DNA of 64,000 nt from Haliotis rubra (taxonomy: Eukaryota). Numbering within the stretch: the stretch's first letter is position 1; every line of letters starts with the position of its first letter. Below, one piece after another: positions 1 through 64,000 of the stretch. Where the stretch lies: NCBI RefSeq assembly GCF_003918875.1, contig NW_025767525.1:124001-188000 (forward strand), written 5' to 3'. Both the position numbers and the translations under genes were made by a program. The notes below the pieces were generated by a model, which worked only from the letters and a program-made list of their open reading frames with translations, was not told the origin of the DNA and ran no database searches.

Positions 1-54
1 CCATGACCTTCCGCTCTCCGGGCGGACGCTCTAACCACTACACCACGGAGGCGG
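1..54 (-). mobile_element. SINE family 2, tRNA-like head (cut by the window edge)
   Basis: Reverse complement of the head of the 10718-11082 element. Confidence 0.8.
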
Positions 55-210
55 TCCTTAAACTTGTGAAGACAACTAATCATGTTAAGAAGTATTTACA
101 ATAAGAGAAGTAATAATATAGACTGAAAGGCTTTAGAGACTTCAGATCAAACAGTTGTGTGTCCTGTAAACCAAATCTCATTTAAACCATCTTAGTTCTT
201 GCTATGGCCA

Positions 211-380
211 GGCGATGGGGTAGCCTAGTGGTTAAAGCATCGGCTCATCATGCCGAAGACACGGGTTCGATTCCCAACATTGGTACAATGTGTGAAGCCC
301 ATTTCTGGTGTACCCCGCTGTGATATTGCTGGAATATTGCTAACAGCAGTATAAAACCCAACTCACTCACTCACTCACTC
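211..380 (+). mobile_element. SINE family 1 (~165 bp, tRNA-derived, (ACTC)n tail)
   Basis: A box tagcctagtggttaa, B box ggttcgattccc, shared body and ACTC tail. About 20 copies in the window. Confidence 0.85.
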
Positions 381-923
381 CTGCTAAGGCAACACAAAGA
401 TCTAATGACATCCCATTACCGGTCACTGCCGTCCACCCTTTTTCAAATTTTGTTAACCAATGAAATGATGTGAAGTCAGCATTAATCAATAATTAAGCAG
501 CTTTCAGCTGTATTAGTGACAGAATGGCCACTTCCATTCCAGTGGTACCGAGCACGAACATCTGATTTTATTGATATTGACAATAAACCATGTGTGAAGG
601 CAGAAAATCAGAAGTCTTGATTCATGTACTCCTCAAAAACTCTCATTTGATAAATAAGGAAATGGTTAGAGTTCTTGAATAGTTCTAATTCACTTAACCA
701 ACTGCCTTTTTTTCAAGTTTCAAGGCCAAACCCACAAAAACATTCCTGATCTTATTTTTCTTCAATAGCAAATAAAAAATGTTGGAAAATATATATCGTA
801 GTAAATTGTATTACCAACCTTTAAAAGCTTGTTCTGAAAATAATGAAACCCCACCCTCCCCCATTTGAACAGCTCTTGTATTTCCCCGCCATAGAGTTAT
901 CTCCCTTGTCCCAGTAGCATCAG

Positions 924-1030
924 GGCCTAGATTTTCGAAGCTCTCTTAGCGCTAAGATAGTCGTAAGTGCCATACATTAACATTAACTTACGACTATCTT
1001 AGCGATAAGAGAGCTTCGAAAATCTAGGCC
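924..1030. mobile_element. Palindromic MITE, PIF/Harbinger-like
   Basis: About 45-bp inverted arms ggcctagattttcgaagctctcttagcgctaagatagtcgtaagt (1 mismatch) with a 17-nt loop, flanked by CAG...CAG. Confidence 0.75.
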
Positions 1031-1644
1031 CAGTAGTCTCTCTCATCCCCTCGCTCCCCCAGCTAGTCGTAATCCTAGATTTTTGAATATTTGCGAGAGG
1101 TATATTGCTAATGTTTAATTCCTTGCTGCAGCCTGCCTCTTTGAAAATCCAGGTTTGTTCAAATCCTACTGAGTGTTTTGGAGTGTGACGTTGGTTTTAG
1201 AATTCTTTCACTCTTTCGTTATCCTCATTGCTCAACCACTGTGCAACATTGTTTTACGTACTTCACTTTATTCTGGTCGGATTTCGTGTTCCGTTTTTAA
1301 GTTTGGTTACAAATTATGATTTTGTATTCTCATTGTCATTTATGAATAATTTGGGTTCTTCCAGTTTGCATGACCTTACTATCACATGGCTGTTGTCTGA
1401 TGGGTAGACAGATGAGTGTATCTAATGGTAGTTAGTTATTTTGTATATAATATGACGATGGACTTTCAGCCCCACATAACTGGCCTTTAGCTCACCTGTT
1501 CCAGAAGGAATCCTTTGATGTTGTTGTTTGGATGTTGTTCTTGTCGTTATGTAATGTAGGAGAAAGATCACATTGTTGTGGTAAAATCACAAATACAGTG
1601 GTTTAAGACTGACACTGTACCGCACTTGAAATGTTTCTGAGGAA

Positions 1645-1992
1645 GATTGGATAGCCTAATGATTACAGCGTTCACTCGTCATGCCAAAGACCCGGGTTCG
1701 ATTCCCCACATGGGTATAATGTGTAAAGCCCATTTCCTCCACCATGCTATTGCTGGAATATTGCTAAAAGCGGTGTCAAACTAAACTCACTCACTCTAAG
1801 GAAGATGACAAACTGTTTGAATGTATTTAGGAACCTCCGCAGGGCGGTAGCCTAGTGGTTAACTGAACACAGGACCCGGTTCAATCCCACATGGGTACAT
1901 TGTGTGAAGCCTATTTCTGGTGTCCCCCGCCGTGATGTTGCTGGAATATTGCTAAAAGCGGCGTTAAACCAAACTCAGTCAGTCAGTCAGTC
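1645..1992 (+). mobile_element. Two tandem SINE family 1 copies (~1645-1796 and ~1842-1992)
   Basis: Family 1 body. The second copy has TSD aggaacctccgc. Confidence 0.8.
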
Positions 1993-2276
1993 AGGAACCT
2001 CCGCTCTGAACACAGGAGCCCTGTAAGGAGCTGTACCCTCTAAGGGCTTCCATGTTATCAAGGGCCCCACCAACCTTTGCTGGTCATGCAAGGCGACTGA
2101 TTCGGTCAGAGGGTCACTCGATTGTTGGTGGCATACAGTGTGGGAGCTTCATATCAATCACTGGCTCGTTTGGTTCAGACTATCATGTATAGTCAACCCT
2201 CTGTCACAAAACAGTAATAGTGATCAGTGCAGTGTTAAACAAAAGAAGCAACATCTATCGCTGGTCTTCCTGGCCC

Positions 2277-2520
2277 TGACCTGTGAAGATCCAAATTAGA
2301 CTTGGCCTTCAGCAACCCATGCTTGTCGTAAGAGACTAATAACGGGATAGGGCGATCAGGCTCGCTGACTTGGTTGACACATGTCATCATATCCCAACTG
2401 CATAGATTAATGTTATGCTGTTGATCACTGGTTTGTCTGGTCCAGGCTTGATTATTTACAGACTGCTGTACTATAGCTGGAATATTGCTGAGTGCGGCGT
2501 TAAACAACCCACCAACCAAC
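2277..2520 (+). mobile_element. SINE family 3 (Meta-domain-like)
   Basis: Core cccatgcttgtcgtaagag(g)cgactaa...cagactcgattatttacagac...ctggaatattgctgagtgcggcgttaaac, repeated about 13 times in the window. The Meta-domain assignment is from memory of mollusc SINEs. Confidence 0.75.
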
Positions 2521-2717
2521 CTACGACTATTTGGTCCTGACTCGATTATCTACAAGGTCATGTCATAAAGTAGGACTATTGCTGTATTCAACACATAAAT
2601 GTAAGACCTCATGGTCAAAGGATTCCCGAACCTGAAGACCCCAGAAGAGACAAATTGTACTTGGATGTAGCAATCTTTGACTATTCTTAGTATCAGATGT
2701 TACTAGATTAAGGACTA

Positions 2718-2895
2718 GTGAGTGAGTGAGTTTAGTTTTACGCCACACTCAGCAATATTCCAGCTATATGGTGGCGGTCTGTAAATAATCGAGTCTGGAC
2801 CAGACAATCAAGTGATTGGGAACCGATGACCCGTTAGTCGCCTCTTACGACAAGCATGGGTTACTGAAGGTATATTCTAACCCGGACCTTCACAG
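2718..2895 (-). mobile_element. SINE family 3, internally deleted
   Basis: Reverse-complement match to the family 3 core and tail. Confidence 0.7.
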
Positions 2896-5087
2896 GTAGA
2901 TTAAAGATTAGATGTCTTCTGTGGATTCTTTTAATGGATATATGTCTGTTCAAACATTGATATGATTAAGATTGTCCATATTTCACAACAGCAGGATGGA
3001 TGCTCTGATTCTAATCATTGCAGCTGATTTGGGTCAGTGGTGTTTTGCAAAACATGTTGGTATGCCTTGACCAGCCGTTAGACTGAACGCCATTGTCAAC
3101 ATAGGTCCAGTGACAGTGTTCTGTCATATGTTGTATCCACTGTTGTCACTGAGAGCAGGATGCCACGTCAGCTGCTACAGATGTCAGGCATGTCAATATC
3201 GTGGCTGGAAAATAATCATTTTGCTCTTGGATTTCATTAAATGGTATACATTTCAGGTGTCTTGTAGACTTCGTCACACAAAAGCTGACACACTGATTAG
3301 ACTAAGAAACTGTTCAAATGGTGTAAACACAACTCACTATAGGTCACTACTGGGTGCTAGAGATCACGAGTCTAGAAACATGGAAAGACCCACAGACAAC
3401 TCTCAACTGTGGTCACATGCTAAATCATTGTCATCTTCACTAAGTTCTAAGAGTCAGACCCAATTAACTCACTCTCATTATAGAAAAGTGACAAAAGCAA
3501 GGTATGTGCAGCTATTTTACAACATCATCATGTACACATCATCCTCTCCTGCCATCAACCTCTTCTTCCGTCTGCCACTTCTTCTGTCTGCCTCTTCCTC
3601 CATCTGCCACTTGTTACGTCTGCTCCTTGTGGCTTCTGCCTCTTGTTTCATCTGCCACTTGCTCGATTTGCTTCTATCCAGGGAGTTGATAAAGGATCAT
3701 TAGTCAAGAAGAATTTGATGTCTCCTCTTCTTTGTAAACTGATTTCAAGCCAATCATTAATGTATATTCATATTTATGTCGAATGTGTAAATCATTGATC
3801 AATTAATTCTGATGTTAAAATTACCACAACTCCATGAAATATTGAGGCAACCATTGCCTCCCAGGGAAATGTATATCTTGAGATTGCAAATATATTCCTC
3901 CTATTGTCAGCTGACATTCCACAACCAATGCTATCCACTTAGCAATCCACAACCATTGTGCTATCCATGAGATATACCACAATTATGTATTGTGCAACAA
4001 TCTTTTCAATATTGCATTTTCCTCTTACAACTGGCACTGAAAAACTGTCATAACACCAAACTCACTCACTCAATGTCTTTGATGAATCTAGCATTACCCT
4101 CAGATGCATTTGCCAACCCTGACAGACGCAACTCCTGGTAATGTCAAGCAATCTTCAAGCTGCTTGAGGAGGCCTTGGAGAAAGATGTCTAGCTTATGTT
4201 TCCTTTTACATATATGTTATGATGCAAATCTGTGGTACTGTGTTGACCCCATGTCTGTGGGTTTCTCAATATTGTAAGTAAGTTGTAGTCGTATGACTCA
4301 ACGATGTATTAAGCGTTACACCTGGCTGTGTTTCAAGCTTTAATTTTGTTGATGTACAAAAGATATATTTGAGACACGCTTAATTTGTAGTGGAAGGCAG
4401 TACAGGTGCTATGATTTATCTGATAAGGGTCCATTAAGGATTAAAAGTCCTTGTTGTCAATGTTGTAATTATTAAGTAGAAGATTTCAAGTTTTCACCAT
4501 ATATCAGCTGTGGCAATACGATATTTTATGATGTGCCTTAATAACTAGGATGCTGTTTAAAGCCTCGGACGAAAACAATATGTCTAAATGTGATAGTACT
4601 CGCTGACAACTCGGATCAAGTCAGTGTCATACATTGGGTCACATGCTGTTGACTATGGAAGAGTTGCACCTACAGAAGCTTTGAGGCATATAAGGGTTTT
4701 CATGAAAATTGTGAAAATATGAACTTTTAATAGAGAATGTGTTGAATGTTCGGCAAATTGTGTTGATAAGTGTTAGACATGACTATTTAGTCCCAGTAGC
4801 AGTTTTGAACAAAATATTTATCAGGATATTCTTCATGTTTCTTAGTATCTTTGAGAAATATGTACTAGTTATTCAAGATGAGGGGTTTCTTGCACAAGTC
4901 AATCCTAGTTCTATAAGTATCACTCCTGTACTTATATATGGGCATAAAATAGACAAAACCTGGTAAGAGTTTTGTGCATGAGGGTTAAGGATGGCATTTT
5001 ACTTAGCTTTTTGTATAAACAGGAAGATTTTCTTTAAGCTGTGAATGAACATATGCTATGAATAATATTAAATGACATTATACCCAG

Positions 5088-8000
5088 GTTGTCAATGAGT
5101 TGGCGTCTTCCGCTGGCTTGACATGTGCCGTGGACCCCACGCTCTGCAACGCCCTCCGAACTCTCAAGTCAGGTGAGGACCATGCTATTTTAGTTGTTAC
5201 AGTGCCTTAAGGCTTCAAGATGTTATATGGTGAGTTGCATCTCTTAGTGATGCCAGAATCTTGTGATCTTTGGTTTGGATCACAGAGTTGCCCTGATGAA
5301 GGGTTGTATCTGTCGGCATCACTTTGGGCTTTCGTCTAACCTCTCCTGTTGATATGACTGATATATTGTTACATTTATCGTGTTCATTCATCAATGATTG
5401 CCAAACTACAACCAATAGAATCAGATGGCTGGCTGGCTTGGTTGATGCATGTCATCTTTTCCAAGTCATGTAGATGTTGTCAGTCACAGATTGTCTGGTT
5501 CAATTATTTGGTATTTACAGACTGATGTCACATGGCTGAAATATTGCTCGATGTGGCATCAACACTCACTCAGCTTTCACTCACCTACCTTTCTCACTCA
5601 CCCACCTACCATCTGTCGGCATCACCGCCTTTCTCAACTACCATTTGCCTACAATACACTCACCCACCCACCATTCATGCAATCACTCACCTACCATTCA
5701 CTCACTCACTCACCTACATTCACTCTCACTCACCTTCCATTCACTCACTCACCTACCATTCACTCACTCACTCACCTTCCATTCACTCACTCACCTACCA
5801 TTCACTCACTCACTCACCTACCATTCACTCACTCACTCACCTACCATTCACTCACTCACTCACTCACTCACTTCACATTCACTCACTCACTCACCTTCCA
5901 TTCACTCACTCTCCTTCCATTCACTCACTACCACCTACCATTCATTCACTCACTCACCTACCACTCACTCTCACTCACTCACCCTACCATTCACTCACTC
6001 ACTCACATCTTCCTTCACTTCACTCACTCACTTGCCTACCATTCACTCTCACCTCACTCTCACCTACTTTCATTCACTCACTCACTCACCTACCACTCAC
6101 TCACTCACTCACCTACCATTCACTCACTCACTCACCTACCATTCACTCTCACTCACCATTCACTCCACTCACCTTCCACTCACCTCACCTCACCTACTTC
6201 ACTCACTCTCACTCACTCACCATTCCTCACTCACTACACCTACCATCTCACCTCACCATTCACTCACTCACCTACCATTCACTCACTCACACTACCATTC
6301 ACTACTTCACCTCACTCACTTCACTCACTATTCACTCACCATTCACTCACCATTCACTCACTCACCACCTACTCACTCACTCACTCACTCACCTCACCTA
6401 CCATTCACTCACTCACCTCACTCACCACTCATCTCACTCACCACTCACCTACCATTCATTCACTTGTATCACAGAGTCACCTACCATGAAGGGTTGTATC
6501 TGTCGGCATCACTTTGGGCTTTCTGCCTCACTCTCCTGTTCATGACTGATATATTGTTACATTCATCTCACTCATCAATGATTGCCAAACTACAACCAAT
6601 AGAATCAGATAGCTGTCTGGCTTGGTTGATGCATGTCATCTTTTCCAAGTCATGTAGATGTTGTCAGTCACAGATTGTCTGGTTCAATTATTTGGTATTT
6701 ACAGACTGATGTCACATGGCTGAAATACTGCTGGATGTGGCATCAACACTCACTCAGCTTTCACTCACCCCCTAGCATTCACTCACTCACCTACCTACCA
6801 TTAACCATCTCAACTCCATTTGCCTACACTCACACTCCACCTCATTCACTCACCTACTACTATTCACTCACTTCCCTACACCACCTTCCACTCACTCACC
6901 TACCATTCACTCACTCACTCACCTTCCATTCACTCACTCACCTCACCTACCTCACCTTCACTCACTCACCTACCATTCACTCACTCACCATCACCTCACC
7001 TTCCATTCATTCTCACTCACCTTCCATTCACTCACTCACTCACCTACCATTCACTCACCTACCATTCACTCACTCACTCACCATTCTCACTCACCTACCA
7101 TTCACTCACTCACCTACTATTCACTCACCACCTTCACTCACCTACCACCATTCACCACTCACCTCCACTCACTCACTCACCTACCATTCACACTTCACCA
7201 CAGAGTCCATTCACTCACTCACTCACCTTCCATTCACTCACCACCACTACCATTCACTTACATTTCACCATTGCCCACAACCAATAGAATCCCGATAGCT
7301 CACCTTGGTTGATGTTCATCTTTTCCTCACCTAGATGTTGTCACTCACCTCACCTCACCTTTACCATTCACTCACACTCACTGAAATACCATTCACTCAC
7401 TCACTCACCTCACCATTCACTCACTCACTCACCTACCATTCACTCACTACACCTTCCATTCACTCACTCCCACTCACCTTCCATTCACTCACCTACATTC
7501 TCACCTCTACGCTCCATTCACACTCACCTACCATTCACTCACTCACCTTCCATTCACTCACTCACCTACCATTCACTCACTCACCTACCATTCACTCACT
7601 CACCACCATCTACCATTCCACTCACTCACTCACCTACCATTCACTCACCTCACCTACCATTCACTCACTCACTCACCTACCATTCACTCACTCACCTACC
7701 ATTCACTCACTCACCTTCCATTCACTCACTCANNNNNNNNNNNNNNNNNNNNNNNNNNNNNNNNNNNNNNNNNNNNNNNNNNNNNNNNNNNNNNNNNNNN
7801 NNNNNNNNNNNNNNNNNNNNNNNNNNNNNNNNNNNNNNNNNNNNNNNNNNNNNNNNNNNNNNCTACCATTCACCTCACTCACCTCACCTACCATTCACTC
7901 ACTCACTCACCTTCCATTCACCATCACTCACCTCATCACCTACCATTCACTCACTCACTCACCTTCCATTCACTCACTCACTCACCTTCCATTCACTCAC

Positions 8001-11000
8001 TCACCTACCATTCACTCACCACTCACCTACCATTCACTCACTCACTCACCTTCCATTCACTCACTCACCTAACATTCACTCACTCACCTACCATTCACTC
8101 ACTCACTCACCTACCATTCACTCACTCCACCTACCATTCACTCACTCACTCACCTTCCATTCACTCACTCACTCACCTACCATTCACTCTCACTCACCTT
8201 CCATTCACTCACTCCACCTTCCATTCACTCANNNNNNNNNNNNNNNNNNNNNNNNNNNNNNNNNNNNNNNNNNNNNNNNNNNNNNNNNNNNNNNNNNNNN
8301 NNNNNNNNNNNNNNNNNNNNNNNNNNNNNNNNNNNNNNNNNNNNNNNNNNNNNNNNNNNNNTCCCATTCACTCACTCACCTACCATTCACTCACTCACCT
8401 CACCTTCATTCCACATTCACTCACTCACTCACCTACCATTCACTCACTCACCTACCATTCACTCACTCACCACCTTCCATTCACTCACTCCACCTTCCAT
8501 TCACTCACTCCTCACCTTCCATTCACTCACACTCACCTACCATTCACTCACTCACCTAACATTCACTCACTCACTCACCTAACATTCACCTCACCATTCA
8601 CTCACTCACCTACCATTCACTCACTCACTCACTCACCTACCATTCACTCACCACTCACCTCCACTCACTCACTCACCTCCATTCACTCACTCACTCACCT
8701 GACCCTGCCTCCAGTGGTTACAGCTTCCCTCGGAGAGCAGAAGGTCGTATTTCGATCCCCTCACTGCGTCATACCAAAAGACGTTAAAATATGGTCCTTG
8801 TTGGTCCCTGCCTGGCTCGGCATTAATGGGTACAACAAGGACTGGTCAGACTGTCTGAGTTTATTCATGCTTCACTGCGACATGGTATCTCAGTGGGCTA
8901 GCACTATAAAACCAGCTTAAGTCTGGGCTAGTACAAGCAGCTGCACATACACATACACATGCATGCACATCGTCATATGAGCAAAATATTCTCAAGCACG
9001 ACGTTAAACCCAATTTCACCTCACCTCACCTCACTCACTCACCCACCATTCAGCCCCTCATTCACTGTTTCAGAGCATGCCGAGGATGAGTACTCCCTGG
9101 CCTGTCTGCTGATGGTGTTTATCGCAGTGTCCATCCCCAAACTGGCCAAGGGGGACGCAGCCAAGTACAGGGCTCACTTGGAAGGTCAGTGAACTCCCAC
9201 ATCAAGTCTATCTGCAAGTCTAGTGTCTTCTGAGGCATGACAATATGCTGTACAGAGTTGCCTCCCTTCATTACCAGAGATACACATTGCAGTGGAAGTA
9301 GATCTGTCTTTATTTACCATGACATCATTGAATATGAGTCTAATATGTATTACAATGTAACAGTGTGTATATATATAGGATGTTTATCTCACTGTGACGT
9401 AGACTTCATTGGTCTGTAGATGGCTTCATGTTTAGATAGAAGCCCATTGTTGGACCATATCTAAGGCATGAAACACCATATGACCGGAGTGAGTGAGTGA
9501 GTTTGGTTTTACGCTGATTTTTAGCAATATTTCTGCAAAATCACGATGGGGACACCAGAAATGAGCTACACACATTGTACCCATGTGGGGAATCGATCGT
9601 GTGTCTTCCACATGATGAGCGAACCCTTTAACCTCTAGGCTACTCCACAACCTCTTTGGAGACCAGGGGCAGTGGGGTAGTCTAGTGGTTAAAGCGTTGG
9701 CTCGTCACGCCGACCCGGGTTCGAATCCCCACATGGGTACAATGTGGGGATCCCATTTCTGCTGTCTCCGCCGTGATGTTGCTGGAATATTGCTAAAAGC
9801 GGCGTAAAACCAAACTCACTCACTCACTCACTATGAAGACTGGACAATGAGGAGACTGATATGAGACCACACATAGTTTTTCAGTTGTGCCCAAATGCTA
9901 CTAACTATTATTACTAACCGGTTATGAGTACCTGTTACATAGACAGTCCTCCTGCATTACTGAACTTATTGACCAATATATATCAGGTCATCGAAACAAC
10001 AGCCACTGCTTGGCCAAGGCCATCAACTCACTGGCGGGGGCTCTGTTCACCATCTACGGACCTGGAGACGTTGAGGACCGGTTGAAGGAATTCCTGGCAG
10101 TAAGTGTCTGTGAACTAACATGTCATGTTTGTATTACTTCAGGCAATAGCTGTTTGCTTGTTGATTAACACCTGTTCTTACCTTTAAAAGATAAAAATAT
10201 TTTTATTTTCCTGTCATATGGCATCTGATAGCGTGAGTTTTGAACAATGTCTGTTCGGTGAAGTTCTAAATTACATGTGGTGTATCCGATCATTACATGG
10301 CTGAAATAGTGTTCCAAGCAACATTAAAGGCAACTCTCTCAGTAACTCACTCAATATTTGTTTGATCTTTTTGACTGGCATTTTGATTGGCGAGGCCTCT
10401 GTAAGGGAAACCTCTCGGCCCATAAATATCAGAATCACAGAACACTTATCATCTACCACAAAATCAGACCGAAAATCAGCAATATCAGACCATATCATCA
10501 ACTGTCCAAACTCCAGGACTTCACCAAAAGAAAACTTGCAGAAGAAGTTCAAATCCACAGACACAATCCCCCAATCAACAGAGATCAAGGATATCTCATC
10601 CCATCTGCTTACAATGAACTGATAAACCAACAGAGCAGATCATTCCTATATATATATATAAAGAAGTTCTCATCCATAAAGTATGTCCCTTTTTATTATC
10701 TTCTCACTTATATATCTGACCGCCTCCGTGGTGTAGTGGTTAGAGCGTCCGCCTGGTGAGCGGAAGGTCGCGGGTTCGATCCCCGACCGCGTCATACCAA
10801 AAGACGTTAAAATATGGTACTTGTTGGTCCCTGCCTGGCGCTCGGCATAAACGGGTACATCAAGGACTGGTCGGCTCGGAGTCAGTATAATGTGTCTGAG
10901 TGGGGTATTCATGCTTCACTGCGGCATGGTATCACAGTGGGCTAGCACTATAAAACCAGCTTCAGTCTGGGCTAGTACAAGCAGCCGCACTTACACATAC

Positions 11001-12333
11001 ACACGCATGCATGTCGTCATATGAGCGAAATATTCTCAAGCACGACGTTAAACCCAATTCCACCACCACCACCACCACCACCACTTATATATCTATGTCA
11101 TGTTGCTGACTGTGTGACGTCTGCTTCAGCTGGCGTCCTCAAGTCTGCTGCGTCTGGGCCAGGAGCAGGACAAGGAGTCCATCAAACAGAGAGAGTCTGT
11201 CTACCTGCTGCTGGACCTGGTGGGTACCGACACGTGTTTGCCACTTCAGTGTCTCACAATACTGTGAATCTGTGACATCATCCCAGCATTCCAGCACTAA
11301 ACTACCCTTGTCAACATGCTTCTTTACTCTGTGTCCCCATTCCAGTATAGAACAGATCCTTTCACGCTGTCCTTGCTCCCTCAGAGAGTAATCAGAATAG
11401 GTCTCCATCACCCCATGCCTGTCTTCTATGCTTTTCCTTGGTGTAATGATTTCAGGACAGAAAAGGTCCTAGTACTTTACTTTCGTAAAATCGGGCTAAA
11501 CTTAGAAAAAATACGGAAATGCATGAAATGCACATGCCGCCCACAAACACAAGGGGTCATCTCAGATATATTTTATGCTTTTCATGTGTATTGAATATGT
11601 CTCTATTGATTATCTAATCGTAGCTAATGACTCTATCACCAAGCCCGACCCTTAACTACTGTCAGCAACACCCGCCTCGGTGTTGCTTTTGAGATGACCC
11701 TCCTACCTGTTTCTTTTTATAGTGATAGTGAGACTCAATGGTATCTATCTCCTTAATAGTTTCAGTATTAAAGTTGTTATTTTTACGCCTGCTATAGTTT
11801 ATAATAAAACTAAGTCTAATTTCATAATAGATATTCAAAAGTGTCATTTGTTATACAATATCATCGCACACTAATTTGCATAAAGCCATGGTCTGCTCCA
11901 AATAAGTCGCTTCAGTCTTTGAAAAAACCTCATTGCTCATTTCTAATGCTTAATCTCTCCTCAGTAAAATCCTTCTTTAACATTTCCTATCTCCCTCCCA
12001 CTGAGACTAGTTAGGCCGAACTTAAACAGATATTTCACACTACATATAACTACCTGTTGTAAAATCAAATGTTTTTTCTATTTCCGACAGTACTATAGTA
12101 CTCTACGTTGGAATTTAGAGGAAATTAGAATAGTATATTTTTCACCTCTTCACAGTTTGTAAATATGGCATGCTTTTCAATTTATAGTGAGCTTGCTTCA
12201 TGAACATGTTTTGTTTCAGATTGTGCAAGAATCACCATTCCTGACAATGGATCTGCTGGAGTCATGCTTCCCCTATGCCCTGTTGAGAAATGCCTATCAC
12301 TCTGTATACAAGACATCTGCAGGCGATAACTGA
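5088..12333 (+). CDS. NCKAP1: Nck-associated protein 1 (Hem-2/kette, WAVE complex), 3' part: last five coding exons
   Basis: GT-AG exons 5088-5172, 9074-9184, 9987-10099, 11130-11219 and 12220-12333 splice in frame to [170 protein letters not shown]. This matches the conserved NCKAP1 C-terminus ([33 protein letters not shown]). Upstream exons were not found in the window. Confidence 0.96.
5560..8700. repeat. (CACT)n / CCATTCACTCACTCACCTA complex satellite in an NCKAP1 intron, with two 130-N gaps (7733-7862, 8232-8361)
   Basis: Directly visible. It includes a ~300-bp duplicated non-satellite unit (5296-5600 and 6487-6790). Confidence 0.95.
8702..9030 (+). mobile_element. SINE family 2, degenerate
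   Basis: Matches 10718-11082 with deletions. Confidence 0.75.
9487..9832. mobile_element. Head-to-head pair of SINE family 1 copies (- 9487-9652, + 9666-9832)
   Basis: Two full-length copies in opposite orientation about 13 nt apart. Confidence 0.85.
10380..10630 (+). mobile_element. Penelope-like GIY-YIG endonuclease fragment
   Basis: Broken reading frame (R)[13 protein letters not shown]...KSAISDH...[17 protein letters not shown], typical of a Penelope endonuclease C-terminus. Confidence 0.65.
10718..11082 (+). mobile_element. SINE family 2 (~350 bp, tRNA head, V-domain-like), full length
   Basis: A box gtggtgtagtggttagagcg, B box gggttcgatcccc, (CAC)n tail, 13-bp TSD cacttatatatct. Confidence 0.88.
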
Positions 12334-12746
12334 TTTATTCCACCTACCACTGAGAGTACAAGATGCCTGCAGGCGATAACTGATTTATTCCACCTACCAC
12401 TCAGAGTACAAGACATCTGCAGGCGATAACTGATATATTCCACCTACCACTGAGAGTACAAGATGCCTGCAGGCGATAACTGATATATTCCACCTACCAC
12501 TCAGAGTACAAGACATCTGCAGGAGATAACTGATTTATTCCACCTACCACTCAGAGTACAAGACGTCTGCAGGCGATAACTGATTTATTCCACCTACCAC
12601 TCCGAGTACAAGACATCTGCAGGCGATAACTGATTTATTCCACTTACCACTCAGAGTACAAGACGTCTGCAGGCGATAACTGATTTATTCCACTTACCAC
12701 TCAGAGTACAAGACGTCTGCAGGCGATAACTGATTTATTCCACCTA
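12307..12746 (+). repeat. 50-bp minisatellite (~9 copies) overlapping the NCKAP1 stop codon
   Basis: Unit tacaagacatctgcaggcgataactgatttattccacctaccactcagag. Confidence 0.95.
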
Positions 12747-13258
12747 ATGTGGGGTATACAAGATGTCAACAAGTGACAATCAATTTAAGATTGTGCGGAA
12801 TGAGGAACACTTGAAACGAGGACCGATCTATGTGACTGAGAAACATTCAGTGGTTCAGGATAACAGAAGCATTTCCCATTGATAGGCCTTCTCCCTTGCT
12901 CAGTAACCAAGCAAAATCTAAAAGCTGTAGAAAGTGTAAATTTGGGTTTAGATTCACATTTGTGTGATTCCATATTCAGATTCTATCGCAACTGATGATG
13001 CGGTGTTGGTTGCATCCACCTGAATGTACATATGAGATGCTGGTGGTGTTGAGGATGTTGCTACCGTGGTCCATCCAGACAGGTGGGATGACCTTGTCCT
13101 TGTGGAGAGTCTGTTGCTGGGGATATATGAACGCTGCAATCCAAGCTGTCAAAGAATTTAAGTAGGGAGATCACTGTCTTTGTGAATCAGCATTACCTAG
13201 TAAAAAGTCTTGTTTACTGTGCAGAATGTCTGGAACAAAGGTACCAGGTCATTAAACT

Positions 13259-13545
13259 ACTAGGACACAGGTGGTTAAATGTCTAGGACACAGGTGATTA
13301 ACTGTCTAGGACACAGATGGTTAAATATCTAGGACACAGGTAGTTAAATGTCAAGGACACAGGTCTAGGACACAGGTAGTTAAATGTCTAGGACACAGGT
13401 GGTTAAATGTCTAGGACACAGGTGGTTAAATGTCTAGGACACAGATGGTTAAATATCTAGGACACAGGTAGTTAACTGTCTAGGACACAGATGGTTAAAT
13501 ATCTAGGACACGGGTAGTTAATGTCTAGGACACAGGTAGTTAAAT
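13259..13545 (+). repeat. 23-bp minisatellite (~12 copies), probably in the NCKAP1 3'UTR
   Basis: Unit gtctaggacacaggtggttaaat. Confidence 0.9.
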
Positions 13546-15067
13546 GAATGGAGCACAGTTGGTATTCATATTAATCCAATATCAGGGAGTGATTTTACTG
13601 TGAGGTGTTAAATGATTTACAAATACTAGTACATAGTATGAAGTATGAAGTATAGCTTTGTTCCAATGAGACTTAACAGATGGACCCTAGTCAGATGACT
13701 TGTGCTATGATATGATCTGGACAATTGGGATATGCAGAAGTAAAATGAATAATGTTTCTTCATAATTGAGGAAAATATTGTGAATGTATTTGTATTATTT
13801 CATGATCTGATTGTATATTGTACTAGTACTTTAGGCAGAATCGACTTGCCTTGCATGTGAACCATTTTCATATTTTTATACTTACCTTATTTCCTTATGA
13901 GTCAGAGTTACCTCCCTTTGTTCTCTGGATCCATTTGTCGTGGGTTCTATTCCCGTTTCAGCCTGATGGAGATACTTGGTCCATCAGCATCATAATAGTG
14001 CATGTGGTATTGAGTAAAAGTGAAAACTTTCTACGAAGTTCATCACTTTGGGTCACGCACCCATATATTCAGCTGGGCCATGATGACTTGGGCCTTGAAC
14101 GCACATTCGGTTGATATCCTGTAATAATACTAGTCCTTGACCTTGACCTCACACATTCATTGCCTCCAGTACCATCTGGAGAAGTACTTATACAACAGGT
14201 CAGTATGAGATATGTCAATAAAAAACATATTCACCAAGGGCATTTGTTCGGTCCCAGCTCAGCAATGAGGAGCTATTTTGTTACTATCAACAATTTGTAT
14301 TGTATACTTTATTACCTTATGCACAAACATCCGTGAAACTGACACATTGACACCATACTGAAGCGAAGCATTGCATTTTGAAGTCCTTTGTCCCATTTAT
14401 TATGCTTATGCTTGCATTTACTTTTTATGATAATATTTGTGTATAAGTCCATGGTTCTATTTCTGTAGGAAACCAATTTTTACAGTGTTTTTTTCAAATG
14501 AAACAAATTTGAGAACATCTGCTGAAGAAACGTGGAATTTCTACCCGTGGATTCTTTCATGGGCCCAATGTTCTCATCACATCCTCTACATGTTTGTCTT
14601 GCCAGCCTTTCTCCTCCCTGCTGCGGAGACAGAGCAGCATGATCCAACTCCTAGTGTTATGTTTATAGATGATATTATTTATCATATAGATCTCTTTATC
14701 GTAATCGTTTGAGCTAACATGTCCGAGGTTAGTTCCTAACTCCATATGGGGACAGTAAAAATATTATTAATATATTGATAACTTATTCATTCTGCTGATC
14801 ATGTTAAGTATTGTTGACCTTGTGTTTTGAAGGGATTCACTTCATGACACCAACAGCTTTTAAATTTATTTTTCATTTCCGGAGTTAACAGACTTTGTGG
14901 AAGGAAAAACATTATTTTTTTCGGCAAATTTATAAAAATGTTTTGCCACCAATTTTATAAAAATGTTGCACCAAGATCTGAATCTGGATTTGTTTTAAAT
15001 AGAGTACTAAGACTGTCATTTAAAAGTTGAATATGTAACTATGTTGTGTGGATGTTCTATATCTGTA

Positions 15068-15227
15068 GGGGCGGTGGGGTAGCCTAGTGGTTAAAGCGTT
15101 GGCTCGTCACACTGAGGACCCGGGTTCGAATCCCCACATGGGTAGAATGTGTGAAGCCCATTTCTGGTGTCCCTCGCCATGATGTTGCTGGAATATTGCT
15201 AAAAGCGGCGTAAAACCAAAACTCAGT
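15068..15227 (+). mobile_element. SINE family 1
   Basis: Near-consensus copy. Confidence 0.85.
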
Positions 15228-15939
15228 AAGTCTATTTCTGTAAGTGAACAGTGGTTGAGCATTAGGAACATCTCCATATTACTACAGTAATATATGAAGT
15301 GGATTATCAGCACTTGGATGTCATTGGTGAAGATGAGGCAAAGGAGAAATCCACACCTTCTTGTGTTATATGCTGAAACCGGTTCCTTCTTCCTTGCCTG
15401 TGTAGGTGATACTCTGACTGTAGATTGACTCTTAGTGTAAATAGCAAACCAACAATTACTGTCAGCCCAGTTGATCGTGCATGTGCTTATCATAAAAGTG
15501 TTTTCTCTTTCCAAAGGTGTTGTGCATGCTAATGTCACCTGGACTTGGTCAGCTCGAGGATTTTCTAGCAGATTTATTGTATGTACCGACTTGTACATAT
15601 GTCATGAACTTTTGTAATAAACTGTGAAATTAATTGAACACTTTCATGATGGAATGTATTCTGAGTTTGCAGTTTCACATGGCCCAACGCTGAGGGCTGT
15701 GTTGTCTCCCTTGGATGTCCAGGGTGGTCAAGGTCATGACCATACTTCACAGCCATTTTGACCACCTGATCCCCATTTCTGAACAATCATGAGTTACCCC
15801 CAGGTCATCTACTCACATAAATCAGGGCAGTGAGGTAGCATAATGGTTAAAGCATTCACTCGGCAAATCAAATACATGGGTTCAAAACCCACATGGGTAG
15901 AATATGCAGAACTCATTTTGTGGCTCTTGCTGATGCTTC

Positions 15940-16100
15940 AGTGACCCATGCTTGTCGTAAGAGACGACTTACGGGATCAGGGTGGTCAGGCTCGCTGACT
16001 TGGTTGACACATGTCATCGGTTCCCAATTGCGCAGATCGATGCTCATGCTGTTGATCACTGGATTGTCTGGTCCAGACTCGATTATTTCCAGACCGCCAC
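15940..16100 (+). mobile_element. SINE family 3 fragment
   Basis: Family 3 core. Confidence 0.7.
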
Positions 16101-18037
16101 CATTGACTACACAAGCATCCATCAACACAGTATGGATATGTGACATGCATGTGCCTTGAGTCTGACCAACCGATCTATCAGTCTCCTTTAATGACAAGCA
16201 TGGGTTACTAAACACCAAAATATGAAGGTGGTGTAAACCATTTGCACATACAAACAAACACAGTGGAGTTATATAAGGATATATTTTATTTACAATATCA
16301 GTCTATTATCCCTGACAATGGACAATTACATGGGACTTGTACAGATCTGACAAAACGATTGTGAAGGCACGGAATGTGAAAAGATCATTGCTACAGTGGT
16401 CTACAGTGATTATTGCGAGGATGATACAACTGATCAAATGATGGCCCCTTGACGGAAAGAGAAAGCCAGGGATTTTAGACTTTGGTGAACACAGGCAAGG
16501 GAATGTTGCCAACAGAGGATACAAATCTGGAATCCAAACCACAATCGGTGGATCCTGATGCTTTTGCTCGGTGGGCTGTCCATATCGCTACATTTGAAGA
16601 ACATTTCACAAGACGAGCCCATACTGGACATAAAATATTATATTTTCTGTCAGATTCCTTGGATGAAATTTCAAGTCTTAAGTCGATAAGTAACTAAAAA
16701 GGCTGCAAGTTACCATGATTACTGAATGAAAATAACTGAAGGAATCATCTCCTCACACTTACAAGTATTGCTTGCTGAATTCAAGCTTAAAAAAAAGGAA
16801 ACTGTATGACACTGCATGATACTCTTGGACAAATGTTGTGTATGATAACAGTTAAACTGAGGAATATATACACAAAATACAAAGCACTGTGTAAAACTAG
16901 CTTACAAAACAATTCATGACTATAAATGTCAACATGGTCAAGAAAGGATGTTAATGAAATACACAAAATAAAATACAAAAACTTGTTTATGTACATTAAA
17001 GTGATTAATATGTTTGTTAGTGGTAACATACATCATAAATATACATGCAGTTCTGTATCAAACAAAACAAGGTGTTAGGAAAATGTCATGACTAACTGGA
17101 GTATCACAAGGTCATTTAGTGATTGCTCCATTCTCAAAGCAGTGGTGTTAACTCTTGGCAAGATCGATTGTGATAATGGTCATTGATGTTAACTTTGTGT
17201 CCAGTATGAAATCAACATATATCTTTCACATTAACAATATATAATCATTAATTCTGTGTTAGGACAGGAGTGTTTTTCGTAAAAAGTAAAATAATGCTCT
17301 GTTTGAATGACACACATATTTCAAGAGATCTTTCTTGAGATATTATCATCAAATATTTCTTAATTATTTGTTTCCAGCATCATGGTATTGTGACAAAAGA
17401 AAATTAACCATCCTTAGAATTTTCAGGGATCGTATTAAAGAATAAATAAGCTTACAGGCACAAAAATCAATTGATATCAATTCTTATCTTGATTTCAATT
17501 AAAATCTGTTGTGTAGTAACCATGGTAACACTCAATGAGTTACTGACAATTAAAAAACAAGAGGATGTACACAACTGCTTTACCTTACATCACACAAGTT
17601 AAAATCAGGACAAACTAAAATTCTTCATTATGTGAAAAAATGGGTCAAACCTTACAGCGTCACTAAATTAGTGAATCTATTATTCTGGGTTGAGCCAATA
17701 TCTACAACCAGTGATTATATAAACAGGAAATGTACATCTAGTACATAAATGTGTACAGTTGAAGCAGAAAAGATACATAATCGTGTCCCTCTCAATGCAC
17801 AATACCATTCAATGTACCTATTTCTTGACAAGATGAATGTTCATATTAGAGCGCCATTGTTAAAAGGACTGTACACTATTTCATTATTTTACCCCTCATA
17901 TTTCTACAGGGACCATTGAAACTTTTATTTGTGGATCATCTGGACCGTCAGTGTTGTAAAACCTTGTACAAAATATTGATTTCTCCTCAATGATGTCTAC
18001 GTCAATATATACACGCTATACACATTTCATTTAGCAC

Positions 18038-19585
18038 TCACAGAGTGTGACTTCCCCTGATGCCTATAGGACTGAGAGCGAAGCCGATGGTGATGTAGAT
18101 GAGGACGGAGGCTACAATCGTGATCATCCCCATCATAAACGCATACTGGGACCACTTGTTGGAGTACTTGAGGTCACCTTGTCCATAAGCTCTGACCGAC
18201 ATGTCTGAAAACAAAAACGTTTGATGAGTGAGTGTGGTTTTATGCTGCCTTTAGCAATATTCCAGCAATTATATTATCATGGCAAGGGACAACAGAAATG
18301 GGCTTCAATCAATGAGCGTACTACATTTTGTTATTTAATTTTCATAAATAACACTTTTAGAGACCTTTTTGTGTGACATGCAGAATTTCCCTATCTGTGG
18401 TCTGCCTCAGACAGTCACGCTAATGAGTGACCCCCTTTTAGGTAGTCACTTTTACGCGTAACAGAAGATCATCGCATGTACAAGATACATCATCTACTGA
18501 TAGATATAAATTTGAACATCAATGAAACCTTTTTTACAATTGTAATTCCAAATCTGTTTCACAAGCAGGTTTGTCAAGACATTCACAGACAAGTAACTGA
18601 TCATCATGATTAACTCATATTGAAAATACTTAATAAGTTGTTCAAAATGGACATATTGTACATCAAACATAGCATTGTTCCTTTCAAAATTGAGGGCATA
18701 TTTTAAAACAAGAAAACACAGGCCTTGTTTCCAAGCAGCTTTTAAATTATGGAAATATAGAAACTGGTAGATATAAACACACCAAAAAACGTAAGATTGT
18801 GTGAAATGTGTTCCTGTAACTATGTAAAAAATAAGTACCACTTCTTATTGATATGTACTGCTTTGGGACCGTTCATAATTTATGGCTAGGGGTGATGATG
18901 ACTTTTATGGAGAAGCATGTACAGTGTGACTGACCCCCCTATAATTTATGTATAAAGTAAGTGACCCCCCTGCATGTCATGTACAAAATCAATGACCCTC
19001 CCCATATTTTGTAAGCCTAATTTTTAAATATTTTTATGTACAAAATTGATGACCCTCCTAGTACACATGTACAAAATTGATGACCCTGCCCCCCTACCTC
19101 GCCAGAACAAAATGGGTGACCCCCCTTAAAATCATCATCACCCCCTAGCCATAAATTATGAACGGCCCTTTATGATGATATACATATCCCTGGTGATGTT
19201 TTCACTCTTCCAACCTTGTGGAAATTTAACCGGTGTGTAATGGTACTCCTCTGGCCTTAAGAAATCTTGCCATGTTCATTTTCTATTAACAATCGTGGTC
19301 ACTGCAGTTTCAACGCTGCTGATGTATAACGTTGTATCATTCACATTCACATGAATAAAGAATTGAATTGGAATACTTACATGCAAAGAAGATGGCGAAG
19401 GGTCCAATAAGTGGGTTCAGGATGGTCACAACAATGGCCAAGGGCATGTAGGAGTGGGGCTTGGGTCCGATGTAATGACCCTGATAGATCGCTGGGTGGG
19501 ACAAGACTGGGTCACGTGTCACAAGCACCTGCTTCGATGTCGTGCGGTAGATCTCAGCATTGTCTCCGGGGGTCGGGGTCGTCAT
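18038..19585 (-). CDS. CD225/dispanin-family (IFITM/PRRT-like) small membrane protein, ~123 aa
   Basis: Exons 19585-19381 and 18204-18038 (phase-1 GT-AG intron) give MTTPTPGDNAEIYRTTSKQVLVTRDPVLSHPAIYQGHYIGPKPHSYMPLAIVVTILNPLIGPFAIFFAYMSVRAYGQGDLKYSNKWSQYAFMMGMITIVASVLIYITIGFALSPIGIRGSHTL*. The P-x-S-Y...hydrophobic...G-x-x-A...GD...TM layout fits CD225. An acceptor tttcag lies directly before the ATG, and a candidate AATAAA is on the - strand at 16285-16290. Confidence 0.8.
18865..19168. mobile_element. MITE with ~40-bp TIRs (PIF/Harbinger-like) in the dispanin intron
   Basis: gggaccgttcataatttatggctagggg...cccctagccataaattatgaacggccc, with internal tgacccc subrepeats. Confidence 0.75.
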
Positions 19586-20429
19586 GCTGAAATATGTTGC
19601 TGAATTAGAACACTGGGTTGTGGATGACTGAAATGCTAAATGTCCTGATAATTGCAATTATCTCAAAGTCATGAGAGGCGGAATTCCAAAGTGATGAAGG
19701 CTGAAACACTTTCCCTCATCTGAAACCCCCACAAACTGGTATCACCGAGTGAGTGAGTGCGGTTTTATGCCACTTTTAAGCAATATTCCAGCAATATCAC
19801 AGCAGTGGTCACTAAGACTCTAGTGAGAGACCTAAACTTGAAATGGAAGAATTTAAATAGGGGGTTAGGTATTTGCAGTGCTAACAAAAACAATTGTCAC
19901 AAATGAGCTATTAGTAAACATATTGGGGATTAACATGTATTTGAAAGTTTGTTATTATAAGGTTTTAACCTATTTGGAAGCTAAACATGTGACTCCCTTG
20001 AAACTAATTAGTTGGCAAGTGACATCTATTGTTTGTTGATTAGCTCTTGGCAATTAGGCTGCTGTCTAGACTTAAACAATAGAGCAGACTTAAATTGGTG
20101 TCAACAATGTTGTTTTAGCAATGTTTAGGGTTATGTTTTTATAGTTGAACTATGGGGACTAAAGTTTGTTAGCACTGACATTTAAGTCATACCTTGCACG
20201 ACACCTTAAATGAAATATTGTAATTAGATTGAACATTATACCAATACCGATAATATATTGAATGCTAGATTTATGTGACAAAGTATTTAAAGTTTTGTAT
20301 TTAGGCAATCTGGAAGAATAGTTCATTTTGATAGTTAATATATTAACAAATATTGTCAAACATTTATATCTAACTTACTCAAAACCTATGTTTATATTTA
20401 AAGTCCATGATAGTATCATCACTCATTTG

Positions 20430-20900
20430 GTTTAAACGTATTTATTCATAAAATGAATGGATTGGCAAACAAGCTACAAGCTTATATTAATGCCGTTCCA
20501 ATACAATTTACAAAGATAAATAAACCAAAATTATCATACCGGATGCTAGTAATCACATGACAAACCACAAGGTTAATCTACAGTCAGGTGATAATTAATA
20601 TTTCAACAGCAATTTCATTATTACAACTGATATAATTCTTGAAGCTTACAGTTCTTCAACCATATTTGGGTACCAAATCTACAAGAAGCAGTGATGAAGA
20701 GGCAAACAGATTTTAAGATAGCTAGGTTATCGAGATCAAATATTTCACTATTTCCATATAGAATTGTGTTTAAGCTGTACCCATTTTTGTAATCTACCGC
20801 ATCGATTCATTTCCTAACACAGCATTGCTTGAACAGACAAGCAGATAGTGTTGTGTCACTCATTTTTTAATTAAGGTTGCACAATTTACGAAAAAGCAAA
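20430..20900 (-). mobile_element. Degraded LINE 3' end (CR1-like)
   Basis: Minus-strand remnant reading LNTILYGNSEIFDLDNLAILKSV, then a short stem-loop and AATAAA. Family assignment tentative. Confidence 0.4.
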
Positions 20901-21277
20901 AAAACGGACGCTTAACAACACAATCTTTATTTCCGTGTTTCTCCACCCCACCCTTTTCATTTGATTCAGACATGTTTCAACTAACACTTCCTCAATGTCT
21001 GTGAAATATTATTCTGTTAACATGTAGGCCTCTCCCTGCTGGAGGACAGGGCTGCTGATGGATGTGATTAGTTCAGGGCCGAAGCCAGGAAACAAACAAC
21101 TATTACTCTCACCCAAACCACTCTTGTCCCACCAAAGGTACTACTTGATATTCTAAACAATGTACCAATTTATAAAATTACAGTTACAAAAAATATTCTT
21201 TTATCACAAGGATTTATCTGAGACCATATGAAAAACAACTGGAGTTCACCCTTGTCGTGCTGGTAATTACTATGAAA

Positions 21278-21626
21278 GAGGTGAGGTGAGGTGAAATTGG
21301 ATTTAACGTCGTGCTTGAGAATATTTCGCTCATATGACGATGTGCATGCGTGTGTGTGTGTATGTGCGGCTGCTTGTACTAGCCCAGACTGAAGCTGGTT
21401 TTATAGTGCTAGCCCACTGAGATACCATGCCGCAGTGAAGCATGGATACCCCACTCAGACACATTATACTGACTCCGAGCCGACCAGTCCTTGTACCCAT
21501 TAATGCCGAGCGCCAGGCAGGGACCAATAAGTACCATATTTTAACGTCTTTTGGTATGACGCGGTCGGGGATCGAACCCGCGACCTTCCGCTCTCCGAGC
21601 TGACGCTCTAACCACTACACCACGGA
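21278..21626 (-). mobile_element. SINE family 2
   Basis: Full-length reverse copy, TSD atgaaagag. Confidence 0.85.
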
Positions 21627-22109
21627 CAATGAAAGAGAGGCCATTCTTAGACTTGGGTTGCGAAGGTCTTGACATCAGAACTGACAAATCTGACTAAACA
21701 TATATCTACCCTGTTAACGTAAAAACCCACAAACACTACTGTGATGACTATAACACAGACAAATTCAGCCCTTTACATTGTAATTAGGGGCATCAAAAGG
21801 GTGAAATATGTATTTTGTCCAGTCTATCGCCTTTTGAACATGATCTGTTTAAACTTCAACCTGTAAGGTACGGACAGTAAGTAGCATTATTAATAAGATC
21901 AGATATTATTAATTAAATATTTCCTCGGGTCGATCAGTAATCATCAACAGAAACGTGTAAACGATGTAGTTTTCCAATAGGAAGTGTCGCATTCCTAATA
22001 CAACCATGGCCGAATACCGATGATCAAAACACACAAAATAGGTCATCAGTGCCAGGTGTGATTTAGAGTAATTACAGGTAGATCGTCTCAAATATTATTC
22101 CTCACTTAC

Positions 22110-22241
22110 CTTGCTTAAAGGTTGTCCTAAGTATGTAAATGTTGTGTTCGTCGTTACAGTAAAAAGAAGTTCAGCATCAGATGAGAAATCCCTTCCCCAA
22201 AACTTCAAACATTCAGGTAATTCAACAACTGCGCATGCGCA
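22110..22241 (-). promoter_or_regulatory. Probable promoter and 5'UTR exon of the dispanin-like gene, with an NRF1 site
   Basis: Strong minus-strand donor AAG|GTAAGT at 22110/22109. Perfect NRF1 palindrome TGCGCATGCGCA at 22230-22241 in a locally CpG-richer patch. Confidence 0.55.
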
Positions 22242-23261
22242 AAGGTGTGTACAGGTGAGTCACGGATGTCGCTGAACTCGCGACAGTGCGGCACGTATCT
22301 GTAAATGGATTAGTGGATAGGCAAATGTCTCAAAAGTCAATATTGACAAACATTATTCGTGACAACTTCTTTTATTTCGTGAGTACGGTGTTCAATACAG
22401 ATATTTATACGATTGTCAAACAGGGATGACTGCATGTTATCCATAAAGTTTGCCTATATTGTAGTTCCCAACTTCTAAAATTCCACTGAAACAAGTATCA
22501 AAAGTCGATGTAAGGAGAAACTTACGTCAATACGATCCGGGTTCAGGTGGTGTCTTGTTAGCTTTTCGTAAAATTTCATATTGGTTTCAAAATTACAAAT
22601 ATCACACAGGAATCAGTGGCTTACTGCCTGAACTCAATCTAAGTAATAACAATAATTATGTTGCTTTAAAAAATAATACGAACCGTCATTTATCATACAT
22701 AGGACACAATGGTTACAATTCAATGCTTACAAATTGTTTAATATATTTTAGTTTAGTTTAGTTTAAAATTTAAAAAATGAACATTTACTATGATGCCCAA
22801 ACAATCTTAAACCTTTTTAGAATTTAAATCCCAGGTTATGATACAGACATTTTTATGTACATATTTTGTCATTAACGTAATAACTATGCGGATTTATTCA
22901 TAACCCAGATAATATCAAGCGCATTAACCATTTCACTCATATAACAAAATATGGTACCCACTAAAACCTCTCACAGGGTCATCCTGTGTCACCAGGTAGC
23001 CCGGAGGGGGGTGAGGTAGATACTGTGATAGGTAGGTTTCAGCGCACCTTTGAAGTCGACATTATGCAAGAAGGTGTGTACATGTCTTGGGGCTATCCCA
23101 CGTGGGTCTAATCGCAGACCTTCCAAACAAACAATTACGTACGTAGCAGTGTTTGCCTTTAAGCTAAATGTTTTGTAGGGCGTGTCCTGAAATTCTACGA
23201 TTCTTTAAGACCACGCGTATTCGCCATCAGTACCGTGCCTGCAGCTCTTCAAGTGTCATGA

Positions 23262-23430
23262 GGGGCGGTGGGGTAGCCTAGTGGTTAAAGCGTTGGCTCG
23301 TCACGCCGAAGACCCGGGTTCGAATCCCCATATGGGTACAATGTGTGAAGCCCATTTCTGGTGTTCCCCCGCCGTGATGTAGCTGGAATATTGCTAAAAG
23401 CGGCGTAAAACCAAACTCAGTCAGTCAGTC
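23262..23430 (+). mobile_element. SINE family 1
   Basis: Consensus copy, TSD tcaagtgtca. Confidence 0.85.
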
Positions 23431-23589
23431 AAGTGTCAAGTGTCATTGATCAGCATTAGCATCTACTTATTTATCTATCCTTTAATATCCGTCCACCAAC
23501 TAATATATACAGAGGAGCAAAAGATACTATACCTCTCAGCTGATTTTATCATGTTTGATCAGTTGAAAATATATGAATTATTAGTTAGC

Positions 23590-23800
23590 TTTGGTTGGTT
23601 TGTGGCTGTCAGCAATATTTCAGTTATATGGAGGCGGTCTGTAAATAATCGAGTGTGGACAATCCAGTGATAACATCCTGGGCATCGATCTACGCAATTG
23701 GGATACCAAGTCAGCGAACCTGACCACCCGATCCCGTTAGTGACCAATTTCGACAAGCATGGGTTGCTGAAGAACAATTCTAATCCGGATCTTTACGGGT
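23590..23800 (-). mobile_element. SINE family 3
   Basis: Reverse family 3 core. Confidence 0.7.
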
Positions 23801-24414
23801 CTCTATGTTTGCGATATTTCATATGATAAAAAACAACCAACACCAAACAATATATATACAACTGTACTGGCGTTTAGCCTACACCTAAAAAACACGGCTA
23901 CATGTATTTATTTTGTAAGTTAAATTTGCTTTAAAACTTAAACAGAAACACTTCGTTCCCCAACCACACTGCATGATCCGATCGATAAATTGAAATGGAA
24001 ACATGTTATATTTGGGATTACACATTCTTAGCAAAGTACAGATTCTAGTACTTTTTTATTTATTTGTGGCATTGTGTAATCAGAATTGAAATGGGGTATA
24101 AAGTCGCTTTCAAGAGTATTGCACGTGTAAATGCACGTGTGTCTCCTTGTTTAAGTCCCGACTACCGATGATTTTATTGTGCTAGTCCACGGATATACAA
24201 GCCACAGTACATGCACATCCAAGTCAAACTCGCAGTTTTCCGATCCTTGTGCCATCCCGTTTATGCTGTCCGTCGGGCAAAGTAACAACAAGCACCACAT
24301 TTTAACGTATGTTGGTGTGGCAGAGATAGACACCCTGACTTCCAGTTCCCTGGGCAGACGCTCTATCCACTAGACAACAGGTGGTTGTTATCGTCACATG
24401 AATATGTCAGTGAG

Positions 24415-24580
24415 AGTGAGTGAGTGAGTTTAGTTTTACGCCGCCTTTGCAGTAGTCCAGCAATATCACAGCGGGGAACACCAGCAATGGTCTTCACACA
24501 TTGTACCCATGTGGGGAATCGAACCCGGGTCTTCATCACGGCGAGCGAACGATTTAACCACTAGGCTACCCCACCGAACC
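24415..24580 (-). mobile_element. SINE family 1
   Basis: TSD tatgtcagtgag. Confidence 0.85.
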
Positions 24581-24735
24581 TATGTCAGTGAGAACAAGGA
24601 AGGAAATGGTACACATGCAGTTCCCCCTCTGGCCTACATATAATCTTGTCTTGTTTGTTGTCTGACGCCGCAACTACATCCCAACTACACGACAGCATAA
24701 ATAGTCGAATGAACACCAGACATTCCAGTGATTGA

Positions 24736-25136
24736 TAGGGCTGCGCAATATAACCGGTTTACCGGTTTTTACCGGTTCAGATATGAAAACGATACGTATT
24801 GCGATACGCTGATCGAAAACCGGTATATTGACAAGCATTCGGAAAACTTCGTAACACTCATACTTCGGATATTTCTGTTTTTTTTAAATTGTTGGTTTCC
24901 TTTGTGCCAAATATTACTCACATTTTTATTTTGTCATGATTGAAAGTTTTTATTAAAGCTTAATCAAGCATAGTGATTTTGTTGTGTTTTTGCTTTATAA
25001 ATCAAGCATTAACTCGATTATAAGTACATTTTTGTTTAAAAAAACTTCTTGCAATATATTGCAAAACATATCGCAATATATGCTTTTGCATCGCAATATA
25101 TCGCAATATGAAAATTCTCTGCAATACCCACCCCTA
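24736..25136. mobile_element. Non-autonomous hAT element nested in a family 3 SINE
   Basis: Ends tagggctg...caccccta, 8-bp TSD gtgattga (24728-24735 and 25137-25144). Second copy at 37926-38316. Confidence 0.85.
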
Positions 25137-26342
25137 GTGATTGATAGCACGAGCGTCAATCTACGATTTGGGACATGACGACATGCATCAACCAAGTCAA
25201 CGAATCTGACAACCTAATCCCGCAAGTCATATCTTGCGACCAGCATGGGTTGCTGATGACCAGTTCTGTCCCGGATCTTGACGGGACCTAGGTATGTTCA
25301 AACATTGGTCACAACATGGGAACGGTTCTCGGGTCTCAGATACTGGCATTTTATTCTTTATCTAGCAATAGAAGTTGTGTCTTGGTCACATGACATCAGT
25401 CTCACTAAGCCATTCAAAAGGCTGCCAGAAGTCAAATCTTTGTTTCAGTTTCGGACAATACATCCTTACTACCGACAGCAGTGTCACCTCCTTCTTCTTT
25501 TTGCTTCCGGATAAGCCGAAGGTCAAGGTTACTGACAGATGCTGAGCAGTGTCAAATATCCATGTATTTTATTTTTAAATCCAAGTACTTTGAAGTTTGA
25601 ATCAGGGCTGATTTCAGTGATATTCAAGAACGTACCAGTAATATCACAGTTCGGACTCTTAGCACCACCATTATATCCACTTGAGGAATAAAACACTCGG
25701 CTCTTGTGTTGTACGAGCGAACGATTTACGCAACGCTTTTCACATCCTCAAGCAAATGATACTTAATGGCTGTGCAGAGGCGTTACAATTATAAACCGTT
25801 CGTAAACTACGAAATTCGCATAGAAAAATGAGGAAACGTTTCATTGACATTTCAATGCCGTTGGTGACACTGGATTAGTTCCGAGCGCCCGATGCTTGAC
25901 ACGGGATGAGTCTACAGAGAGGACGGTCTGAAAGGCTGAGTTGGTTGAACCTTTGTCAGCGTTCACAGACAGCGGATCATTACCCATGCAAGTCTGTTCA
26001 TGTTCAAGTTTTGAAAAACCCTGCATGCAAGATGTTTATCCCGAAACCAGTGAAAATGAAACTAATACTTTTAGTTAATATGATCAGATTTATTCCAGAG
26101 ATCTGCTTTTACCACAATCAGCTCTTCGCCAGGAAACATCAACAATTGCACCATGCCTGCTGAAAATCAAATCCAGGGTTTGGTGAGACGAATGAAGACT
26201 AAACACTCAGAAAGTGACGCTTGCGGTTCAAGGCTCATATAAGAACTGTGATTGCGAAAAACAAAAATCGCTGTGGCCTTATTCAGATAAGATTGCCTAA
26301 CTGATCTGGGTCTATTCTTTGTGACTCGTCCGACAAGAAGCC

Positions 26343-28770
26343 ATGCTCCGTTTTTCTGTTTTAGTGGTATTTTGGGGGGCTGCAAATGCCGGTGTATGCC
26401 TCCCCGAGTTGTGTGCCCAGGTGAAGCAAGCTCCCCTCAACTGCGCTGGCTCTGTCATCAAGGGAGGAGGATTCTGTGGTTGTACCGATGTCTGTGCCAA
26501 GGTGTATACAACGACTGTCACTCTGTCAGACTTAATTCTTCATTCATTCACTCAAACTCACTCATCCACTCACTCACACCCACCCACTCATTCACTCACT
26601 CATACACACAGCCACACACACACACATAAACACACACTAACACACCCACGCACTCACTCTCACTCACTCACTCATCCACACAGACACGCACACACATATA
26701 TACACATACTATCACACTCATCCATTCATTCACACCCACCCACCAACGCACCCACCCACCATTCACTCACTTATCCACATAGCCACGCACACACACGATA
26801 CAGCACTCATCCATTCACTCACGCCCATTCACCCACAAACAAATTCACTCACTGACTCGCTCTAACAAAACTCCACCCACCCTACCCAACTCACTCACAC
26901 GACCTTCGCCCACCCCTTCTGTCAGTTACTCGCTCTCTGAGTCACCCATCCACCCCACTCACCCCGTTACGCTCTCTCTCTACATTCAGATGGAGGGAGA
27001 TTCGTGTTATCCCACTTACAGTCACGGTGTGATGCCCGCGGAGTTGTGTGACACAGACCTCGTTTGCCGCAAGCCCCACACGTTTGGTGCGGGCACCTGT
27101 GTCAAGGACTCGCCGAAAAGTAGGTTGATGTTGGGTCTCTGTTTCATTGTACACATGGTGTAGGGTGTCTTGTCAGAACGTGAATTGAGGTCTCGCCGAA
27201 AGTGTTTGTTAAATATCTTACGACACCTGTTCAAACAACGTGTTCTGTTATTCCTGTTGATGACCCGTGAAGATCCGGGTTAGAATTGGTCTCCAGTAAC
27301 CCATGCTAGTCAAAAGAGGCGACTAACGGGATCGGGTGGTCAGGCTTGCTGACTTGATTGACACATGTAATCGTATCCCAATTGCTTAGTTCGATGCTCA
27401 TGCTGTTGATCACTGGAGTGTCTGGTCCAGTTTCGATTATTTACAGAACGCCACCATATGTAGCTGAGTGTAGCATTAAACAACAAACAGCAATATTCCT
27501 GTTGATTCCATAAAACTCTGCTCGGCTAAATCCATTCGAAAATATATTTTTCATTTATCTCAATTCAAGCAAATAGACTGACGACAAGAAAAATGTTTAG
27601 TGGAAACTGACAAATGTGGATATGGCGTGCATGGCACCAGGCAGTGTTTTTCGAATGCACAGTATCATTTAGAAAGTGGTCAAATGTAACGTGTTATATT
27701 TGGGATTACACTTTCTCAGGAAAATTCAGATTCTTGTACGTTTGTTGGGTTAAAGTCCCATGCTTGAGTCGAACCCACACGCTCAGAGACAGGCACCTAA
27801 TCGTCAATACACAAAGCCAGCAGTCTAACCCACTCAGCCAACGCGGAAACCGTGGTGAAAGTGTAATCCCATATATAACATATGTTACAGTGTTTTTCGA
27901 GTTTGACCCATGTGAAGTGTTACCTGAAAGTATCACGTGACTTTCTAGGATCCACCAAGACTAAATGTCAACAGATGATGATGGCGTCGTTGATGACCAT
28001 GATTGTTTACGACGGCAAGTGGACGCCAACCTGTGACGCCGATGGTAACTTCACACCCATGCAGTGCGACTTCTCAGGTGAGACAGCAGTTATAGTCTGA
28101 GGCGGTGTAGGTCCTCCCCAAATGGTTCAAACTGGGTTTAAGCAGTTCATCTTCTGATGGGGCGGTGGGGTAGTCTAGTGGTTAAAGCGTTGGCTCGTCA
28201 CGAATCCCCACATGGGTACAATGAGTGAAGCCCATTTCTGGTGTTCCCCGCCGTGATATTGCTGGAATATTGCTAAAAGCGGCGTAAAACCAAACTCAGT
28301 CAGTCAGTCATCTTCTGAGGATTCAAACTATATGGTGAATCTGGATACAAATTGGCATAACCTTGAATTGATAAAGTCCATCTTTATTAGCTAAAACGTG
28401 CGGAGGTACCCGATCGATTCTGAAAATACAGTCATTTATTCTAGATATTGTGTAAGAATATGCATTTGAAACAACAGTCAGTCATCGGCAGAAAAATGCA
28501 AGATGAATTTAAGTCCAGCCTCTGACTTGGTAACATGATGTCATTGCAACTTGACCAGTTCAGTCTTTAAGCATAGAAACCTGGTCTGTTGACGACTGAC
28601 CAATGAACAGATCGGCACTGAACACTATTGATATTCATAGCAGTGATCCTCCTCAACAAGACAATAACAGTTTCACACCATGTGTTGCAGGTCACTGTTT
28701 CTGTGTGGACTCCATGGGAGTTATGCATGGAAGCAAGGTCCTTGGGAAGGTCAACTGTCCCTCTCAATAA
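26343..28770 (+). CDS. Secreted IGFBP-N-like + thyroglobulin type-1 domain protein, paralogue A (165 aa)
   Basis: Exons 26343-26501, 26990-27119, 27949-28077, 28691-28770 (intron phases 0,1,1). MLRFSVLVVFWGAANA|GVCLPELCAQVKQAPLNCAGSVIKGGGFCGCTDVCAKMEGDSCYPTYSHGVMPAELCDTDLVCRKPHTFGAGTCVKDSPKRSTKTKCQQMMMASLMTMIVYDGKWTPTCDADGNFTPMQCDFSGHCFCVDSMGVMHGSKVLGKVNCPSQ*. AATAAA at 28798-28803. Confidence 0.9.
26540..26960. repeat. CA/CACT-rich microsatellite in paralogue A intron 1
   Basis: Low-complexity tract, directly visible. Confidence 0.85.
27262..27490 (+). mobile_element. SINE family 3
   Basis: gacccgtgaagatccgggttagaattggtc start plus core and tail. Confidence 0.8.
28159..28308 (+). mobile_element. 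SINE family 1
   Basis: TSD tcatcttctga. Confidence 0.85.
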
Positions 28771-29450
28771 CCACACGACTTTCATGTACATTACAGAAAT
28801 AAACGTATCTTCCTGCGTTTTTAACTCATATTCACACAAACAAAACCTGTTAAAATGTTCTTTTTGAAATATAGCTCACGTTTATGTCCAAATACATGTA
28901 GAATGTTTCGAATATCTCCTATATAAATTTCAATAACCTCAAATGTAGTCTTCAGCCTCTTGGCATAAACCGTAAAGCATATACTAGTACTCGTATGTAT
29001 CAAAGGGATAGTAAGTTCAATATTGAGAGTTCAATAGCCTAATAGCGAGGACGCCTCTAGCCCGGAAACCCAGCCCCCAGACCAGTACTGCTTGGGAAGT
29101 ACCAATCTGTACACAAGTCTTAGTCCAGAATGTAGAAACTGGATAATTTCACTAAAATATGGCGAACTGAATGTAGCACTCTTAAATGGCCTCTCCAGAC
29201 ACAAGGCTACCTGTTACCTATGCACCATGCATACGGAAACCGAACACGCGTCTAAGTCGAGGTGAGTCTGGGCCTTGTCCACTAGGCAAACCAAGTCACG
29301 TATAACCACAGAAAGACACGAGACAGAAACACACAGGGACAGCAGGTTCAAGTCACGTGCAGGTAATGTGAAAACCAAACATCGGCTTTTTGAGATAAGA
29401 TATCAACATAGGTCAAGTGCTATTCTTTGGTACGAGTCGGACAAGACATC

Positions 29451-32400
29451 ATGCTGCGGTTTGCTGTTTTAGTGGTATTTTGGGGGGCAGCGAATGCCAT
29501 TGTTTGTGTTCCTGAGTTGTGTTCCCAGGTGAAGCAAGCTCCCCTCAACTGCGCTGGTTCTATCATCAAGGGGGGAGGATTCTGTGGCTGCTCTGATGCA
29601 TGTGCCAAGGTATGTTCTGTCTTGAATATGTCCATCGGTTGACACAACGCTTTGATGAGTGTCTTACGCGAATGGTGAATTGTTCTTAAAAGCAATATTG
29701 TAAAAGCTGTTATATACTCGCCATGTAATACTGTGTGGGTCATGATATGATAGTTTTACTGACTAGTTATAGTATGACCAGAAATTATGGAGAATTTTAG
29801 GAATATGTTTAATTAGATTTCTAGTATAATCAACCGTGACCAGCTATCAAGTGCTTGGTTTCATTCAAGAGAGACAACTCCGTTAATCCCTTTTCATGAT
29901 TTTGTGAAGAGTTATCCCCCTTTGTTTACTTGCTAGCAGACGACATTTTCAGTGATCCTCAGTATGGATGATTTAGAGAAGAGGAAGTTGATTTTAGAGT
30001 ATTATAACAAGGACATCAGATCAGCTAAAGTGATTTCAAGTAGAACAGGCATCCCTTTGTCCACTGTTTATTGTGTTTTGAAAAATATTGCAAATGGATA
30101 TGGCATTGAGTACCAGGGAGGCGCAGGTAGGCCCAGAAAATTCACTGTCGGTGACAGGAGGCGGCTTGGTATTCTTGTTTCTAAAAACAAAGGAAGGAGG
30201 TTAGAATTGAAGGAGGTTGCTAATATTCACATTAATACGTGAGTAATGAGTGAACAAAATATAGAAAATTACAATCCTTAAATTCTCAATAATTTCTGGT
30301 TGTACTGTATCATTGTATTTCTTACCCGGTTATCGCAAGACTTGAATAACAATGTCAATATGTAGTTTCGCCAAATGTTTAACCTCGTGTTGAGTACAAT
30401 CGCTTATCTAGCAGAAAGTCAAGGTGCTTCTCTTAATGTCGACATAGTTTATTTTTTTATAAGTCTAGTACTGTCTTTTTCAAGATATTTCCACATAATG
30501 GTGGAACATTTCCACATTCATTCAACTCATTTTGACCTCACATATGTTAAAACTTACTCATTCAACATATATGAAGATTATAGACTCACTCACTCTACAT
30601 TCAGGTTGCGGGAGAGGTGTGCCAGGCCACGTACATGCACGGGATAATACCTCAGGGGTCTTGTGACACGGGTTTGGTTTGCAAGAAGGACCAGATGGCT
30701 ATTTTTGGTGCGGGCACCTGTGTCAAGGACACATCCAAGAGTAAGTTGCGTGTTAGGATCTCTGTTTTATTCCACACCAATATCAAGTCAACAAAACGTG
30801 ATTTCAGACCCTGCGTCCACAGCTTCTGAAAACTTTACCATTTCATAAATTGTTTGCCATGGCGAAGCCCTGTCTGAAAGGAACTATTTCTTATAATGCA
30901 AATCAAAGGATTGATAGTTTCAAGGCTCTACAGTACAAATCGTCCGTCGAGGAAGAACACTTGTCTTCCCCGAGTACATTTCGAGAGGATAGACATACGT
31001 CGGTCGGGTTCGTTGAGGTTTGTAAGCCAACAAAATTTAATGGTGATCTTTTATGTTCGTGCCTCGAAACGCTGCGTTACAGATGAGTCTAGTCAGTGCA
31101 TCTCCCATACACTGCAGCTTCACTCTCAGGAGTCAAGCTGCCAAATCCGGTCACCCATCGAAGGACTCTCCGTGAGCACCGTTGCTTTGCGATTTGTGTC
31201 CAGGCGCTATGCCTAAGGTCACTAGACACCAGAAGCCACGCTTGTCAGGGCACGTTGATGATAGATAGCTATCTATTGGTCAGTGTAATGCTGCCTTCGG
31301 TGTAAAGCACGGCTAACAGGCTTGTCAAATGTTTCTGACAGAGGAACATTTGTGAACACCATATATATGCAGTTTGTTTGAGAATGTATTTGTATGCTAA
31401 ATGTGGATACAGTTATGTGTACCTTTGAGTTCATGTTTCTATGTTTATTGTGTAACAATGTACCGGCAATATTTCAACCAATACGACTGCCCATATAAAG
31501 TATATCGGACTAACATCATGAAGTATACTCTTCAAAAACAGACACTTGACATGTGTTTTGGAGTTTACTTACTGAATGCATACAGCTGATTCAAACATGG
31601 CATCATTGCACAGTTACAGTAAAATCATCACTTGACAAATTTCCAAAACATGATTATCCAGAAAGTGTTTGGTACAACCACAGAGGGTTATTAAAGCCAA
31701 TTAGTCAGAGTAAAATGTCAGTATCTGGTATGACCACCATGAGCATCGATAACAGCTTGGCAGCGGTGACAAATAGAAGAAAGGAGAAGCCGAATGCTGT
31801 CTTGAGGAATGTTTTGATACTCTTACTGAAGTACTGTGCGCAGTTCTTGTAGTGTCTGAGGTGGCGCATGACGCTGGCGGAAGCGTCGATCAAGAGTATC
31901 CCATAGATGTTCAATGGGTGACAAATCCGGTGATCGAGAAGGCCAAGGTAATAACTGAACATTGTTTTGCTGGAGGAAGACATGTCAAATACGTGCAGAG
32001 TGAGGTCGAGCATTGCCATGCTCCAAAGATCACGTTGATGGTGAGAACGACGTGACGTTGAAGTCGTCTTCTGGCAAAAAGTCTGGCTTTCCATAGCCAG
32101 TTGCAATTGCGCACTGTCTGGTCGGAGATTCGGAGCAGGCCAGGGATTTGGATTGTTGTGGATGATGCGGCCGTGGTGTTTCAACGAAAATGTCTTAACC
32201 GGATGGGCGATCTTGGGCGGCGGTGGTAACTCCAGGTCGACCTGACCTGGGTCTGTCATTAACACTCCCAGTATTTTTGTATCGGGTCCATAGGTTTCAG
32301 CTGGTCTGTCTGGACACGCTGAAGTGCCTAGCCACATCATGCTGCGATGTCCGTCCTTGTAACGGCCGATGGCGTTGTGTCGTTGAGCTTCTATCAGCCT

Positions 32401-35164
32401 TTTCATTCTCTTGTCGTCTATAGTGGCTTAAAGCAATGCATGCGGGGTATCACTGATGTGGCTTTTTAAAGCCTACAGTCATGGGTCGGGTAAGGTGAAA
32501 TTGGGTTTTACGTCGTGCTTGAGAATATTTCGCTCATATGACGACGTGCATGCGTGTGTATGGGTATGTGCGGCTGCTTGTACTAGCCCAGACTGAAGCT
32601 GGTTTTATAGTGCTAGCCCACTGAGATACCATGCCGCAGTGAAGCATGAATACCCCACTCAGACACATTATACTGTCACCGAACCGACCAGTCCTTGTTG
32701 TACCCATTAATGCCGAGCGCCAGGCAGGGACTAACAAGTTCCATATTTTAACGTCTTTTGGTATGACGCGGCCGGGGATCGAACCCGCGACCTTCCGCTC
32801 TCTGGGCGGACGCTCTAACCACTACACCACGGAGGCGGTTCCTACAGTCATAGGCTTCAGCTCAGTGTGATACATAATTTCATGATGCTCGTGCATTTCA
32901 TGTAGGGTGCGTTTTAGAGACTCACTACAGACATGAGTGTAACTAAACGTTTTTGTTAAACGTTTCTTTTTTCAAATATTTTGTCGTCGGCAACTATTCC
33001 CCCACATGATGGGATTCAGCATGGATTGGTTTGTTTCAAATATTTTCCTAAAATTCAAATTTGTCCTATGTCAAGTTTCTTTTTTTTTAAGAGTATAAAT
33101 CCAGTGTTGTCTTGTACCGAGTCACAAATCCTGACAATCTCATTTGATCTTCCCGTACAAACAGAGGCTACGGGTGACATAGTCTAAAACGGTGTCTCAT
33201 AGTGTTCGCATAAAAACATCGAGTGTATGAGATTTAGGTATAAACCGTCGCTGTCGAGTCATCTGTACACTGTCTTCAGTAGACGTCACTGTGCCTCATG
33301 TGATATATACCACAGATATACTCTGACGTCTTATTAACGTAGATGGGCGCTGTGGGTTCGCAAAAATTTGACTTAGCCAACAATGTCCTGTTGGCCAAGG
33401 CAGTTGTATAGGTTTTGAATATAGTATTTATTGTCCCACGTTTATGAATAATTTTGTGAAATACTGTTTTTATATGATTTATCTTATTTCATCTGTACAA
33501 CACTGTATCATGAAGTATTCTTCTCCCGTCTTCTGTGACGTCAGTGTTTGTCGTGTTAGACTAGTTTTATAGTTACACGTGAAGATCCGGGTTAGAATTG
33601 GTCTTCAATGGCCCCATGCTTGTCGTAAGAGGCGACTAACGGGATCGGGTGGTCAGGCTCGCTGACTTGCTTGACACATGTCATCGTATCCCAATTGTGT
33701 AGATCGATGCACATGCTGTTGATCACTGAATTGTCTGGTCCAGAATCAATAATTTACAGACCGCTGCCATGTAAATGGAATATTGCTAAGTGCGGCGTAA
33801 AATTAAACTCGCTCACTCAGTTTTGTAGTGTTATGTGAACGGTCACGTGACTTTCTAGGATCGACGAAGACTAAATGTGAGCAGATGAGGATGGCGTCGT
33901 TGATAACCATGGTTGTTTACGCTAGCAAGTGGACGCCAACCTGTGACGCCGATGGTAACTTCACACCTCAGCAGTGCGACTTCTCAGGTGAGACAACAGA
34001 TCTAAGCCAAGATGGTATAGGTTCTCCACAAACATACCGTTCCCTGTTTTAACATGCTGTTCACCTTCTCACTGATTCTCTGACAAGTAATACTTTAATA
34101 TTCATCCAGATCCTCCGTTAATTACTAAATATGTCTCTGTTTCAATGTGGGAGAATGCTCAGACGTAATCTAAAATGAAACCACAATATTGTCTCCCAAA
34201 TGTCAATCTAATTTCTATATATACTCATGCCAATAATGGTTGTCACCACCTTCAATTTTTTAATTGGAGAGGGGGTATGGGGTATTATTATTGGGGGTGC
34301 GGAGGGAGTGACAACCATTATTGGCATGAGTATATTATTGAACGAATATGTAAGTTTAGTTTGAGTTAGGAATATGTCCACTGGTCCTCGTCTCTTTGCG
34401 ACGATTAAAGATTTTAAGTAAATAAATAAATAAATAAAATAGATAAATAAATAAATTGAGATGACCCCCCGACTCCAAACGCTTCGGGGTACAATAAATC
34501 ATGATCGTAATGTGAAGCATTTTGAGTCGGGGATCATCGGAATTTGTTTTAAAACAAAACCTTTAACCCTCGCAAAGACACGAGGGCCTGTGAATATGAC
34601 TAGTACTAGTACTGCCTATCAGTATATTGTCAGTATAGTTTAAGATTACTGAGTTAGTAAACATCCATTGGTAGAAGCACTGGTTTTGATGTATTGTGGG
34701 GCGCTTGTCCCCTTGTATAGTCGAGAAACTTTGTGGAACGTTCAGTGCCATACTACATTAGTCGTTTGCTGTTCTAGAAGATATCACATTACACTTTAAA
34801 ACATCCAAATATAGAAACCTCCACACTACTGATTGCATTAGACAGTAATATACTCCTGATAACTAATTATTGTTAAAACACAATTCAAAAACTTTAAGTG
34901 AATCTATACAGAAACAATTTCTCACAATTGTATAATTTTATAACAATATGCTATTATGATATGTACCGCCATATTACGACGATGATGACGATTACGACGA
35001 TGACGACGATGAGTTTTCGTAATGATGCAAATAAGAGTTGTCATCCTCAACAAGGTAATAACAATTTCACAACGTTTGTTGCAGGTCACTGTTTCTGTGT
35101 GGACTCAATGGGAGTTATGCAAGGAAGCAAGGTCCTTGGGAAGGTCAACTGTCCCTCTCAATAA
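29451..35164 (+). CDS. Secreted IGFBP-N-like + thyroglobulin type-1 domain protein, paralogue B (167 aa)
   Basis: Exons 29451-29609, 30605-30740, 33859-33987, 35085-35164, with the same phases and 16 Cys as A. MLRFAVLVVFWGAANAIVCVPELC...GGGFCGCSDACAKVAGEVCQATYMHGIIPQGSCDTGLVC...GTCVKDTSKRSTKTKCEQMRM...WTPTCDADGNFTPQQCDFSGHCFCVDSMG...NCPSQ*. AATAAA follows the stop. Confidence 0.9.
29770..30307 (+). mobile_element. Internally deleted Tc1/mariner element
   Basis: About 32-bp TIRs (agtatgaccagaaattatggagaattttagga / tccttaaattctcaataatttctggttgtactg), TA flanks, HTH remnant ...TGIPLSTVYCVLK...GAGRPRK. Confidence 0.8.
31526..33095 (-). mobile_element. Degenerate Tc1 transposon carrying a nested family 2 SINE
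   Basis: TIRs tactcttcaaaaacagacacttgacat / atgtcaagtttcttttttttaagagta with TA flanks. Frameshifted transposase relic at 31705-32406. Confidence 0.8.
32490..32839 (-). mobile_element. SINE family 2 nested in the Tc1
   Basis: TSD cctacagtcat. Confidence 0.85.
33575..33820 (+). mobile_element. SINE family 3 ending just upstream of B exon 3
   Basis: Near-consensus core and tail. Confidence 0.8.
34222..34332. mobile_element. Short Tc1/mariner-type MITE
   Basis: TIR tactcatgccaataatggttgtcac with TA flanks. Confidence 0.7.
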
Positions 35165-35446
35165 CCACACAGCCTTCATGTACCTTGCAGAAATAAAATA
35201 TCATTCTTTCCATGTCTCACTCATAATCATACCATCCAGGTACAAGCTGTGTGGGTATTCACAGCATATTTTCAGCATTAAATACAATGTTTCGAAACAT
35301 CTCCAGTCAAACCAGACGAACCACACATCCAGCCTTGGCATATACCCGGAGGCTAAAATGTTTCAGTCATACATATATTTTTTCAAAATATATTCTCTTC
35401 AAAAGTTTAGACTCACTTAAAACACTCACTATATGTTATGTATATA

Positions 35447-36629
35447 TACTGAACAGCAAAAGAAACGCAAGTTTCGAAAAATGAAATCTCATGAAAGTAA
35501 GCGTTCATGTTTATGGAACATTCATGGTAAAGTGATGTAATGATCCAAGATGAGATGATGTCATGCAATTTGACATCCATACGAACCATTCGCACAAACA
35601 CACCAACAGTGCAGCAAAACCATAATTTTAGCACGTGCATCGACGGTTCTGGATGAAAAGCATGCATTTCACTCTGAGGTATCTTTTTATAAAGGTTTGT
35701 GTCAAAAAAACAGTTCAGTATTGACACTAGGAGATGTACACACCACACAAACGATGCCTAGACTAACGACTGAGCAGAGAGGAATGGCCAATGTAAAGTT
35801 GCACGGAGGTAGCTCCGCAACCGCTGTAGCTAGACAATTGGGCTGTCATCTTACCACTATTACACGACTTGCTCAACGTCATCAGCAAACCGGAGTTGCT
35901 GCTGATCGTCCCCGTACCGGACGGCAACGAGTGACATCTCATGCGCAAGATCGGTTCATCCGGGTCACTCATCTAAGGAACCGAACTCAAGCAGCAACAG
36001 TAACAGCAGCTTTAGTTCATGGGTCAAGGGGAGCAGTGTCCAGCGATACGATTAGGCGTCGTCTTCGGGCTGCTGGAATCCACTGCCAAAGGCCATATGT
36101 GGGGCCAATTTTGACACGCCAACAACGCCAGCGACGTTTGCAGCCCTCCCACAGCAGGGGTGTCGATGGATTATCTGGCTCAAAACAACATTAACGTTTT
36201 TCCATGGCCGTCTCTTTCCCCGTATATGGCTCCCATTGAACATTCTGGGACGAAATTGGACGGAGGATTGGTAGACAGCCACTCACACTTGCACAGTTGG
36301 AATAGAGATTGGAGTTTGAGCGGAACCAATTGCCTCAGGCATTCTTTCAGACTCTAATGAACTCAGTGAGGCCACATTGCAAGGCCTGTGTGCAAGCTCA
36401 AGGTGGCCAAACACGCGACTAAAGAGACTGTCCCTTTTACCGTTCAGGGGTATCTCCATTTGACGGACTGTGATCAATTTGAACTTATTGCAATTCAATG
36501 TCAACAGCAACTTTCAGCTGTTAAATTGACAGTGTTGTCTATAGAATAAATGATAGGACATGATTTTGGTTGTCTTCTATTCACAAACTTGACAAAAAGC
36601 GAGATTTGCGTTTCTTTTGGTGTTCAGTA
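35447..36629 (+). mobile_element. Tc1 transposon with a central deletion
   Basis: TIRs tactgaacagcaaaagaaacgcaa / ttgcgtttcttttggtgttcagta in TA repeats. ORF MPRLTTEQRG...DRPRTGRQRVTS...TIRRRLRAAG, joined to WPSLSPYMAPIEH. Confidence 0.9.
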
Positions 36630-37558
36630 TATATATGGTTACATCGAAGATTGATTTCTCCACTAACTTGGGCGAACCAACTGCAAACTTTATGCAGATG
36701 AATTGCACGAGGATCATGCATCAAATTGCTGAAAGGCATGTGCAAATATCGTGCATGTGAACAGCTGCGTTGTGGTGTAAAGTTTTGTTACGAAATCGCC
36801 AATTGTCACTGATTTTTATCATTTACTGTATACTCATGACAATAATCTTTTCAACGTTACGAATTTGTTTTACAATACATCAGTTCACGTGTAAACAGTT
36901 CCTTTAAACAGTGTGGCATATTTTGAAACATTTATTTCAGAACAGTTGCCTAGAGTAAGTGCCTATATTTACACTAGTGAGTTTACACTTTTGATGAGAA
37001 GTATAAAAACGCATCGGAGATATTAAGAATGCTGATTTTGGGTTTTTTTCAATGAAACATTCGAAGGAACTGCACTTTGACTTACTTTATTATTAAAACG
37101 TCAATGTTTTGCCATGGTTTTCCAGATCTAAATTCAATATTAAGCGTCAAAAGCCCGATACTGAGGTCCATTCGCTACAAAAAGTCCCGCCTATTGTCCA
37201 GAACTGCTTGGTTCCTTGGTACTAAGTTAAACATTGATGATTTCGAACAAAGAATCCACATACTGATATTACTGAACTGCACGATGCAATCTTTTAATTA
37301 GCGAACGAACGCTTAGGGGTTAGGTCAGCTACTAGCACTGAGACGAGGCGATAAGAGGCTTTATCCAGTTGGCTACAAACCTACCTATCTTACTCAGAAA
37401 GAAATCGAAAAGAACGACACTTTGTCACATGCAGTGAATGTGATAAACAAACATCGCCAACTTCAGATAAGATTACCACAGAACTCAAGAGACGAGTGGG
37501 ACAAGACGCCATGAGACGAGCGGGACAAGACGCCATGAGACGAGTGGGACAAGACGCC

Positions 37559-40500
37559 ATGCTCCAGTTTGCTGTTTTAGTGGTATTTTGGGGGGCAGCA
37601 AATGCCATTATATGTATTCCTGGGTTGTGCGCCTATGTGAAGCAAGTTCCCCTCAAGTGCACTGGTTCCATAGTCAAGGGGGGAGGATTCTGTGGGTGTG
37701 TTGACATCTGTGCCAAGGTATTTGTTCTCTGTTACATGTTGACATCTGTGCCAAGGTATTTGTTCTCTGTTACATGTCCATCTTTTCCGCAACGTTTTGA
37801 TGTGTGTATTATGCGACTGACGGATTAATCTCAACCAAACATTGTAACAGCTTTTATGTACTTGAAAAAAATATTAATACATGCCCACTTCCCTTTTTTA
37901 CTGGATTTCAAAGCTGTATAAATATTAGGGCTGCGCAATATAACCGGTTTACCGTTATTTGCCGCTTCAGACATGAAAACGGTACATATTGCGATACGCT
38001 GTTCGAAAACCGGTATTTTGACATGCATTCGGAAATCTTCGGATATTTCCTTTTTTTAAATTGTTCCTTTCCTTGTTTCATTTGTGACAAACATTATTTA
38101 CATTTATATTTTGCCATGATTAAAAGTTTTTTTAAAGCCTAATCAAGCATTGTGATTTTGTTGTGTTCTTGCTTTACAAATCAATCATTAACTCGACTAT
38201 AAGTAGGTTTTTTTGTTAAAAATAATTCTTGCAATATATTGCAATACATATCGCAATACATGCTTTCGCATCGCAATATATCGCAATACGAAAATTCCCT
38301 GCAATACCCACCCCTAATAAATATCCATACAATGATCAACCAAAATCCCAAAGACTACCACTGTTTACACAGAGACAAGTGGTAGTATTACAATGTGGAT
38401 TGTCAAACATTCAAAGGATTGGCTTGAATGTTTACAATTTTAAGTATTCTTAATGTCGACAAAATTTCTATTTTCAGAAGCCTGCTCTTGGAGTCTTTTT
38501 CAAGATGTTTCCATATCTTTCAATTTGCTAAACACTCACTCACTTCTACATTCAGGCTGAGGGAGAGGTGTGTCAGGCCCGTTACGAGAACGGTATTATA
38601 CCTGTGGGGTCATGTGACACAGGGTTGTTCTGCAAGGAGGAACACATTGGGGTTTATGGTGCGGGTACCTGTGTCAAGGACACGTTAAAGAGTAGGTTGA
38701 GCGTTGGGATCTCCGTTTTATTGTACACATGGTGTAAGGTGAAATGAAGAAATGAAGGATTTTAACGCAGAAATTGTCCCTTTAGGAGGGGAACTTTGGT
38801 GATAGTGCATGTGATTATCTGAAGTATTCATATTCTTCTCCTTTCATCTGTGACGTCAGAAATTGTTTATCAGTGTTTGTGGTTTTCTGAAGTATTCATA
38901 TTCTTCTCCTTTCATCTGTGACGTCAGAATATTGTTTATCAGTGTTTTTTTGGTTTCTGAAGTATTCATAATCTTCTCCTTTCATCTGTGACGTCAGAAT
39001 ATTGTTTATCAGTGTTTGTGGGTTTCTGAAGTATTCATATTCTTCTCCTTTCATCTGTGACGTCAGAAATTGTTTATCAGTGTTTGTGGTTTCTGAAGTA
39101 TTCATATTCTTCTCCTTTCATCTGTGACGTCAGAATATTGTTTATCAGTGTTTGTGGGTTTCTGAAGTATTCATATTCTTCTCCTTTCATCTGTGACGTC
39201 AGAATATTGTTTATCAGTGTTTGTGGGTTTCTGAAGTATTCATATTCTTCTCCACACTTGTGCGACATCGGGCGCTGCTTATCTTAAACTATCACCTGAC
39301 CTTTTAGGATCTGCGATGACCAAATGTGAGCGCATGGCCTACGTGCAGATGATGACCATGCGAAATTGGCCCAGCAAGTGGACGCCAGCCTGTGATGCCG
39401 ATGGTAACTTCACGCCATTGCAATGCAACTTCTCGGGTAAGACAACAGTGAAAGATGGTATGGTTTGTTATTAAACAGCTGTGGTCAAGCACGCAGTTCA
39501 TCCTGCCATTGTGGCATTCACGTGATAACTAACATTTTATGAGTGTTCCTGTTACATTATAAATTACTGGATTTCATCTTTTATCTGAATGAAAGTCACC
39601 ACGATTTCCGAAATATAACCGTGGGATATAAGATATATATTATCAAGATGGCTGTCATTTAAGCAACATTAACACGAGGCTTATATGTCAAAATGCATCC
39701 TAAAATACGGAAAATATCAGTGTTGACGTAACACAGACACCATTCTTGACGTAACAGACAACATTGTGGACGTAGCACAGACAACATTGTGGACGTAACA
39801 CTGACAACATTGTGGACGTAACACAGACAACATTGTGAACGTAACACAGACACCACTGTTGACGTAACACAGACACTGCTATTGACGTAACAGATAACAT
39901 TGCTGACGTAACACAGACATCATTGTGGACGTAACACAGACACCACTATTGACGTAACAGACAACATTGTGGAAGTAACACAGACAACATTGTGGACGTA
40001 ACACAGACATCATTGTGGACGTAACACAGACATCAGTGTGGACGTAACACAGACAACATTGTGGACGTTACACAGACACCACTGTTGACGTAACACAAAC
40101 ACCACTGTTCACGAAACACAAACACCATTGTGGACGTAACAACGACAACACTGCGGACGGAACACAGACAACATTGTGGACGTAACACAGACACCACTGT
40201 TGATGTAACAACAGACACCATTGTGGACGTAACACAGACACCACTGTTGACGTAACACAAACACCACTGTTCACGAAACACAAACACCATTGTGGACGTT
40301 ACACAGACACCACTGTTGACGTAACACAGACACCACTGTTGACGTAACACAGACAACATTGTGGACGTTACACAGACACCACTGTTGACGTAACACAGAC
40401 ACCACTGTTGACGTAACACAGACAACATTGTGGACGTTACACAGACACCACTGTTGACGTAACACAAACACCACTGTTCACGAAACACAAACACCATTGT

Positions 40501-41186
40501 GGACGTAACAACGACAACACTGCGGACGGAACACAGACAACATTGTGGACGTAACACAGACAACATTGTTGACGTAACACAGACACCATTGTGGACGTAA
40601 CACAGACACCACTGTTGACGTAATGTATGACGTAACAACACGGTTACACTTTATGTCTGGAATTAGAAATTCTTTGATACAGGCCTTTTAAACTAACTTT
40701 CTAGATTGCTTTTGATTAACAAAAGTATTGAGTAATATCATAATAATGATTTATCACAATATCATGATAAAATTCCACACACACCACATTCCCCGACGCA
40801 ATTTCCATAGCAAAATCAGAGAAAGCACCTGAGAAACCGATACTGGGGTGATGTACGTAGACACCGGGTGTCAAACTAACCGTGTATTGGGCACTGATGT
40901 GTTGTGCTTAAGAGATCAATTACTGATACAAGAAGTGTTCATTTTATTGGTAATGTGACCAGTTCTTATGTGTATGTGATGTATTTTTATGATATCTGTA
41001 CTCAACAAAGAATCATCTATGAAAAATGAAATCAGCAGCAGCAGCATCATCATCGTCATCAGCATCATCAATGATAGTAACAATTTGACAACTTGTGTTT
41101 CAGGTTTCTGTTTCTGTGTGAACTCCACCACTGGAGACATACAAACCGGCATGATCCATGGCCATGTCGACTGTCCTCCAGACTAG
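37559..41186 (+). CDS. Secreted IGFBP-N-like + thyroglobulin type-1 domain protein, paralogue C (168 aa; in-frame upstream ATGs at 37511 and 37535)
   Basis: Exons 37559-37717, 38556-38691, 39308-39436, 41104-41186. MLQFAVLVVFWGAANAIICIPGLC...GGGFCGCVDICAKAEGEVCQARYENGIIPVGSCDTGLFC...GTCVKDTLKRSAMTKCERMAYVQMMTMRNWPSKWTPACDADGNFTPLQCNFSGFCFCVNSTTGDIQTGMIHGHVDCPPD*. Confidence 0.9.
37926..38316. mobile_element. Non-autonomous hAT element, second copy, in C intron 1
   Basis: Same sequence family as 24736-25136; 8-bp TSD ataaatat. Confidence 0.85.
38818..39252. repeat. ~69-bp minisatellite (6+ copies) in C intron 2
   Basis: Unit ctgaagtattcatattcttctcctttcatctgTGACGTCAgaatattgtttatcagtgtttgtgggttt. 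Confidence 0.95.
39720..40623. repeat. 23-bp minisatellite (~39 copies) in C intron 3
   Basis: Unit tgttgacgtaacacagacaccac and variants. Confidence 0.95.
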
Positions 41187-41420
41187 CCGCGCAACCTTCG
41201 TGTACTTCACAGAAATAAACACATCTTTATTCCACACATATTCATACAAATTATATCGTTTTGAAAAAGTCAATTTACATTAAGCTGTATAAGCAGTAAT
41301 GTCGTGAACTTCAATATCTCTTCATGTGTTCCGATTTTGGTTCAAACTGAGGATGTTAGTCACAATCGTTTCCTCGATTCCATGCATCCAGCTGAATTCC
41401 GTTGTTCCGGATCCTGTTTT

Positions 41421-43715
41421 GTAGAGAAACCCAGCAATACGGGAGCTCAATTTACAATGGGACGTTACTCTGAAGAGAAACCTAGCAATACGGGAGCTCA
41501 CTTTACAAAGGGACGTTACTCTGCAAAGAAACCCAGCAATACGGGAGCTCACTTGACAATGGGACGTTACTCTGGAGAGACACCCAGCAATACGGGAGCT
41601 CACTTTACAAAGGGACGTTACTCTGTAGAGAAACCCAGCAATACGGGAGCTCAGTTTACAAAGGGACGTTACTCTGTAGAGAAACCCAGCAATACGGGAG
41701 CTCAGTTTACAAAGGGACGTTGCTCTGTAGAGCAACCCAGCAATACGGGATCTCAGTTTACAATGGGACGTTACTCTGTAGAGAAACCCAGCAATACGGG
41801 AGCTCACTTTACAAAGGGACGTCACTCTGGAGAGATACCCAGCAATACGGGAGCTCACTTTACAATGGGACGTTACTCTGTAGAGAAACCCAGCAATACG
41901 GGAGCTCACTTTACAAAGGGACGTTACTCTGTATAGAAACCCAGCAATACGGAAGCTCACTTTACAATGGGACGTTACTCTGGAGAGAAACCCTGCAATA
42001 CGGGAGTACACTTTACAAAGGGACCTTACTCTGTAGAGAAACCCAGCAATACGGGAGCTCACTTTACAAAGGGACGTTACTCTGTAGAGAAACCCAGCAA
42101 TACGGGAGCTCACTTTACAAAGGGACCTTACTCCGGAGAGAAACCCAACAATACGGGAGCTCACTTTACAAAGGGACGTTACTCTGGAGAGAAACCCAGC
42201 AATACGGGAGTACACTTTACAAAGGGACGTTACTCTGGGGAGAAACCCAGCAATACAGGAGTTCACTTTACAAAGGGACGTTACTCTGGGGAGAAACCCA
42301 GCAATACGGAAGCTCACTTTACAAAGGGACGTTACTCTGGAGAGAAACCCAGCAATACGGGAGCTCATTTTACTAAGGGACGTTACTCTGGAGAGAAACC
42401 CAGCAATACGGGAGCTCACTTTACAAAGGGACGTTACTCTGAAGAGAAACCCAGCAATACGGGAGCTCACGTTACAAAGGGACGTTACTCTGTAGAGAAA
42501 CCCAGCAATACGGGAGCTCACTTTACAAAGGGACGTTACTCTGGAGAGAAACCCAGCAATACGGGAGCTCACTTTACAAAGGGACCTTACTCTGTAGAGA
42601 AACCCAGCAATACGGGAGCTCACTTTACAAAGGGAGGTTACTCTGTAGAGAAACCCAGCAATGCGGGAGCTCACTTTACAAAGGGACGTTACTATGGGGA
42701 GTAACCCAGCAATACGGGAGCTCACTTTACAATGGGACGTTACTCTGGAGAGAAACCCAGCAATACGGGAGCTCACTTTACAAAGGGACCTTACTCTGTA
42801 GAGAAACCCAGCAATACGGGAGCTCACTTTACAAAGGGACGTTACTCTGGGGAGAAACCCAGCAATACGGGAGCTCACTTTACAAAGGGACGTTACTCTG
42901 GGGAGAAACCCAGCAATACGGGAGCTCAGTTTACAAAGGGACGTTACTCTGGAGAGAAACCCAGCAATACGGGAGTTCACTTTACAAAGGGACGCTACTC
43001 TGTAGAGAAACCCAGCAATACGGGAGCTCACTTTACAAAGGGACGTTACTCTGGAGAGAAACCCAGCAATACAGGAGTTCACTTTACAAAGGGACGTTAC
43101 TCTGTAGAGAAACCCAGCAATACGGAAGCTCACTTTACAAAGGGACGTTACTCTGGAGAGAAACCCAGCAATAAGGGAGCTCAGTTTACTAAGGGACGTT
43201 ACTCTGGAGAGACACCCAGCAATACGGGAGCTCACTTTACAATGGGACGTTACTCTGGAGAGAAACCCAGCAATAAGGGAGCTCACTTTACAAAGGGACG
43301 TTACTCTGTAGAGTAACCCAGCAATACGGGAGCTCACTTTACAATGGGACGTTACTCTGGAGAGAAACCCAGCAATACGGGAGCTCACTTTACAAAGGGA
43401 TCTTACTCTGTAGAGAAACCCAACAATACGGGAGCTCACTTAACAAAGGGACGTTACTCTGGGGAGAAACCCAGCAATACGGGAGCTCACTTTACAAAGG
43501 GACGTTACTCTGGGGAGAAACCCAGCAATACGGGAGCTCAGTTTACAAAGGGACGTTACTCTGGAGAGAAACCCAGCAATACGGGAGTACACTTTACAAA
43601 GGGACGTTACTCTGTAGAGAAACCCAGCAATACAGGAGTTCACTTTACAAAGGGACGTTACTCTGGAGAGAAACATAGCAATACGGGAGTTCACTTTACA
43701 AAGGGACGTTACTCT
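41421..43715. repeat. 51-bp minisatellite (~45 copies) downstream of C
   Basis: Unit gagaaacccagcaatacgggagctcactttacaaagggacgttactctgga. It generates the spurious long ORFs. Confidence 0.97.
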
Positions 43716-45059
43716 ATGTTCTCTTCTGCTTCATCCGGATTGTTCAATGAAAAGTATTCTACATGAACATATGGCTGCTTCGTGAACGAAGCCAATGTGA
43801 TATAATGCTGTCTTCTTGTAGAAAAATACATAATAACAATAGCGTTAGTTTGGACTGACCTGCTGTTTCATGTTCCCAAACAATGCGGAAATGAGCTATG
43901 CATGAAATCCACTTTGAAAAAGACGGTCCTCCAAGCAAAACTAAGAAAATCTCAATCCCGATCGCGTCATATAGACAGTGGTGTGTCATTTAGTGTGATA
44001 TGCAGTGTCTCATTTCGCGCCATGTGGAATTTATAATGGGGCAATGAACCAGTTACCAAAAGTGTAATAATCTCATTTTAGAATTTTTGAGAAATATTTT
44101 GGCGTTCTACCGCCCACGTGCGATCACATATATCCTTGTCTTATTATGCTGTTATTGTATTATTGTTAAACTGTTGCTTCCTGTGACTGCGTTAGGCCCA
44201 TACTCAGAAATATTGATAAATGCGTCCTAAAACAACAGTCGCTCTGCCACGCCTGCTTCATTGCTTACCGTCGCGTTTCTTTCTTTCGACAGTATATTTT
44301 GGTTGACTAGGTCATGGTTTTTATACTTCGACCAATACGTTTATCTACGACCGTGTGTTCATTGTAAACTGTCCACCGCATGTGCGTAGAAGCTAGTCAC
44401 ATAGCTGTGTACCCTAAGCACACAAGCACATTGTAGCACACTCAGGGTCAGTTTTAGAAGTGAACATATGCATTTGTTGCGTGATGCAGCGAATATGCAA
44501 TCTGCTGACAGAGACGTGTATAATGACCAGCTGTCAGAGTTCTAGCATGTTTGGCTTATCTAATCAGTTTACGCGTAGAATACTGTAGGCCACTAAAACG
44601 AAACCTTCTAGCTGCAAATATTCTGACGTTTTAGCGACTTTGTTAGAAATCTAGTTTACAGAATTAAATATTTATTCACTGTATTCAGTATGTGACATAA
44701 TGTGTTTGGTTTGTAACATAAATGACTCAATTTGTTCAAGTTGTCTCCAGCGTCTCATGAAGAGGGACAGTTTTCTAAACGAACTCTACACCGTCGTTTG
44801 TTCTATTCTTCAAGTCTGAGAAGATACGGTTTTACCATGCAATTTAGGACACATATCGTTATGTACTGGAAACGGTGATATCTACAGCAATTCGTTGTGT
44901 AAAGTTTCGGCCATTAGTAGGTGAAATCATACTGACGCATAAGCTCTACTGCTATTAATTCGAAAGACATCGCTTCGTAGCTCACAATATGATATTGCGT
45001 GCAATTCACATTGTTGTATATCATTACTTATCACATCCAAAAAGATCAGGATTACAGTG

Positions 45060-45585
45060 GATGAATGAATTGTGTTTTACGCCGCTTTTAGCAATATCCC
45101 AGCAATATCAGGGCTGGGGACAACAGAAATGGGCTCACACATTGTACCCATGTGGGGAATGGAACCCGGGTATTCGGCATGGTGAGCGAACGCTTTAACT
45201 CCTAGGCTACCTCACCGCCCCTCATGATTACAACTGGCCTTGAGCAACCAATACTTGGTGTAAGTGGCGACGAACGGGATCAGTTGGTGACTTGGTTGAT
45301 GCATGTCATCGTATCCTGATTGCGTACATCGTTGCTCATGATGTCAATCACTGGATTGTCTGGTCACATCGTTTACAGACAGCCGTCATGTATCTGGAAA
45401 TAAGGAATGCTGCGTGTTTCGTTAAACAACAAAGAGTGAGTGAGGATGTTTTGACGTGGCTTTTAGCAATATTCCAGCAATATCACGTCGGGGGACAACA
45501 GAAATTCACATACTGTACCCATGTGAGGAGAGGAACCCGGATTGGGGCGTGACGAGCGAGCGCATTAACCACTAGGCTAATACAC
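45060..45585. mobile_element. SINE cluster (family 1 -, family 3 +, family 1 -)
   Basis: Family matches; paralogous cluster at 53845-54280. Confidence 0.7.
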
Positions 45586-45754
45586 CATCCAAAACAGCAA
45601 AGGAAAAAAACTACATATAAGTACAGAGTAATCTGAATGACATGCTGTCTCTTGTTTGTTGTCGATACCGCGTTTAACGAAGATCGAGACTCTTCCCCAA
45701 CCCCCACCCCTCATTCCGATTCCACCACTAACCTATGTTGGGGCTCAGCGACCA

Positions 45755-45869
45755 GGGGCTCCTTTCATGAAGCAACCTTTACTAAGGTTAACCTTAACTC
45801 CCATTCTTTAACATTGCACTAAAGTTACCTCAGTGACTTACGACCCCCTTGCTTTGTGAAAGGAGGCCC
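45755..45869. mobile_element. Degenerate palindromic MITE
   Basis: ggggctcctttcatgaagcaa...ttgctttgtgaaaggaggccc. Confidence 0.5.
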
Positions 45870-46487
45870 AGTTTGGTGGCAATGCCTGTCGATGTAGAGT
45901 AAGTACTGAGGTATGAAGGTCATGTAATGACCAAATGAGGACTGGTTGAAACAGTGTTCGCATAGGCTTTTGAATGACAAGGCTGTGAGTGCCTCTACCA
46001 GTGCCAATAGCTTGATTCGAACTTGGGATTAGTTTCAAAAGGTTTCGCGATTTGATCGACGTCTTTCACGGGTTCACGTGGTTTGGGATCAGCTTTTATA
46101 CAGATCGTCGTCACTAAGCTTGTTCCCCATTAAGGTCCGAGTTACAACTGTTTTTCAACCCATGGTTGTTATAAGAGACGGCTAACGGAATAACGTTTTA
46201 AGGCTTACCTACTGGTTGGTGCATGTCATCGCGTCTTATTTGCTTAGATCGCTGGTCATTTTGTTAGTCACTGGATTATCTGGTCGAAAGCTTATTTACA
46301 GGTCGCCGCAATACAAATTGAACAGTGGCGTAAAAGAGCAAGCAAACAAAGAAACAAATACACATGTTGTTGTAATAATTCTGCGAAGTTAAAACAAATA
46401 TTAAAACATTGAGATGTTAACAAAGAATTGAATCAAAGTGATAAGCCGAAAGCCTATTTTCTTCCTTGCTCTGCCTGTATCTTGCTT

Positions 46488-46494
46488 TATAAAA
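46488..46494 (+). promoter_or_regulatory. TATA box of paralogue D
   Basis: TATAAAA 42 nt before the ATG; conserved in E. Confidence 0.65.
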
Positions 46495-46689
46495 GACAAG
46501 TCGGGCACATGGTCCAGTATTTTGACACGATGATCCGTCTAGCAGCGTTCCTGGCAGCCGTCGTGACGGCGGGGGCTATTGTTTGTACCCCTGACATGTG
46601 TGATGGGGTAGAGAAGACGCCCCTCACTTGCCCGGGGTCCGTCATCGAGGGAGGGGGCTTCTGTGGCTGTACAGACACCTGTGCCAAGG

Positions 46690-46852
46690 TGAGTGTGACT
46701 GAGTGAGTTTTGTTTTACGCCGCTTTTATCAATATTTCATCAATGTCACGACGGGGGACACCAGAAATAAGCATCTCATTTTGTACCCATGTGGGGAATC
46801 GAACCCGGGTCTTCGGCGTTACGAGCAAACGCTTCAACCACTGGGCTACCCA
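46690..46852 (-). mobile_element. SINE family 1 abutting the D exon 1 donor
   Basis: The reverse-strand tail begins at intron position +3; paralogous to 55030-55168. Confidence 0.8.
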
Positions 46853-46949
46853 AGTGAGGTGTGTTTAACTCGAGGTGACGTTTAGGTGTGTTTTTTATCA
46901 CGAATTCAAACCATGACACTGAATAATATTGTACTTTCGGTGGTAAAAA

Positions 46950-47165
46950 CTCAGCTCTCAGCAATATTCCAGCTATATGGGGCCATTCTGTAAATAATCG
47001 AGTCTGGACCAGACAATCCAGGGATCAACAGCTTGAGCATCGATCTACGCAACATATGAAGACATGTGTCAACCAAGTCAGTGAGCCTGAGCACCTGATC
47101 GTTAGTCGCCGCTCACGACAAGCATGGGTTGCTGAAGAACAATTCTAACCCAGATCTTCACTGGT
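46950..47165 (-). mobile_element. SINE family 3 in D intron 1
   Basis: Reverse family 3; paralogous to 55340-55740. Confidence 0.75.
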
Positions 47166-48639
47166 CACAACAGAACTTGTGCTGCTTTAATGATGAATGA
47201 ATTGTCAATAACAACAACTATTCTGATGCCACTCATGATATACATGTTTCCTGATCTAGGTAGAAGGAGACTTATGCCAGAAGTCCTCCCTGTTGACGGG
47301 GCCGCTCCCCGCACGACCAGTGTGACACGGGTCTCGTGTGCGACTCCGTCGGTAGTGCCTTCCTGGATCTGTTTGGGAAAGGCAAATGCGTGAAAGACAC
47401 ACAAAGCAAACGTTTTGTCTTTGACGGTAAGCAAAATTCAAATATGAACTTTTTTTTTTCTAGTCGTCGTATCACAAGATGCATGAGTGAGTAAGTGACT
47501 ATGGTGGTATGCCCATTTTAGCAATATTCCAGCAAATATCACTATTGGGGGGCACCGGAAATGTGCTCCACACATTGCACCCGTATAGGGGATCAGGATC
47601 CAGTTCTTTTTTAACCACTATACTGGCCCCCCTGACCCCAAATTACATGTGAAAGGTTTACGGTGTGAAAGACGTGCGTTCATGTACAGATGCACGTTGT
47701 AAGGACTGTAAGAAATATCGATTAAAATGTTTTCCAATTTCTTTATGAATTTCTAATTTTGCTAGGTTTTGGAACTCACGTTATAACTACATATACATGT
47801 ATATGACTGCGGTCCGTAAATAATCGGGATTGACTTAGCAATCCAGTGATTTCTTTTGTAATAACGGTGGTCAGTGTTAAGAGAGAGTGTTTTTTGTAAT
47901 TTGTAATTTGTAAAATCACATTGATTAAGTGATAATTATTATGGGTCGCAATGTTTAAAGTTTTGAGTGTGGGTTTTATGGTCAAATCTCGCATCATATA
48001 TGTTCAATGGCAATAGTATTTTTAGCGGCACGCCTTTTTGATAGCGCTTCAGAGTTGCCTCCCTTGGCAATCTTGTTTATTTACGGCTTTCATCATGCCG
48101 TGGAGTTTTCCACCGATTTCGACGGATTTCTATAAAGTTCTGAGTGGATAATGATACAGCCTAGCTTTGCTAGAATGCTCGAGAACTGTGAGCTATATAA
48201 AGGCTGGTTGTTGTGTTGTGACACGGACTTTTCACATGACTGGATTTATACACATCTGTCTCCCATCGTTGTTCAACATTTCAAGATTGACCCTGCTTGC
48301 CTGCTGCCATTATCATCTACCTTCAATCAGTATATCTGCTCTCACTGTAAATGTCAAGACTCTGGCGAGTTAATGTTTTAATTTTGTGACCCAATATTTT
48401 AGATTTTTGACTCAATTGCATTTACTAGATATATGTATTGTCATTCATTGTAATTTGCTCATTGTTTGCTCAATATATTATTGAATATTTTAGACTTGTT
48501 TGTGTTCTATTTTGCTGGTTCAAAGGGGACTTTTGAACCTTTTGTCACGGTAATTTATTAACCGTAACATCAGTGGATGTCAACTTCTATATTATGAGGA
48601 ACACAACGTTTTGGAGTTATATGCTTACTCCTTCATCCT

Positions 48640-49125
48640 TTTGGGTTCGATTACTTTTCTGTGCTCGACTATACCTTTGTGTTGGACTACTTTTTGTGCT
48701 CGACTATACCTTTGTGTTTGACTACTTTTTGTGCTCGACTACCTTTGTATTGGACTACTTTTCTGTGCTCGACTATACACTTCTGTTGGACTACTTTCTG
48801 TGCTCGACTATACCTTTGTGTTGGACTACTTTTCTGTGCTCGACTATACCCTACTGTTCGACTACTTTTCTGTGTTCGACTATACCTTTGTGTTGGACTA
48901 CTTTTTGTGCTCGACTATACATTGTGTTGGACTACTTTTCTGTGCTCGACTACCTTTGTGTTGGACTACTTTTCTGTGCTCGACTTCTGTTTGTGTTGGA
49001 CTACTTTTCAGTGCTCGACTTCTGTTTGTGTTGGACTACTTTTTCCTGTGCTCGACTACCTTTGTGTGGACTACTTTTTGTGTTTGACTACTTTTTTGGT
49101 GGACTACTTTTTGTGCTGGACTATT
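48640..49125. repeat. ~18/36-bp minisatellite immediately upstream of D exon 3
   Basis: Unit gtgctcgactatacctttgtgttggactacttttct. Confidence 0.9.
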
Positions 49126-49431
49126 TTTTAAACTATCACCTGACGTTTTAGGATCTGAGACCAAATGCCAGCACTTGGCGTACTCGCAGATGATGTCCAT
49201 GCAATATGGGACAACCCAGTGGCAAGCAGACTGTGATACTGATGGTAACTTCCGACCCATGCAGTGCGACATCGGGGGTAAGACAACAGTGACAGATGGT
49301 ATAGTTTGTTATCAAACAGCTGTGGCCAAGCACGCAGTTCATCCTGCCATTGTGGCCTTCACGCGATAACTAACATTTTATTATAATTCCTGTTCCATCA
49401 TCAATTACTGGATTTAATCTTTTGTCTGAAA

Positions 49432-49595
49432 TGAGTGAGTGAGTTTAGTTTTAAGCCGCTTTTAGCAATATTCCAGCAATATCACGTCGGGGGATGCCAG
49501 AAATGAGATTCACACATTGCACCCATGTAGGGATTCGAACCCGGGTCTTCGCCGTGACGAGCAAACGCTTTAATCACTAGGCTACCCAACCGCCC
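49432..49595 (-). mobile_element. SINE family 1, present in duplicate copy 2 only
   Basis: TSD ttgtctgaaat; empty site at ~39585 in copy 1. Confidence 0.85.
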
Positions 49596-49748
49596 TTGTC
49601 TGAAATAAAAGTATTTACACATGTCACCATGATTCCGAAATACATCCGTAGGATATAAGATATTTATTTTCAAGATGGTTGTAATTAAAGCAACATGAAG
49701 AAGAGGCTTACATGTCATAATGAATCTTAAAATAAGGAAAATACCAAT

Positions 49749-51391
49749 TGTGGACGTAACACAGACACCACTATTAACGTAACACAGACAACATTGTGGA
49801 CGTAACACAGACACTACTGTTCACGTAACACAGACACCATTGTGGACGTAACAAAGACAACACTGCGGACGTAACACACACATCATTGTTGACGTAACAG
49901 ACAATATTATGTACGTAACACATACAACATTGTGGACGTAACACAGACACCACTGTTAACGTAACACAGACAACATTGTGGACGTAACACAGACACCACT
50001 GTCCACGTAACACAGACAACATTGTAGACGTAACACAGACAACACTGTTGTAGGCGTAACAAAGACACCACTGCTGGCGTAACACAGACAACACTGTTGC
50101 CGTAACACAGACACCACTGAGGACGTTACACAGACGACACTGTTACCGTAACACAGACCACTGTTGACGTAACACAGACACCACTGTGACGTAACACAGA
50201 CAACACTGTTGACGTAAAACAGACACCACTGTTGACGTAACACAGACAACATTGTAGACGTAACACAGACAACATTGTGGTAGGCGTAATGAAGACACCA
50301 CTGCTGGCGTAACACAGACAACACTGTTGATGTAACACAGACACCAATGTTGACGTAACACAGACACCACTGTTGACGTAACACAGACACCACTGTTGAC
50401 GTAACACAGACACCACTTTTGACGTAACACAGACACCACTGTTGACGTAACACAGACACCACTGTTGACGTAACACAGACACCACTGTTGACGTAACACA
50501 GACACCACTGTTGACGTAACACAGACAACACTGTTGACGTAACACAGACACCACTGTTGACGTAACACAGACACCACTGTTGACGTAACAAAGACACCAC
50601 TGTTGACGTAACACAGACACCACTGTTGACGTAACACAGACACAACTGTTGACGTAAAACAGACACCACTGTTGACGTAACACAGACACCACTGTTGACG
50701 TAACACAGACACCACTGTTGACGTAACACAGACACCACTGTTGACGTAACACAGACACCACTGTTGACGTAACACAGACACCACTGTTGACGTAACACAG
50801 ACACCACTGTTGACGTAACACAGACACCACTGTTGACGTAAAACAGACACCACTGCTGGCGTAACACAGACAACACTGTTGATGTAACACAGACACCAAT
50901 GTTGACGTAACACAGACACCACTGTTGACGTAACAAAGACACCACTGTTGACGTAACACAGACACCACTTTGACGTAACACAGACACCACTGTTGACGTA
51001 AAACAGACACCACTGTTGACGTAACACAGACACCACTGTTGACGTAACACAGACACCACTGTTGACGTAACACAGACAACACTGTTGACGTAACACAGAC
51101 ACCACTGTTGACGTAACACAGACACCACTGTTGACGTAACACAGACACCACTGTTGACGTAACACAGACACCACTGTTGACGTAACACAGACACCACTGT
51201 TGACGTAACACAGACACCACTGTTGACGTAACACAGACACCACTGTTGACGTAACACAGACAACACTGTTGACGTCACACAGACACCACTGTTGACGTAA
51301 CACAGACACCACTGTTGACGTAACACAGACAACACTGTTGACGTAACACAGACACCACTGTTGACGTAACACAGACACCACTGTTGACGTA
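49749..51391. repeat. 23-bp minisatellite (~70 copies) in D intron 3
   Basis: Same unit as 39720-40623, more homogeneous. Confidence 0.95.
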
Positions 51392-52180
51392 ATATAGGGC
51401 GTAACAACACGGTTATACTTTATGTCTGGAATTAGAAATTCTTTGATACAGGCCTTTTAAACTAACATTCTAGATTGCTTTTGATTAACAAAAGTATTGA
51501 ATTGGAGTATAATATCATAATGATTTATCACTATATCATCATAAAATTCAACACACACCACATCCCGGACACAATTTCCATAGCAAAATCAGAGAAAGCA
51601 CCTGAGAAACCAATACTGTGGTGATGTACGTAGACACCGGGTGTCAAACTAACCGTGTATTGGGCACTAATGTGTTGTGCTTAAGAGATCAATTACTGAT
51701 GCAAGAAGTGTTCATTTTATTGGTAATGTGACCAGTTCTTATGTGTATGTGATGTATTTTTATGATATCTGTACTCAACAAAGAATCATCTATGAAAAAT
51801 GAAATCAGCAGCAGCAGCAGCATCATCAATGATAGTAACAATTTCACAACTTGTGTTTCAGGTCTCTGTTTCTGTGTGAACTCCACCACTGGGGACATAC
51901 AAACCGGCAAGATCCATGGCCATGTTGACTGTCCTCCAGACTAGCCGCGCAACCTTCGTGTACTTCACAGAAATAAACACATCTTTATTCCACACATATT
52001 CATACAAACTATATCGTTTTGAAAAAGTCAATTTACATTAAGCTGTATAAGCAGTAATGTCGTGAACTTCAATATCTCTTCATGTGTTCCGATTTTGGTT
52101 CGAACTGAGGATGTGTTAGTAACAATCGTTTCCTCGATTCCATGCATCCAGCTGAATTCCGTTGTTCCGGATCCTGCTTC

Positions 52181-52333
52181 GTAGAGAAACCCAGCAATAC
52201 GGGAGCTCACTTTACAATGGGACGTTACTCTGGAGAGAAACCCAGCAATGCGGGAGCTCACTTTACAAAGGGACGTTACTCTGGAGAGAAACCCAGGAAT
52301 ACGGGAGTTCACTTGACAAAGGGACGTTACTCT
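52181..52333. repeat. 51-bp minisatellite, 3 copies, downstream of D
   Basis: Same unit and flanks as 41421-43715. Confidence 0.9.
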
Positions 52334-52560
52334 ATGTTCTCTTCTGCTTCATCCGGGTTGTTCAATGACAAGTACTCTACATGAACATATGGCTGCTTCG
52401 TGAACGAAGCCAATGTGATATAATGCTGTCTTTTTGTAGAAAAATACATAATAACAATAGCGTTAGTTTGGATTGACCTGCTGTTTCATGTTCCCAAACA
52501 ACGTGGAAATGAGCTATGCATGAAATCTTCTTTGAAAAAGACAGTCCTCCAAGCAAAACT

Positions 52561-52727
52561 ACTGACTGAGTTTGGTTTTACGCCGCTTTTAGCAATATTC
52601 CAGCAACATCACGGCGGGGGACACCAGAAATGGGCTCCACATATTGTACCCCTGTGGGGATTCGAACCTTTGGATCTTCGGCGTGACGAGCCAACGTTTT
52701 AACCACTCGGCTACCCCACCGCCCCCC
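52561..52727 (-). mobile_element. SINE family 1, present in duplicate copy 2 only
   Basis: TSD ~caaaact; empty site ccaagcaaaactaagaaaatc at ~43931 in copy 1. Confidence 0.85.
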
Positions 52728-53844
52728 AAACAAAACTAAGAAAATCTCAATCTGGATCGCGTCATATGGACAGTGGTGTGTCATTTAGTGTGATATGCAG
52801 TCTCATTTCGCGCCATGTGGAATTTATAATGGGGCAATGAACAAGTTGCCAAAAGTGTAATAATCTCATTTTAGAATTTTTGAGAAATATATTGGCGTTC
52901 TACCGCCCACGTGCGATCACATATATCCTTGTCATATTGTGCTGTTATAGTATTATTGTTAAACTGTTGCATCCTGTGACTGCGTTAGGCCCATACTCAG
53001 AAATATTGATAAATGCGCCCTAAAACAACAGTCGCTCTGCCACGCCTGCTTCATTGCTTACCGTCGCGTTTCTTTCTTTCGACAGTATATTTTGGTTGAC
53101 TAGGTCATGTTTTTATACTTCGACCAATACGTTTATCTACGACCGTGTGGTCACTGCATGGGCATGTGCGTAGAAGCTAGTCACATAGCTGTGTACCCTT
53201 AGCACACAAGCACATTGTTGCTCACTCAGGGTCAGTTTTAGAAGTGGACACATGCATTTGTTGCGTGATACAGCGAATATGCAATGTACTGACAGAGACG
53301 TGTATAATGACCAGCTGTCAGAGTTCTAGCATGTTTGGCTTATCTAATCAGTTTACGCGTAGAATACTGTAGGCCACTAAAACGAAACCTTCTAGCTGCA
53401 AATATTCTGACGTTTTAGCGACTTTGTTAGAAATCTAGTTTACAGAATTAAATATTTATTCACTGTTTTCAGTATGTAACATAATGTGTTTGGTCTGTAA
53501 CATGAATGACTCAATTTGTTCAAGTTGTCTCCAGCGTCTCATGAAGAGGGACAGTTTTCTAAACGAACTCTGGCCCGTCGTTTGTTCTATACTACAAGTC
53601 TGAGAAGACACGGTTTTGCCATGCAATGTAGTCAAAATATCGTTATGTACTGGAAACGGTGATATCTACAGCAATTCGTTGTGTAAAGTTTCGGCCATTA
53701 GTAGGTGAAATCATACTGTCGCAAAGGCTCTACTGGTATTAATTCGAAAGACATCGCTTCGTATACTCACAATTTGATATTGCGTGCAATTCACATTGTT
53801 GTATATCATTACTTATCACATCCAAGAAGATCAGGATTACAGTG

Positions 53845-54220
53845 GATGAATGAATTGTGTTTTACGCCGCTTTTAGCAATATTCCAGCAATATCAGGGCT
53901 GGGGACAACAGAGATGGGCTTCACACATTGTACCCATGTGGGGAATAGAACCCGGGTTTTTGGCATGGTGAGCGAACGCTTTAACTCCTAGGCTACCCCA
54001 CCGCCCCTCATGATTACAACTGGCCTTGAGCAACCAATACTTGGTGTAAGTGGCGACGAACGGGATCAGTTGGTGACTTGGTTGATGCATGTCATCGTAT
54101 CCTGATTGGGTACATCGTTGCTCATGATGTCAGTCACTGGATTGTCTGGTCACATCGTTTACAGACAGCCGTCATGTACCTGGAAATTAGGAATGCTGCG
54201 TGTTTCGTTAAACAACAAAG
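53845..54220. mobile_element. SINE family 1 (-) plus family 3 (+)
   Basis: Duplicate of 45060-45430. Confidence 0.75.
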
Positions 54221-54827
54221 AGTGAGTGAGGTTTTAAGTCGCTTTCAGCAATATTCCAGCAATATTCCAGCAATATCATGGCAATAACAGTTTTCACATA
54301 TGCTTACATTTTTAATGACAAGGCTGAGAGTCCTTTGACCAGTGCCAGTAACTTCATTCGAACTTGGGGATAAGTTTCAAAAGGTTCCGTGGTTTGATCG
54401 GCGTCTTTCACGAGTTCACATGGCTTGGGATCAGCTTTTGTACAGATCGTCGTCATTACGCTTCTTCCCCGTTAAGGTCCGAGTTACAACTGTTTTTCAA
54501 CCCATGGTTGTTATAAGAGACGACTAACGGGATCCCGTTTTAAGACTTACCTACTTGGTTGGTGCATGTCATCGCGTCTTAGATCGCTGGTCATTGTGTC
54601 AATCACTGGATTATCTGGCCCAAAGCCTATGTACAGGCCGCAGCCATATAGCTGGACAAATTCTATTCCTGGCGTAAAAGAGCAATCAAAGAAACAAATA
54701 CTCCATGTTGTTGTAAAAATTCTGCGACGTCAAAGCAAATGTTAAAACGTCGAGGAGTTAACAAAGAGATTATCAATCTGATAAGCCGAAAGCCTATTTT
54801 CTGCACAGCTCTGCCTGTATCTTGCTT

Positions 54828-54834
54828 TATAAAA
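54828..54834 (+). promoter_or_regulatory. TATA box of paralogue E
   Basis: TATAAAA 41 nt before the ATG; same context as in D. Confidence 0.65.
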
Positions 54835-54868
54835 GACAGGTCGGGCACATGGTCCAGTATTTGACACG

Positions 54869-57618
54869 ATGATCCGTCTAGCAGCGTTCCTGGCAGCCGT
54901 CGTGACGGCGGGGGCTATTGTTTGTACCCCTGACATGTGTGATGGGGTAGAGAAGACGCCCCTCACTTGCCCGGGGTCCGTCATCGAGGGAGGGGGCTTC
55001 TGTGGCTGTACAGACACCTGTGCCAAGGTGAGTGTGACTGAGTGAGTTTTGTTTTACGCCACTTTTAGCAATATTTCATCAATATCACGACGGGGGACAC
55101 CAGAAATGGGCTTCACACATTGTACCCATGTCTTCGGCGTGACAAACGAACACTTCATCCCACCGCCCCCTGTGCCAAGGTATGTTGAGTGAGTGAGTGA
55201 GGTGTGTTTAAGGCTGCTTTATTAGAAACTCAAATGATACCGAATAATATTGTATATTGTGTGGTAAAAATAACCAGATTAAACTTATTTTTTCAGTGAC
55301 GACAACGAGTTTGGGTGTTGGTTTTGTTGGTGGTGGTGGTGGTGTTGCCGTGAATAATCTTGTCTGCACCAGACAATCCAGTGATCAACGACATGAGCTT
55401 CGATCTACGCTAGTGGGATACAATGACGTGTCAACCAAGTCAGCGAGCGGATACGATGACACGTGTCAACCAAGCGGGGCGGTTAGGGTAGCCTAATGGT
55501 TAAAGCGTTCGCTCGTCACGCTGAAGACCCGGGTTCGATTCCCCACATGGGTACAATGTGTGAAGCCCATTTGTGGTGTCCCCCGCCGTGATATTGCTGG
55601 AACATTTTGCTAAAACCGGCGTAAAACTAAACTCATTCACTCAACCAAGCCAACGAGCCTGCCCACCCGATCCCTGTAGTCGCCTCTTACGAGAAGCATG
55701 GGTTACTGAAGATCAATTCTAACCCAGATCTTCACGGGTCACAACAGAACTTGTGCTGCTTTAATGATGAATGAATTGTCAATAACAACAACTATTCTGA
55801 TGCCACTCATGATATACATGTTTCCTGATCTAGGTAGAAGGAGACTTATGCCAGAAGTCCTCCCTGTTGACGGGGCCGCTCCCCCACGACCAGTGTGACA
55901 CGGGTCTCGTGTGCGACTCCGTCGGCAGTGCCTTCCTGGATTTTTTCGGTAAAGGCAAATGCGTGAAAGACACACAAAGCAAGCGTTTTCTCTTAGACGG
56001 TAAGCAAATGTCAATATACTCTTTATTGTTATCTGATGAATTAAGACAGTTAAGAGAGTACATAGCATTGTGGCCATAGTCATCGTATCAGAGGAGGCAT
56101 GACATTACATGCTTGAGTGAGTGAGTGACAATGGTTTGAGTACATAGCATTGTGGCCTTAGTCATCGTATCACAGGAGGCATGACATTACATGTTTGAGT
56201 GAGTGAGTGACAATGGTTTGAGTACATAGCATTGTGGCCATAGTCATCGTATCACAGGAGGCATGACATTACATGTTTGAGTGAGTGAGTGACAATGGTT
56301 TGAGTACATAGCATTGTGGCCTTAGTCATCGTATCACAGGAGGCATGACATTACATGTTTGAGTGAATGAGTGACAATGGTTTGAGTACATAGCATTGTG
56401 GCCTTAGTCATCGTATCACAGGAGGCATGACATTACATGTGACATTGAGTGAGTGAGTGACAATGGTTTGAGTACATAGCATTGTGGCCATAGTCATCGT
56501 ATCACAGGAGGCATGACATTACGTGCTTGAGTGACATTACGTGTTTGTGAGTGACAGTGGTTTGAGTACACCTCTTTAACACTGCGTTTGCAATGTCCAG
56601 TTTGATCGACAAACATCAAGTTTGCTGGTCTGTTACACAAACTGTTAATAAAATGCTAACATTCCCAGATATTACCGCGTGTGAGAAGATGAAGATCGCG
56701 AAGGCGTCCCAGCCGACATACTCGGACAACTGGACGCCAAAGTGTGACGCCGACGGGGCCTTCGAGCCAATGCAGTGCGACCTAGCAGGTAAGGTTGAAC
56801 GACGCCATCATTCGTTACCACTCGCCCCTTTCCGTAACTGCCAAGAAGAAGCTATTCGGCTTGTTCCGGAATAACACGAGTTGGCCACGAATGAAACGCC
56901 ATGTGACATCATTCCTGCAAATAGGTTTTTCTGTTATTCCACGACTGATCAACTTAATTGGGTAGAAAATATAAAAGGTGAAGTTGGCAAAGATGTTTTC
57001 CACTTTCTTGAAATAACGAGTCATAAAAGCCTAGTCGTCTAATAACCTACACGGAGCTTAAGCCTTTGAAGTTCATGCTAGCCCGCTAGCCCAAGACTTC
57101 TAAGTTCCGCTGACCACAAATCCTCACTGACTAGAAACATTTGAGGGCTAGAGCCAGCATTCAATGTTTTCATTTTGTTACAAACGGGAGCTGAATGGAA
57201 TTGACAGAAAATGTAAACTTTCAAGGAAGCACAGACTCTGAGAACTTAATAACTATTTAGACATGTCTTGAAAACGCCAAATTAATTTATCATTTTATGT
57301 GAGTGAGTGAGTGAGTAAGGCTTTAAGCCGCTTTTAGCAATATTCCAGCAATATCACGGCGGAGGACACCAGAAATGGGCTTCACGCATTGTACCCATGT
57401 GGGGAATCGAACCCAGGTCTTAAGCGTGATGAGCGAACGCTTTAACCATTAGAGCTTTAACCATTACCACACACTGACAAAACTCACAGGGTATACATTG
57501 GCTATTGCGACAGTAATTTGGCTTGCTTGATGTTCCAGGTCGTTGCTTCTGCGTCGATTCTGCGGGTCAGATTCAAGGTAGCAGAGTTCAAGGAAAGGTT
57601 ACCTGTCCAAGCACTTGA
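54869..57618 (+). CDS. Secreted IGFBP-N-like + thyroglobulin type-1 domain protein, paralogue E (174 aa)
   Basis: Exons 54869-55027, 55834-55999, 56669-56788, 57539-57618. MIRLAAFLAAVVTAGAIVCTPDMCDGVEKTPLTCPGSVIEGGGFCGCTDTCAKVEGDLCQKSSLLTGPLPHDQCDTGLVCDSVGSAFLDFFGKGKCVKDTQSKRFLLDDITACEKMKIAKASQPTYSDNWTPKCDADGAFEPMQCDLAGRCFCVDSAGQIQGSRVQGKVTCPST*. AATAAA at 57644-57649. Confidence 0.9.
55030..55168 (-). mobile_element. SINE family 1 inserted in the E exon 1 splice donor
   Basis: 13-bp TSD cctgtgccaaggt at 55017-55029 and 55169-55181. Confidence 0.85.
55476..55642 (+). mobile_element. SINE family 1 nested in a reverse family 3 SINE (55340-55740)
   Basis: TSD tcaaccaagc; absent from the D paralogue. 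Confidence 0.85.
56056..56570. repeat. 82-bp minisatellite (~6 copies) in E intron 2
   Basis: Unit gagtacatagcattgtggccatagtcatcgtatcacaggaggcatgacattacatgtttgagtgagtgagtgacaatggttt. Confidence 0.95.
57299..57460 (-). mobile_element. SINE family 1 in E intron 3
   Basis: Reverse family 1 body. Confidence 0.8.
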
Positions 57619-57904
57619 ACCCGTCAGTTGTATCCACGCCAAAAATAAATCACACCTTGTGTTTGTGATTACCTGTAACAGTACTTGCTTTTCTGGGAGA
57701 TCAAAATGTTTAGATACAATTATCTGGGTATGAATGGATACAAAACGTATTCAAAAGTATTCAGTAATTGTGTAATTTTGGACATTTTCGTAATTATATA
57801 GGGAGTATGTGTTATTTCTAGTTGTTTCTATGAGAGGCATTTAGACGTTGGAGTACTAAGTAAGGATAAGATATATGGCTTAACAACCTCTTCATCATAA
57901 TGGG

Positions 57905-58258
57905 GACCGCCTCCGTGGTGTAGTGGTTAGAGCGTCCACCCGGAGAGCGGAAGGTCGCTGGTTCGATCCCCGACCGCGTCATACCAAAAGACGTTAAAAT
58001 ATGGTACTTGTTGGTCCCTGCCTGGCGCTCGGCATGATGGGTACAACAAAGACTGGTCGGCTCGGAGTCAGTATAATGTGTCTGAGTAGGGTATTCATGC
58101 TTCACTGTGGCATGGTATCTCAGTGGGCTAGCACTATAAGACCAGCTTCAGTCTGGGCTAGTACAAGCAGCCGCACATACACATACACAGGCATGCACGT
58201 CGTCATATGAGCGAAATATTCTCGTACGACGTTAAACCCAATTTCACCTCACCTCGCC
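57905..58258 (+). mobile_element. SINE family 2
   Basis: Full length, TSD tcatcataatgggga. Confidence 0.88.
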
Positions 58259-58448
58259 TCATCATAATGGGGAGCGACATTTCGGTGTAGATTCTAACAC
58301 AGTTATCAAACAGGTGATGTATAGGGTATTGTAGGGAGGAATATGGACAAATAAGTATAATGCTGAACATCATGAAACAAAAGCAGGAATTCTTCAACAA
58401 ATTGTCAACAATCCGCATTCTTTGAGATCAACCTTCGTAACTATTAAA

Positions 58449-58610
58449 GAGTGAGTGAGTATGGTTTTACGCCGCTTTTAGCAATATTCCAGCAACATCA
58501 CGCGGGGACACCAGAAATGGGCTTCACACATTGTACCCATGTGGGGAATCGAACCCGGGTCTTCGGCGTGACCAGCCAACGCTTTAACCATTAGACTACC
58601 CCACCGCCCC
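58449..58610 (-). mobile_element. SINE family 1
   Basis: TSD actattaaaga. Confidence 0.85.
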
Positions 58611-59313
58611 TACTATTAAAGACACTGGCCAACATAAACAGAGAATCTCACCAAAGTGTTTTCTATCAAATACATGTATATCAACACGGGTTGATTTCCG
58701 AGGCTTGCCGAGGATATATTTACTTTAATCAACGAGTGCTGATATAATTGATATCAGAAGACACGAGGGTGAGATATTATTTATCATCCTAAATCATTCG
58801 TCATCAGTTATCAGTAAAAGAAAAAAATTATTAGAACACAAACTGCCATTAGGCTTCTTGAGCAGTGATCTCAGTGAGGTCATAACATTGTGACGTCATC
58901 AGCTTTATGACATAGCATTGAGATGTCATCAATTTTGTGACGTCATAGTATTGTCAGCTGTGTTCTTAGTGATGTCGAAGTATTGTGAGGTCATTAACTG
59001 ATGGTGACATAGCATTATGACAATCCAGTTGTTGCGATATCTACAATGTAGATATCGCTTGTAGATATCGTTTGATCTCACTAGCGATATCTACTGTGGG
59101 AGTTAGTTTTGGATGATAAATGTAGTTATCATCTAATGGAGGGTGTTATCGGTGCAATAAAGCAATCTGATAAACTTGGTATCCAAATCTGATAACTATG
59201 CAAATTACGTCAATCCACGAACTACTTTCACAAAACTCCATACACGCCATGCGAATCCTAAAACGTATTTCGTTGATGACGTCGTCGCGAGTTTACGTTA
59301 TTTGTAAACAAAC

Positions 59314-59993
59314 ATGGCTCCCCCCATTCTCAAAATTTGTGATTCTGTAGGAATTGATGACAGGGGTTCTGGAGTCGTGACTGCAGTAATTAACTTTGGA
59401 AAACATGAAACGGAGTACTTTGTTCAAATTGAAGGTACGGATTATGAGGCACGGCTGAAAGGCCATTGTCTAAGAAAGGTACCAATCAAGGATTTCGATC
59501 TATCGATCACAATACAGACGACGAATCGATTCCGTCAGGAATCAGAAACTGATATTGATGAGGTGATTACCCGCAATGAAAACAGAAACACTGCCAGGAA
59601 AACTCTGCCCGATTTTGTTGTTCCTTTTAGACAGAAAGATCATATTTTAAGCATGAGTTATGTTTGCACTGTTTTAGCGACTAGTCACAACCATATGCTG
59701 CCGTCATGAACGACCTTCACTCTGTTGTGTAGCTAAGTATTTTTACGCGATGATCGATTCTCTTCATATATAAATTCACGTACGATTTGCTTCTTTTTTA
59801 GAGTAATTTTAAGAATGACATTATATGATAAAGAGATTTTTAACCTCGTGTGTTTCCGTATCATTAATATCATATATTAAGGAATAAAAATTATGTATTG
59901 TGCTCACCAAAGGCTCGCATAATACAATTTTTATTCCTACAATATGATATTAATGATACGGAAGCACACTCGGTTAATAATCTCTATTTATCA
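59314..59993 (+). mobile_element. Possible Crypton-like relic: short ORF plus a terminal ~165-bp palindrome (59826-59993)
   Basis: ORF 59314-59709 contains RFRQESETDIDEVITRNENRNTARKT, which resembles the N-terminal motif of Crypton/DUF3504 proteins (recalled, not searched). The long imperfect hairpin is directly visible. Confidence 0.4.
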
Positions 59994-60049
59994 AGAGAGA
60001 TATACCACTAACGCCACTGGCAAACCACCATCCAGCCAACAATGAGAAC

Positions 60050-60320
60050 TAGTAGGAATCCAGACTCCCCAAAATCGGAATTAAAGATCATCACAGCTCA
60101 GTAGCAATACTAGATTCTAAGTCAGCTCTATCTCACCATATCCGTGGCAACCTGGACCGCAGCATCCAGTGGGACAAAATCAAAGCCCTCATTAACACCC
60201 TCAAAGGTTTCAAAATCAGAAAACTCCAAGACGTAATCTCCATTTAGAAACTCTTACCATCCATCAACCGTGACCAAGGCTATAATATAGCCCCAGCTTA
60301 CCATCAACTCATCAAACATA
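60050..60320 (+). mobile_element. Penelope-like GIY-YIG fragment
   Basis: DSKSALSHHIRGNLDRSIQWDKIKAL...KIRKLQDVISIRKLLPSINRDQGYNIAPAYHQLI, related to 10380-10630. Confidence 0.65.
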
Positions 60321-61119
60321 ACCTATCTGTTTATCTGTATGTCAAGGCCTCAGTAAAACTTTCAAGACGCTTTATTGTAGACATACCATACGTTCCCGAA
60401 TTACTTCTGGTGAACAATTGACTAGACTTATAGCATATGTTTATGACGGGTGCCACCGGTGTGGCAGGATACGCTCAATTTCGCGAACACCTGTTATCAT
60501 CGCTGTTTGATAGTAATTCATAAACACATGCTCTGTCATCGTATCGCATGGTGACAATCACTGGATTGTCTGGTTCAATTTGTTTACAAACAACATATTA
60601 CAGCTGTAATACTGCTGAAACAAAAACCTGCTCATGATATAGTCACAATTCTACAATCGACTCTGCTTTTAGTAGAGATTTCTTATAGATGTGGGCAGGG
60701 TTTTGTCGCCTCTATTTACACGGCTGGCTTTATTTGTAAGGTTACGACTCCTATTTCGCGAAAAAAACTTTGAAAGTGTAAATCCATACTTAAGTTTGTT
60801 TCGAGAAATCGGAGCCTGCTTACCTTAGACCTTCTGCAATGTATACACACTATATATTTTGTTGCCTTAAGCAGTACACCTCCCATCCTCGAAACGGGGT
60901 ATTCTCAGGGCGTCGACTCTCCAAAATGTCCCATTCGTAGGAATGTGACCTCCAGTTTGTCTTTGATGTTTGATGTTGTTATAACATGGGATTAACAAGG
61001 GACTGCCGTCAGTGGGTCATCTCAAAGTGACTACAGGCCCTGACTGGCAACGAACAGTGTTCATTCCAATCAACTCAGAGATTACATGCAGGTATTAATG
61101 TGTAGCTGGCTTTATGTAT

Positions 61120-61490
61120 AGAATCTTCCCTGGTACCACTGGAAGGGCTGTTTTTTCCATTTTGCTCAGTGTGTGGAGGGGAAAACCCAACACTTCGGCC
61201 TCCAGGTAGACTACAACCAGAATCCTGAAATCACCCGGTCCGTGCGACACTGTGCACTGCCTTTGGTTCCATCGGCAAGACCCATCTAAACGTCTTCGAG
61301 CTCACCCGGTTCCTGGCATCTGAACAAAAGAACGAGATCCATCTGGTCCAGTATGCCGCTGGTCAACGCCTCCCTCCCAAGAAAAAGAAGTATCAGGACG
61401 TCCAGAGAAGACTCGGCAACTTGAAAGACATGCTACGGAGGGGACACTTCGCTGATGCTGCCTCCCACATCTTGAAACTCCAGTAATGTC
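61120..61490 (+). mobile_element. MULE/Mutator transposase relic
   Basis: From 61146: GCFFHFAQCVEGKTQHFGLQVDYNQNPEITRSVRHCALPLVP, containing the CxxH motif. Confidence 0.6.
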
Positions 61491-62497
61491 CATTGAATCT
61501 ACTGCTGAATTGTACATTTTATGCTGTCTGCTTTGTTAATAAAATGCCCATTAACAGATATCTTTGTTGGTTATATAAACCCCCAGCCAACCAACAATAA
61601 CAACAACCCCCCACCCCACCCCCAACACAGGGAATTAAATCGTTAAACTCACACTGACTGTCAATTGTTGTGTATAATTGGCTACTGGTTGCATTCGCAG
61701 GAAGGGGACCTGCTGTTTTCATGGTTTGTTTTTATACGACTCGAGGAGTCGTCGTCCTGCGAATGAACCATCGAATCCCCCCGTTTAATCCCCGAATTAG
61801 CAAAACACGTAACCAGTCAGCATGGGAATTTTGTGAAGGACGACCCTTACTGGTCAGTTGAATCAGAAAACTCACAGAATAGAAAGTTATATGAAGGAGA
61901 TTTTACGTGCGCTTTCCGACATGATGCGTATTTCGCCCAGCCACTGAGTGCTAAATAGAAAGACGTGCTATTATGACCGAAATTGAGAGCAATCTTTTGG
62001 GGAGGTCGGTAGGGTTGCATATTAATTTTTGTATGAATATTGAATTTGGAAACTTGTAGGGGTACTTTGGTTTATGTTGGGTTTTTTTAGATTGTGTAGT
62101 TTTTGTGTTTTAGATAGGTATTTGTGGGACAATATGTGGCCAAAAATCAGAAAAAATATTTTAGGTGTGAAGGTTTGGGTGCTATTTAGTGGGCTTAAGA
62201 GTGTGTGTGGTTCTAAGTGTGTGTTAATGTTAAGTGAGCTCTGGAGCACCATTCTGTATTGTTTGTAGTATGTAGTGTAGTAGGACGTTGGGTTTTTTCT
62301 GGTCGGTTGTTATGTGTGCATTTGTCCGTTCGATGTTTTGTTTTCAGTATTATGTAGATGGAAATTTAATTGTGTAAAATGTATGGTATGATTTCGTTTT
62401 ATCATAACGCTGTGTTTAAGTGAACTTCTGGGAGTTTTAGAGCCGCCGCAACATGCAAGACGCAGGTAAATCCTGTTTAAGAATGTATTTATATATA

Positions 62498-63976
62498 CAT
62501 CTAAACGTTAATTAAGCACCACCCACTTTTTCAGAAAAGTTCAACATTCAAATCATGAAAAGTGCAATTTCCTGTCTGACTCAATGTAAAGAGGATTGAT
62601 TTTGCTGAAGGGATGTCCTGCACTATCACTACACAGAAAACAAAGCCGATGATTATCTTTGATACCAATTTATTGGAGTTATGCGAATAAGCGTCAAAAC
62701 GACCATTTCATTAGGCCTGAAAAGTATCACTGTCCAGTCCATACTGGTATCTGCAATGTCAAACGTTCAACTTAAATATGCTTGTTGTCATCATGGCTAT
62801 CTCTAGAAACTGTTTAGTCAGTATCGGGAGTATCCACCTCTAACACGAATCACATTTTCAAGACGCCTTCTCATGCTTGAAATGAGACGTCTGATTCTAA
62901 GCATCGGGATTCTCTGCCACTCATCGTGAAGAGCCTGTTGCAGTTCATCCATATTCTGCACAGGAGGATCTCTGGCTCTCACTTGGCGCCCAAGATAATC
63001 CCATAAATGCTCTATGGGATTAAGATCCGGGCTTTTGGCTGGCCATGGAATAGTGTCAATAGCATTGTTCCTCAAATGATCGACTACTGCTCTGGCACGA
63101 TGAGGCCTGGCGTTATCATCCATGAACAGGGGACGACTGGCAAGTGTGTGATTGTCAAAATGGGGTATTACGGCAACATCCAAGATGTCACGTTGATAAC
63201 GTTGTCCGTTTAACGTTCCCGGTACTGTGATTAGGTCCAGCTTGCAGTCGTAGGACACACAACCCCCCACAATCACTGAGCCACCGCCACCGTTGGTTCA
63301 ATCATTTCCGGGTTATAAGCTTCATTGCGGCGGCACCAGACACGGCTGCGGCCGTCAGTGACGTGCAAAAGGTAACGACTTCCGTCCGACCAATGGACTC
63401 TGCGCCAGTATCAGAGATTGTGGTTTTGCCTTAACCTGCACCACGCCAGGCGTTCTTGCATGTGTCTGTCAGTGCGTCTGGCTAAGCAAATTAAGGCCCT
63501 GTCGTCACGAGCACTAGTTTTTCTTGGACGTCCAGGTCTGGGTCGGTCTTTGACGTCTCCAGTTTGCCCGTGCTTTCGTACCAGTCGGCTAACAATGGTG
63601 TGATTGAGATTCAAATTGATACCAATTTGACGGCATGATAAACCGGTTTCATGCATGCCAATGATTCTCCATCGTAGGTTCTCGGATAGCCTACATCTCG
63701 GCATGTTGTATTGGAACAGTACAATAAGATCTGTTGCTTCAACATTCACATTTCAGCCACCAAGTATCAAACAACAATACTGTGTTTTCAGTCGAAAGAC
63801 CCTGTGCATGTGTATCGAGCACGTCATCTTCTGTATTGCGCAGTTTATGTCTGCGATACGTGTGATGCACGGGCAATACAGGCATATAGCATACTGTGAA
63901 ATTTCATTATCCATACTTGACACTAATTGATAATATTTACTTTTGAATTTGGTGGTGCTTAATTAACATTTAGCTG
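62498..63976 (-). mobile_element. Tc1 (DD34E) transposon, near full length, disrupted transposase
   Basis: TIRs catctaaacgttaattaagcaccacc / ggtggtgcttaattaacatttagctg in TA repeats. ORFs 63411-63749 (HTH, DRPRPGRPRKTS) and 62818-63276 (DDNARPH...SPDLNPIEHLW, with 34 residues between D and E). Confidence 0.93.
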
Positions 63977-64000
63977 TATATATATAGAGAGAGAACCAAT

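Follow-up and report, generated by a model that had tools for sequence, protein, structure and literature searches.

The window, i.e. the whole 64-kb stretch of Haliotis rubra DNA analyzed here, contains an array of five paralogous genes, of which four are intact and one is a frameshifted chimera, arranged in tandem on the + strand between positions 26343 and 57618. Each gene has four exons, all introns are GT-AG with phases 0/1/1, and exon 1 is 159 nt in all five genes. A tblastn search with all exon peptides found no further copies in the window. An earlier note on this DNA proposed five such genes; the coordinates, strand, exon 1 length, intron phases and cysteine patterns it gave stand, but the fourth gene is frameshifted.

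Gene 1 displays the exon plan. Exon 1 (26343..26501), identical to RefSeq P0001, encodes the signal peptide and the first half of an IB-like (IGFBP N-terminal) domain up to the CAK motif and ends at a phase-0 donor. Exon 2 (26990..27119) carries the second half of this domain and the hinge through a K-R pair, and its phase-1 donor splits the Arg codon. The first half of a thyroglobulin type-1 (TY) domain, with its first three cysteines, W-x3-C and QC, is found in exon 3 (27949..28077), which alone scores 23.9 bits with the Pfam TY profile. Exon 4 (28691..28770) contains the second half, from CFCVD to the last cysteine, and the stop codon. The 165 aa gene 1 model is letter for letter the RefSeq protein "nidogen-2-like [Haliotis rubra]" (P0001). 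Gene 2 (exons 29451..29609, 30605..30740, 33859..33987 and 35085..35164, the last including the stop codon) encodes 167 aa, and NCBI annotates a 167-aa gene at this locus. Gene 3 (37559..37717, 38556..38691, 39308..39436 and 41104..41186, stop codon included) encodes 168 aa and equals RefSeq P0004 read from the second in-frame ATG of that model, which starts 16 codons upstream. Gene 5 (54869..55027, 55834..55999, 56669..56788 and 57539..57618, with the stop codon) encodes 174 aa; its exon 3 alone yields 26.6 bits with Pfam TY.

Gene 4 shows similarity to two of its neighbors. Exon 1 (46530..46688) is 100% identical in DNA sequence to exon 1 of gene 5, and exons 3 (49152..49277) and 4 (51862..51944) resemble those of gene 3 with 75% and 95% DNA identity, respectively. 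Gene 4 is a chimera whose 5′ half is like gene 5 and whose 3′ half is like gene 3. Exon 2 (47260..47426) is 167 nt compared with 166 nt in gene 5, the difference being one additional G at approximately position 47311. In the assembled gene the reading frame is lost past residue ~70 and stops follow; exon 3 is open if read alone. The 10-Cys and 6-Cys domains are therefore not part of one gene 4 product. Gene 4 is either a pseudogene or the result of an assembly indel.

The intact genes encode secreted proteins of ~150 mature residues that consist of two disulfide-rich modules. A 16-aa signal peptide is predicted on the basis of a hydrophobic N-terminus ending in A-x-A and an AlphaFold helix at residues 2–15. 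The N-terminal module displays the pattern C-x4-C-x9-C-x10-CGC-x3-CAK-x2-G[DE]-x-C, followed by CDT[GD]LxC and GxCVKD, and the C-terminal module shows W-x3-C, QC and CFCV[DN]. The array arose by local duplication and unequal recombination. Pairwise dN/dS values between paralogues range from 0.17 to 0.56, and the paralogues are evolving under purifying selection.

The C-terminal module is a canonical 6-Cys TY domain, as proposed earlier from the cysteine pattern; it scores 33–44 bits against a Pfam cut-off of 20.6. A profile search of the PDB with this domain matches thyroglobulin, saxiphilin, the p41 invariant chain and the C-domains of IGFBP-5, -4 and -3, and the sequence is nearer to the first three than to the IGFBP C-domains.

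The N-terminal module scores 16–26 bits with the Pfam IGFBP profile (E-value 1e-5 to 2e-2), which is under the cut-off of 28; the match spans profile positions 5–55 of 55 in six of seven proteins. A sequence search against the PDB gives IGFBP N-domains at E ~2–3. An AF2 model of moderate confidence (39-sequence alignment, pLDDT 70.7) was compared, by a method other than Foldseek, with 48,161 PDB chains in an unbiased scan. The first hit is SIBD-1 (Z 6.2, rmsd 2.5, 64/66 residues), followed by the IGFBP-4 N-domain (Z 5.0) and IGFBP-3 (Z 4.4), and rank 5 is the HtrA1 N-domain. With Foldseek, the best matches of the N-domain are all IB or IB-related domains, and the whole-protein model gives full-length IGFBP-2 and IGFBP-5 first. 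In these comparisons the 10-Cys module has an IB fold. The IB-like assignment of the earlier note is upheld by structure comparison, where IB domains rank first, but not by Pfam, where the score remains under the cut-off.

The two modules are joined by a flexible hinge with 12–17 residues between the flanking cysteines, where model confidence is low. An Arg in the hinge is invariant in all 11 sequences of alignment A1. Most family members have a KR or RR pair here, several have TR, ER or AR, and the KR pair falls short of a full furin site (R-x-K/R-R).

The IB-TY family is old, and its range takes in at least molluscs, one brachiopod, one bryozoan and one priapulid. Crassostrea gigas, where exon 1 is also 159 nt, and Lingula have introns at the same three places, in phase 0 following CAK and in phase 1 within the hinge and ahead of xCFCV; Priapulus agrees in the first three exons. 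Two 0.9-kb contigs assembled from public oyster sequencing runs carry an uninterrupted 269-aa open reading frame that joins IB and TY, whereas the corresponding oyster gene has four introns in the genome. Spliced IB+TY transcripts thus exist in oysters. A sister type with 12 cysteines and a CGCC motif (type B) is found in molluscs, a centipede and a crinoid; compared with it, the abalone N-domain has two fewer cysteines, one of them the second in the CGCC pair. The suggestion of a lophotrochozoan-only lineage fails, as a priapulid has the family and the sister type reaches a centipede and a crinoid. Confidence in gene anatomy, fold and family, taken jointly, is high. The family is already in the databases in part: RefSeq models exist, with some bivalve members automatically named "IGFBP 2" or "IGFBP 4", and the automatic names "equistatin", "saxiphilin-like" and "nidogen-2-like" also occur in the family. 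In the literature searched, the IGFBP-like proteins described from protostomes are either IB-only or IB-Kazal-Ig (PMC7866140, PMC8156652, PMC11925022), in agreement with the earlier note, and IB+TY IGFBPs are said to be absent from invertebrates.

The IB+TY pairing may be the product of exon shuffling separate from the origin of chordate IGFBPs, the likeness to IGFBP1-6 then being convergent architecture rather than orthology, and the chance of this is a little short of even. A phase-1 intron precedes the TY unit and another splits it internally, and in oyster the unit duplicates cleanly together with its internal phase-1 intron, as is typical of mobile modules. Here an intron interrupts the N-domain, while vertebrate IGFBP N-domains are encoded by a single exon. 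Also in line with shuffling, the TY domain is not specifically nearest to those of IGFBPs, and no chordate protein is among the family-profile matches, but this blank says little because the search requires shared 5-residue words. Against shuffling, the two types are clear homologues in both the IB and the TY domain (hhalign probability 99.9), and the 12-Cys IB+TY sister type, with its CGCC motif, is present in a deuterostome, the crinoid, as well as in molluscs and a centipede. From this distribution, the pairing is probably older than the protostome-deuterostome split.

By analogy with IGFBPs, the leading idea for function is binding of insulin-related peptides with a cleavable dibasic hinge, and it is tentative. 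The secreted proteins would most likely be soluble extracellular binding proteins, with a small ligand held between the IB and TY modules as IGF is in IGFBPs. Molluscan insulin-related peptides would be the best ligand candidates. A convertase-type protease may cut the dibasic hinge, whereby the modules would separate and the ligand would be released or retuned. In IGFBPs, IGF is clamped by the N- and C-domains jointly; binding does not require much of the linker, and IGF is freed when the linker is proteolysed (PMC3356058). Several findings count against an IGFBP-like mechanism. In the alignments from the PDB sequence search, set against PMC3356058, the loop with the IGF-contacting Leu residues of IGFBP-4/-5 is about half as long here. 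The TY domain is nearest to thyroglobulin, saxiphilin and p41, which include known protease inhibitors (saxiphilin, p41), and expansion in a local tandem array is more usual for a defence or inhibitor family than for a hormone carrier. The missing CGCC cysteine, the PDB E-values of ~2–3, the incomplete furin site and the moderate AlphaFold confidence weigh in the same direction. This explanation overall is the best one, and its probability of roughly 0.55 is a compromise between the figures for anatomy, fold and family and for mechanism.

The main rival, on the unlikely side, is that the proteins act as thyropin-type protease inhibitors. The TY domain would wedge into the active site of a papain-like cysteine protease, as those of equistatin, the p41 invariant chain, saxiphilin and testican do, with the IB-like module as a second inhibitory or targeting module. 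The genes would have multiplied in tandem as the family diversified against proteases of hosts or pathogens. The TY profile ranks thyroglobulin, saxiphilin and p41 (E-value = 3e-9 for the 65-residue p41 fragment) before IGFBP C-domains, and Foldseek pairs the TY part with p41/CD74 (34% identity, rmsd 3.0), testican-3 and equistatin. However, no sequence signature separates inhibitory from non-inhibitory TY domains, thus nothing here is specific. The fungal protease inhibitor AmFPI-1 is among the N-domain structural matches, but weakly so (Z 3.6, rmsd 6.0); Pfam amfpi-1 matches 5 of 12 sister-type proteins. Tandem duplication and a constraint that is moderately relaxed (dN/dS up to 0.56) suit an inhibitor or defence family, and a related TY protein in an octopus salivary gland proteome has been read as an inhibitor (PMC7693380). 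On the other hand, thyropins are typically TY-only or multi-TY, and strict pairing with IB and a hinge conserved over >500 My are not needed for a thyropin.

An immune, shell-matrix or other extracellular role that involves neither insulin peptides nor proteases is improbable. The proteins could be opsonins or pattern-binding proteins like the arthropod single-IB proteins, or a perlustrin-like nacre protein freed at KR; the N-domain has its closest structural match in a spider haemocyte protein, SIBD-1, the Haliotis genes are a lineage-specific expansion, and a cut at the KR hinge would yield an IB fragment of ~80 residues, perlustrin reportedly having 84. But the family is also present in shell-less animals, e.g. 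a priapulid, and the shell-matrix role raised earlier is unsupported, the word "thyroglobulin" being absent from the main text of the paper on the H. laevigata nacre/prismatic proteome, where the perlustrin and perlustrin-like entries listed carry an annotation for the IGFBP-type domain only (PMC6003135).

Among known systems, thyropins (equistatin, the p41 fragment, saxiphilin TY, testican) have canonical type-1 TY domains and are the closest sequence class to the abalone C-domain. They have no IB domain, unlike the abalone family, whose inhibitory activity is putative. Single IB-domain proteins (SIBD-1, scorpion venom protein 302, perlustrin, abalone "IGFBP-5") are, like the family, small, secreted and invertebrate, and SIBD-1 (Z 6.2) and venom protein 302 (TM 0.65) are the best structural matches of the N-domain, but these proteins are without a TY domain and most retain CGCC. 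The abalone "IGFBP-5" cDNA encodes a 136-aa IB-only protein with XCGCCXXC (PMC7465962). IGFBP1-6 share with the abalone family secretion, an N-terminal IB fold followed by a 6-Cys TY domain with a CWCV-type motif (CFCV in abalone), four coding exons of which the last two share the split TY domain, and a protease-accessible region between domains. The abalone proteins are, however, under the Pfam IGFBP cut-off. The differences from IGFBP1-6 listed in the earlier note are real. The abalone proteins have CGC-T/S/V in place of GCGCC and 10 cysteines, the missing pair differing from that of IGFBP-6; a hinge of 12–17 residues replaces the long unstructured linker domain; a phase-0 intron splits the N-domain; in addition, the loop for the IGF-contact leucines is much shorter. 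Type B (IB plus 2–4 TY; alignment A2), also present in Haliotis, differs in its CGCC motif with two extra cysteines and its 2–4 TY-like repeats with a CxCARD motif. Its introns are at nearly the same places, the N-domain intron shifted by 1 nt (phase 1 vs. phase 0) and the TY-internal intron in phase 2 vs. phase 1, and its homology with the abalone family extends across the signal peptide, IB domain, hinge and first TY domain.

The gene cluster on the plus strand at positions 26343-57618 is real and correctly located, with one member broken. It had been read in the earlier note as five tandem four-exon genes, and exon reading and assembly bear out the place and the strand. All five genes have an exon 1 of 159 nt and intron phases 0/1/1, all introns are GT-AG, and the cysteine patterns quoted in the earlier note are found in the assembled genes. 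A tblastn search of the window with all exon peptides showed no further exon copies beyond the same 20 exons. Four genes are intact, with products of 165 (gene 1), 167 (gene 2), 168 (gene 3) and 174 aa (gene 5), but the frame of gene 4 is broken by one extra G near position 47311.

The first exon of gene 1, taken as a 170-aa open frame reading into intron 1, was used as a query and gave a 100% identity match to P0001, a 165-aa RefSeq protein annotated as "nidogen-2-like [Haliotis rubra]". Sequence comparison shows that the assembled gene 1 model is identical to P0001, and that the gene 3 model equals a second RefSeq protein, P0004, counted from its second in-frame ATG. The NCBI annotation likewise has a 167-aa gene at the gene 2 locus, and a genomic look-up locates the cluster on contig QXJH01000800.1 (478 kb) of GCA_003918875.1, of which about base 124,016 is the first of the window. 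Transcript support for the abalone genes consists solely of the RefSeq models. The 170-aa extension of exon 1 arises because a C/T-rich repeat fills the start of intron 1 (positions 26502-26900). The same kind of repeat forms a long low-complexity array at 5449-8559, which displays THSLTHS-like repeats in several frames, a GC skew to -0.83 and both N runs of the window (7733-7862 and 8232-8361).

In the alignment, the extra G makes exon 2 of gene 4 167 nt long, versus 166 nt in gene 5; the frame is shifted after about 70 residues and then stops. Gene 4 is either a pseudogene or the product of an assembly indel. By self-comparison, its 5′ part (45950-47441) is 88-93% identical to gene 5 (54286-56014), while the 3′ part (49128-52333) is 83-91% identical to gene 3 (39284-41573). 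Exon 1 DNA is 100% identical between genes 4 and 5. The similarity to gene 3 begins only about 24 nt 5′ of exon 3; exon 3 itself shows only 75% DNA identity between genes 3 and 4, and the intron immediately after it 90%. The regions downstream of gene 3 (43565-45483) and of gene 4 (52183-54265) are about 95% identical. Thus exons 1-2 and the upstream DNA are gene-5-like, exons 3-4, intron 3 and the downstream DNA are gene-3-like, and gene 4 is therefore a recombinant of a gene-5-like and a gene-3-like copy.

The intact paralogues share 45-79% protein identity. Pairwise dN/dS is 0.17-0.56 in both domains, which indicates that selection on these sequences has been purifying but not tight. Positive selection among the paralogues was rejected, as all pairwise values are below 1. 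One scaffold in H. cracherodii, and likewise one in H. rufescens, carries orthologues both of gene 5 and of the gene-1/2 type, so the split between the two is older than these species.

Several repeat arrays lie within and between the genes. A 23-bp minisatellite is found in intron 3 of gene 3 (39721-40623, 39.5 copies) and of gene 4 (49749-51392, 71.5 copies), the array having almost doubled after duplication. Intron 2 carries different arrays in gene 3 (38818-39253, 69 bp x 6.3), gene 4 (48640-49124, 35 bp x 14) and gene 5 (56056-56534, 82 bp x 5.8). Downstream of gene 3, at 41423-43715, is a 51-bp minisatellite of 45 copies with 93% matches, and a short remnant of this array is present downstream of gene 4 (about 52028-52384). 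A single-exon "gene" of 245 aa is annotated inside the 51-bp minisatellite (about 41952-42689), and is most likely a spurious open reading frame in repeat DNA. Remnants of Tc1/mariner-type transposases are found between genes 2 and 3 (35697-36191, plus strand; HTH_Tnp_Tc3_2, 33 bits) and near the window end (62821-63749, minus strand; DDE_3, 45 bits, with an HTH). A 233-aa open reading frame in intron 2 of gene 2 (31708-32406, minus strand) has no match in Pfam. A short interspersed element occurs in many copies, at 32646-32870, 46710-46868, 53857-53991, 57818-58105 and other positions; its translation shows recurring motifs, one of the GTPE... type, and one copy sits directly 3′ of the exon 1 donor in genes 4 and 5.

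The N-terminal half of the proteins had been read as similar to the IGFBP N-terminal (IB) domain. The Pfam IGFBP model (PF00219) matches all seven proteins scanned, with E-values of 1e-5 to 2e-2 and profile positions 5-55 of 55 covered in six, but the scores are below the gathering cut-off of 28 bits: 20.4 bits for gene 1 (P0001), 21.1 for gene 3 (P0004) and 16-26 for relatives. Precomputed Pfam annotation assigns PF00219 to the chiton member, to that of Pinctada and to one from a metagenome. When single exons were submitted to Pfam, only the halves of the thyroglobulin type-1 (TY) domain scored and the IB halves showed no match, and full-length RefSeq proteins were therefore used.

A 39-sequence profile of the N-domain against PDB reached E-values of only about 1-3, and of about 2-3 for IGFBP-5, -4 and -3, with whose cysteines it is in register; these were intermixed with colipase and a designed peptide, and the profile was rejected as sole proof. 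Structure comparisons give a clearer picture. With the whole-protein AF2 model (pLDDT 69.6), the best Swiss-Prot matches in Foldseek are full-length IGFBP-2 and IGFBP-5, and scorpion venom protein 302 aligns to residues 1-93. For the model of the N-domain only (pLDDT 70.7), the best PDB matches are IGFBP-4, SIBD-1, IGFBP-7, AmFPI-1, IGFBP-3 and the HtrA1 N-domain, at TM mostly 0.5-0.66, about 0.4 for AmFPI-1 and HtrA1, and E only about 1e-2. Among Swiss-Prot models the best are the CRIM1 N-terminal IGFBP module, venom protein 302, IGFBPL1, HTRA1, CCN and IGFBP-1 to -5. Every one of the top Foldseek matches is IB or IB-related. A scan of 48,161 PDB chains, independent of Foldseek, placed SIBD-1 first (Z 6.2, rmsd 2.5, 64 of 66 residues), IGFBP-4 second (Z 5.0), IGFBP-3 third (Z 4.4) and the HtrA1 N-domain fifth. 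As absolute figures these Z values are modest, but since the IB matches span the entire domain and rank first, the predicted IB fold of the N-domain is accepted as established with moderate confidence.

The TY domain is matched by Pfam Thyroglobulin_1 (PF00086) at 33-44 bits in the full proteins, above the cut-off of 20.6 bits, and single exons are near or above it, in agreement with the first reading. The abalone genes display six cysteines and the CFCV[DN] motif in this domain. A profile of 11 family members against PDB first matched thyroglobulin, saxiphilin and a fragment of the p41 invariant chain (E = 3e-9), then the C-domains of IGFBP-5, -4, -3, -6, -2 and -1 and Trop2/EpCAM. In Foldseek the TY part of the predicted model shows 34% identity to p41/CD74, with an rmsd of 3.0. 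As judged by sequence, the C-domain is a canonical type-1 TY with no special closeness to the IGFBP subtype. The IB+TY reading of the cluster was correct.

The cluster belongs to an old, widespread family already annotated in databases, found here by word-based and exhaustive searches and by cluster look-ups. Type A members combine an N-domain of 10 cysteines and the motif CGC-T-D-x-CAK with one to three TY domains after it. Besides other Haliotis species, Gigantopelta and Batillaria, they are found in bivalves (Crassostrea, Argopecten, Pecten, Mizuhopecten, Pinctada, Solemya, Potamilus, Sinanodonta, Tegillarca), in a chiton (Liolophura), in a brachiopod (Lingula), in a bryozoan (Watersipora) and in a priapulid (Priapulus). 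Their RefSeq labels vary: "nidogen-2-like", "saxiphilin-like", "venom protein 302-like", "equistatin" and "uncharacterized". Type B members differ in having 12 cysteines, CGCC and between two and four TY-like repeats that bear a CxCARD motif. They are found in Haliotis, Gigantopelta and Pomacea, in several bivalves, in the crinoid Antedon and in the centipede Strigamia, the last counted by the TY annotation of a 146-aa entry. The two types are homologous across the signal peptide, the IB domain, the IB-TY connector (hinge) and the first TY (hhalign probability 99.9). We take the cysteine layout of type B to be that of the vertebrate IGFBP N-domain. Even so, none of 12 type B proteins gave a Pfam IGFBP match at E <= 0.01 in the N-domain despite CGCC, so the Pfam model is a poor judge of invertebrate IB domains; five of the 12 weakly match amfpi-1 (fungal protease inhibitor). 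A search with the combined family profile, which needs shared 5-residue words, returned no chordate proteins. The presence of the family in molluscs, Lingula, Watersipora and Priapulus, and of its sister type in Strigamia and Antedon, shows that the IB+TY pairing is old and widespread.

Family proteins mapped onto their genomic loci reveal a conserved exon plan. The oyster exon 1 is also 159 nt. Oyster, Lingula and Priapulus have three introns in common: one in phase 0 directly 3′ of CAK, and two in phase 1, of which the first lies in the hinge and the second two codons ahead of the TY CxC. The second TY repeat of the oyster has the same internal intron. In type B (Gigantopelta, Antedon) the introns are at nearly the same places, the N-domain intron being in phase 1, one nucleotide later, and the TY intron in phase 2. 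The RefSeq model of the Priapulus caudatus locus (KQ715074.1) has exons 1-3 with the family phases; its last exon (15112-15230) is without the CxCV half of TY, and the true exon 4 was probably missed by annotation. In oyster, the 269-aa open reading frame is uninterrupted in two 0.9-kb contigs from public runs where the genomic gene has four introns. Thus IB and TY are joined in oyster mRNA.

The abalone hinge measures 12-17 residues from the last IB cysteine to the first TY cysteine, unlike the long unstructured linker domain of chordate IGFBP1-6. A hinge Arg is common to 11 of 11 sequences in a family alignment and lies within KR or RR in most members; the pair is TR in oyster and scallop and ER in Solemya, and some type B proteins lack it. 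In genes 1-3 the Arg codon is split by intron 2. AF2 confidence falls at the hinge in both the whole-protein and the N-domain models. From these features we infer only that the dibasic pair in the flexible hinge is a candidate convertase cleavage site.

The proteins may be IGFBP-like soluble binders in which IB and TY together would hold a ligand, to which we give a probability of about 0.35. In favour of this reading, the IB and TY folds, with which vertebrate IGFBPs clamp IGF, are kept paired, and the conserved, candidate-cleavable hinge fits it. In IGFBPs the N- and C-domains cooperate in holding IGF, for which much of the linker is not needed (PMC3356058). The missing cysteine pair speaks against a binder, as do the tandem expansion and a loop that is shorter than the one in which IGFBP-4 and -5 bear their leucines for IGF contact. 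The expansion would instead suit the main rival, a thyropin-type inhibitor of cysteine proteases, as would the canonical sequence class of TY, and this role is judged nearly as probable as the binder. The abalone genes share the TY domain with the thyropins (MEROPS I31), but inhibition is not implied by sequence, and we know of no sequence rule that tells inhibitory TY domains from inert ones. The remaining probability falls to other roles. A KR-cleaved IB fragment resembling perlustrin is a weak possibility.

The cluster is best placed as a variant in the IGFBP superfamily rather than as an established IGFBP orthologue. It is possible, if rather unlikely, that the cluster represents the protostome side of a bilaterian-ancestral IB+TY family from which the chordate IGFBPs descend. 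If so, "true" IGFBP-type carriers that bind insulin-related peptides and release them when the hinge is cut were not invented by chordates, and such carriers would also be candidate substrates of invertebrate pappalysins, for which no target is known at present (PMC11925022). The family makes the origin of IGFBPs testable and offers concrete candidates for proteins that carry or antagonise the insulin-related peptides of molluscs, which are relevant to growth breeding of abalone and oyster. Should the proteins prove to be protease inhibitors, they would form an expanded inhibitor family of an ordinary kind.

Publications on insulin signalling in invertebrates hold classical IB+TY IGFBPs to be chordate-only and treat IB-only or IB-Kazal-Ig proteins (PMC8156652, PMC7866140, PMC11925022). 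The oyster survey found only an IGFBP7-like gene and no definite evidence of traditional IGFBP1-6 in invertebrates (PMC8156652), with similar statements in a shrimp survey (PMC7866140) and a 2025 pappalysin paper (PMC11925022). No paper on a protostome IB+TY family was found in the accessible literature, nor did a search under the RefSeq name "equistatin" turn up anything relevant on how the oyster orthologue is expressed.

The published abalone "IGFBP-5" is a 136-aa IB-only protein with CGCC (PMC7465962) and abalone IGFBP7 is of the IB-Kazal-Ig type (PMC7555818); these are different genes. Perlustrin, from nacre, is a single IB of about 84 residues with no other domains, whereas all five abalone genes have TY. 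Perlustrin and a perlustrin-like shell protein are described by IGFBP-type domain annotation only (PMC6003135). Identity with perlustrin, compared by annotation alone, was rejected, as all the genes carry TY and "thyroglobulin" is absent from the main text of the shell proteome paper. In comparison, chordate IGFBP1-6 have GCGCC and 12 N-domain cysteines (10 in IGFBP-6), while the abalone proteins have F-CGC-[TSV]-D and 10 cysteines; the alignment shows that, relative to the 12-Cys type, the third cysteine and the second cysteine of CC are absent. The N-domain of chordate IGFBP1-6 has the IB fold, as does that of the abalone proteins in the AF2 model (pLDDT only 70.7), and both carry a 6-Cys TY at the C-terminus.

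What the first reader, a model, noticed from the sequence alone, without database searches (positions are those of the whole stretch)
27111..55986. Lys-Arg site conserved between the two domains in all five paralogues: a possible two-peptide precursor
Seen: the linkers read DSPKR-S (A), DTSKR-S (B), DTLKR-S (C) and DTQSKR-F (D, E). In A-C the Arg codon is split by intron 2 (A|GA). In D and E the KR lies wholly inside a longer exon 2, so it survives a change in exon boundary while neighbouring residues vary. Established: KR is the standard PC1/PC2-type prohormone convertase site. Inference: the precursor is cut into a free ~7-kDa IB-like peptide and a free thyropin-like peptide released in equal amounts, rather than acting as an intact two-domain IGF clamp.
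Basis: partly seen in the sequence, partly recalled or inferred. Interest (0 to 1): 0.72.

Follow-up and report, generated by a model that had tools for sequence, protein, structure and literature searches.

The report
Conserved Lys-Arg hinge in abalone mini-IGFBPs
A tandem family of small secreted abalone proteins, built like miniature IGF-binding proteins, keeps a Lys-Arg pair in the short hinge between its two domains; the pair is conserved well beyond abalone and looks like a protease cutting site, but nothing yet shows that it is cut.

Summary
The window is Haliotis rubra. It holds five tandem 4-exon genes for about 16-kDa secreted proteins: an IGFBP-N-like (IB) domain, a 12-16-residue hinge and a thyroglobulin type-1 (TY) domain.

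KR sits in every hinge. In A-C the Arg codon is split A|GA by phase-1 intron 2. In D and E it is CGT inside a longer exon 2.

Corrections:
- D carries an extra G at 47311 that breaks its frame before the KR.
- D and E exon 2 are 95% identical, so they count as one witness.
- The IB product would be 8.1-8.8 kDa, not about 7 kDa.

All nine Haliotis proteins from four species keep KR. Gigantopelta, Littorina, Pinctada, Mya, Mytilus, a chiton, heterobranchs and a bryozoan keep a basic pair. Scallops, Mactra, Mercenaria and unionids keep only a single Arg. The site stays within 0-5 codons of intron 2, on either side, and also precedes each extra TY repeat in multi-TY relatives. AlphaFold models make the hinge flexible.

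Strict dibasic enrichment is modest (P about 0.03). There is no furin consensus and no RNA or peptide evidence. Cleavage is plausible (about 0.4) but unproven. The proteins are not perlustrin.

The parts
26343..28770 (+). Paralogue A, 165 aa. Exons 26343-26501, 26990-27119, 27949-28077, 28691-28770.
   Evidence: Identical to database protein P0002 (Haliotis rubra).
27116..27119 (+). A: Lys codon AAA plus the first base of Arg. The Arg codon is completed by GA at 27949-27950, across phase-1 intron 2.
29451..35164 (+). Paralogue B, 167 aa. Exons 29451-29609, 30605-30740, 33859-33987, 35085-35164.
   Evidence: GT-AG introns, open frame, 79% identical to A.
30737..30740 (+). B: Lys AAG plus the first base of Arg, completed by GA at 33859-33860.
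37559..41186 (+). Paralogue C, 168 aa from the ATG at 37559. Exons 37559-37717, 38556-38691, 39308-39436, 41104-41186.
   Evidence: P0001 ends with this sequence; its model starts at an upstream in-frame ATG.
38688..38691 (+). C: Lys AAG plus the first base of Arg, completed by GA at 39308-39309.
46530..51944 (+). Paralogue D. Exons 46530-46688, 47260-47426, 49152-49277, 51862-51944. The frame is broken by an extra G at 47311.
   Evidence: The intact orthologue in H. asinina is P0022.
47408..47413 (+). D: AAA CGT (Lys-Arg) inside exon 2, downstream of the frameshift.
54869..57618 (+). Paralogue E, 174 aa. Exons 54869-55027, 55834-55999, 56669-56788, 57539-57618.
   Evidence: Identical to P0025.
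55981..55986 (+). E: AAG CGT (Lys-Arg) inside exon 2. The donor lies 13 bases further on, phase 1.
39284..47444 (+). First copy of a segmental duplication. The second copy is 49128-56018. Both ends lie in or near intron 2 of neighbouring genes. It joined D/E-type IB exons to C-type TY exons to make D.
   Evidence: colinear self-matches of 84-95% identity.

Best explanation
The genes encode secreted miniature IGFBP-type proteins. Each has a signal peptide, a 10-cysteine IB-like domain, a 12-16-residue flexible hinge and a 6-cysteine thyroglobulin type-1 domain.

The Lys-Arg in the hinge is a conserved linear motif. Its most likely role is a proteolytic processing site. In this reading a kexin/subtilisin-type proprotein convertase cuts after Arg, and a carboxypeptidase trims the two basic residues. 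That would free an IB-like peptide of 8.1-8.8 kDa and a thyropin-like TY peptide of 7.4-7.7 kDa, with no disulfide holding them together.

Shown here: gene structure, domain identity, conservation of the site, hinge flexibility in the models, and modular exchange of the two halves.
Inferred: signal-peptide cleavage after A-N-A or A-G-A, the disulfide pattern, the cut itself, the enzyme, and whether the cut is complete or partial.
For: 1. KR is kept in all nine Haliotis proteins of four species (H. rubra, H. cracherodii, H. asinina, H. rufescens), while flanking hinge residues vary: SPKRS, TSKRS, TLKRS, KTKRS, QSKRF, QRKRF, KSKRF. Codons vary too: AAA/AAG for Lys; A|GA, CGT and CGG for Arg.

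2. A basic pair is present in distant relatives: Gigantopelta RKR|A, Littorina KR|E, Pinctada KR|E, Mya KR|E, Mytilus RR|A, chiton RR|V, heterobranchs RR/RK/KK, bryozoan RR|A.

3. The 4-exon structure with intron phases 0/1/1 is shared from chiton to bryozoan. The basic site stays within 0-5 codons of intron 2 but lies before it (bryozoan, scallop), inside it (Haliotis A-C, Gigantopelta) or after it (Pinctada, chiton, Aplysia). Splice-site sequence therefore does not explain it.

4. In relatives with several TY domains, each further TY repeat is also preceded by a basic site 5-12 residues before its first Cys, for example oyster AKR|D and ARR|D and Mytilus KKR|Q.

5. Most single-Arg variants have a second basic residue at P4, P6 or P8 (read). 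That fits the known rule for monobasic convertase sites (own knowledge).

6. In the AlphaFold models the hinge block has one of the lowest pLDDT values outside the signal peptide (71 in A, 63 in E; only the IB loop at residues 61-70 is lower, at 60 and 59), against 90 or more in the TY core. pTM is only 0.45-0.47, so the domains are not predicted to pack.

7. The D-type gene joins the IB half of one lineage to the TY half of another and is intact in H. asinina. The halves tolerate exchange.

8. From own knowledge: KR|F is cleaved many times in molluscan FMRFamide precursors. In proinsulin the KR|GIVEQC junction is cut six residues before a cysteine, the same spacing as KR|STKTKC here.
Against: - There is no direct evidence of cleavage. 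No RNA run holds the genes, so tissue and co-expression with PC1/3 or PC2 are unknown.
- No peptide of the family was found in the supplements of the H. laevigata shell proteome. Some of those files were cut when stored.
- Enrichment of strict [KR]R over a shuffled hinge is only P = 0.03 with one sequence per clade, because hinges are rich in K and R.
- Scallops, Mactra, Mercenaria and unionids have only a single Arg.
- None of the Haliotis sites has Arg at P4, so furin-type cutting in ordinary secretory cells is not expected (own knowledge of the R-X-K/R-R rule).
- The best fold match over both domains is intact human IGFBP3. In vertebrate IGFBPs both domains together give high-affinity binding (own knowledge).
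Confidence: 0.4

Rival explanations
1. The intact two-domain protein is the working form, a compact IGFBP-like clamp for insulin-related peptides. Under this reading the basic hinge residues serve binding to ligand, matrix or glycosaminoglycan. At most they act as an extracellular protease-sensitive release switch, as the linkers of vertebrate IGFBPs do. They are not a biosynthetic processing site.
For: - Foldseek's best match aligns both domains to human IGFBP3 in the IGF1/IGFBP3/ALS complex (E 2.5e-5). The N half also matches the IGFBP4 N-domain and SIBD-1, and the C half matches IGFBP C-domains.
- Hinges are generally K/R-rich, 3-6 basic residues out of 12-16.
- There is no furin consensus.
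- The dibasic form is not universal.
- Own knowledge: N and C domains of IGFBPs cooperate in binding, and linker proteolysis is their known regulatory step.
Against: - E-type hinges are not generally basic (3 of 16 residues, with two or three acidic ones) yet keep KR.
- The distance from the Arg to the first TY cysteine varies from 5 to 12 residues. That argues against a fixed structural contact.
- The same motif recurs before extra TY repeats that have no IB partner next to them.
- The models predict no domain-domain packing (pTM 0.45-0.47).
Confidence: 0.35
2. The KR has no function of its own. It persists through shared ancestry, recent duplication and gene conversion within the array, helped by a hinge composition that makes basic pairs likely.
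For: - A and B are 79% identical. D and E exon 2 are 95% identical and lie in a segmental duplication.
- Shuffling the hinge gives a [KR]R by chance in 13-34% of trials for the H. rubra hinges, and in up to 85% for others.
- Several clades lack the pair.
Against: - The pair survives between lineages that are only 39-50% identical overall and have different exon boundaries and Arg codon families.
- Neighbouring hinge residues and hinge length vary freely.
- An Arg is present in every hinge examined.
Confidence: 0.15

Closest known systems
Vertebrate IGFBP1-6 (IB domain, linker, thyroglobulin type-1 domain)
   Same: Same two-domain order. The TY domain is above the Pfam cutoff. The fold matches IGFBP3 over both domains and the IGFBP4 N-domain. 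Linker proteolysis is a known regulatory step in IGFBPs (own knowledge).
   Different: The hinge is 12-16 residues instead of roughly 60-100. The IB domain has 10 cysteines and a GFCGC motif instead of 12 cysteines and GCGCC. The Pfam IGFBP score is below the curated cutoff in the abalone proteins (20-24 bits against 28). Ligand binding is untested.
Free single-IB proteins: perlustrin (abalone nacre), SIBD-1 (spider), neuroparsins (arthropods, molluscs)
   Same: An IB-like peptide of about 80 residues acting on its own is an established kind of molecule (PMC6003135, PMC8398477). The modelled N half matches the SIBD-1 structure 3zxc.
   Different: These proteins are encoded as stand-alone IB proteins, as far as the papers read here say. 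Perlustrin's own peptides (for example CQFDLWCLR) are absent from this window, so perlustrin is not a product of these genes.
Multi-domain precursors cut at dibasic linkers: proinsulin, FMRFamide precursors, pacifastin-type and LEKTI-type inhibitor precursors
   Same: A KR pair sits in a short exposed linker between disulfide-locked modules. A basic site also precedes every repeated module in multi-TY relatives.
   Different: Processing is documented for those precursors (own knowledge) and not for this family. No amidation signal or spacer peptide is present here.
Thyropins (p41 invariant-chain fragment, equistatin, saxiphilin TY domains)
   Same: The TY half matches the p41 fragment bound to cathepsin L (1icf; target TM-score 0.72, 35% identity) and saxiphilin TY domains.
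   Different: Protease inhibition is untested. No known thyropin is fused to an IB domain.

Membership tests
IGFBP superfamily, IGFBP1-6-type architecture | N-terminal IB domain recognised by Pfam PF00219 at the curated cutoff | tested here: not met
   Scores are 20.4-24.2 bits against a cutoff of 28 for P0001-P0003. Single exons give no hit. Orthologues in Pinctada, Liolophura, Littorina and others do carry a precomputed PF00219 hit.
IGFBP superfamily, IGFBP1-6-type architecture | IB-like fold of the N half | tested here: met
   Foldseek matches to IGFBP3 (7wrq_B, E 2.5e-5, both domains), SIBD-1 (3zxc, target TM-score 0.63), IGFBP4 N-domain (2dsp_B, 0.53) and HtrA1 N-domain.
IGFBP superfamily, IGFBP1-6-type architecture | C-terminal thyroglobulin type-1 domain | tested here: met
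   PF00086 scores 33-41 bits against a cutoff of 20.6. Exon 3 alone scores 22-27 bits. The PDB profile search hits thyroglobulin, saxiphilin, p41 and the IGFBP2-6 C-domains.
IGFBP superfamily, IGFBP1-6-type architecture | Twelve N-domain cysteines with a GCGCC motif | tested here: not met
   Ten cysteines before the hinge and the motif GGGFCGC(T/S/V)D.
IGFBP superfamily, IGFBP1-6-type architecture | Binds IGF or insulin-like peptides | not testable with these tools
   Needs a binding assay.
Convertase-processed (PC1/3, PC2) secretory precursor | Signal peptide, and a KR or RR site in an exposed region | tested here: met
   Hydrophobic N-terminal helix at residues 2-15 followed by A-N-A or A-G-A. 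KR lies in a hinge with block pLDDT of 71 and 63.
Convertase-processed (PC1/3, PC2) secretory precursor | Site conserved in orthologues | tested here: inconclusive
   Kept in all Haliotis proteins and many distant relatives. Reduced to a single Arg in scallops, Mactra, Mercenaria and unionids. Enrichment P = 0.03.
Convertase-processed (PC1/3, PC2) secretory precursor | Expression in cells with regulated secretion and PC1/3 or PC2 | not testable with these tools
   No RNA run holds the stretch. The four runs offered were genomic contigs.
Convertase-processed (PC1/3, PC2) secretory precursor | Processed products detected | tested here: inconclusive
   No family peptide appears in the H. laevigata shell proteome supplements, some of which were cut when stored. 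No other proteome was available.
Furin substrates | R-X-(K/R)-R consensus | tested here: not met
   The Haliotis sites read SPKR, TSKR, TLKR, QSKR, KTKR, QRKR and KSKR, none with Arg at P4. Only the oyster site (RKTR) and the Ylistrum site (REPR) fit the minimal R-X-X-R.
Perlustrin | Sequence identity with perlustrin P82595 | tested here: not met
   Perlustrin peptides printed in the PMC6003135 supplements (CQFDLWCLRRKGNK...) have no match in the six-frame translation of the window.
Thyropins | Inhibits papain-like cysteine proteases | not testable with these tools
   Only the fold match to the p41 fragment in complex with cathepsin L is available.

The most novel reading that the evidence does not exclude
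The family is an ancient lophotrochozoan bifunctional precursor. A convertase cut at the hinge would release, in equal amounts, a neuroparsin/perlustrin-like IB peptide (a hormone or growth-factor binder) and a free thyropin-type protease inhibitor. In multi-TY relatives it would release a string of such inhibitors. The IGFBP-like domain order would then be a packaging device rather than a clamp.
Probability: 0.3. Interest if true: 0.7.

Novelty: new variant of a known kind. Interest (0 to 1): 0.45.

Why it matters
The IB-plus-TY domain order is usually treated as the hallmark of chordate IGFBP1-6. Here it occurs, with a shared 4-exon structure, in gastropods, bivalves, a chiton and a bryozoan. 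No paper in the library searched describes this family.

If the conserved hinge site is cut, the family would link three things studied separately: free IB peptides (perlustrin, neuroparsin, SIBD), thyropin inhibitors, and regulation of IGFBPs by linker proteolysis. It would also give abalone growth and shell biology a defined pair of peptides to look for.

If it is not cut, these are simply the shortest-hinged IGFBP-like proteins known, and candidates for binders of molluscan insulin-related peptides.

Tried and rejected
- Pfam on single exons finds the TY domain but not the IB domain, which is split by intron 1.
- Perlustrin as a product of these genes is rejected. Its peptides are different and absent from the window. 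The perlustrin-like shell protein in PMC6003135 has an IB domain plus a disordered tail, not a TY domain.
- The scallop PyIGFBP (PMC3929647) is a 125-residue, 3-exon protein with CRCC and CQNV motifs. It is not this family.
- RNA evidence could not be obtained. The look-up of sequencing runs gave no run on record as RNA. The runs holding about 0.2 of the words proved to be genomic contigs of a related organism that cover the introns. They gave no splice, strand or tissue information.
- A shell-proteome supplement search with six short family words found no family peptide.
- Literature searches for the family or for processing of thyropin-type precursors found nothing relevant.
- The large HMM search of protein representatives was not run. 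The operators flagged it as costly, and the word search had already given 44 relatives.
Exons were searched by reference, and full-length searches used database proteins P0001, P0002 and P0025, which equal models C, A and E.
- Models B and D were never searched as joined proteins. They were only translated and aligned locally.
- Model coordinates are not exposed, so contacts of the hinge Arg could not be inspected.


Full report
**Source and gene models**

An exon-1 reading frame of paralogue C, searched by reference, matched a Haliotis rubra protein at 100% identity. The window is therefore blacklip abalone.

Motif scans and inspection of splice sites give five tandem genes on the + strand. 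Each has four exons with GT-AG introns of phase 0, 1 and 1:
- A: 26343-28770
- B: 29451-35164
- C: 37559-41186
- D: 46530-51944
- E: 54869-57618

Models A, C and E equal database proteins P0002, P0001 (which starts at an upstream ATG) and P0025.

Exons were searched by reference, and full-length searches used those database proteins. B and D were only translated and aligned locally.

**The observation**

- A: CVKDSPK-R-STKTKC
- B: CVKDTSK-R-STKTKC
- C: CVKDTLK-R-SAMTKC
- E: CVKDTQSKRFLLD-DITAC
- D: the same KR inside a longer exon 2

In A-C the Arg codon is A|GA across intron 2. In D and E it is CGT, and the phase-1 donor lies 13 bases further on.

Three corrections apply:
1. D has one extra G at 47311 compared with E and with the H. 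asinina orthologue. Its frame stops before the KR in this assembly.
2. D and E exons 1-2 lie in a segmental duplication, 39284-47444 against 49128-56018. They are about 95% identical in exon 2, so they are one witness.
3. The predicted IB product is 79-86 residues and 8.1-8.8 kDa. The TY product is 68-70 residues and 7.4-7.7 kDa.

**What the proteins are**

- The TY domain is above the Pfam cutoff. A profile search hits thyroglobulin, saxiphilin, the p41 fragment and the IGFBP2-6 C-domains.
- The IB domain scores below the Pfam cutoff in abalone (20-24 bits against 28). Several orthologues do carry the Pfam IGFBP hit.
- AlphaFold models are confident, with mean pLDDT of 82 and 83.
- Foldseek's best hit aligns both halves to human IGFBP3. 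The N half also matches SIBD-1 and the IGFBP4 N-domain. The C half matches p41 bound to cathepsin L.

These are miniature IGFBP-type proteins with 10 + 6 cysteines and a 12-16-residue hinge. They are not perlustrin, whose peptides are different and absent from the window. No paper describing the family was found.

**Conservation of the site**

The word search gave 44 relatives, from gastropods, bivalves, a chiton and a bryozoan.

- All nine Haliotis proteins (H. rubra, H. cracherodii, H. asinina, H. rufescens) keep KR, while the flanking residues change.
- Basic pairs occur in Gigantopelta (RKR), Littorina, Pinctada and Mya (KR), Mytilus, Liolophura and Watersipora (RR), and heterobranchs (RR/RK/KK).
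- Scallops, Mactra, Mercenaria and unionids have only a single Arg. Most of these have another basic residue at P4, P6 or P8.
- Strict [KR]R is present in 18 of 31 hinges against 10.5 expected when each hinge is shuffled. With one sequence per clade it is 9 of 15 against 5.4, P = 0.03. The enrichment is real but modest, because hinges are rich in K and R.

**Gene structure as an independent line**

Mapping eight orthologous proteins onto their loci shows the same exon plan everywhere. The basic site always lies within 0-5 codons of intron 2, but its position relative to the intron varies:
- Inside the intron-split codon: Haliotis A-C (A|GA) and Gigantopelta (C|GA).
- Just before the intron: Pinctada, chiton and Aplysia.
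- Just after the intron: the bryozoan, the scallop and the second oyster site.

The residue pair therefore does not depend on splice-site bases, and it uses both Arg codon families.

In relatives with two to five TY domains, each further TY repeat is also preceded by a basic site.

**Accessibility and modularity**

In both models the hinge block has one of the lowest pLDDT values outside the signal peptide (71 and 63); only the IB loop at residues 61-70 is lower (60 and 59). pTM is 0.45-0.47, so no packing of the two domains is predicted.

Each half has an even number of cysteines, so a cut would separate them.

The duplication with both ends in intron 2 made D from a D/E-type IB half and a C-type TY half. 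That D-type gene is intact in H. asinina (P0022). This shows the halves can be exchanged.

**What is missing**

- No RNA run holds the genes. The runs offered turned out to be genomic contigs of a related organism, so tissue and splice evidence could not be added.
- A search of the H. laevigata shell proteome supplements for six family words found nothing.
- The sites lack Arg at P4, so furin-type cutting in ordinary secretory cells is not expected.
- In vertebrate IGFBPs the two domains bind ligand together, and linker cutting is a regulated extracellular event (own knowledge).

**Verdict**

My estimates are:
- About 0.4 that the hinge is a convertase-type processing site yielding two free modules.
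- About 0.35 that the intact protein is the working form, with the basic hinge used for binding or as an extracellular release switch.
- About 0.15 that the pair has no function of its own.

Mass spectrometry of abalone tissues and a KR>AA mutant would settle it.

Noticed in passing
window 47311: Paralogue D has one extra G in exon 2 (CTCCCCGCACGAC against CTCCCCCACGAC in E, and the same length as E in H. asinina). This gives a stop a few codons later. It is either a young pseudogene or an assembly error.
   Followed up: partly
window 39284-47444 and 49128-56018: A segmental duplication with both ends in or near intron 2 of neighbouring genes created the chimeric D gene (D/E-type IB exons plus C-type TY exons). 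The same D-type gene is intact in H. asinina (P0022, 176 aa), so the event predates the split of the two species.
   Followed up: yes
L004 10001-12577 and 16000-20460; window D and E exons 1-2: In H. asinina the D-type and E-type genes have identical exon-2 proteins. In H. rubra D and E exon 2 are about 95% identical, yet the two species differ from each other. This suggests gene conversion of the 5' halves within each species.
   Followed up: partly
window 37496-37560: Three tandem copies of a ~22-base unit, each containing an in-frame ATG, lie just upstream of C's signal peptide. The database model P0001 starts at the first one and is 16 residues longer than the model from 37559.
   Followed up: no
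window 38818-39253, 39721-40623, 41423-43715, 48640-49124, 49749-51392, 56056-56534: Large minisatellites lie in and between the genes. A 23-base unit occurs x40 in intron 3 of C and x72 in intron 3 of D. A 51-base unit occurs x45 downstream of C. Units of 69, 35 and 82 bases lie in intron 2 of C, D and E. They produce long spurious ORFs on both strands.
   Followed up: no
window 5648-7732, with N runs 7733-7862 and 8232-8361: A degenerate CACT-rich array with 19- and 23-base units shows extreme GC skew (-0.83) and abuts two 130-base N gaps. The gaps were left as they are.
   Followed up: no
window 45062-45220, 46692-46851, 49429-49595, 52563-52725, 53847-54008, 58446-58611; also 27088-28466: Copies of a ~160-base dispersed repeat occur in introns and spacers. 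Very high summed contig depth and tRNA-like loose ends (GGTTCGATTCCCC) in the laid contigs point to a SINE-type element in intron 2 of A.
   Followed up: no
window 29952-30242, 31705-32406 (-), 35697-36194: ORFs that look like transposase fragments lie in the long introns of B and between B and C. They were not checked against family libraries.
   Followed up: no
P0011, P0012, P0014-P0018, P0006, P0013: Bivalve and some gastropod relatives carry one IB domain followed by two to five TY domains. In Argopecten each extra TY is a two-exon module with phase-1 borders. In Saccostrea the second half of TY1 and the first half of TY2 share one exon.
   Followed up: partly
P0031-P0034, P0036, P0037, P0039 (Aplysia and other heterobranchs): This subgroup has an extra pair of cysteines just after the dibasic site (for example SKK-SVPHCNTACRRKSLQC). 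Automated annotation labels some members 'cystine knot toxin'.
   Followed up: no

Follow-up and report, generated by a model that had tools for sequence, protein, structure and literature searches.

Exon 3 of two tandem IGFBP-like, Tg1-containing genes of Haliotis rubra is more diverged than the intron beside it and appears older than its surroundings

Exon 3 of genes C and D, neighbours in a tandem cluster of the abalone Haliotis rubra, forms a narrow divergence peak, the two copies differing at 26% of positions within the exon versus 5% in the adjoining 128 bases. Because its silent sites are as diverged as its replacement sites, the exon as a whole appears to be much older than its surroundings. 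The reading to which we give about an even chance is that exon 3 is old, that its flanks have been homogenised, and that the D lineage has evolved fast.

The window, by which we mean the entire 64,000-nucleotide stretch analysed, holds five genes, A to E, arranged head to tail on the + strand from ~26.3 to 57.6 kb; runs of N lie at 7733-7862 and 8232-8361. Each gene has four coding exons. Exon 1 supplies the signal peptide; an IGFBP-N-like domain is split into halves over exons 1 and 2, and a thyroglobulin type-1 (Tg1) domain over exons 3 and 4, the last of which has CFCV replacing CWCV and contains the stop codon. The spliced product of C is 100% identical to RefSeq protein P0001, 'nidogen-2-like [Haliotis rubra]', and genes A and E correspond to RefSeq proteins P0004 and P0007; a word search with exon 1 of C returned only C itself. 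There is no D protein in the database, whereas A, C and E each have one. An extra G at 47311 breaks the frame of D exon 2 in this assembly; D was handled exon by exon, with an X placed at the break in our scripts; the fold was taken from C, and the whole-protein scan from C, A, E and H. asinina D. The exons on which the comparisons draw are as follows.

27949 to 28077, + strand: exon 3 of A, an outgroup and, with exon 3 of B (33859-33987), a control pair
39308 to 39436, + strand: exon 3 of C (RefSeq P0001), the slow counterpart, with 8 C-specific changes
46530 to 46688, + strand: exon 1 of D, with the signal peptide and the initial half of the IGFBP-N-like domain; it is identical to exon 1 of E (54869-55027)
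47260 to 47426, + strand: exon 2 of D, with the extra G at 47311 relative to exon 2 of E (55834-55999)
49152 to 49277, + strand: exon 3 of D, encoding Cys1, helix, L1 loop, Cys2, DGNF and QC, with AG/GT borders and an open frame
51862 to 51944, + strand: coding part of exon 4 of D, with CFCV and the stop; its counterpart in C is 41104-41186
56669 to 56788, + strand: exon 3 of E (RefSeq P0007), a distant paralogous exon and outgroup
57539 to 57618, + strand: exon 4 of E, from its start to the end of its coding part

The six-cysteine Tg1 pattern is present in all five genes, with Cys1, Cys2 and QC encoded by exon 3 and CFCV (F for W) and the last Cys by exon 4. Profile PF00086 scored 33-43 bits on the whole proteins (C, A, E and the D protein of H. 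asinina), above its cut-off of 20.6, and exon 3 alone scored 22.1 (C) and 21.3 bits (D). The IGFBP N-terminal profile, PF00219, stayed below its curated cut-off (20.4-22.2 bits versus 28). The same layout is found in relatives from other gastropods, bivalves, one chiton and one bryozoan; some of the bivalve and chiton relatives carry a precomputed PF00219 match.

In the AlphaFold model of C, the Tg1 domain (pLDDT 82-93) comprises a helix (residues 120-130), a loop (131-142) and two strands (152-154 and 159-163), so that the predicted structure has the N-terminal helix, L1 loop and beta hairpin of the Tg1 fold. The best Foldseek match of the model was IGFBP3 (7WRQ_B), extending over 156 columns and both domains (E 1.4e-5), followed by matches to the N domains of SIBD-1, IGFBP7 and IGFBP4. 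The modelled protein appears, then, to have both the IGFBP-like fold and the two-domain layout. Its C-terminal domain resembles the p41 thyropin fragment (1ICF_I; TM 0.71), and this predicted fold match, together with the literature on loops L1-L3 (PMC10889554), may point to a thyropin likeness of the family.

Alignment of 39260-39600 with 49104-49442 by MAFFT gave, for exon 3 of C and D, 93 matches and 33 mismatches over 126 aligned bases plus a 3-base (one-codon) gap. There was 1 mismatch in the 24 bases before the acceptor, 6 in the first 104 bases of intron 3, and 4 in the 83 bases of the exon 4 coding part. The exon has AG/GT borders in both genes. All of these counts agree with those made by hand in the preliminary description, which was also correct that about 21 codons change the amino acid and 4 differ purely silently, and that all Cys and the DGNF core are kept; indeed every scaffold residue is retained in D. 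The divergence of exon 3 exceeds, far beyond what chance would give, both that of the adjoining 128 bases, where 7 differ (Fisher P = 4e-6), and that of 2,450 further non-coding bases at 3.9% (P = 1e-16). The control pair, A and B, shows the ordinary pattern, with exon 3 diverged by 10% and introns beyond alignment.

The contrast that had been drawn with a little-diverged intron holds for those first 104 bases, but the next 52 (39541-39592) carry 9 differences between C and D (17%) and other parts of the repeated unit stand at 0% or 13%, so that the baseline is itself a mosaic.

49278 to 49434, + strand: proximal intron 3 of D, its first 104 bases 94% and next 52 bases 83% identical to C, followed by a SINE

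This SINE is absent from C. Contigs of other samples depart from the reference at 49389, a sign of structural polymorphism.

The D-type exon 3 is real and not an assembly error. It recurs, with 2-3 differences and D-type flanks, in contigs assembled from low-depth runs of another sample from the same organism and of a second organism label from another study, and in the other samples the C-type exon 3 is carried by separate contigs. The second organism label has both the C-type and the D-type exon, with flanks ~1% different; because both types occur there, the difference between them predates the split of that label.

Diversifying selection, the explanation favoured in the preliminary description, is not borne out by the silent sites. 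By the Nei-Gojobori method, exon 3 of C and D has 8.5 silent differences over 22.5 sites (dS 0.52) and 25.5 replacement differences over 100.5 sites (dN 0.31), a dN/dS of 0.59 in which the silent estimate is built on ~22 sites only. Path counting is unambiguous in the 20 codons whose amino acid is unchanged, and these carry 4 silent differences over 8.7 sites, an excess over a rate of 4% (P = 3e-4) and over one of 10% (P = 8e-3). The dS is high in the helix, loop and C-terminal parts of the exon alike (0.36-0.88), and for the exon as a whole is ~10 times the 0.039 of the flanks (P from 1e-6 to 3e-4). Had the exon been copied when the flanks were last identical, it should show only about one silent difference. 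Selection on amino acids therefore cannot be the source of the raised silent divergence.

A maximum-likelihood (ML) codon branch model of the five paralogous exons gave a dN/dS of 0.65-0.89 for the D branch against a background of 0.44-0.54, and by likelihood-ratio test the D-branch ratio departed significantly neither from the background nor from 1. Neither signature of a positively selected exon is seen, in that dN/dS does not exceed 1 and the silent divergence lies above that of the neutral flanks. Branch lengths in the same analysis were 0.85-0.96 substitutions per codon for D versus 0.16-0.22 for C. Most of the change in the ML analysis, silent change included, falls on the D branch, which would also fit a locally raised mutation rate. 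The transition:transversion ratio of exon 3, 11:23, did not differ significantly from 49:47 (P = 0.07).

Self-BLAST blocks and windowed identity place the similarity of C and D within one ~9.8-kb tandem unit that is present twice, and D itself is a chimera of an E-like 5' half and a C-like 3' half.

39284 to 47444, + strand: tandem unit 1, running from C exon 3 and intron 3 through C exon 4 and the intergenic DNA to D exons 1-2
49128 to 56018, + strand: tandem unit 2, running from D exon 3 and intron 3 through D exon 4 and the intergenic DNA to E exons 1-2

Divergence between the units is 3.9% (96/2450) in the bulk of intron 3, the 3' flank and the intergenic stretch, 13.3% in the ~540 bases upstream of exon 1 of D and E, and nil in the 199 bases around that exon, while exon 2 differs by 1% in its first 100 bases and by 10.4% in its last 67. 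The divergence between the units has a dispersion index of 4.3 (P = 2e-16). Two perfect runs lie in the 13% region (permutation P < 2e-4), one of 201 bases (46521-46721 = 54860-55060) that spans D exon 1 and one of 148 bases (47163-47310) that terminates at the extra G. Because the tract is otherwise identical to E, the extra G must be either very recent or an assembly error. The mosaic of the units is the footprint of repeated conversion tracts of differing ages. We infer homogenisation of the intron from this mosaicism within the genome together with the protein comparisons that follow. Recent homogenisation of the intron was the circumstance that the preliminary description had set against its own reading, and it is what the 0, 4 and 13% mosaic, the perfect runs and the within-species identity indicate.

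H. asinina has an annotated protein, P0009, with the layout of D: E-like exons 1-2 and C/D-like exons 3-4. Because P0009 shares this layout, the chimeric architecture of D is older than the separation of H. rubra from H. asinina. The exon 2 proteins of D and E are nevertheless 94% identical in H. rubra and 98% in H. asinina, versus 74-78% between the species, and the exon 4 proteins of C and D in H. rubra are 92% identical, each reaching only 76% with H. asinina D. The likeness of D to its neighbours is thus upheld by concerted evolution. For exon 3, H. rubra D is 48% identical to H. asinina D and 46% to H. rubra C, and H. rubra C is 75% identical to H. asinina D, in a comparison of proteins only in which the long branch of D hides the topology. 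The exon 3 protein of H. rubra D is 33-48% identical to every other exon 3, and its orthology with that of H. asinina rests only on a one-codon-shorter start, one Glu and one Tyr. A protein search found no gene of C architecture in H. asinina.

To the left of exon 3, the two units share very little.

38818 to 39253: 69-bp satellite at the end of intron 2 of C, unrelated to that of D
48640 to 49124, no strand assigned: 35-bp satellite at the end of intron 2 of D (Tandem Repeats Finder)
49128 to 49151, + strand: the 24 bases before D exon 3, with a CTGAC branch point, pyrimidine tract and AG; 23 of the 24 equal C (39284-39307)
56056 to 56534: 82-bp satellite at the same place in E, unrelated to that of D

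The 69-, 35- and 82-bp satellites have no cross-homology, and no other homology was found in intron 2 of C, D and E beyond the 24 pre-exon bases. By hand comparison, 19 of these 24 are common to C and A; the splice stretch is thus constrained, and its identity between C and D therefore needs no conversion.

These features suggest how exon 3 could have escaped homogenisation. Exon 3 of C and of D would be old paralogous exons, their 26% difference reflecting age and a faster protein clock in D rather than rapid change following a recent duplication. One ~9.8-kb unit would be overwritten repeatedly by the other, through gene conversion or unequal exchange, from intron 3 and exon 4 across the intergenic DNA into exons 1 and 2 of the gene that follows. 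Exon 3 is the first element of the unit, with only 24 shared bases on its left before the satellites begin, and a conversion tract that replaced it would need to end inside those 24 bases. From the right, the diverged exon itself (74% identical) would block heteroduplex extension, so that every added difference would have raised the chance of escape. Exon 3 may also have been held apart in part by selection for a distinct D exon. Divergence climbs at the right edge of the unit as well, where exon 2 ends, as fits an edge effect. On the other side, a tract that homogenised 104 intron bases and yet ended a few bases from the exon border would be a coincidence unless it was trimmed; selection and mismatch rejection are candidate trimmers at this border. 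Selection of the type modelled by Teshima and Innan would be an alternative or additional cause to the edge of homology, and would better explain why the low-divergence intron starts at the exon border.

D is distinguished from C by the rate and by the placement of its changes. When the differences between C and D are polarised by A, B and E, 23 fall on the D lineage and 8 on that of C (P = 0.011), comprising 18 versus 5 replacements and 5 versus 3 silent changes; exon 3 of D has changed about three times faster than that of C. The changes concentrate in one loop.

49202 to 49231, + strand: L1 loop, lying between helix 1 and Cys2 and encoded by codons 17-26 of D exon 3, with variable sites at 49214, 49223 and 49225

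In L1 (C residues 133-142), 9 of the 10 residues differ in D, versus 12 of 31 elsewhere (P = 0.009), and the loop has a dN/dS of 1.47, which is not significant. In thyropins, L1 is one of the three loops (L1-L3) that enter the protease cleft (PMC10889554). Reads vary at three sites in D exon 3, all in L1 and all amino-acid-changing, with no silent variant: 49214 gives Thr21Pro, and 49223 with 49225 changes Gln24 to His or Tyr, a three-state codon. At the same time, D retains all eight residues whose conservation across 31 family sequences reaches 85% or more, an outcome with P = 1.3e-3 given 17 random changes between Cys1 and Cys3.

Selection on the L1 loop of D is thus possible. A fuller version, in which D is a working gene whose L1 has been remodelled and, still polymorphic, is being diversified by selection to fit a new ligand or protease, C-type conversion tracts being rejected by selection, seems to us doubtful on these sequence comparisons, though worth keeping in view; if true, the remodelled D would be a naturally occurring example of neofunctionalisation in the face of conversion, in an invertebrate family of IGFBP-like or thyropin-like proteins. 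It is unlikely that D is instead a dying copy with the same mosaic history, whose exon 3 drifts unconstrained while the rest is refreshed from C and E. The frame-breaking G at 47311, the lack of a database protein that A, C and E do have, the occurrence of the exon in no RNA run, a D-branch dN/dS not different from 1, and the fact that three of three read variants change the amino acid would all suit such decay. Yet D has kept every one of the eight family-invariant residues while half of the positions changed, its exon 3 has an open frame and intact splice sites, the extra G lies inside the E-identical tract and so is very recent or an assembly indel error, and the RNA runs are so tiny that absence from them proves nothing. 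Were D dying, its exon 3 difference would lack functional meaning. An assembly artefact, with alleles or mis-joined haplotigs posing as two units and the D exon a copy full of errors, is highly improbable: the assembly does have N gaps and long satellites, and the single-base indel in D exon 2 is suspicious, but the D-type exon with D-type flanks was recovered from another sample and another study with the C type on separate contigs, and H. asinina has an annotated protein of D layout.

As a fallback, the preliminary description had proposed exon-limited conversion from an unseen paralogue. A conversion-type mosaic is present, but the direction was probably the reverse, with the flanks overwritten and not the exon, and the donor was not found in the 1.38-Gb assembly. 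At the DNA level the only hits there were D, C and 60 bases of A; at the protein level D (100%) was followed by C (50%) and by A, B and E (38-46%). A genome-wide PF00086 scan found 12 other loci, the window copies being absent because an intron splits the domain. Within the window, 1 of the 23 D-specific states matches E and none matches A or B; with 22 of 23 unmatched, a donor among these paralogues is ruled out. We consider it quite unlikely that a recent duplication (4% in the flanks) was followed by the overwriting of D exon 3 by a short tract from a missing or lost diverged paralogue. Silent and replacement sites are both diverged, as they would be in imported sequence, exon-sized tracts do occur in the cluster (the 201- and 148-base runs), and the assembly has gaps and collapsed satellites. 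Set against this are the lack of a closer copy in the assembly at either the DNA or the protein level, the 22 unique states, reads of two other samples that yield one D-type and one C-type exon only, and the age of the D architecture, which is present in H. asinina. Moreover, C and D share derived states and a common stem of ~0.5 substitutions per codon, so that the donor must be another C/D-type gene. Distinctly improbable, too, is a recent duplication followed by rapid change restricted to D exon 3, through diversifying selection on the binding loop and possibly a raised local mutation rate, such as was once proposed for conotoxin exons. It would accommodate the fast D lineage (23 versus 8), the long ML branch of D for all site classes, the concentration of change in L1 with its loop dN/dS of 1.47, the retained scaffold, and the segregation of three replacement variants and zero silent ones with one codon in three states. 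Opposed to it are an overall dN/dS of 0.59 with a D branch not above 1, an L1 ratio that is non-significant, a transition:transversion shift with P = 0.07, the existence of the D layout in H. asinina and the demonstrable conversion mosaic of the flanks. The C branch, moreover, has ~3 silent changes versus ~0.45 expected at the flank rate (Poisson ~0.01, by hand).

The phenomenon is of a known kind, to which this family and this locus add a new example. Teshima and Innan 2008 described a peak of divergence between duplicates that undergo gene conversion (reviewed in PMC3924837), and two elements of that pattern are found here, namely exchange of sequence between paralogues and a narrow peak flanked by low divergence. 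In the primate red and green opsins, exon 5 is diverged and introns 4 and 6 are homogenised (PMC3924837). Like them, C and D are tandem neighbours in which flanking introns are more alike than the exon between, with independent evidence of ongoing conversion and with converted parts that are closer within species than between orthologues. Unlike the abalone peak, that of the opsins is explained by two known tuning residues and its orthologous exons group across species, whereas exon 3 of H. rubra D is 48% identical to its H. asinina counterpart and 46% to H. rubra C; the abalone exon also lies at the physical edge of a homology block, where mechanical escape suffices as an alternative.

In duplicated RNASE1 genes of colobines, coding sequence is more diverged than non-coding sequence (PMC3924837). 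The abalone pair resembles them in having coding divergence greater than intron or UTR divergence in young-looking duplicates, and the same debate applies, recent duplication with selection against older duplication with conversion. The RNASE1 case differs in that its coding region is a single exon and its functional change was verified experimentally, whereas C and D diverge in one of four exons and are known from sequence. Conotoxin mature-peptide exons and abalone sperm lysin are fast-evolving secreted mollusc proteins with dN/dS >1. C and D likewise encode a secreted mollusc cysteine scaffold that is kept while its loops are replaced, but their exon 3 has a dN/dS of 0.59 pairwise and 0.65-0.89 on the D branch.

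For genome scans, the locus carries a warning. Where an exon has diverged further than its intron, positive selection is the usual reading, but in tandem families such an exon can mark the piece that was left unconverted, and silent sites discriminate between the two. The locus is compact and well delimited, and in it a protected exon lies next to conversion tracts and an old chimeric gene; the mollusc family concerned has the complete IGFBP domain layout. If the loop changes are adaptive, C and D would form a ready contrast for finding binding partners. Vertebrate IGFBP1-6 consist of an N-terminal IGFBP domain and a C-terminal thyroglobulin type-1 domain. In keeping with this, the model of C matches IGFBP3 across both domains and p41 in its C-terminal domain; the abalone proteins differ from the IGFBPs in being much shorter (165-184 residues in the family), in being almost without linker, and in carrying CFCV for CWCV.

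Genes D and E, two of the five head-to-tail, four-exon genes A to E, share two perfect identity runs, one spanning exon 1 and the other the greater part of exon 2, both embedded in a region that is elsewhere 13% diverged:
46521-46721 (D) = 54860-55060 (E), + strand, perfect identity run covering exon 1
47163-47310 (D) = 55737-55884 (E), + strand, perfect identity run covering most of exon 2
46689-46720 (D) and 55028-55060 (E), + strand, start of intron 1, its donor site inside the GTGA-repeat head of a SINE-like element

The first 33 bases of intron 1 are likewise identical in D and E. The two runs look like recent, short, exon-centred conversion tracts, and they appear as the mirror image of the pattern at D exon 3 (49152-49277), where a strongly diverged exon lies between flanks that resemble those of its C counterpart. 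In H. asinina, a D-layout and an E-layout protein are both present and their 5' halves are almost identical (P0009, P0012, P0011). For the C layout, an A/B-like 5' half joined to a C/D-like 3' half, no protein was found beyond H. rubra.

The likeness between A and B (89-91%) is confined to exons 3 and 4 plus ~40 flanking bases, and the introns are unalignable:
27913-28089 (A) = 33824-33999 (B), + strand, similar segment
28647-28803 (A) = 35041-35197 (B), + strand, similar segment

Because dS in exon 3 is only 0.24, exon-limited conversion is hinted at in this pair too. Judged exon by exon, gene B (29450-35164) is apparently intact; it has no database protein, whereas A, C and E each have one.

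D exon 2 (47260-47426) carries an additional G at 47311 relative to E exon 2, which shifts the frame and leads to a stop after 21 codons. Since the surrounding tract is otherwise identical to E, the extra base is either damage of very recent date or an indel error in the assembly.

Among the read sets, D exon 3 varies at three sites:
49214, 49223 and 49225, + strand, variable sites of D exon 3

The reference allele has two sites at which every other read set differs, and one codon occurs in three states (Gln, His, Tyr), replacements throughout. In D intron 3, contigs of three other read sets depart from the reference at 49389 and rejoin in sequence resembling that past the SINE, which indicates that the SINE-bearing segment (49389-49620) is an insertion/deletion polymorphism.

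Satellites differ among the paralogous introns and between the two tandem units:
38818-39253, satellite closing C intron 2, 69 bp unit
48640-49124, satellite closing D intron 2, 35 bp unit
56056-56534, satellite closing E intron 2, 82 bp unit
39721-40623 and 49749-51392, 23-bp unit satellite, 39.5 versus 71.5 copies
41423-43715 and 52183-52333, 51-bp unit satellite, 45 versus 3 copies

The three intron 2 satellites are mutually unrelated, each occupying the same spot just 5' of exon 3, and those common to both units have copy numbers far apart.
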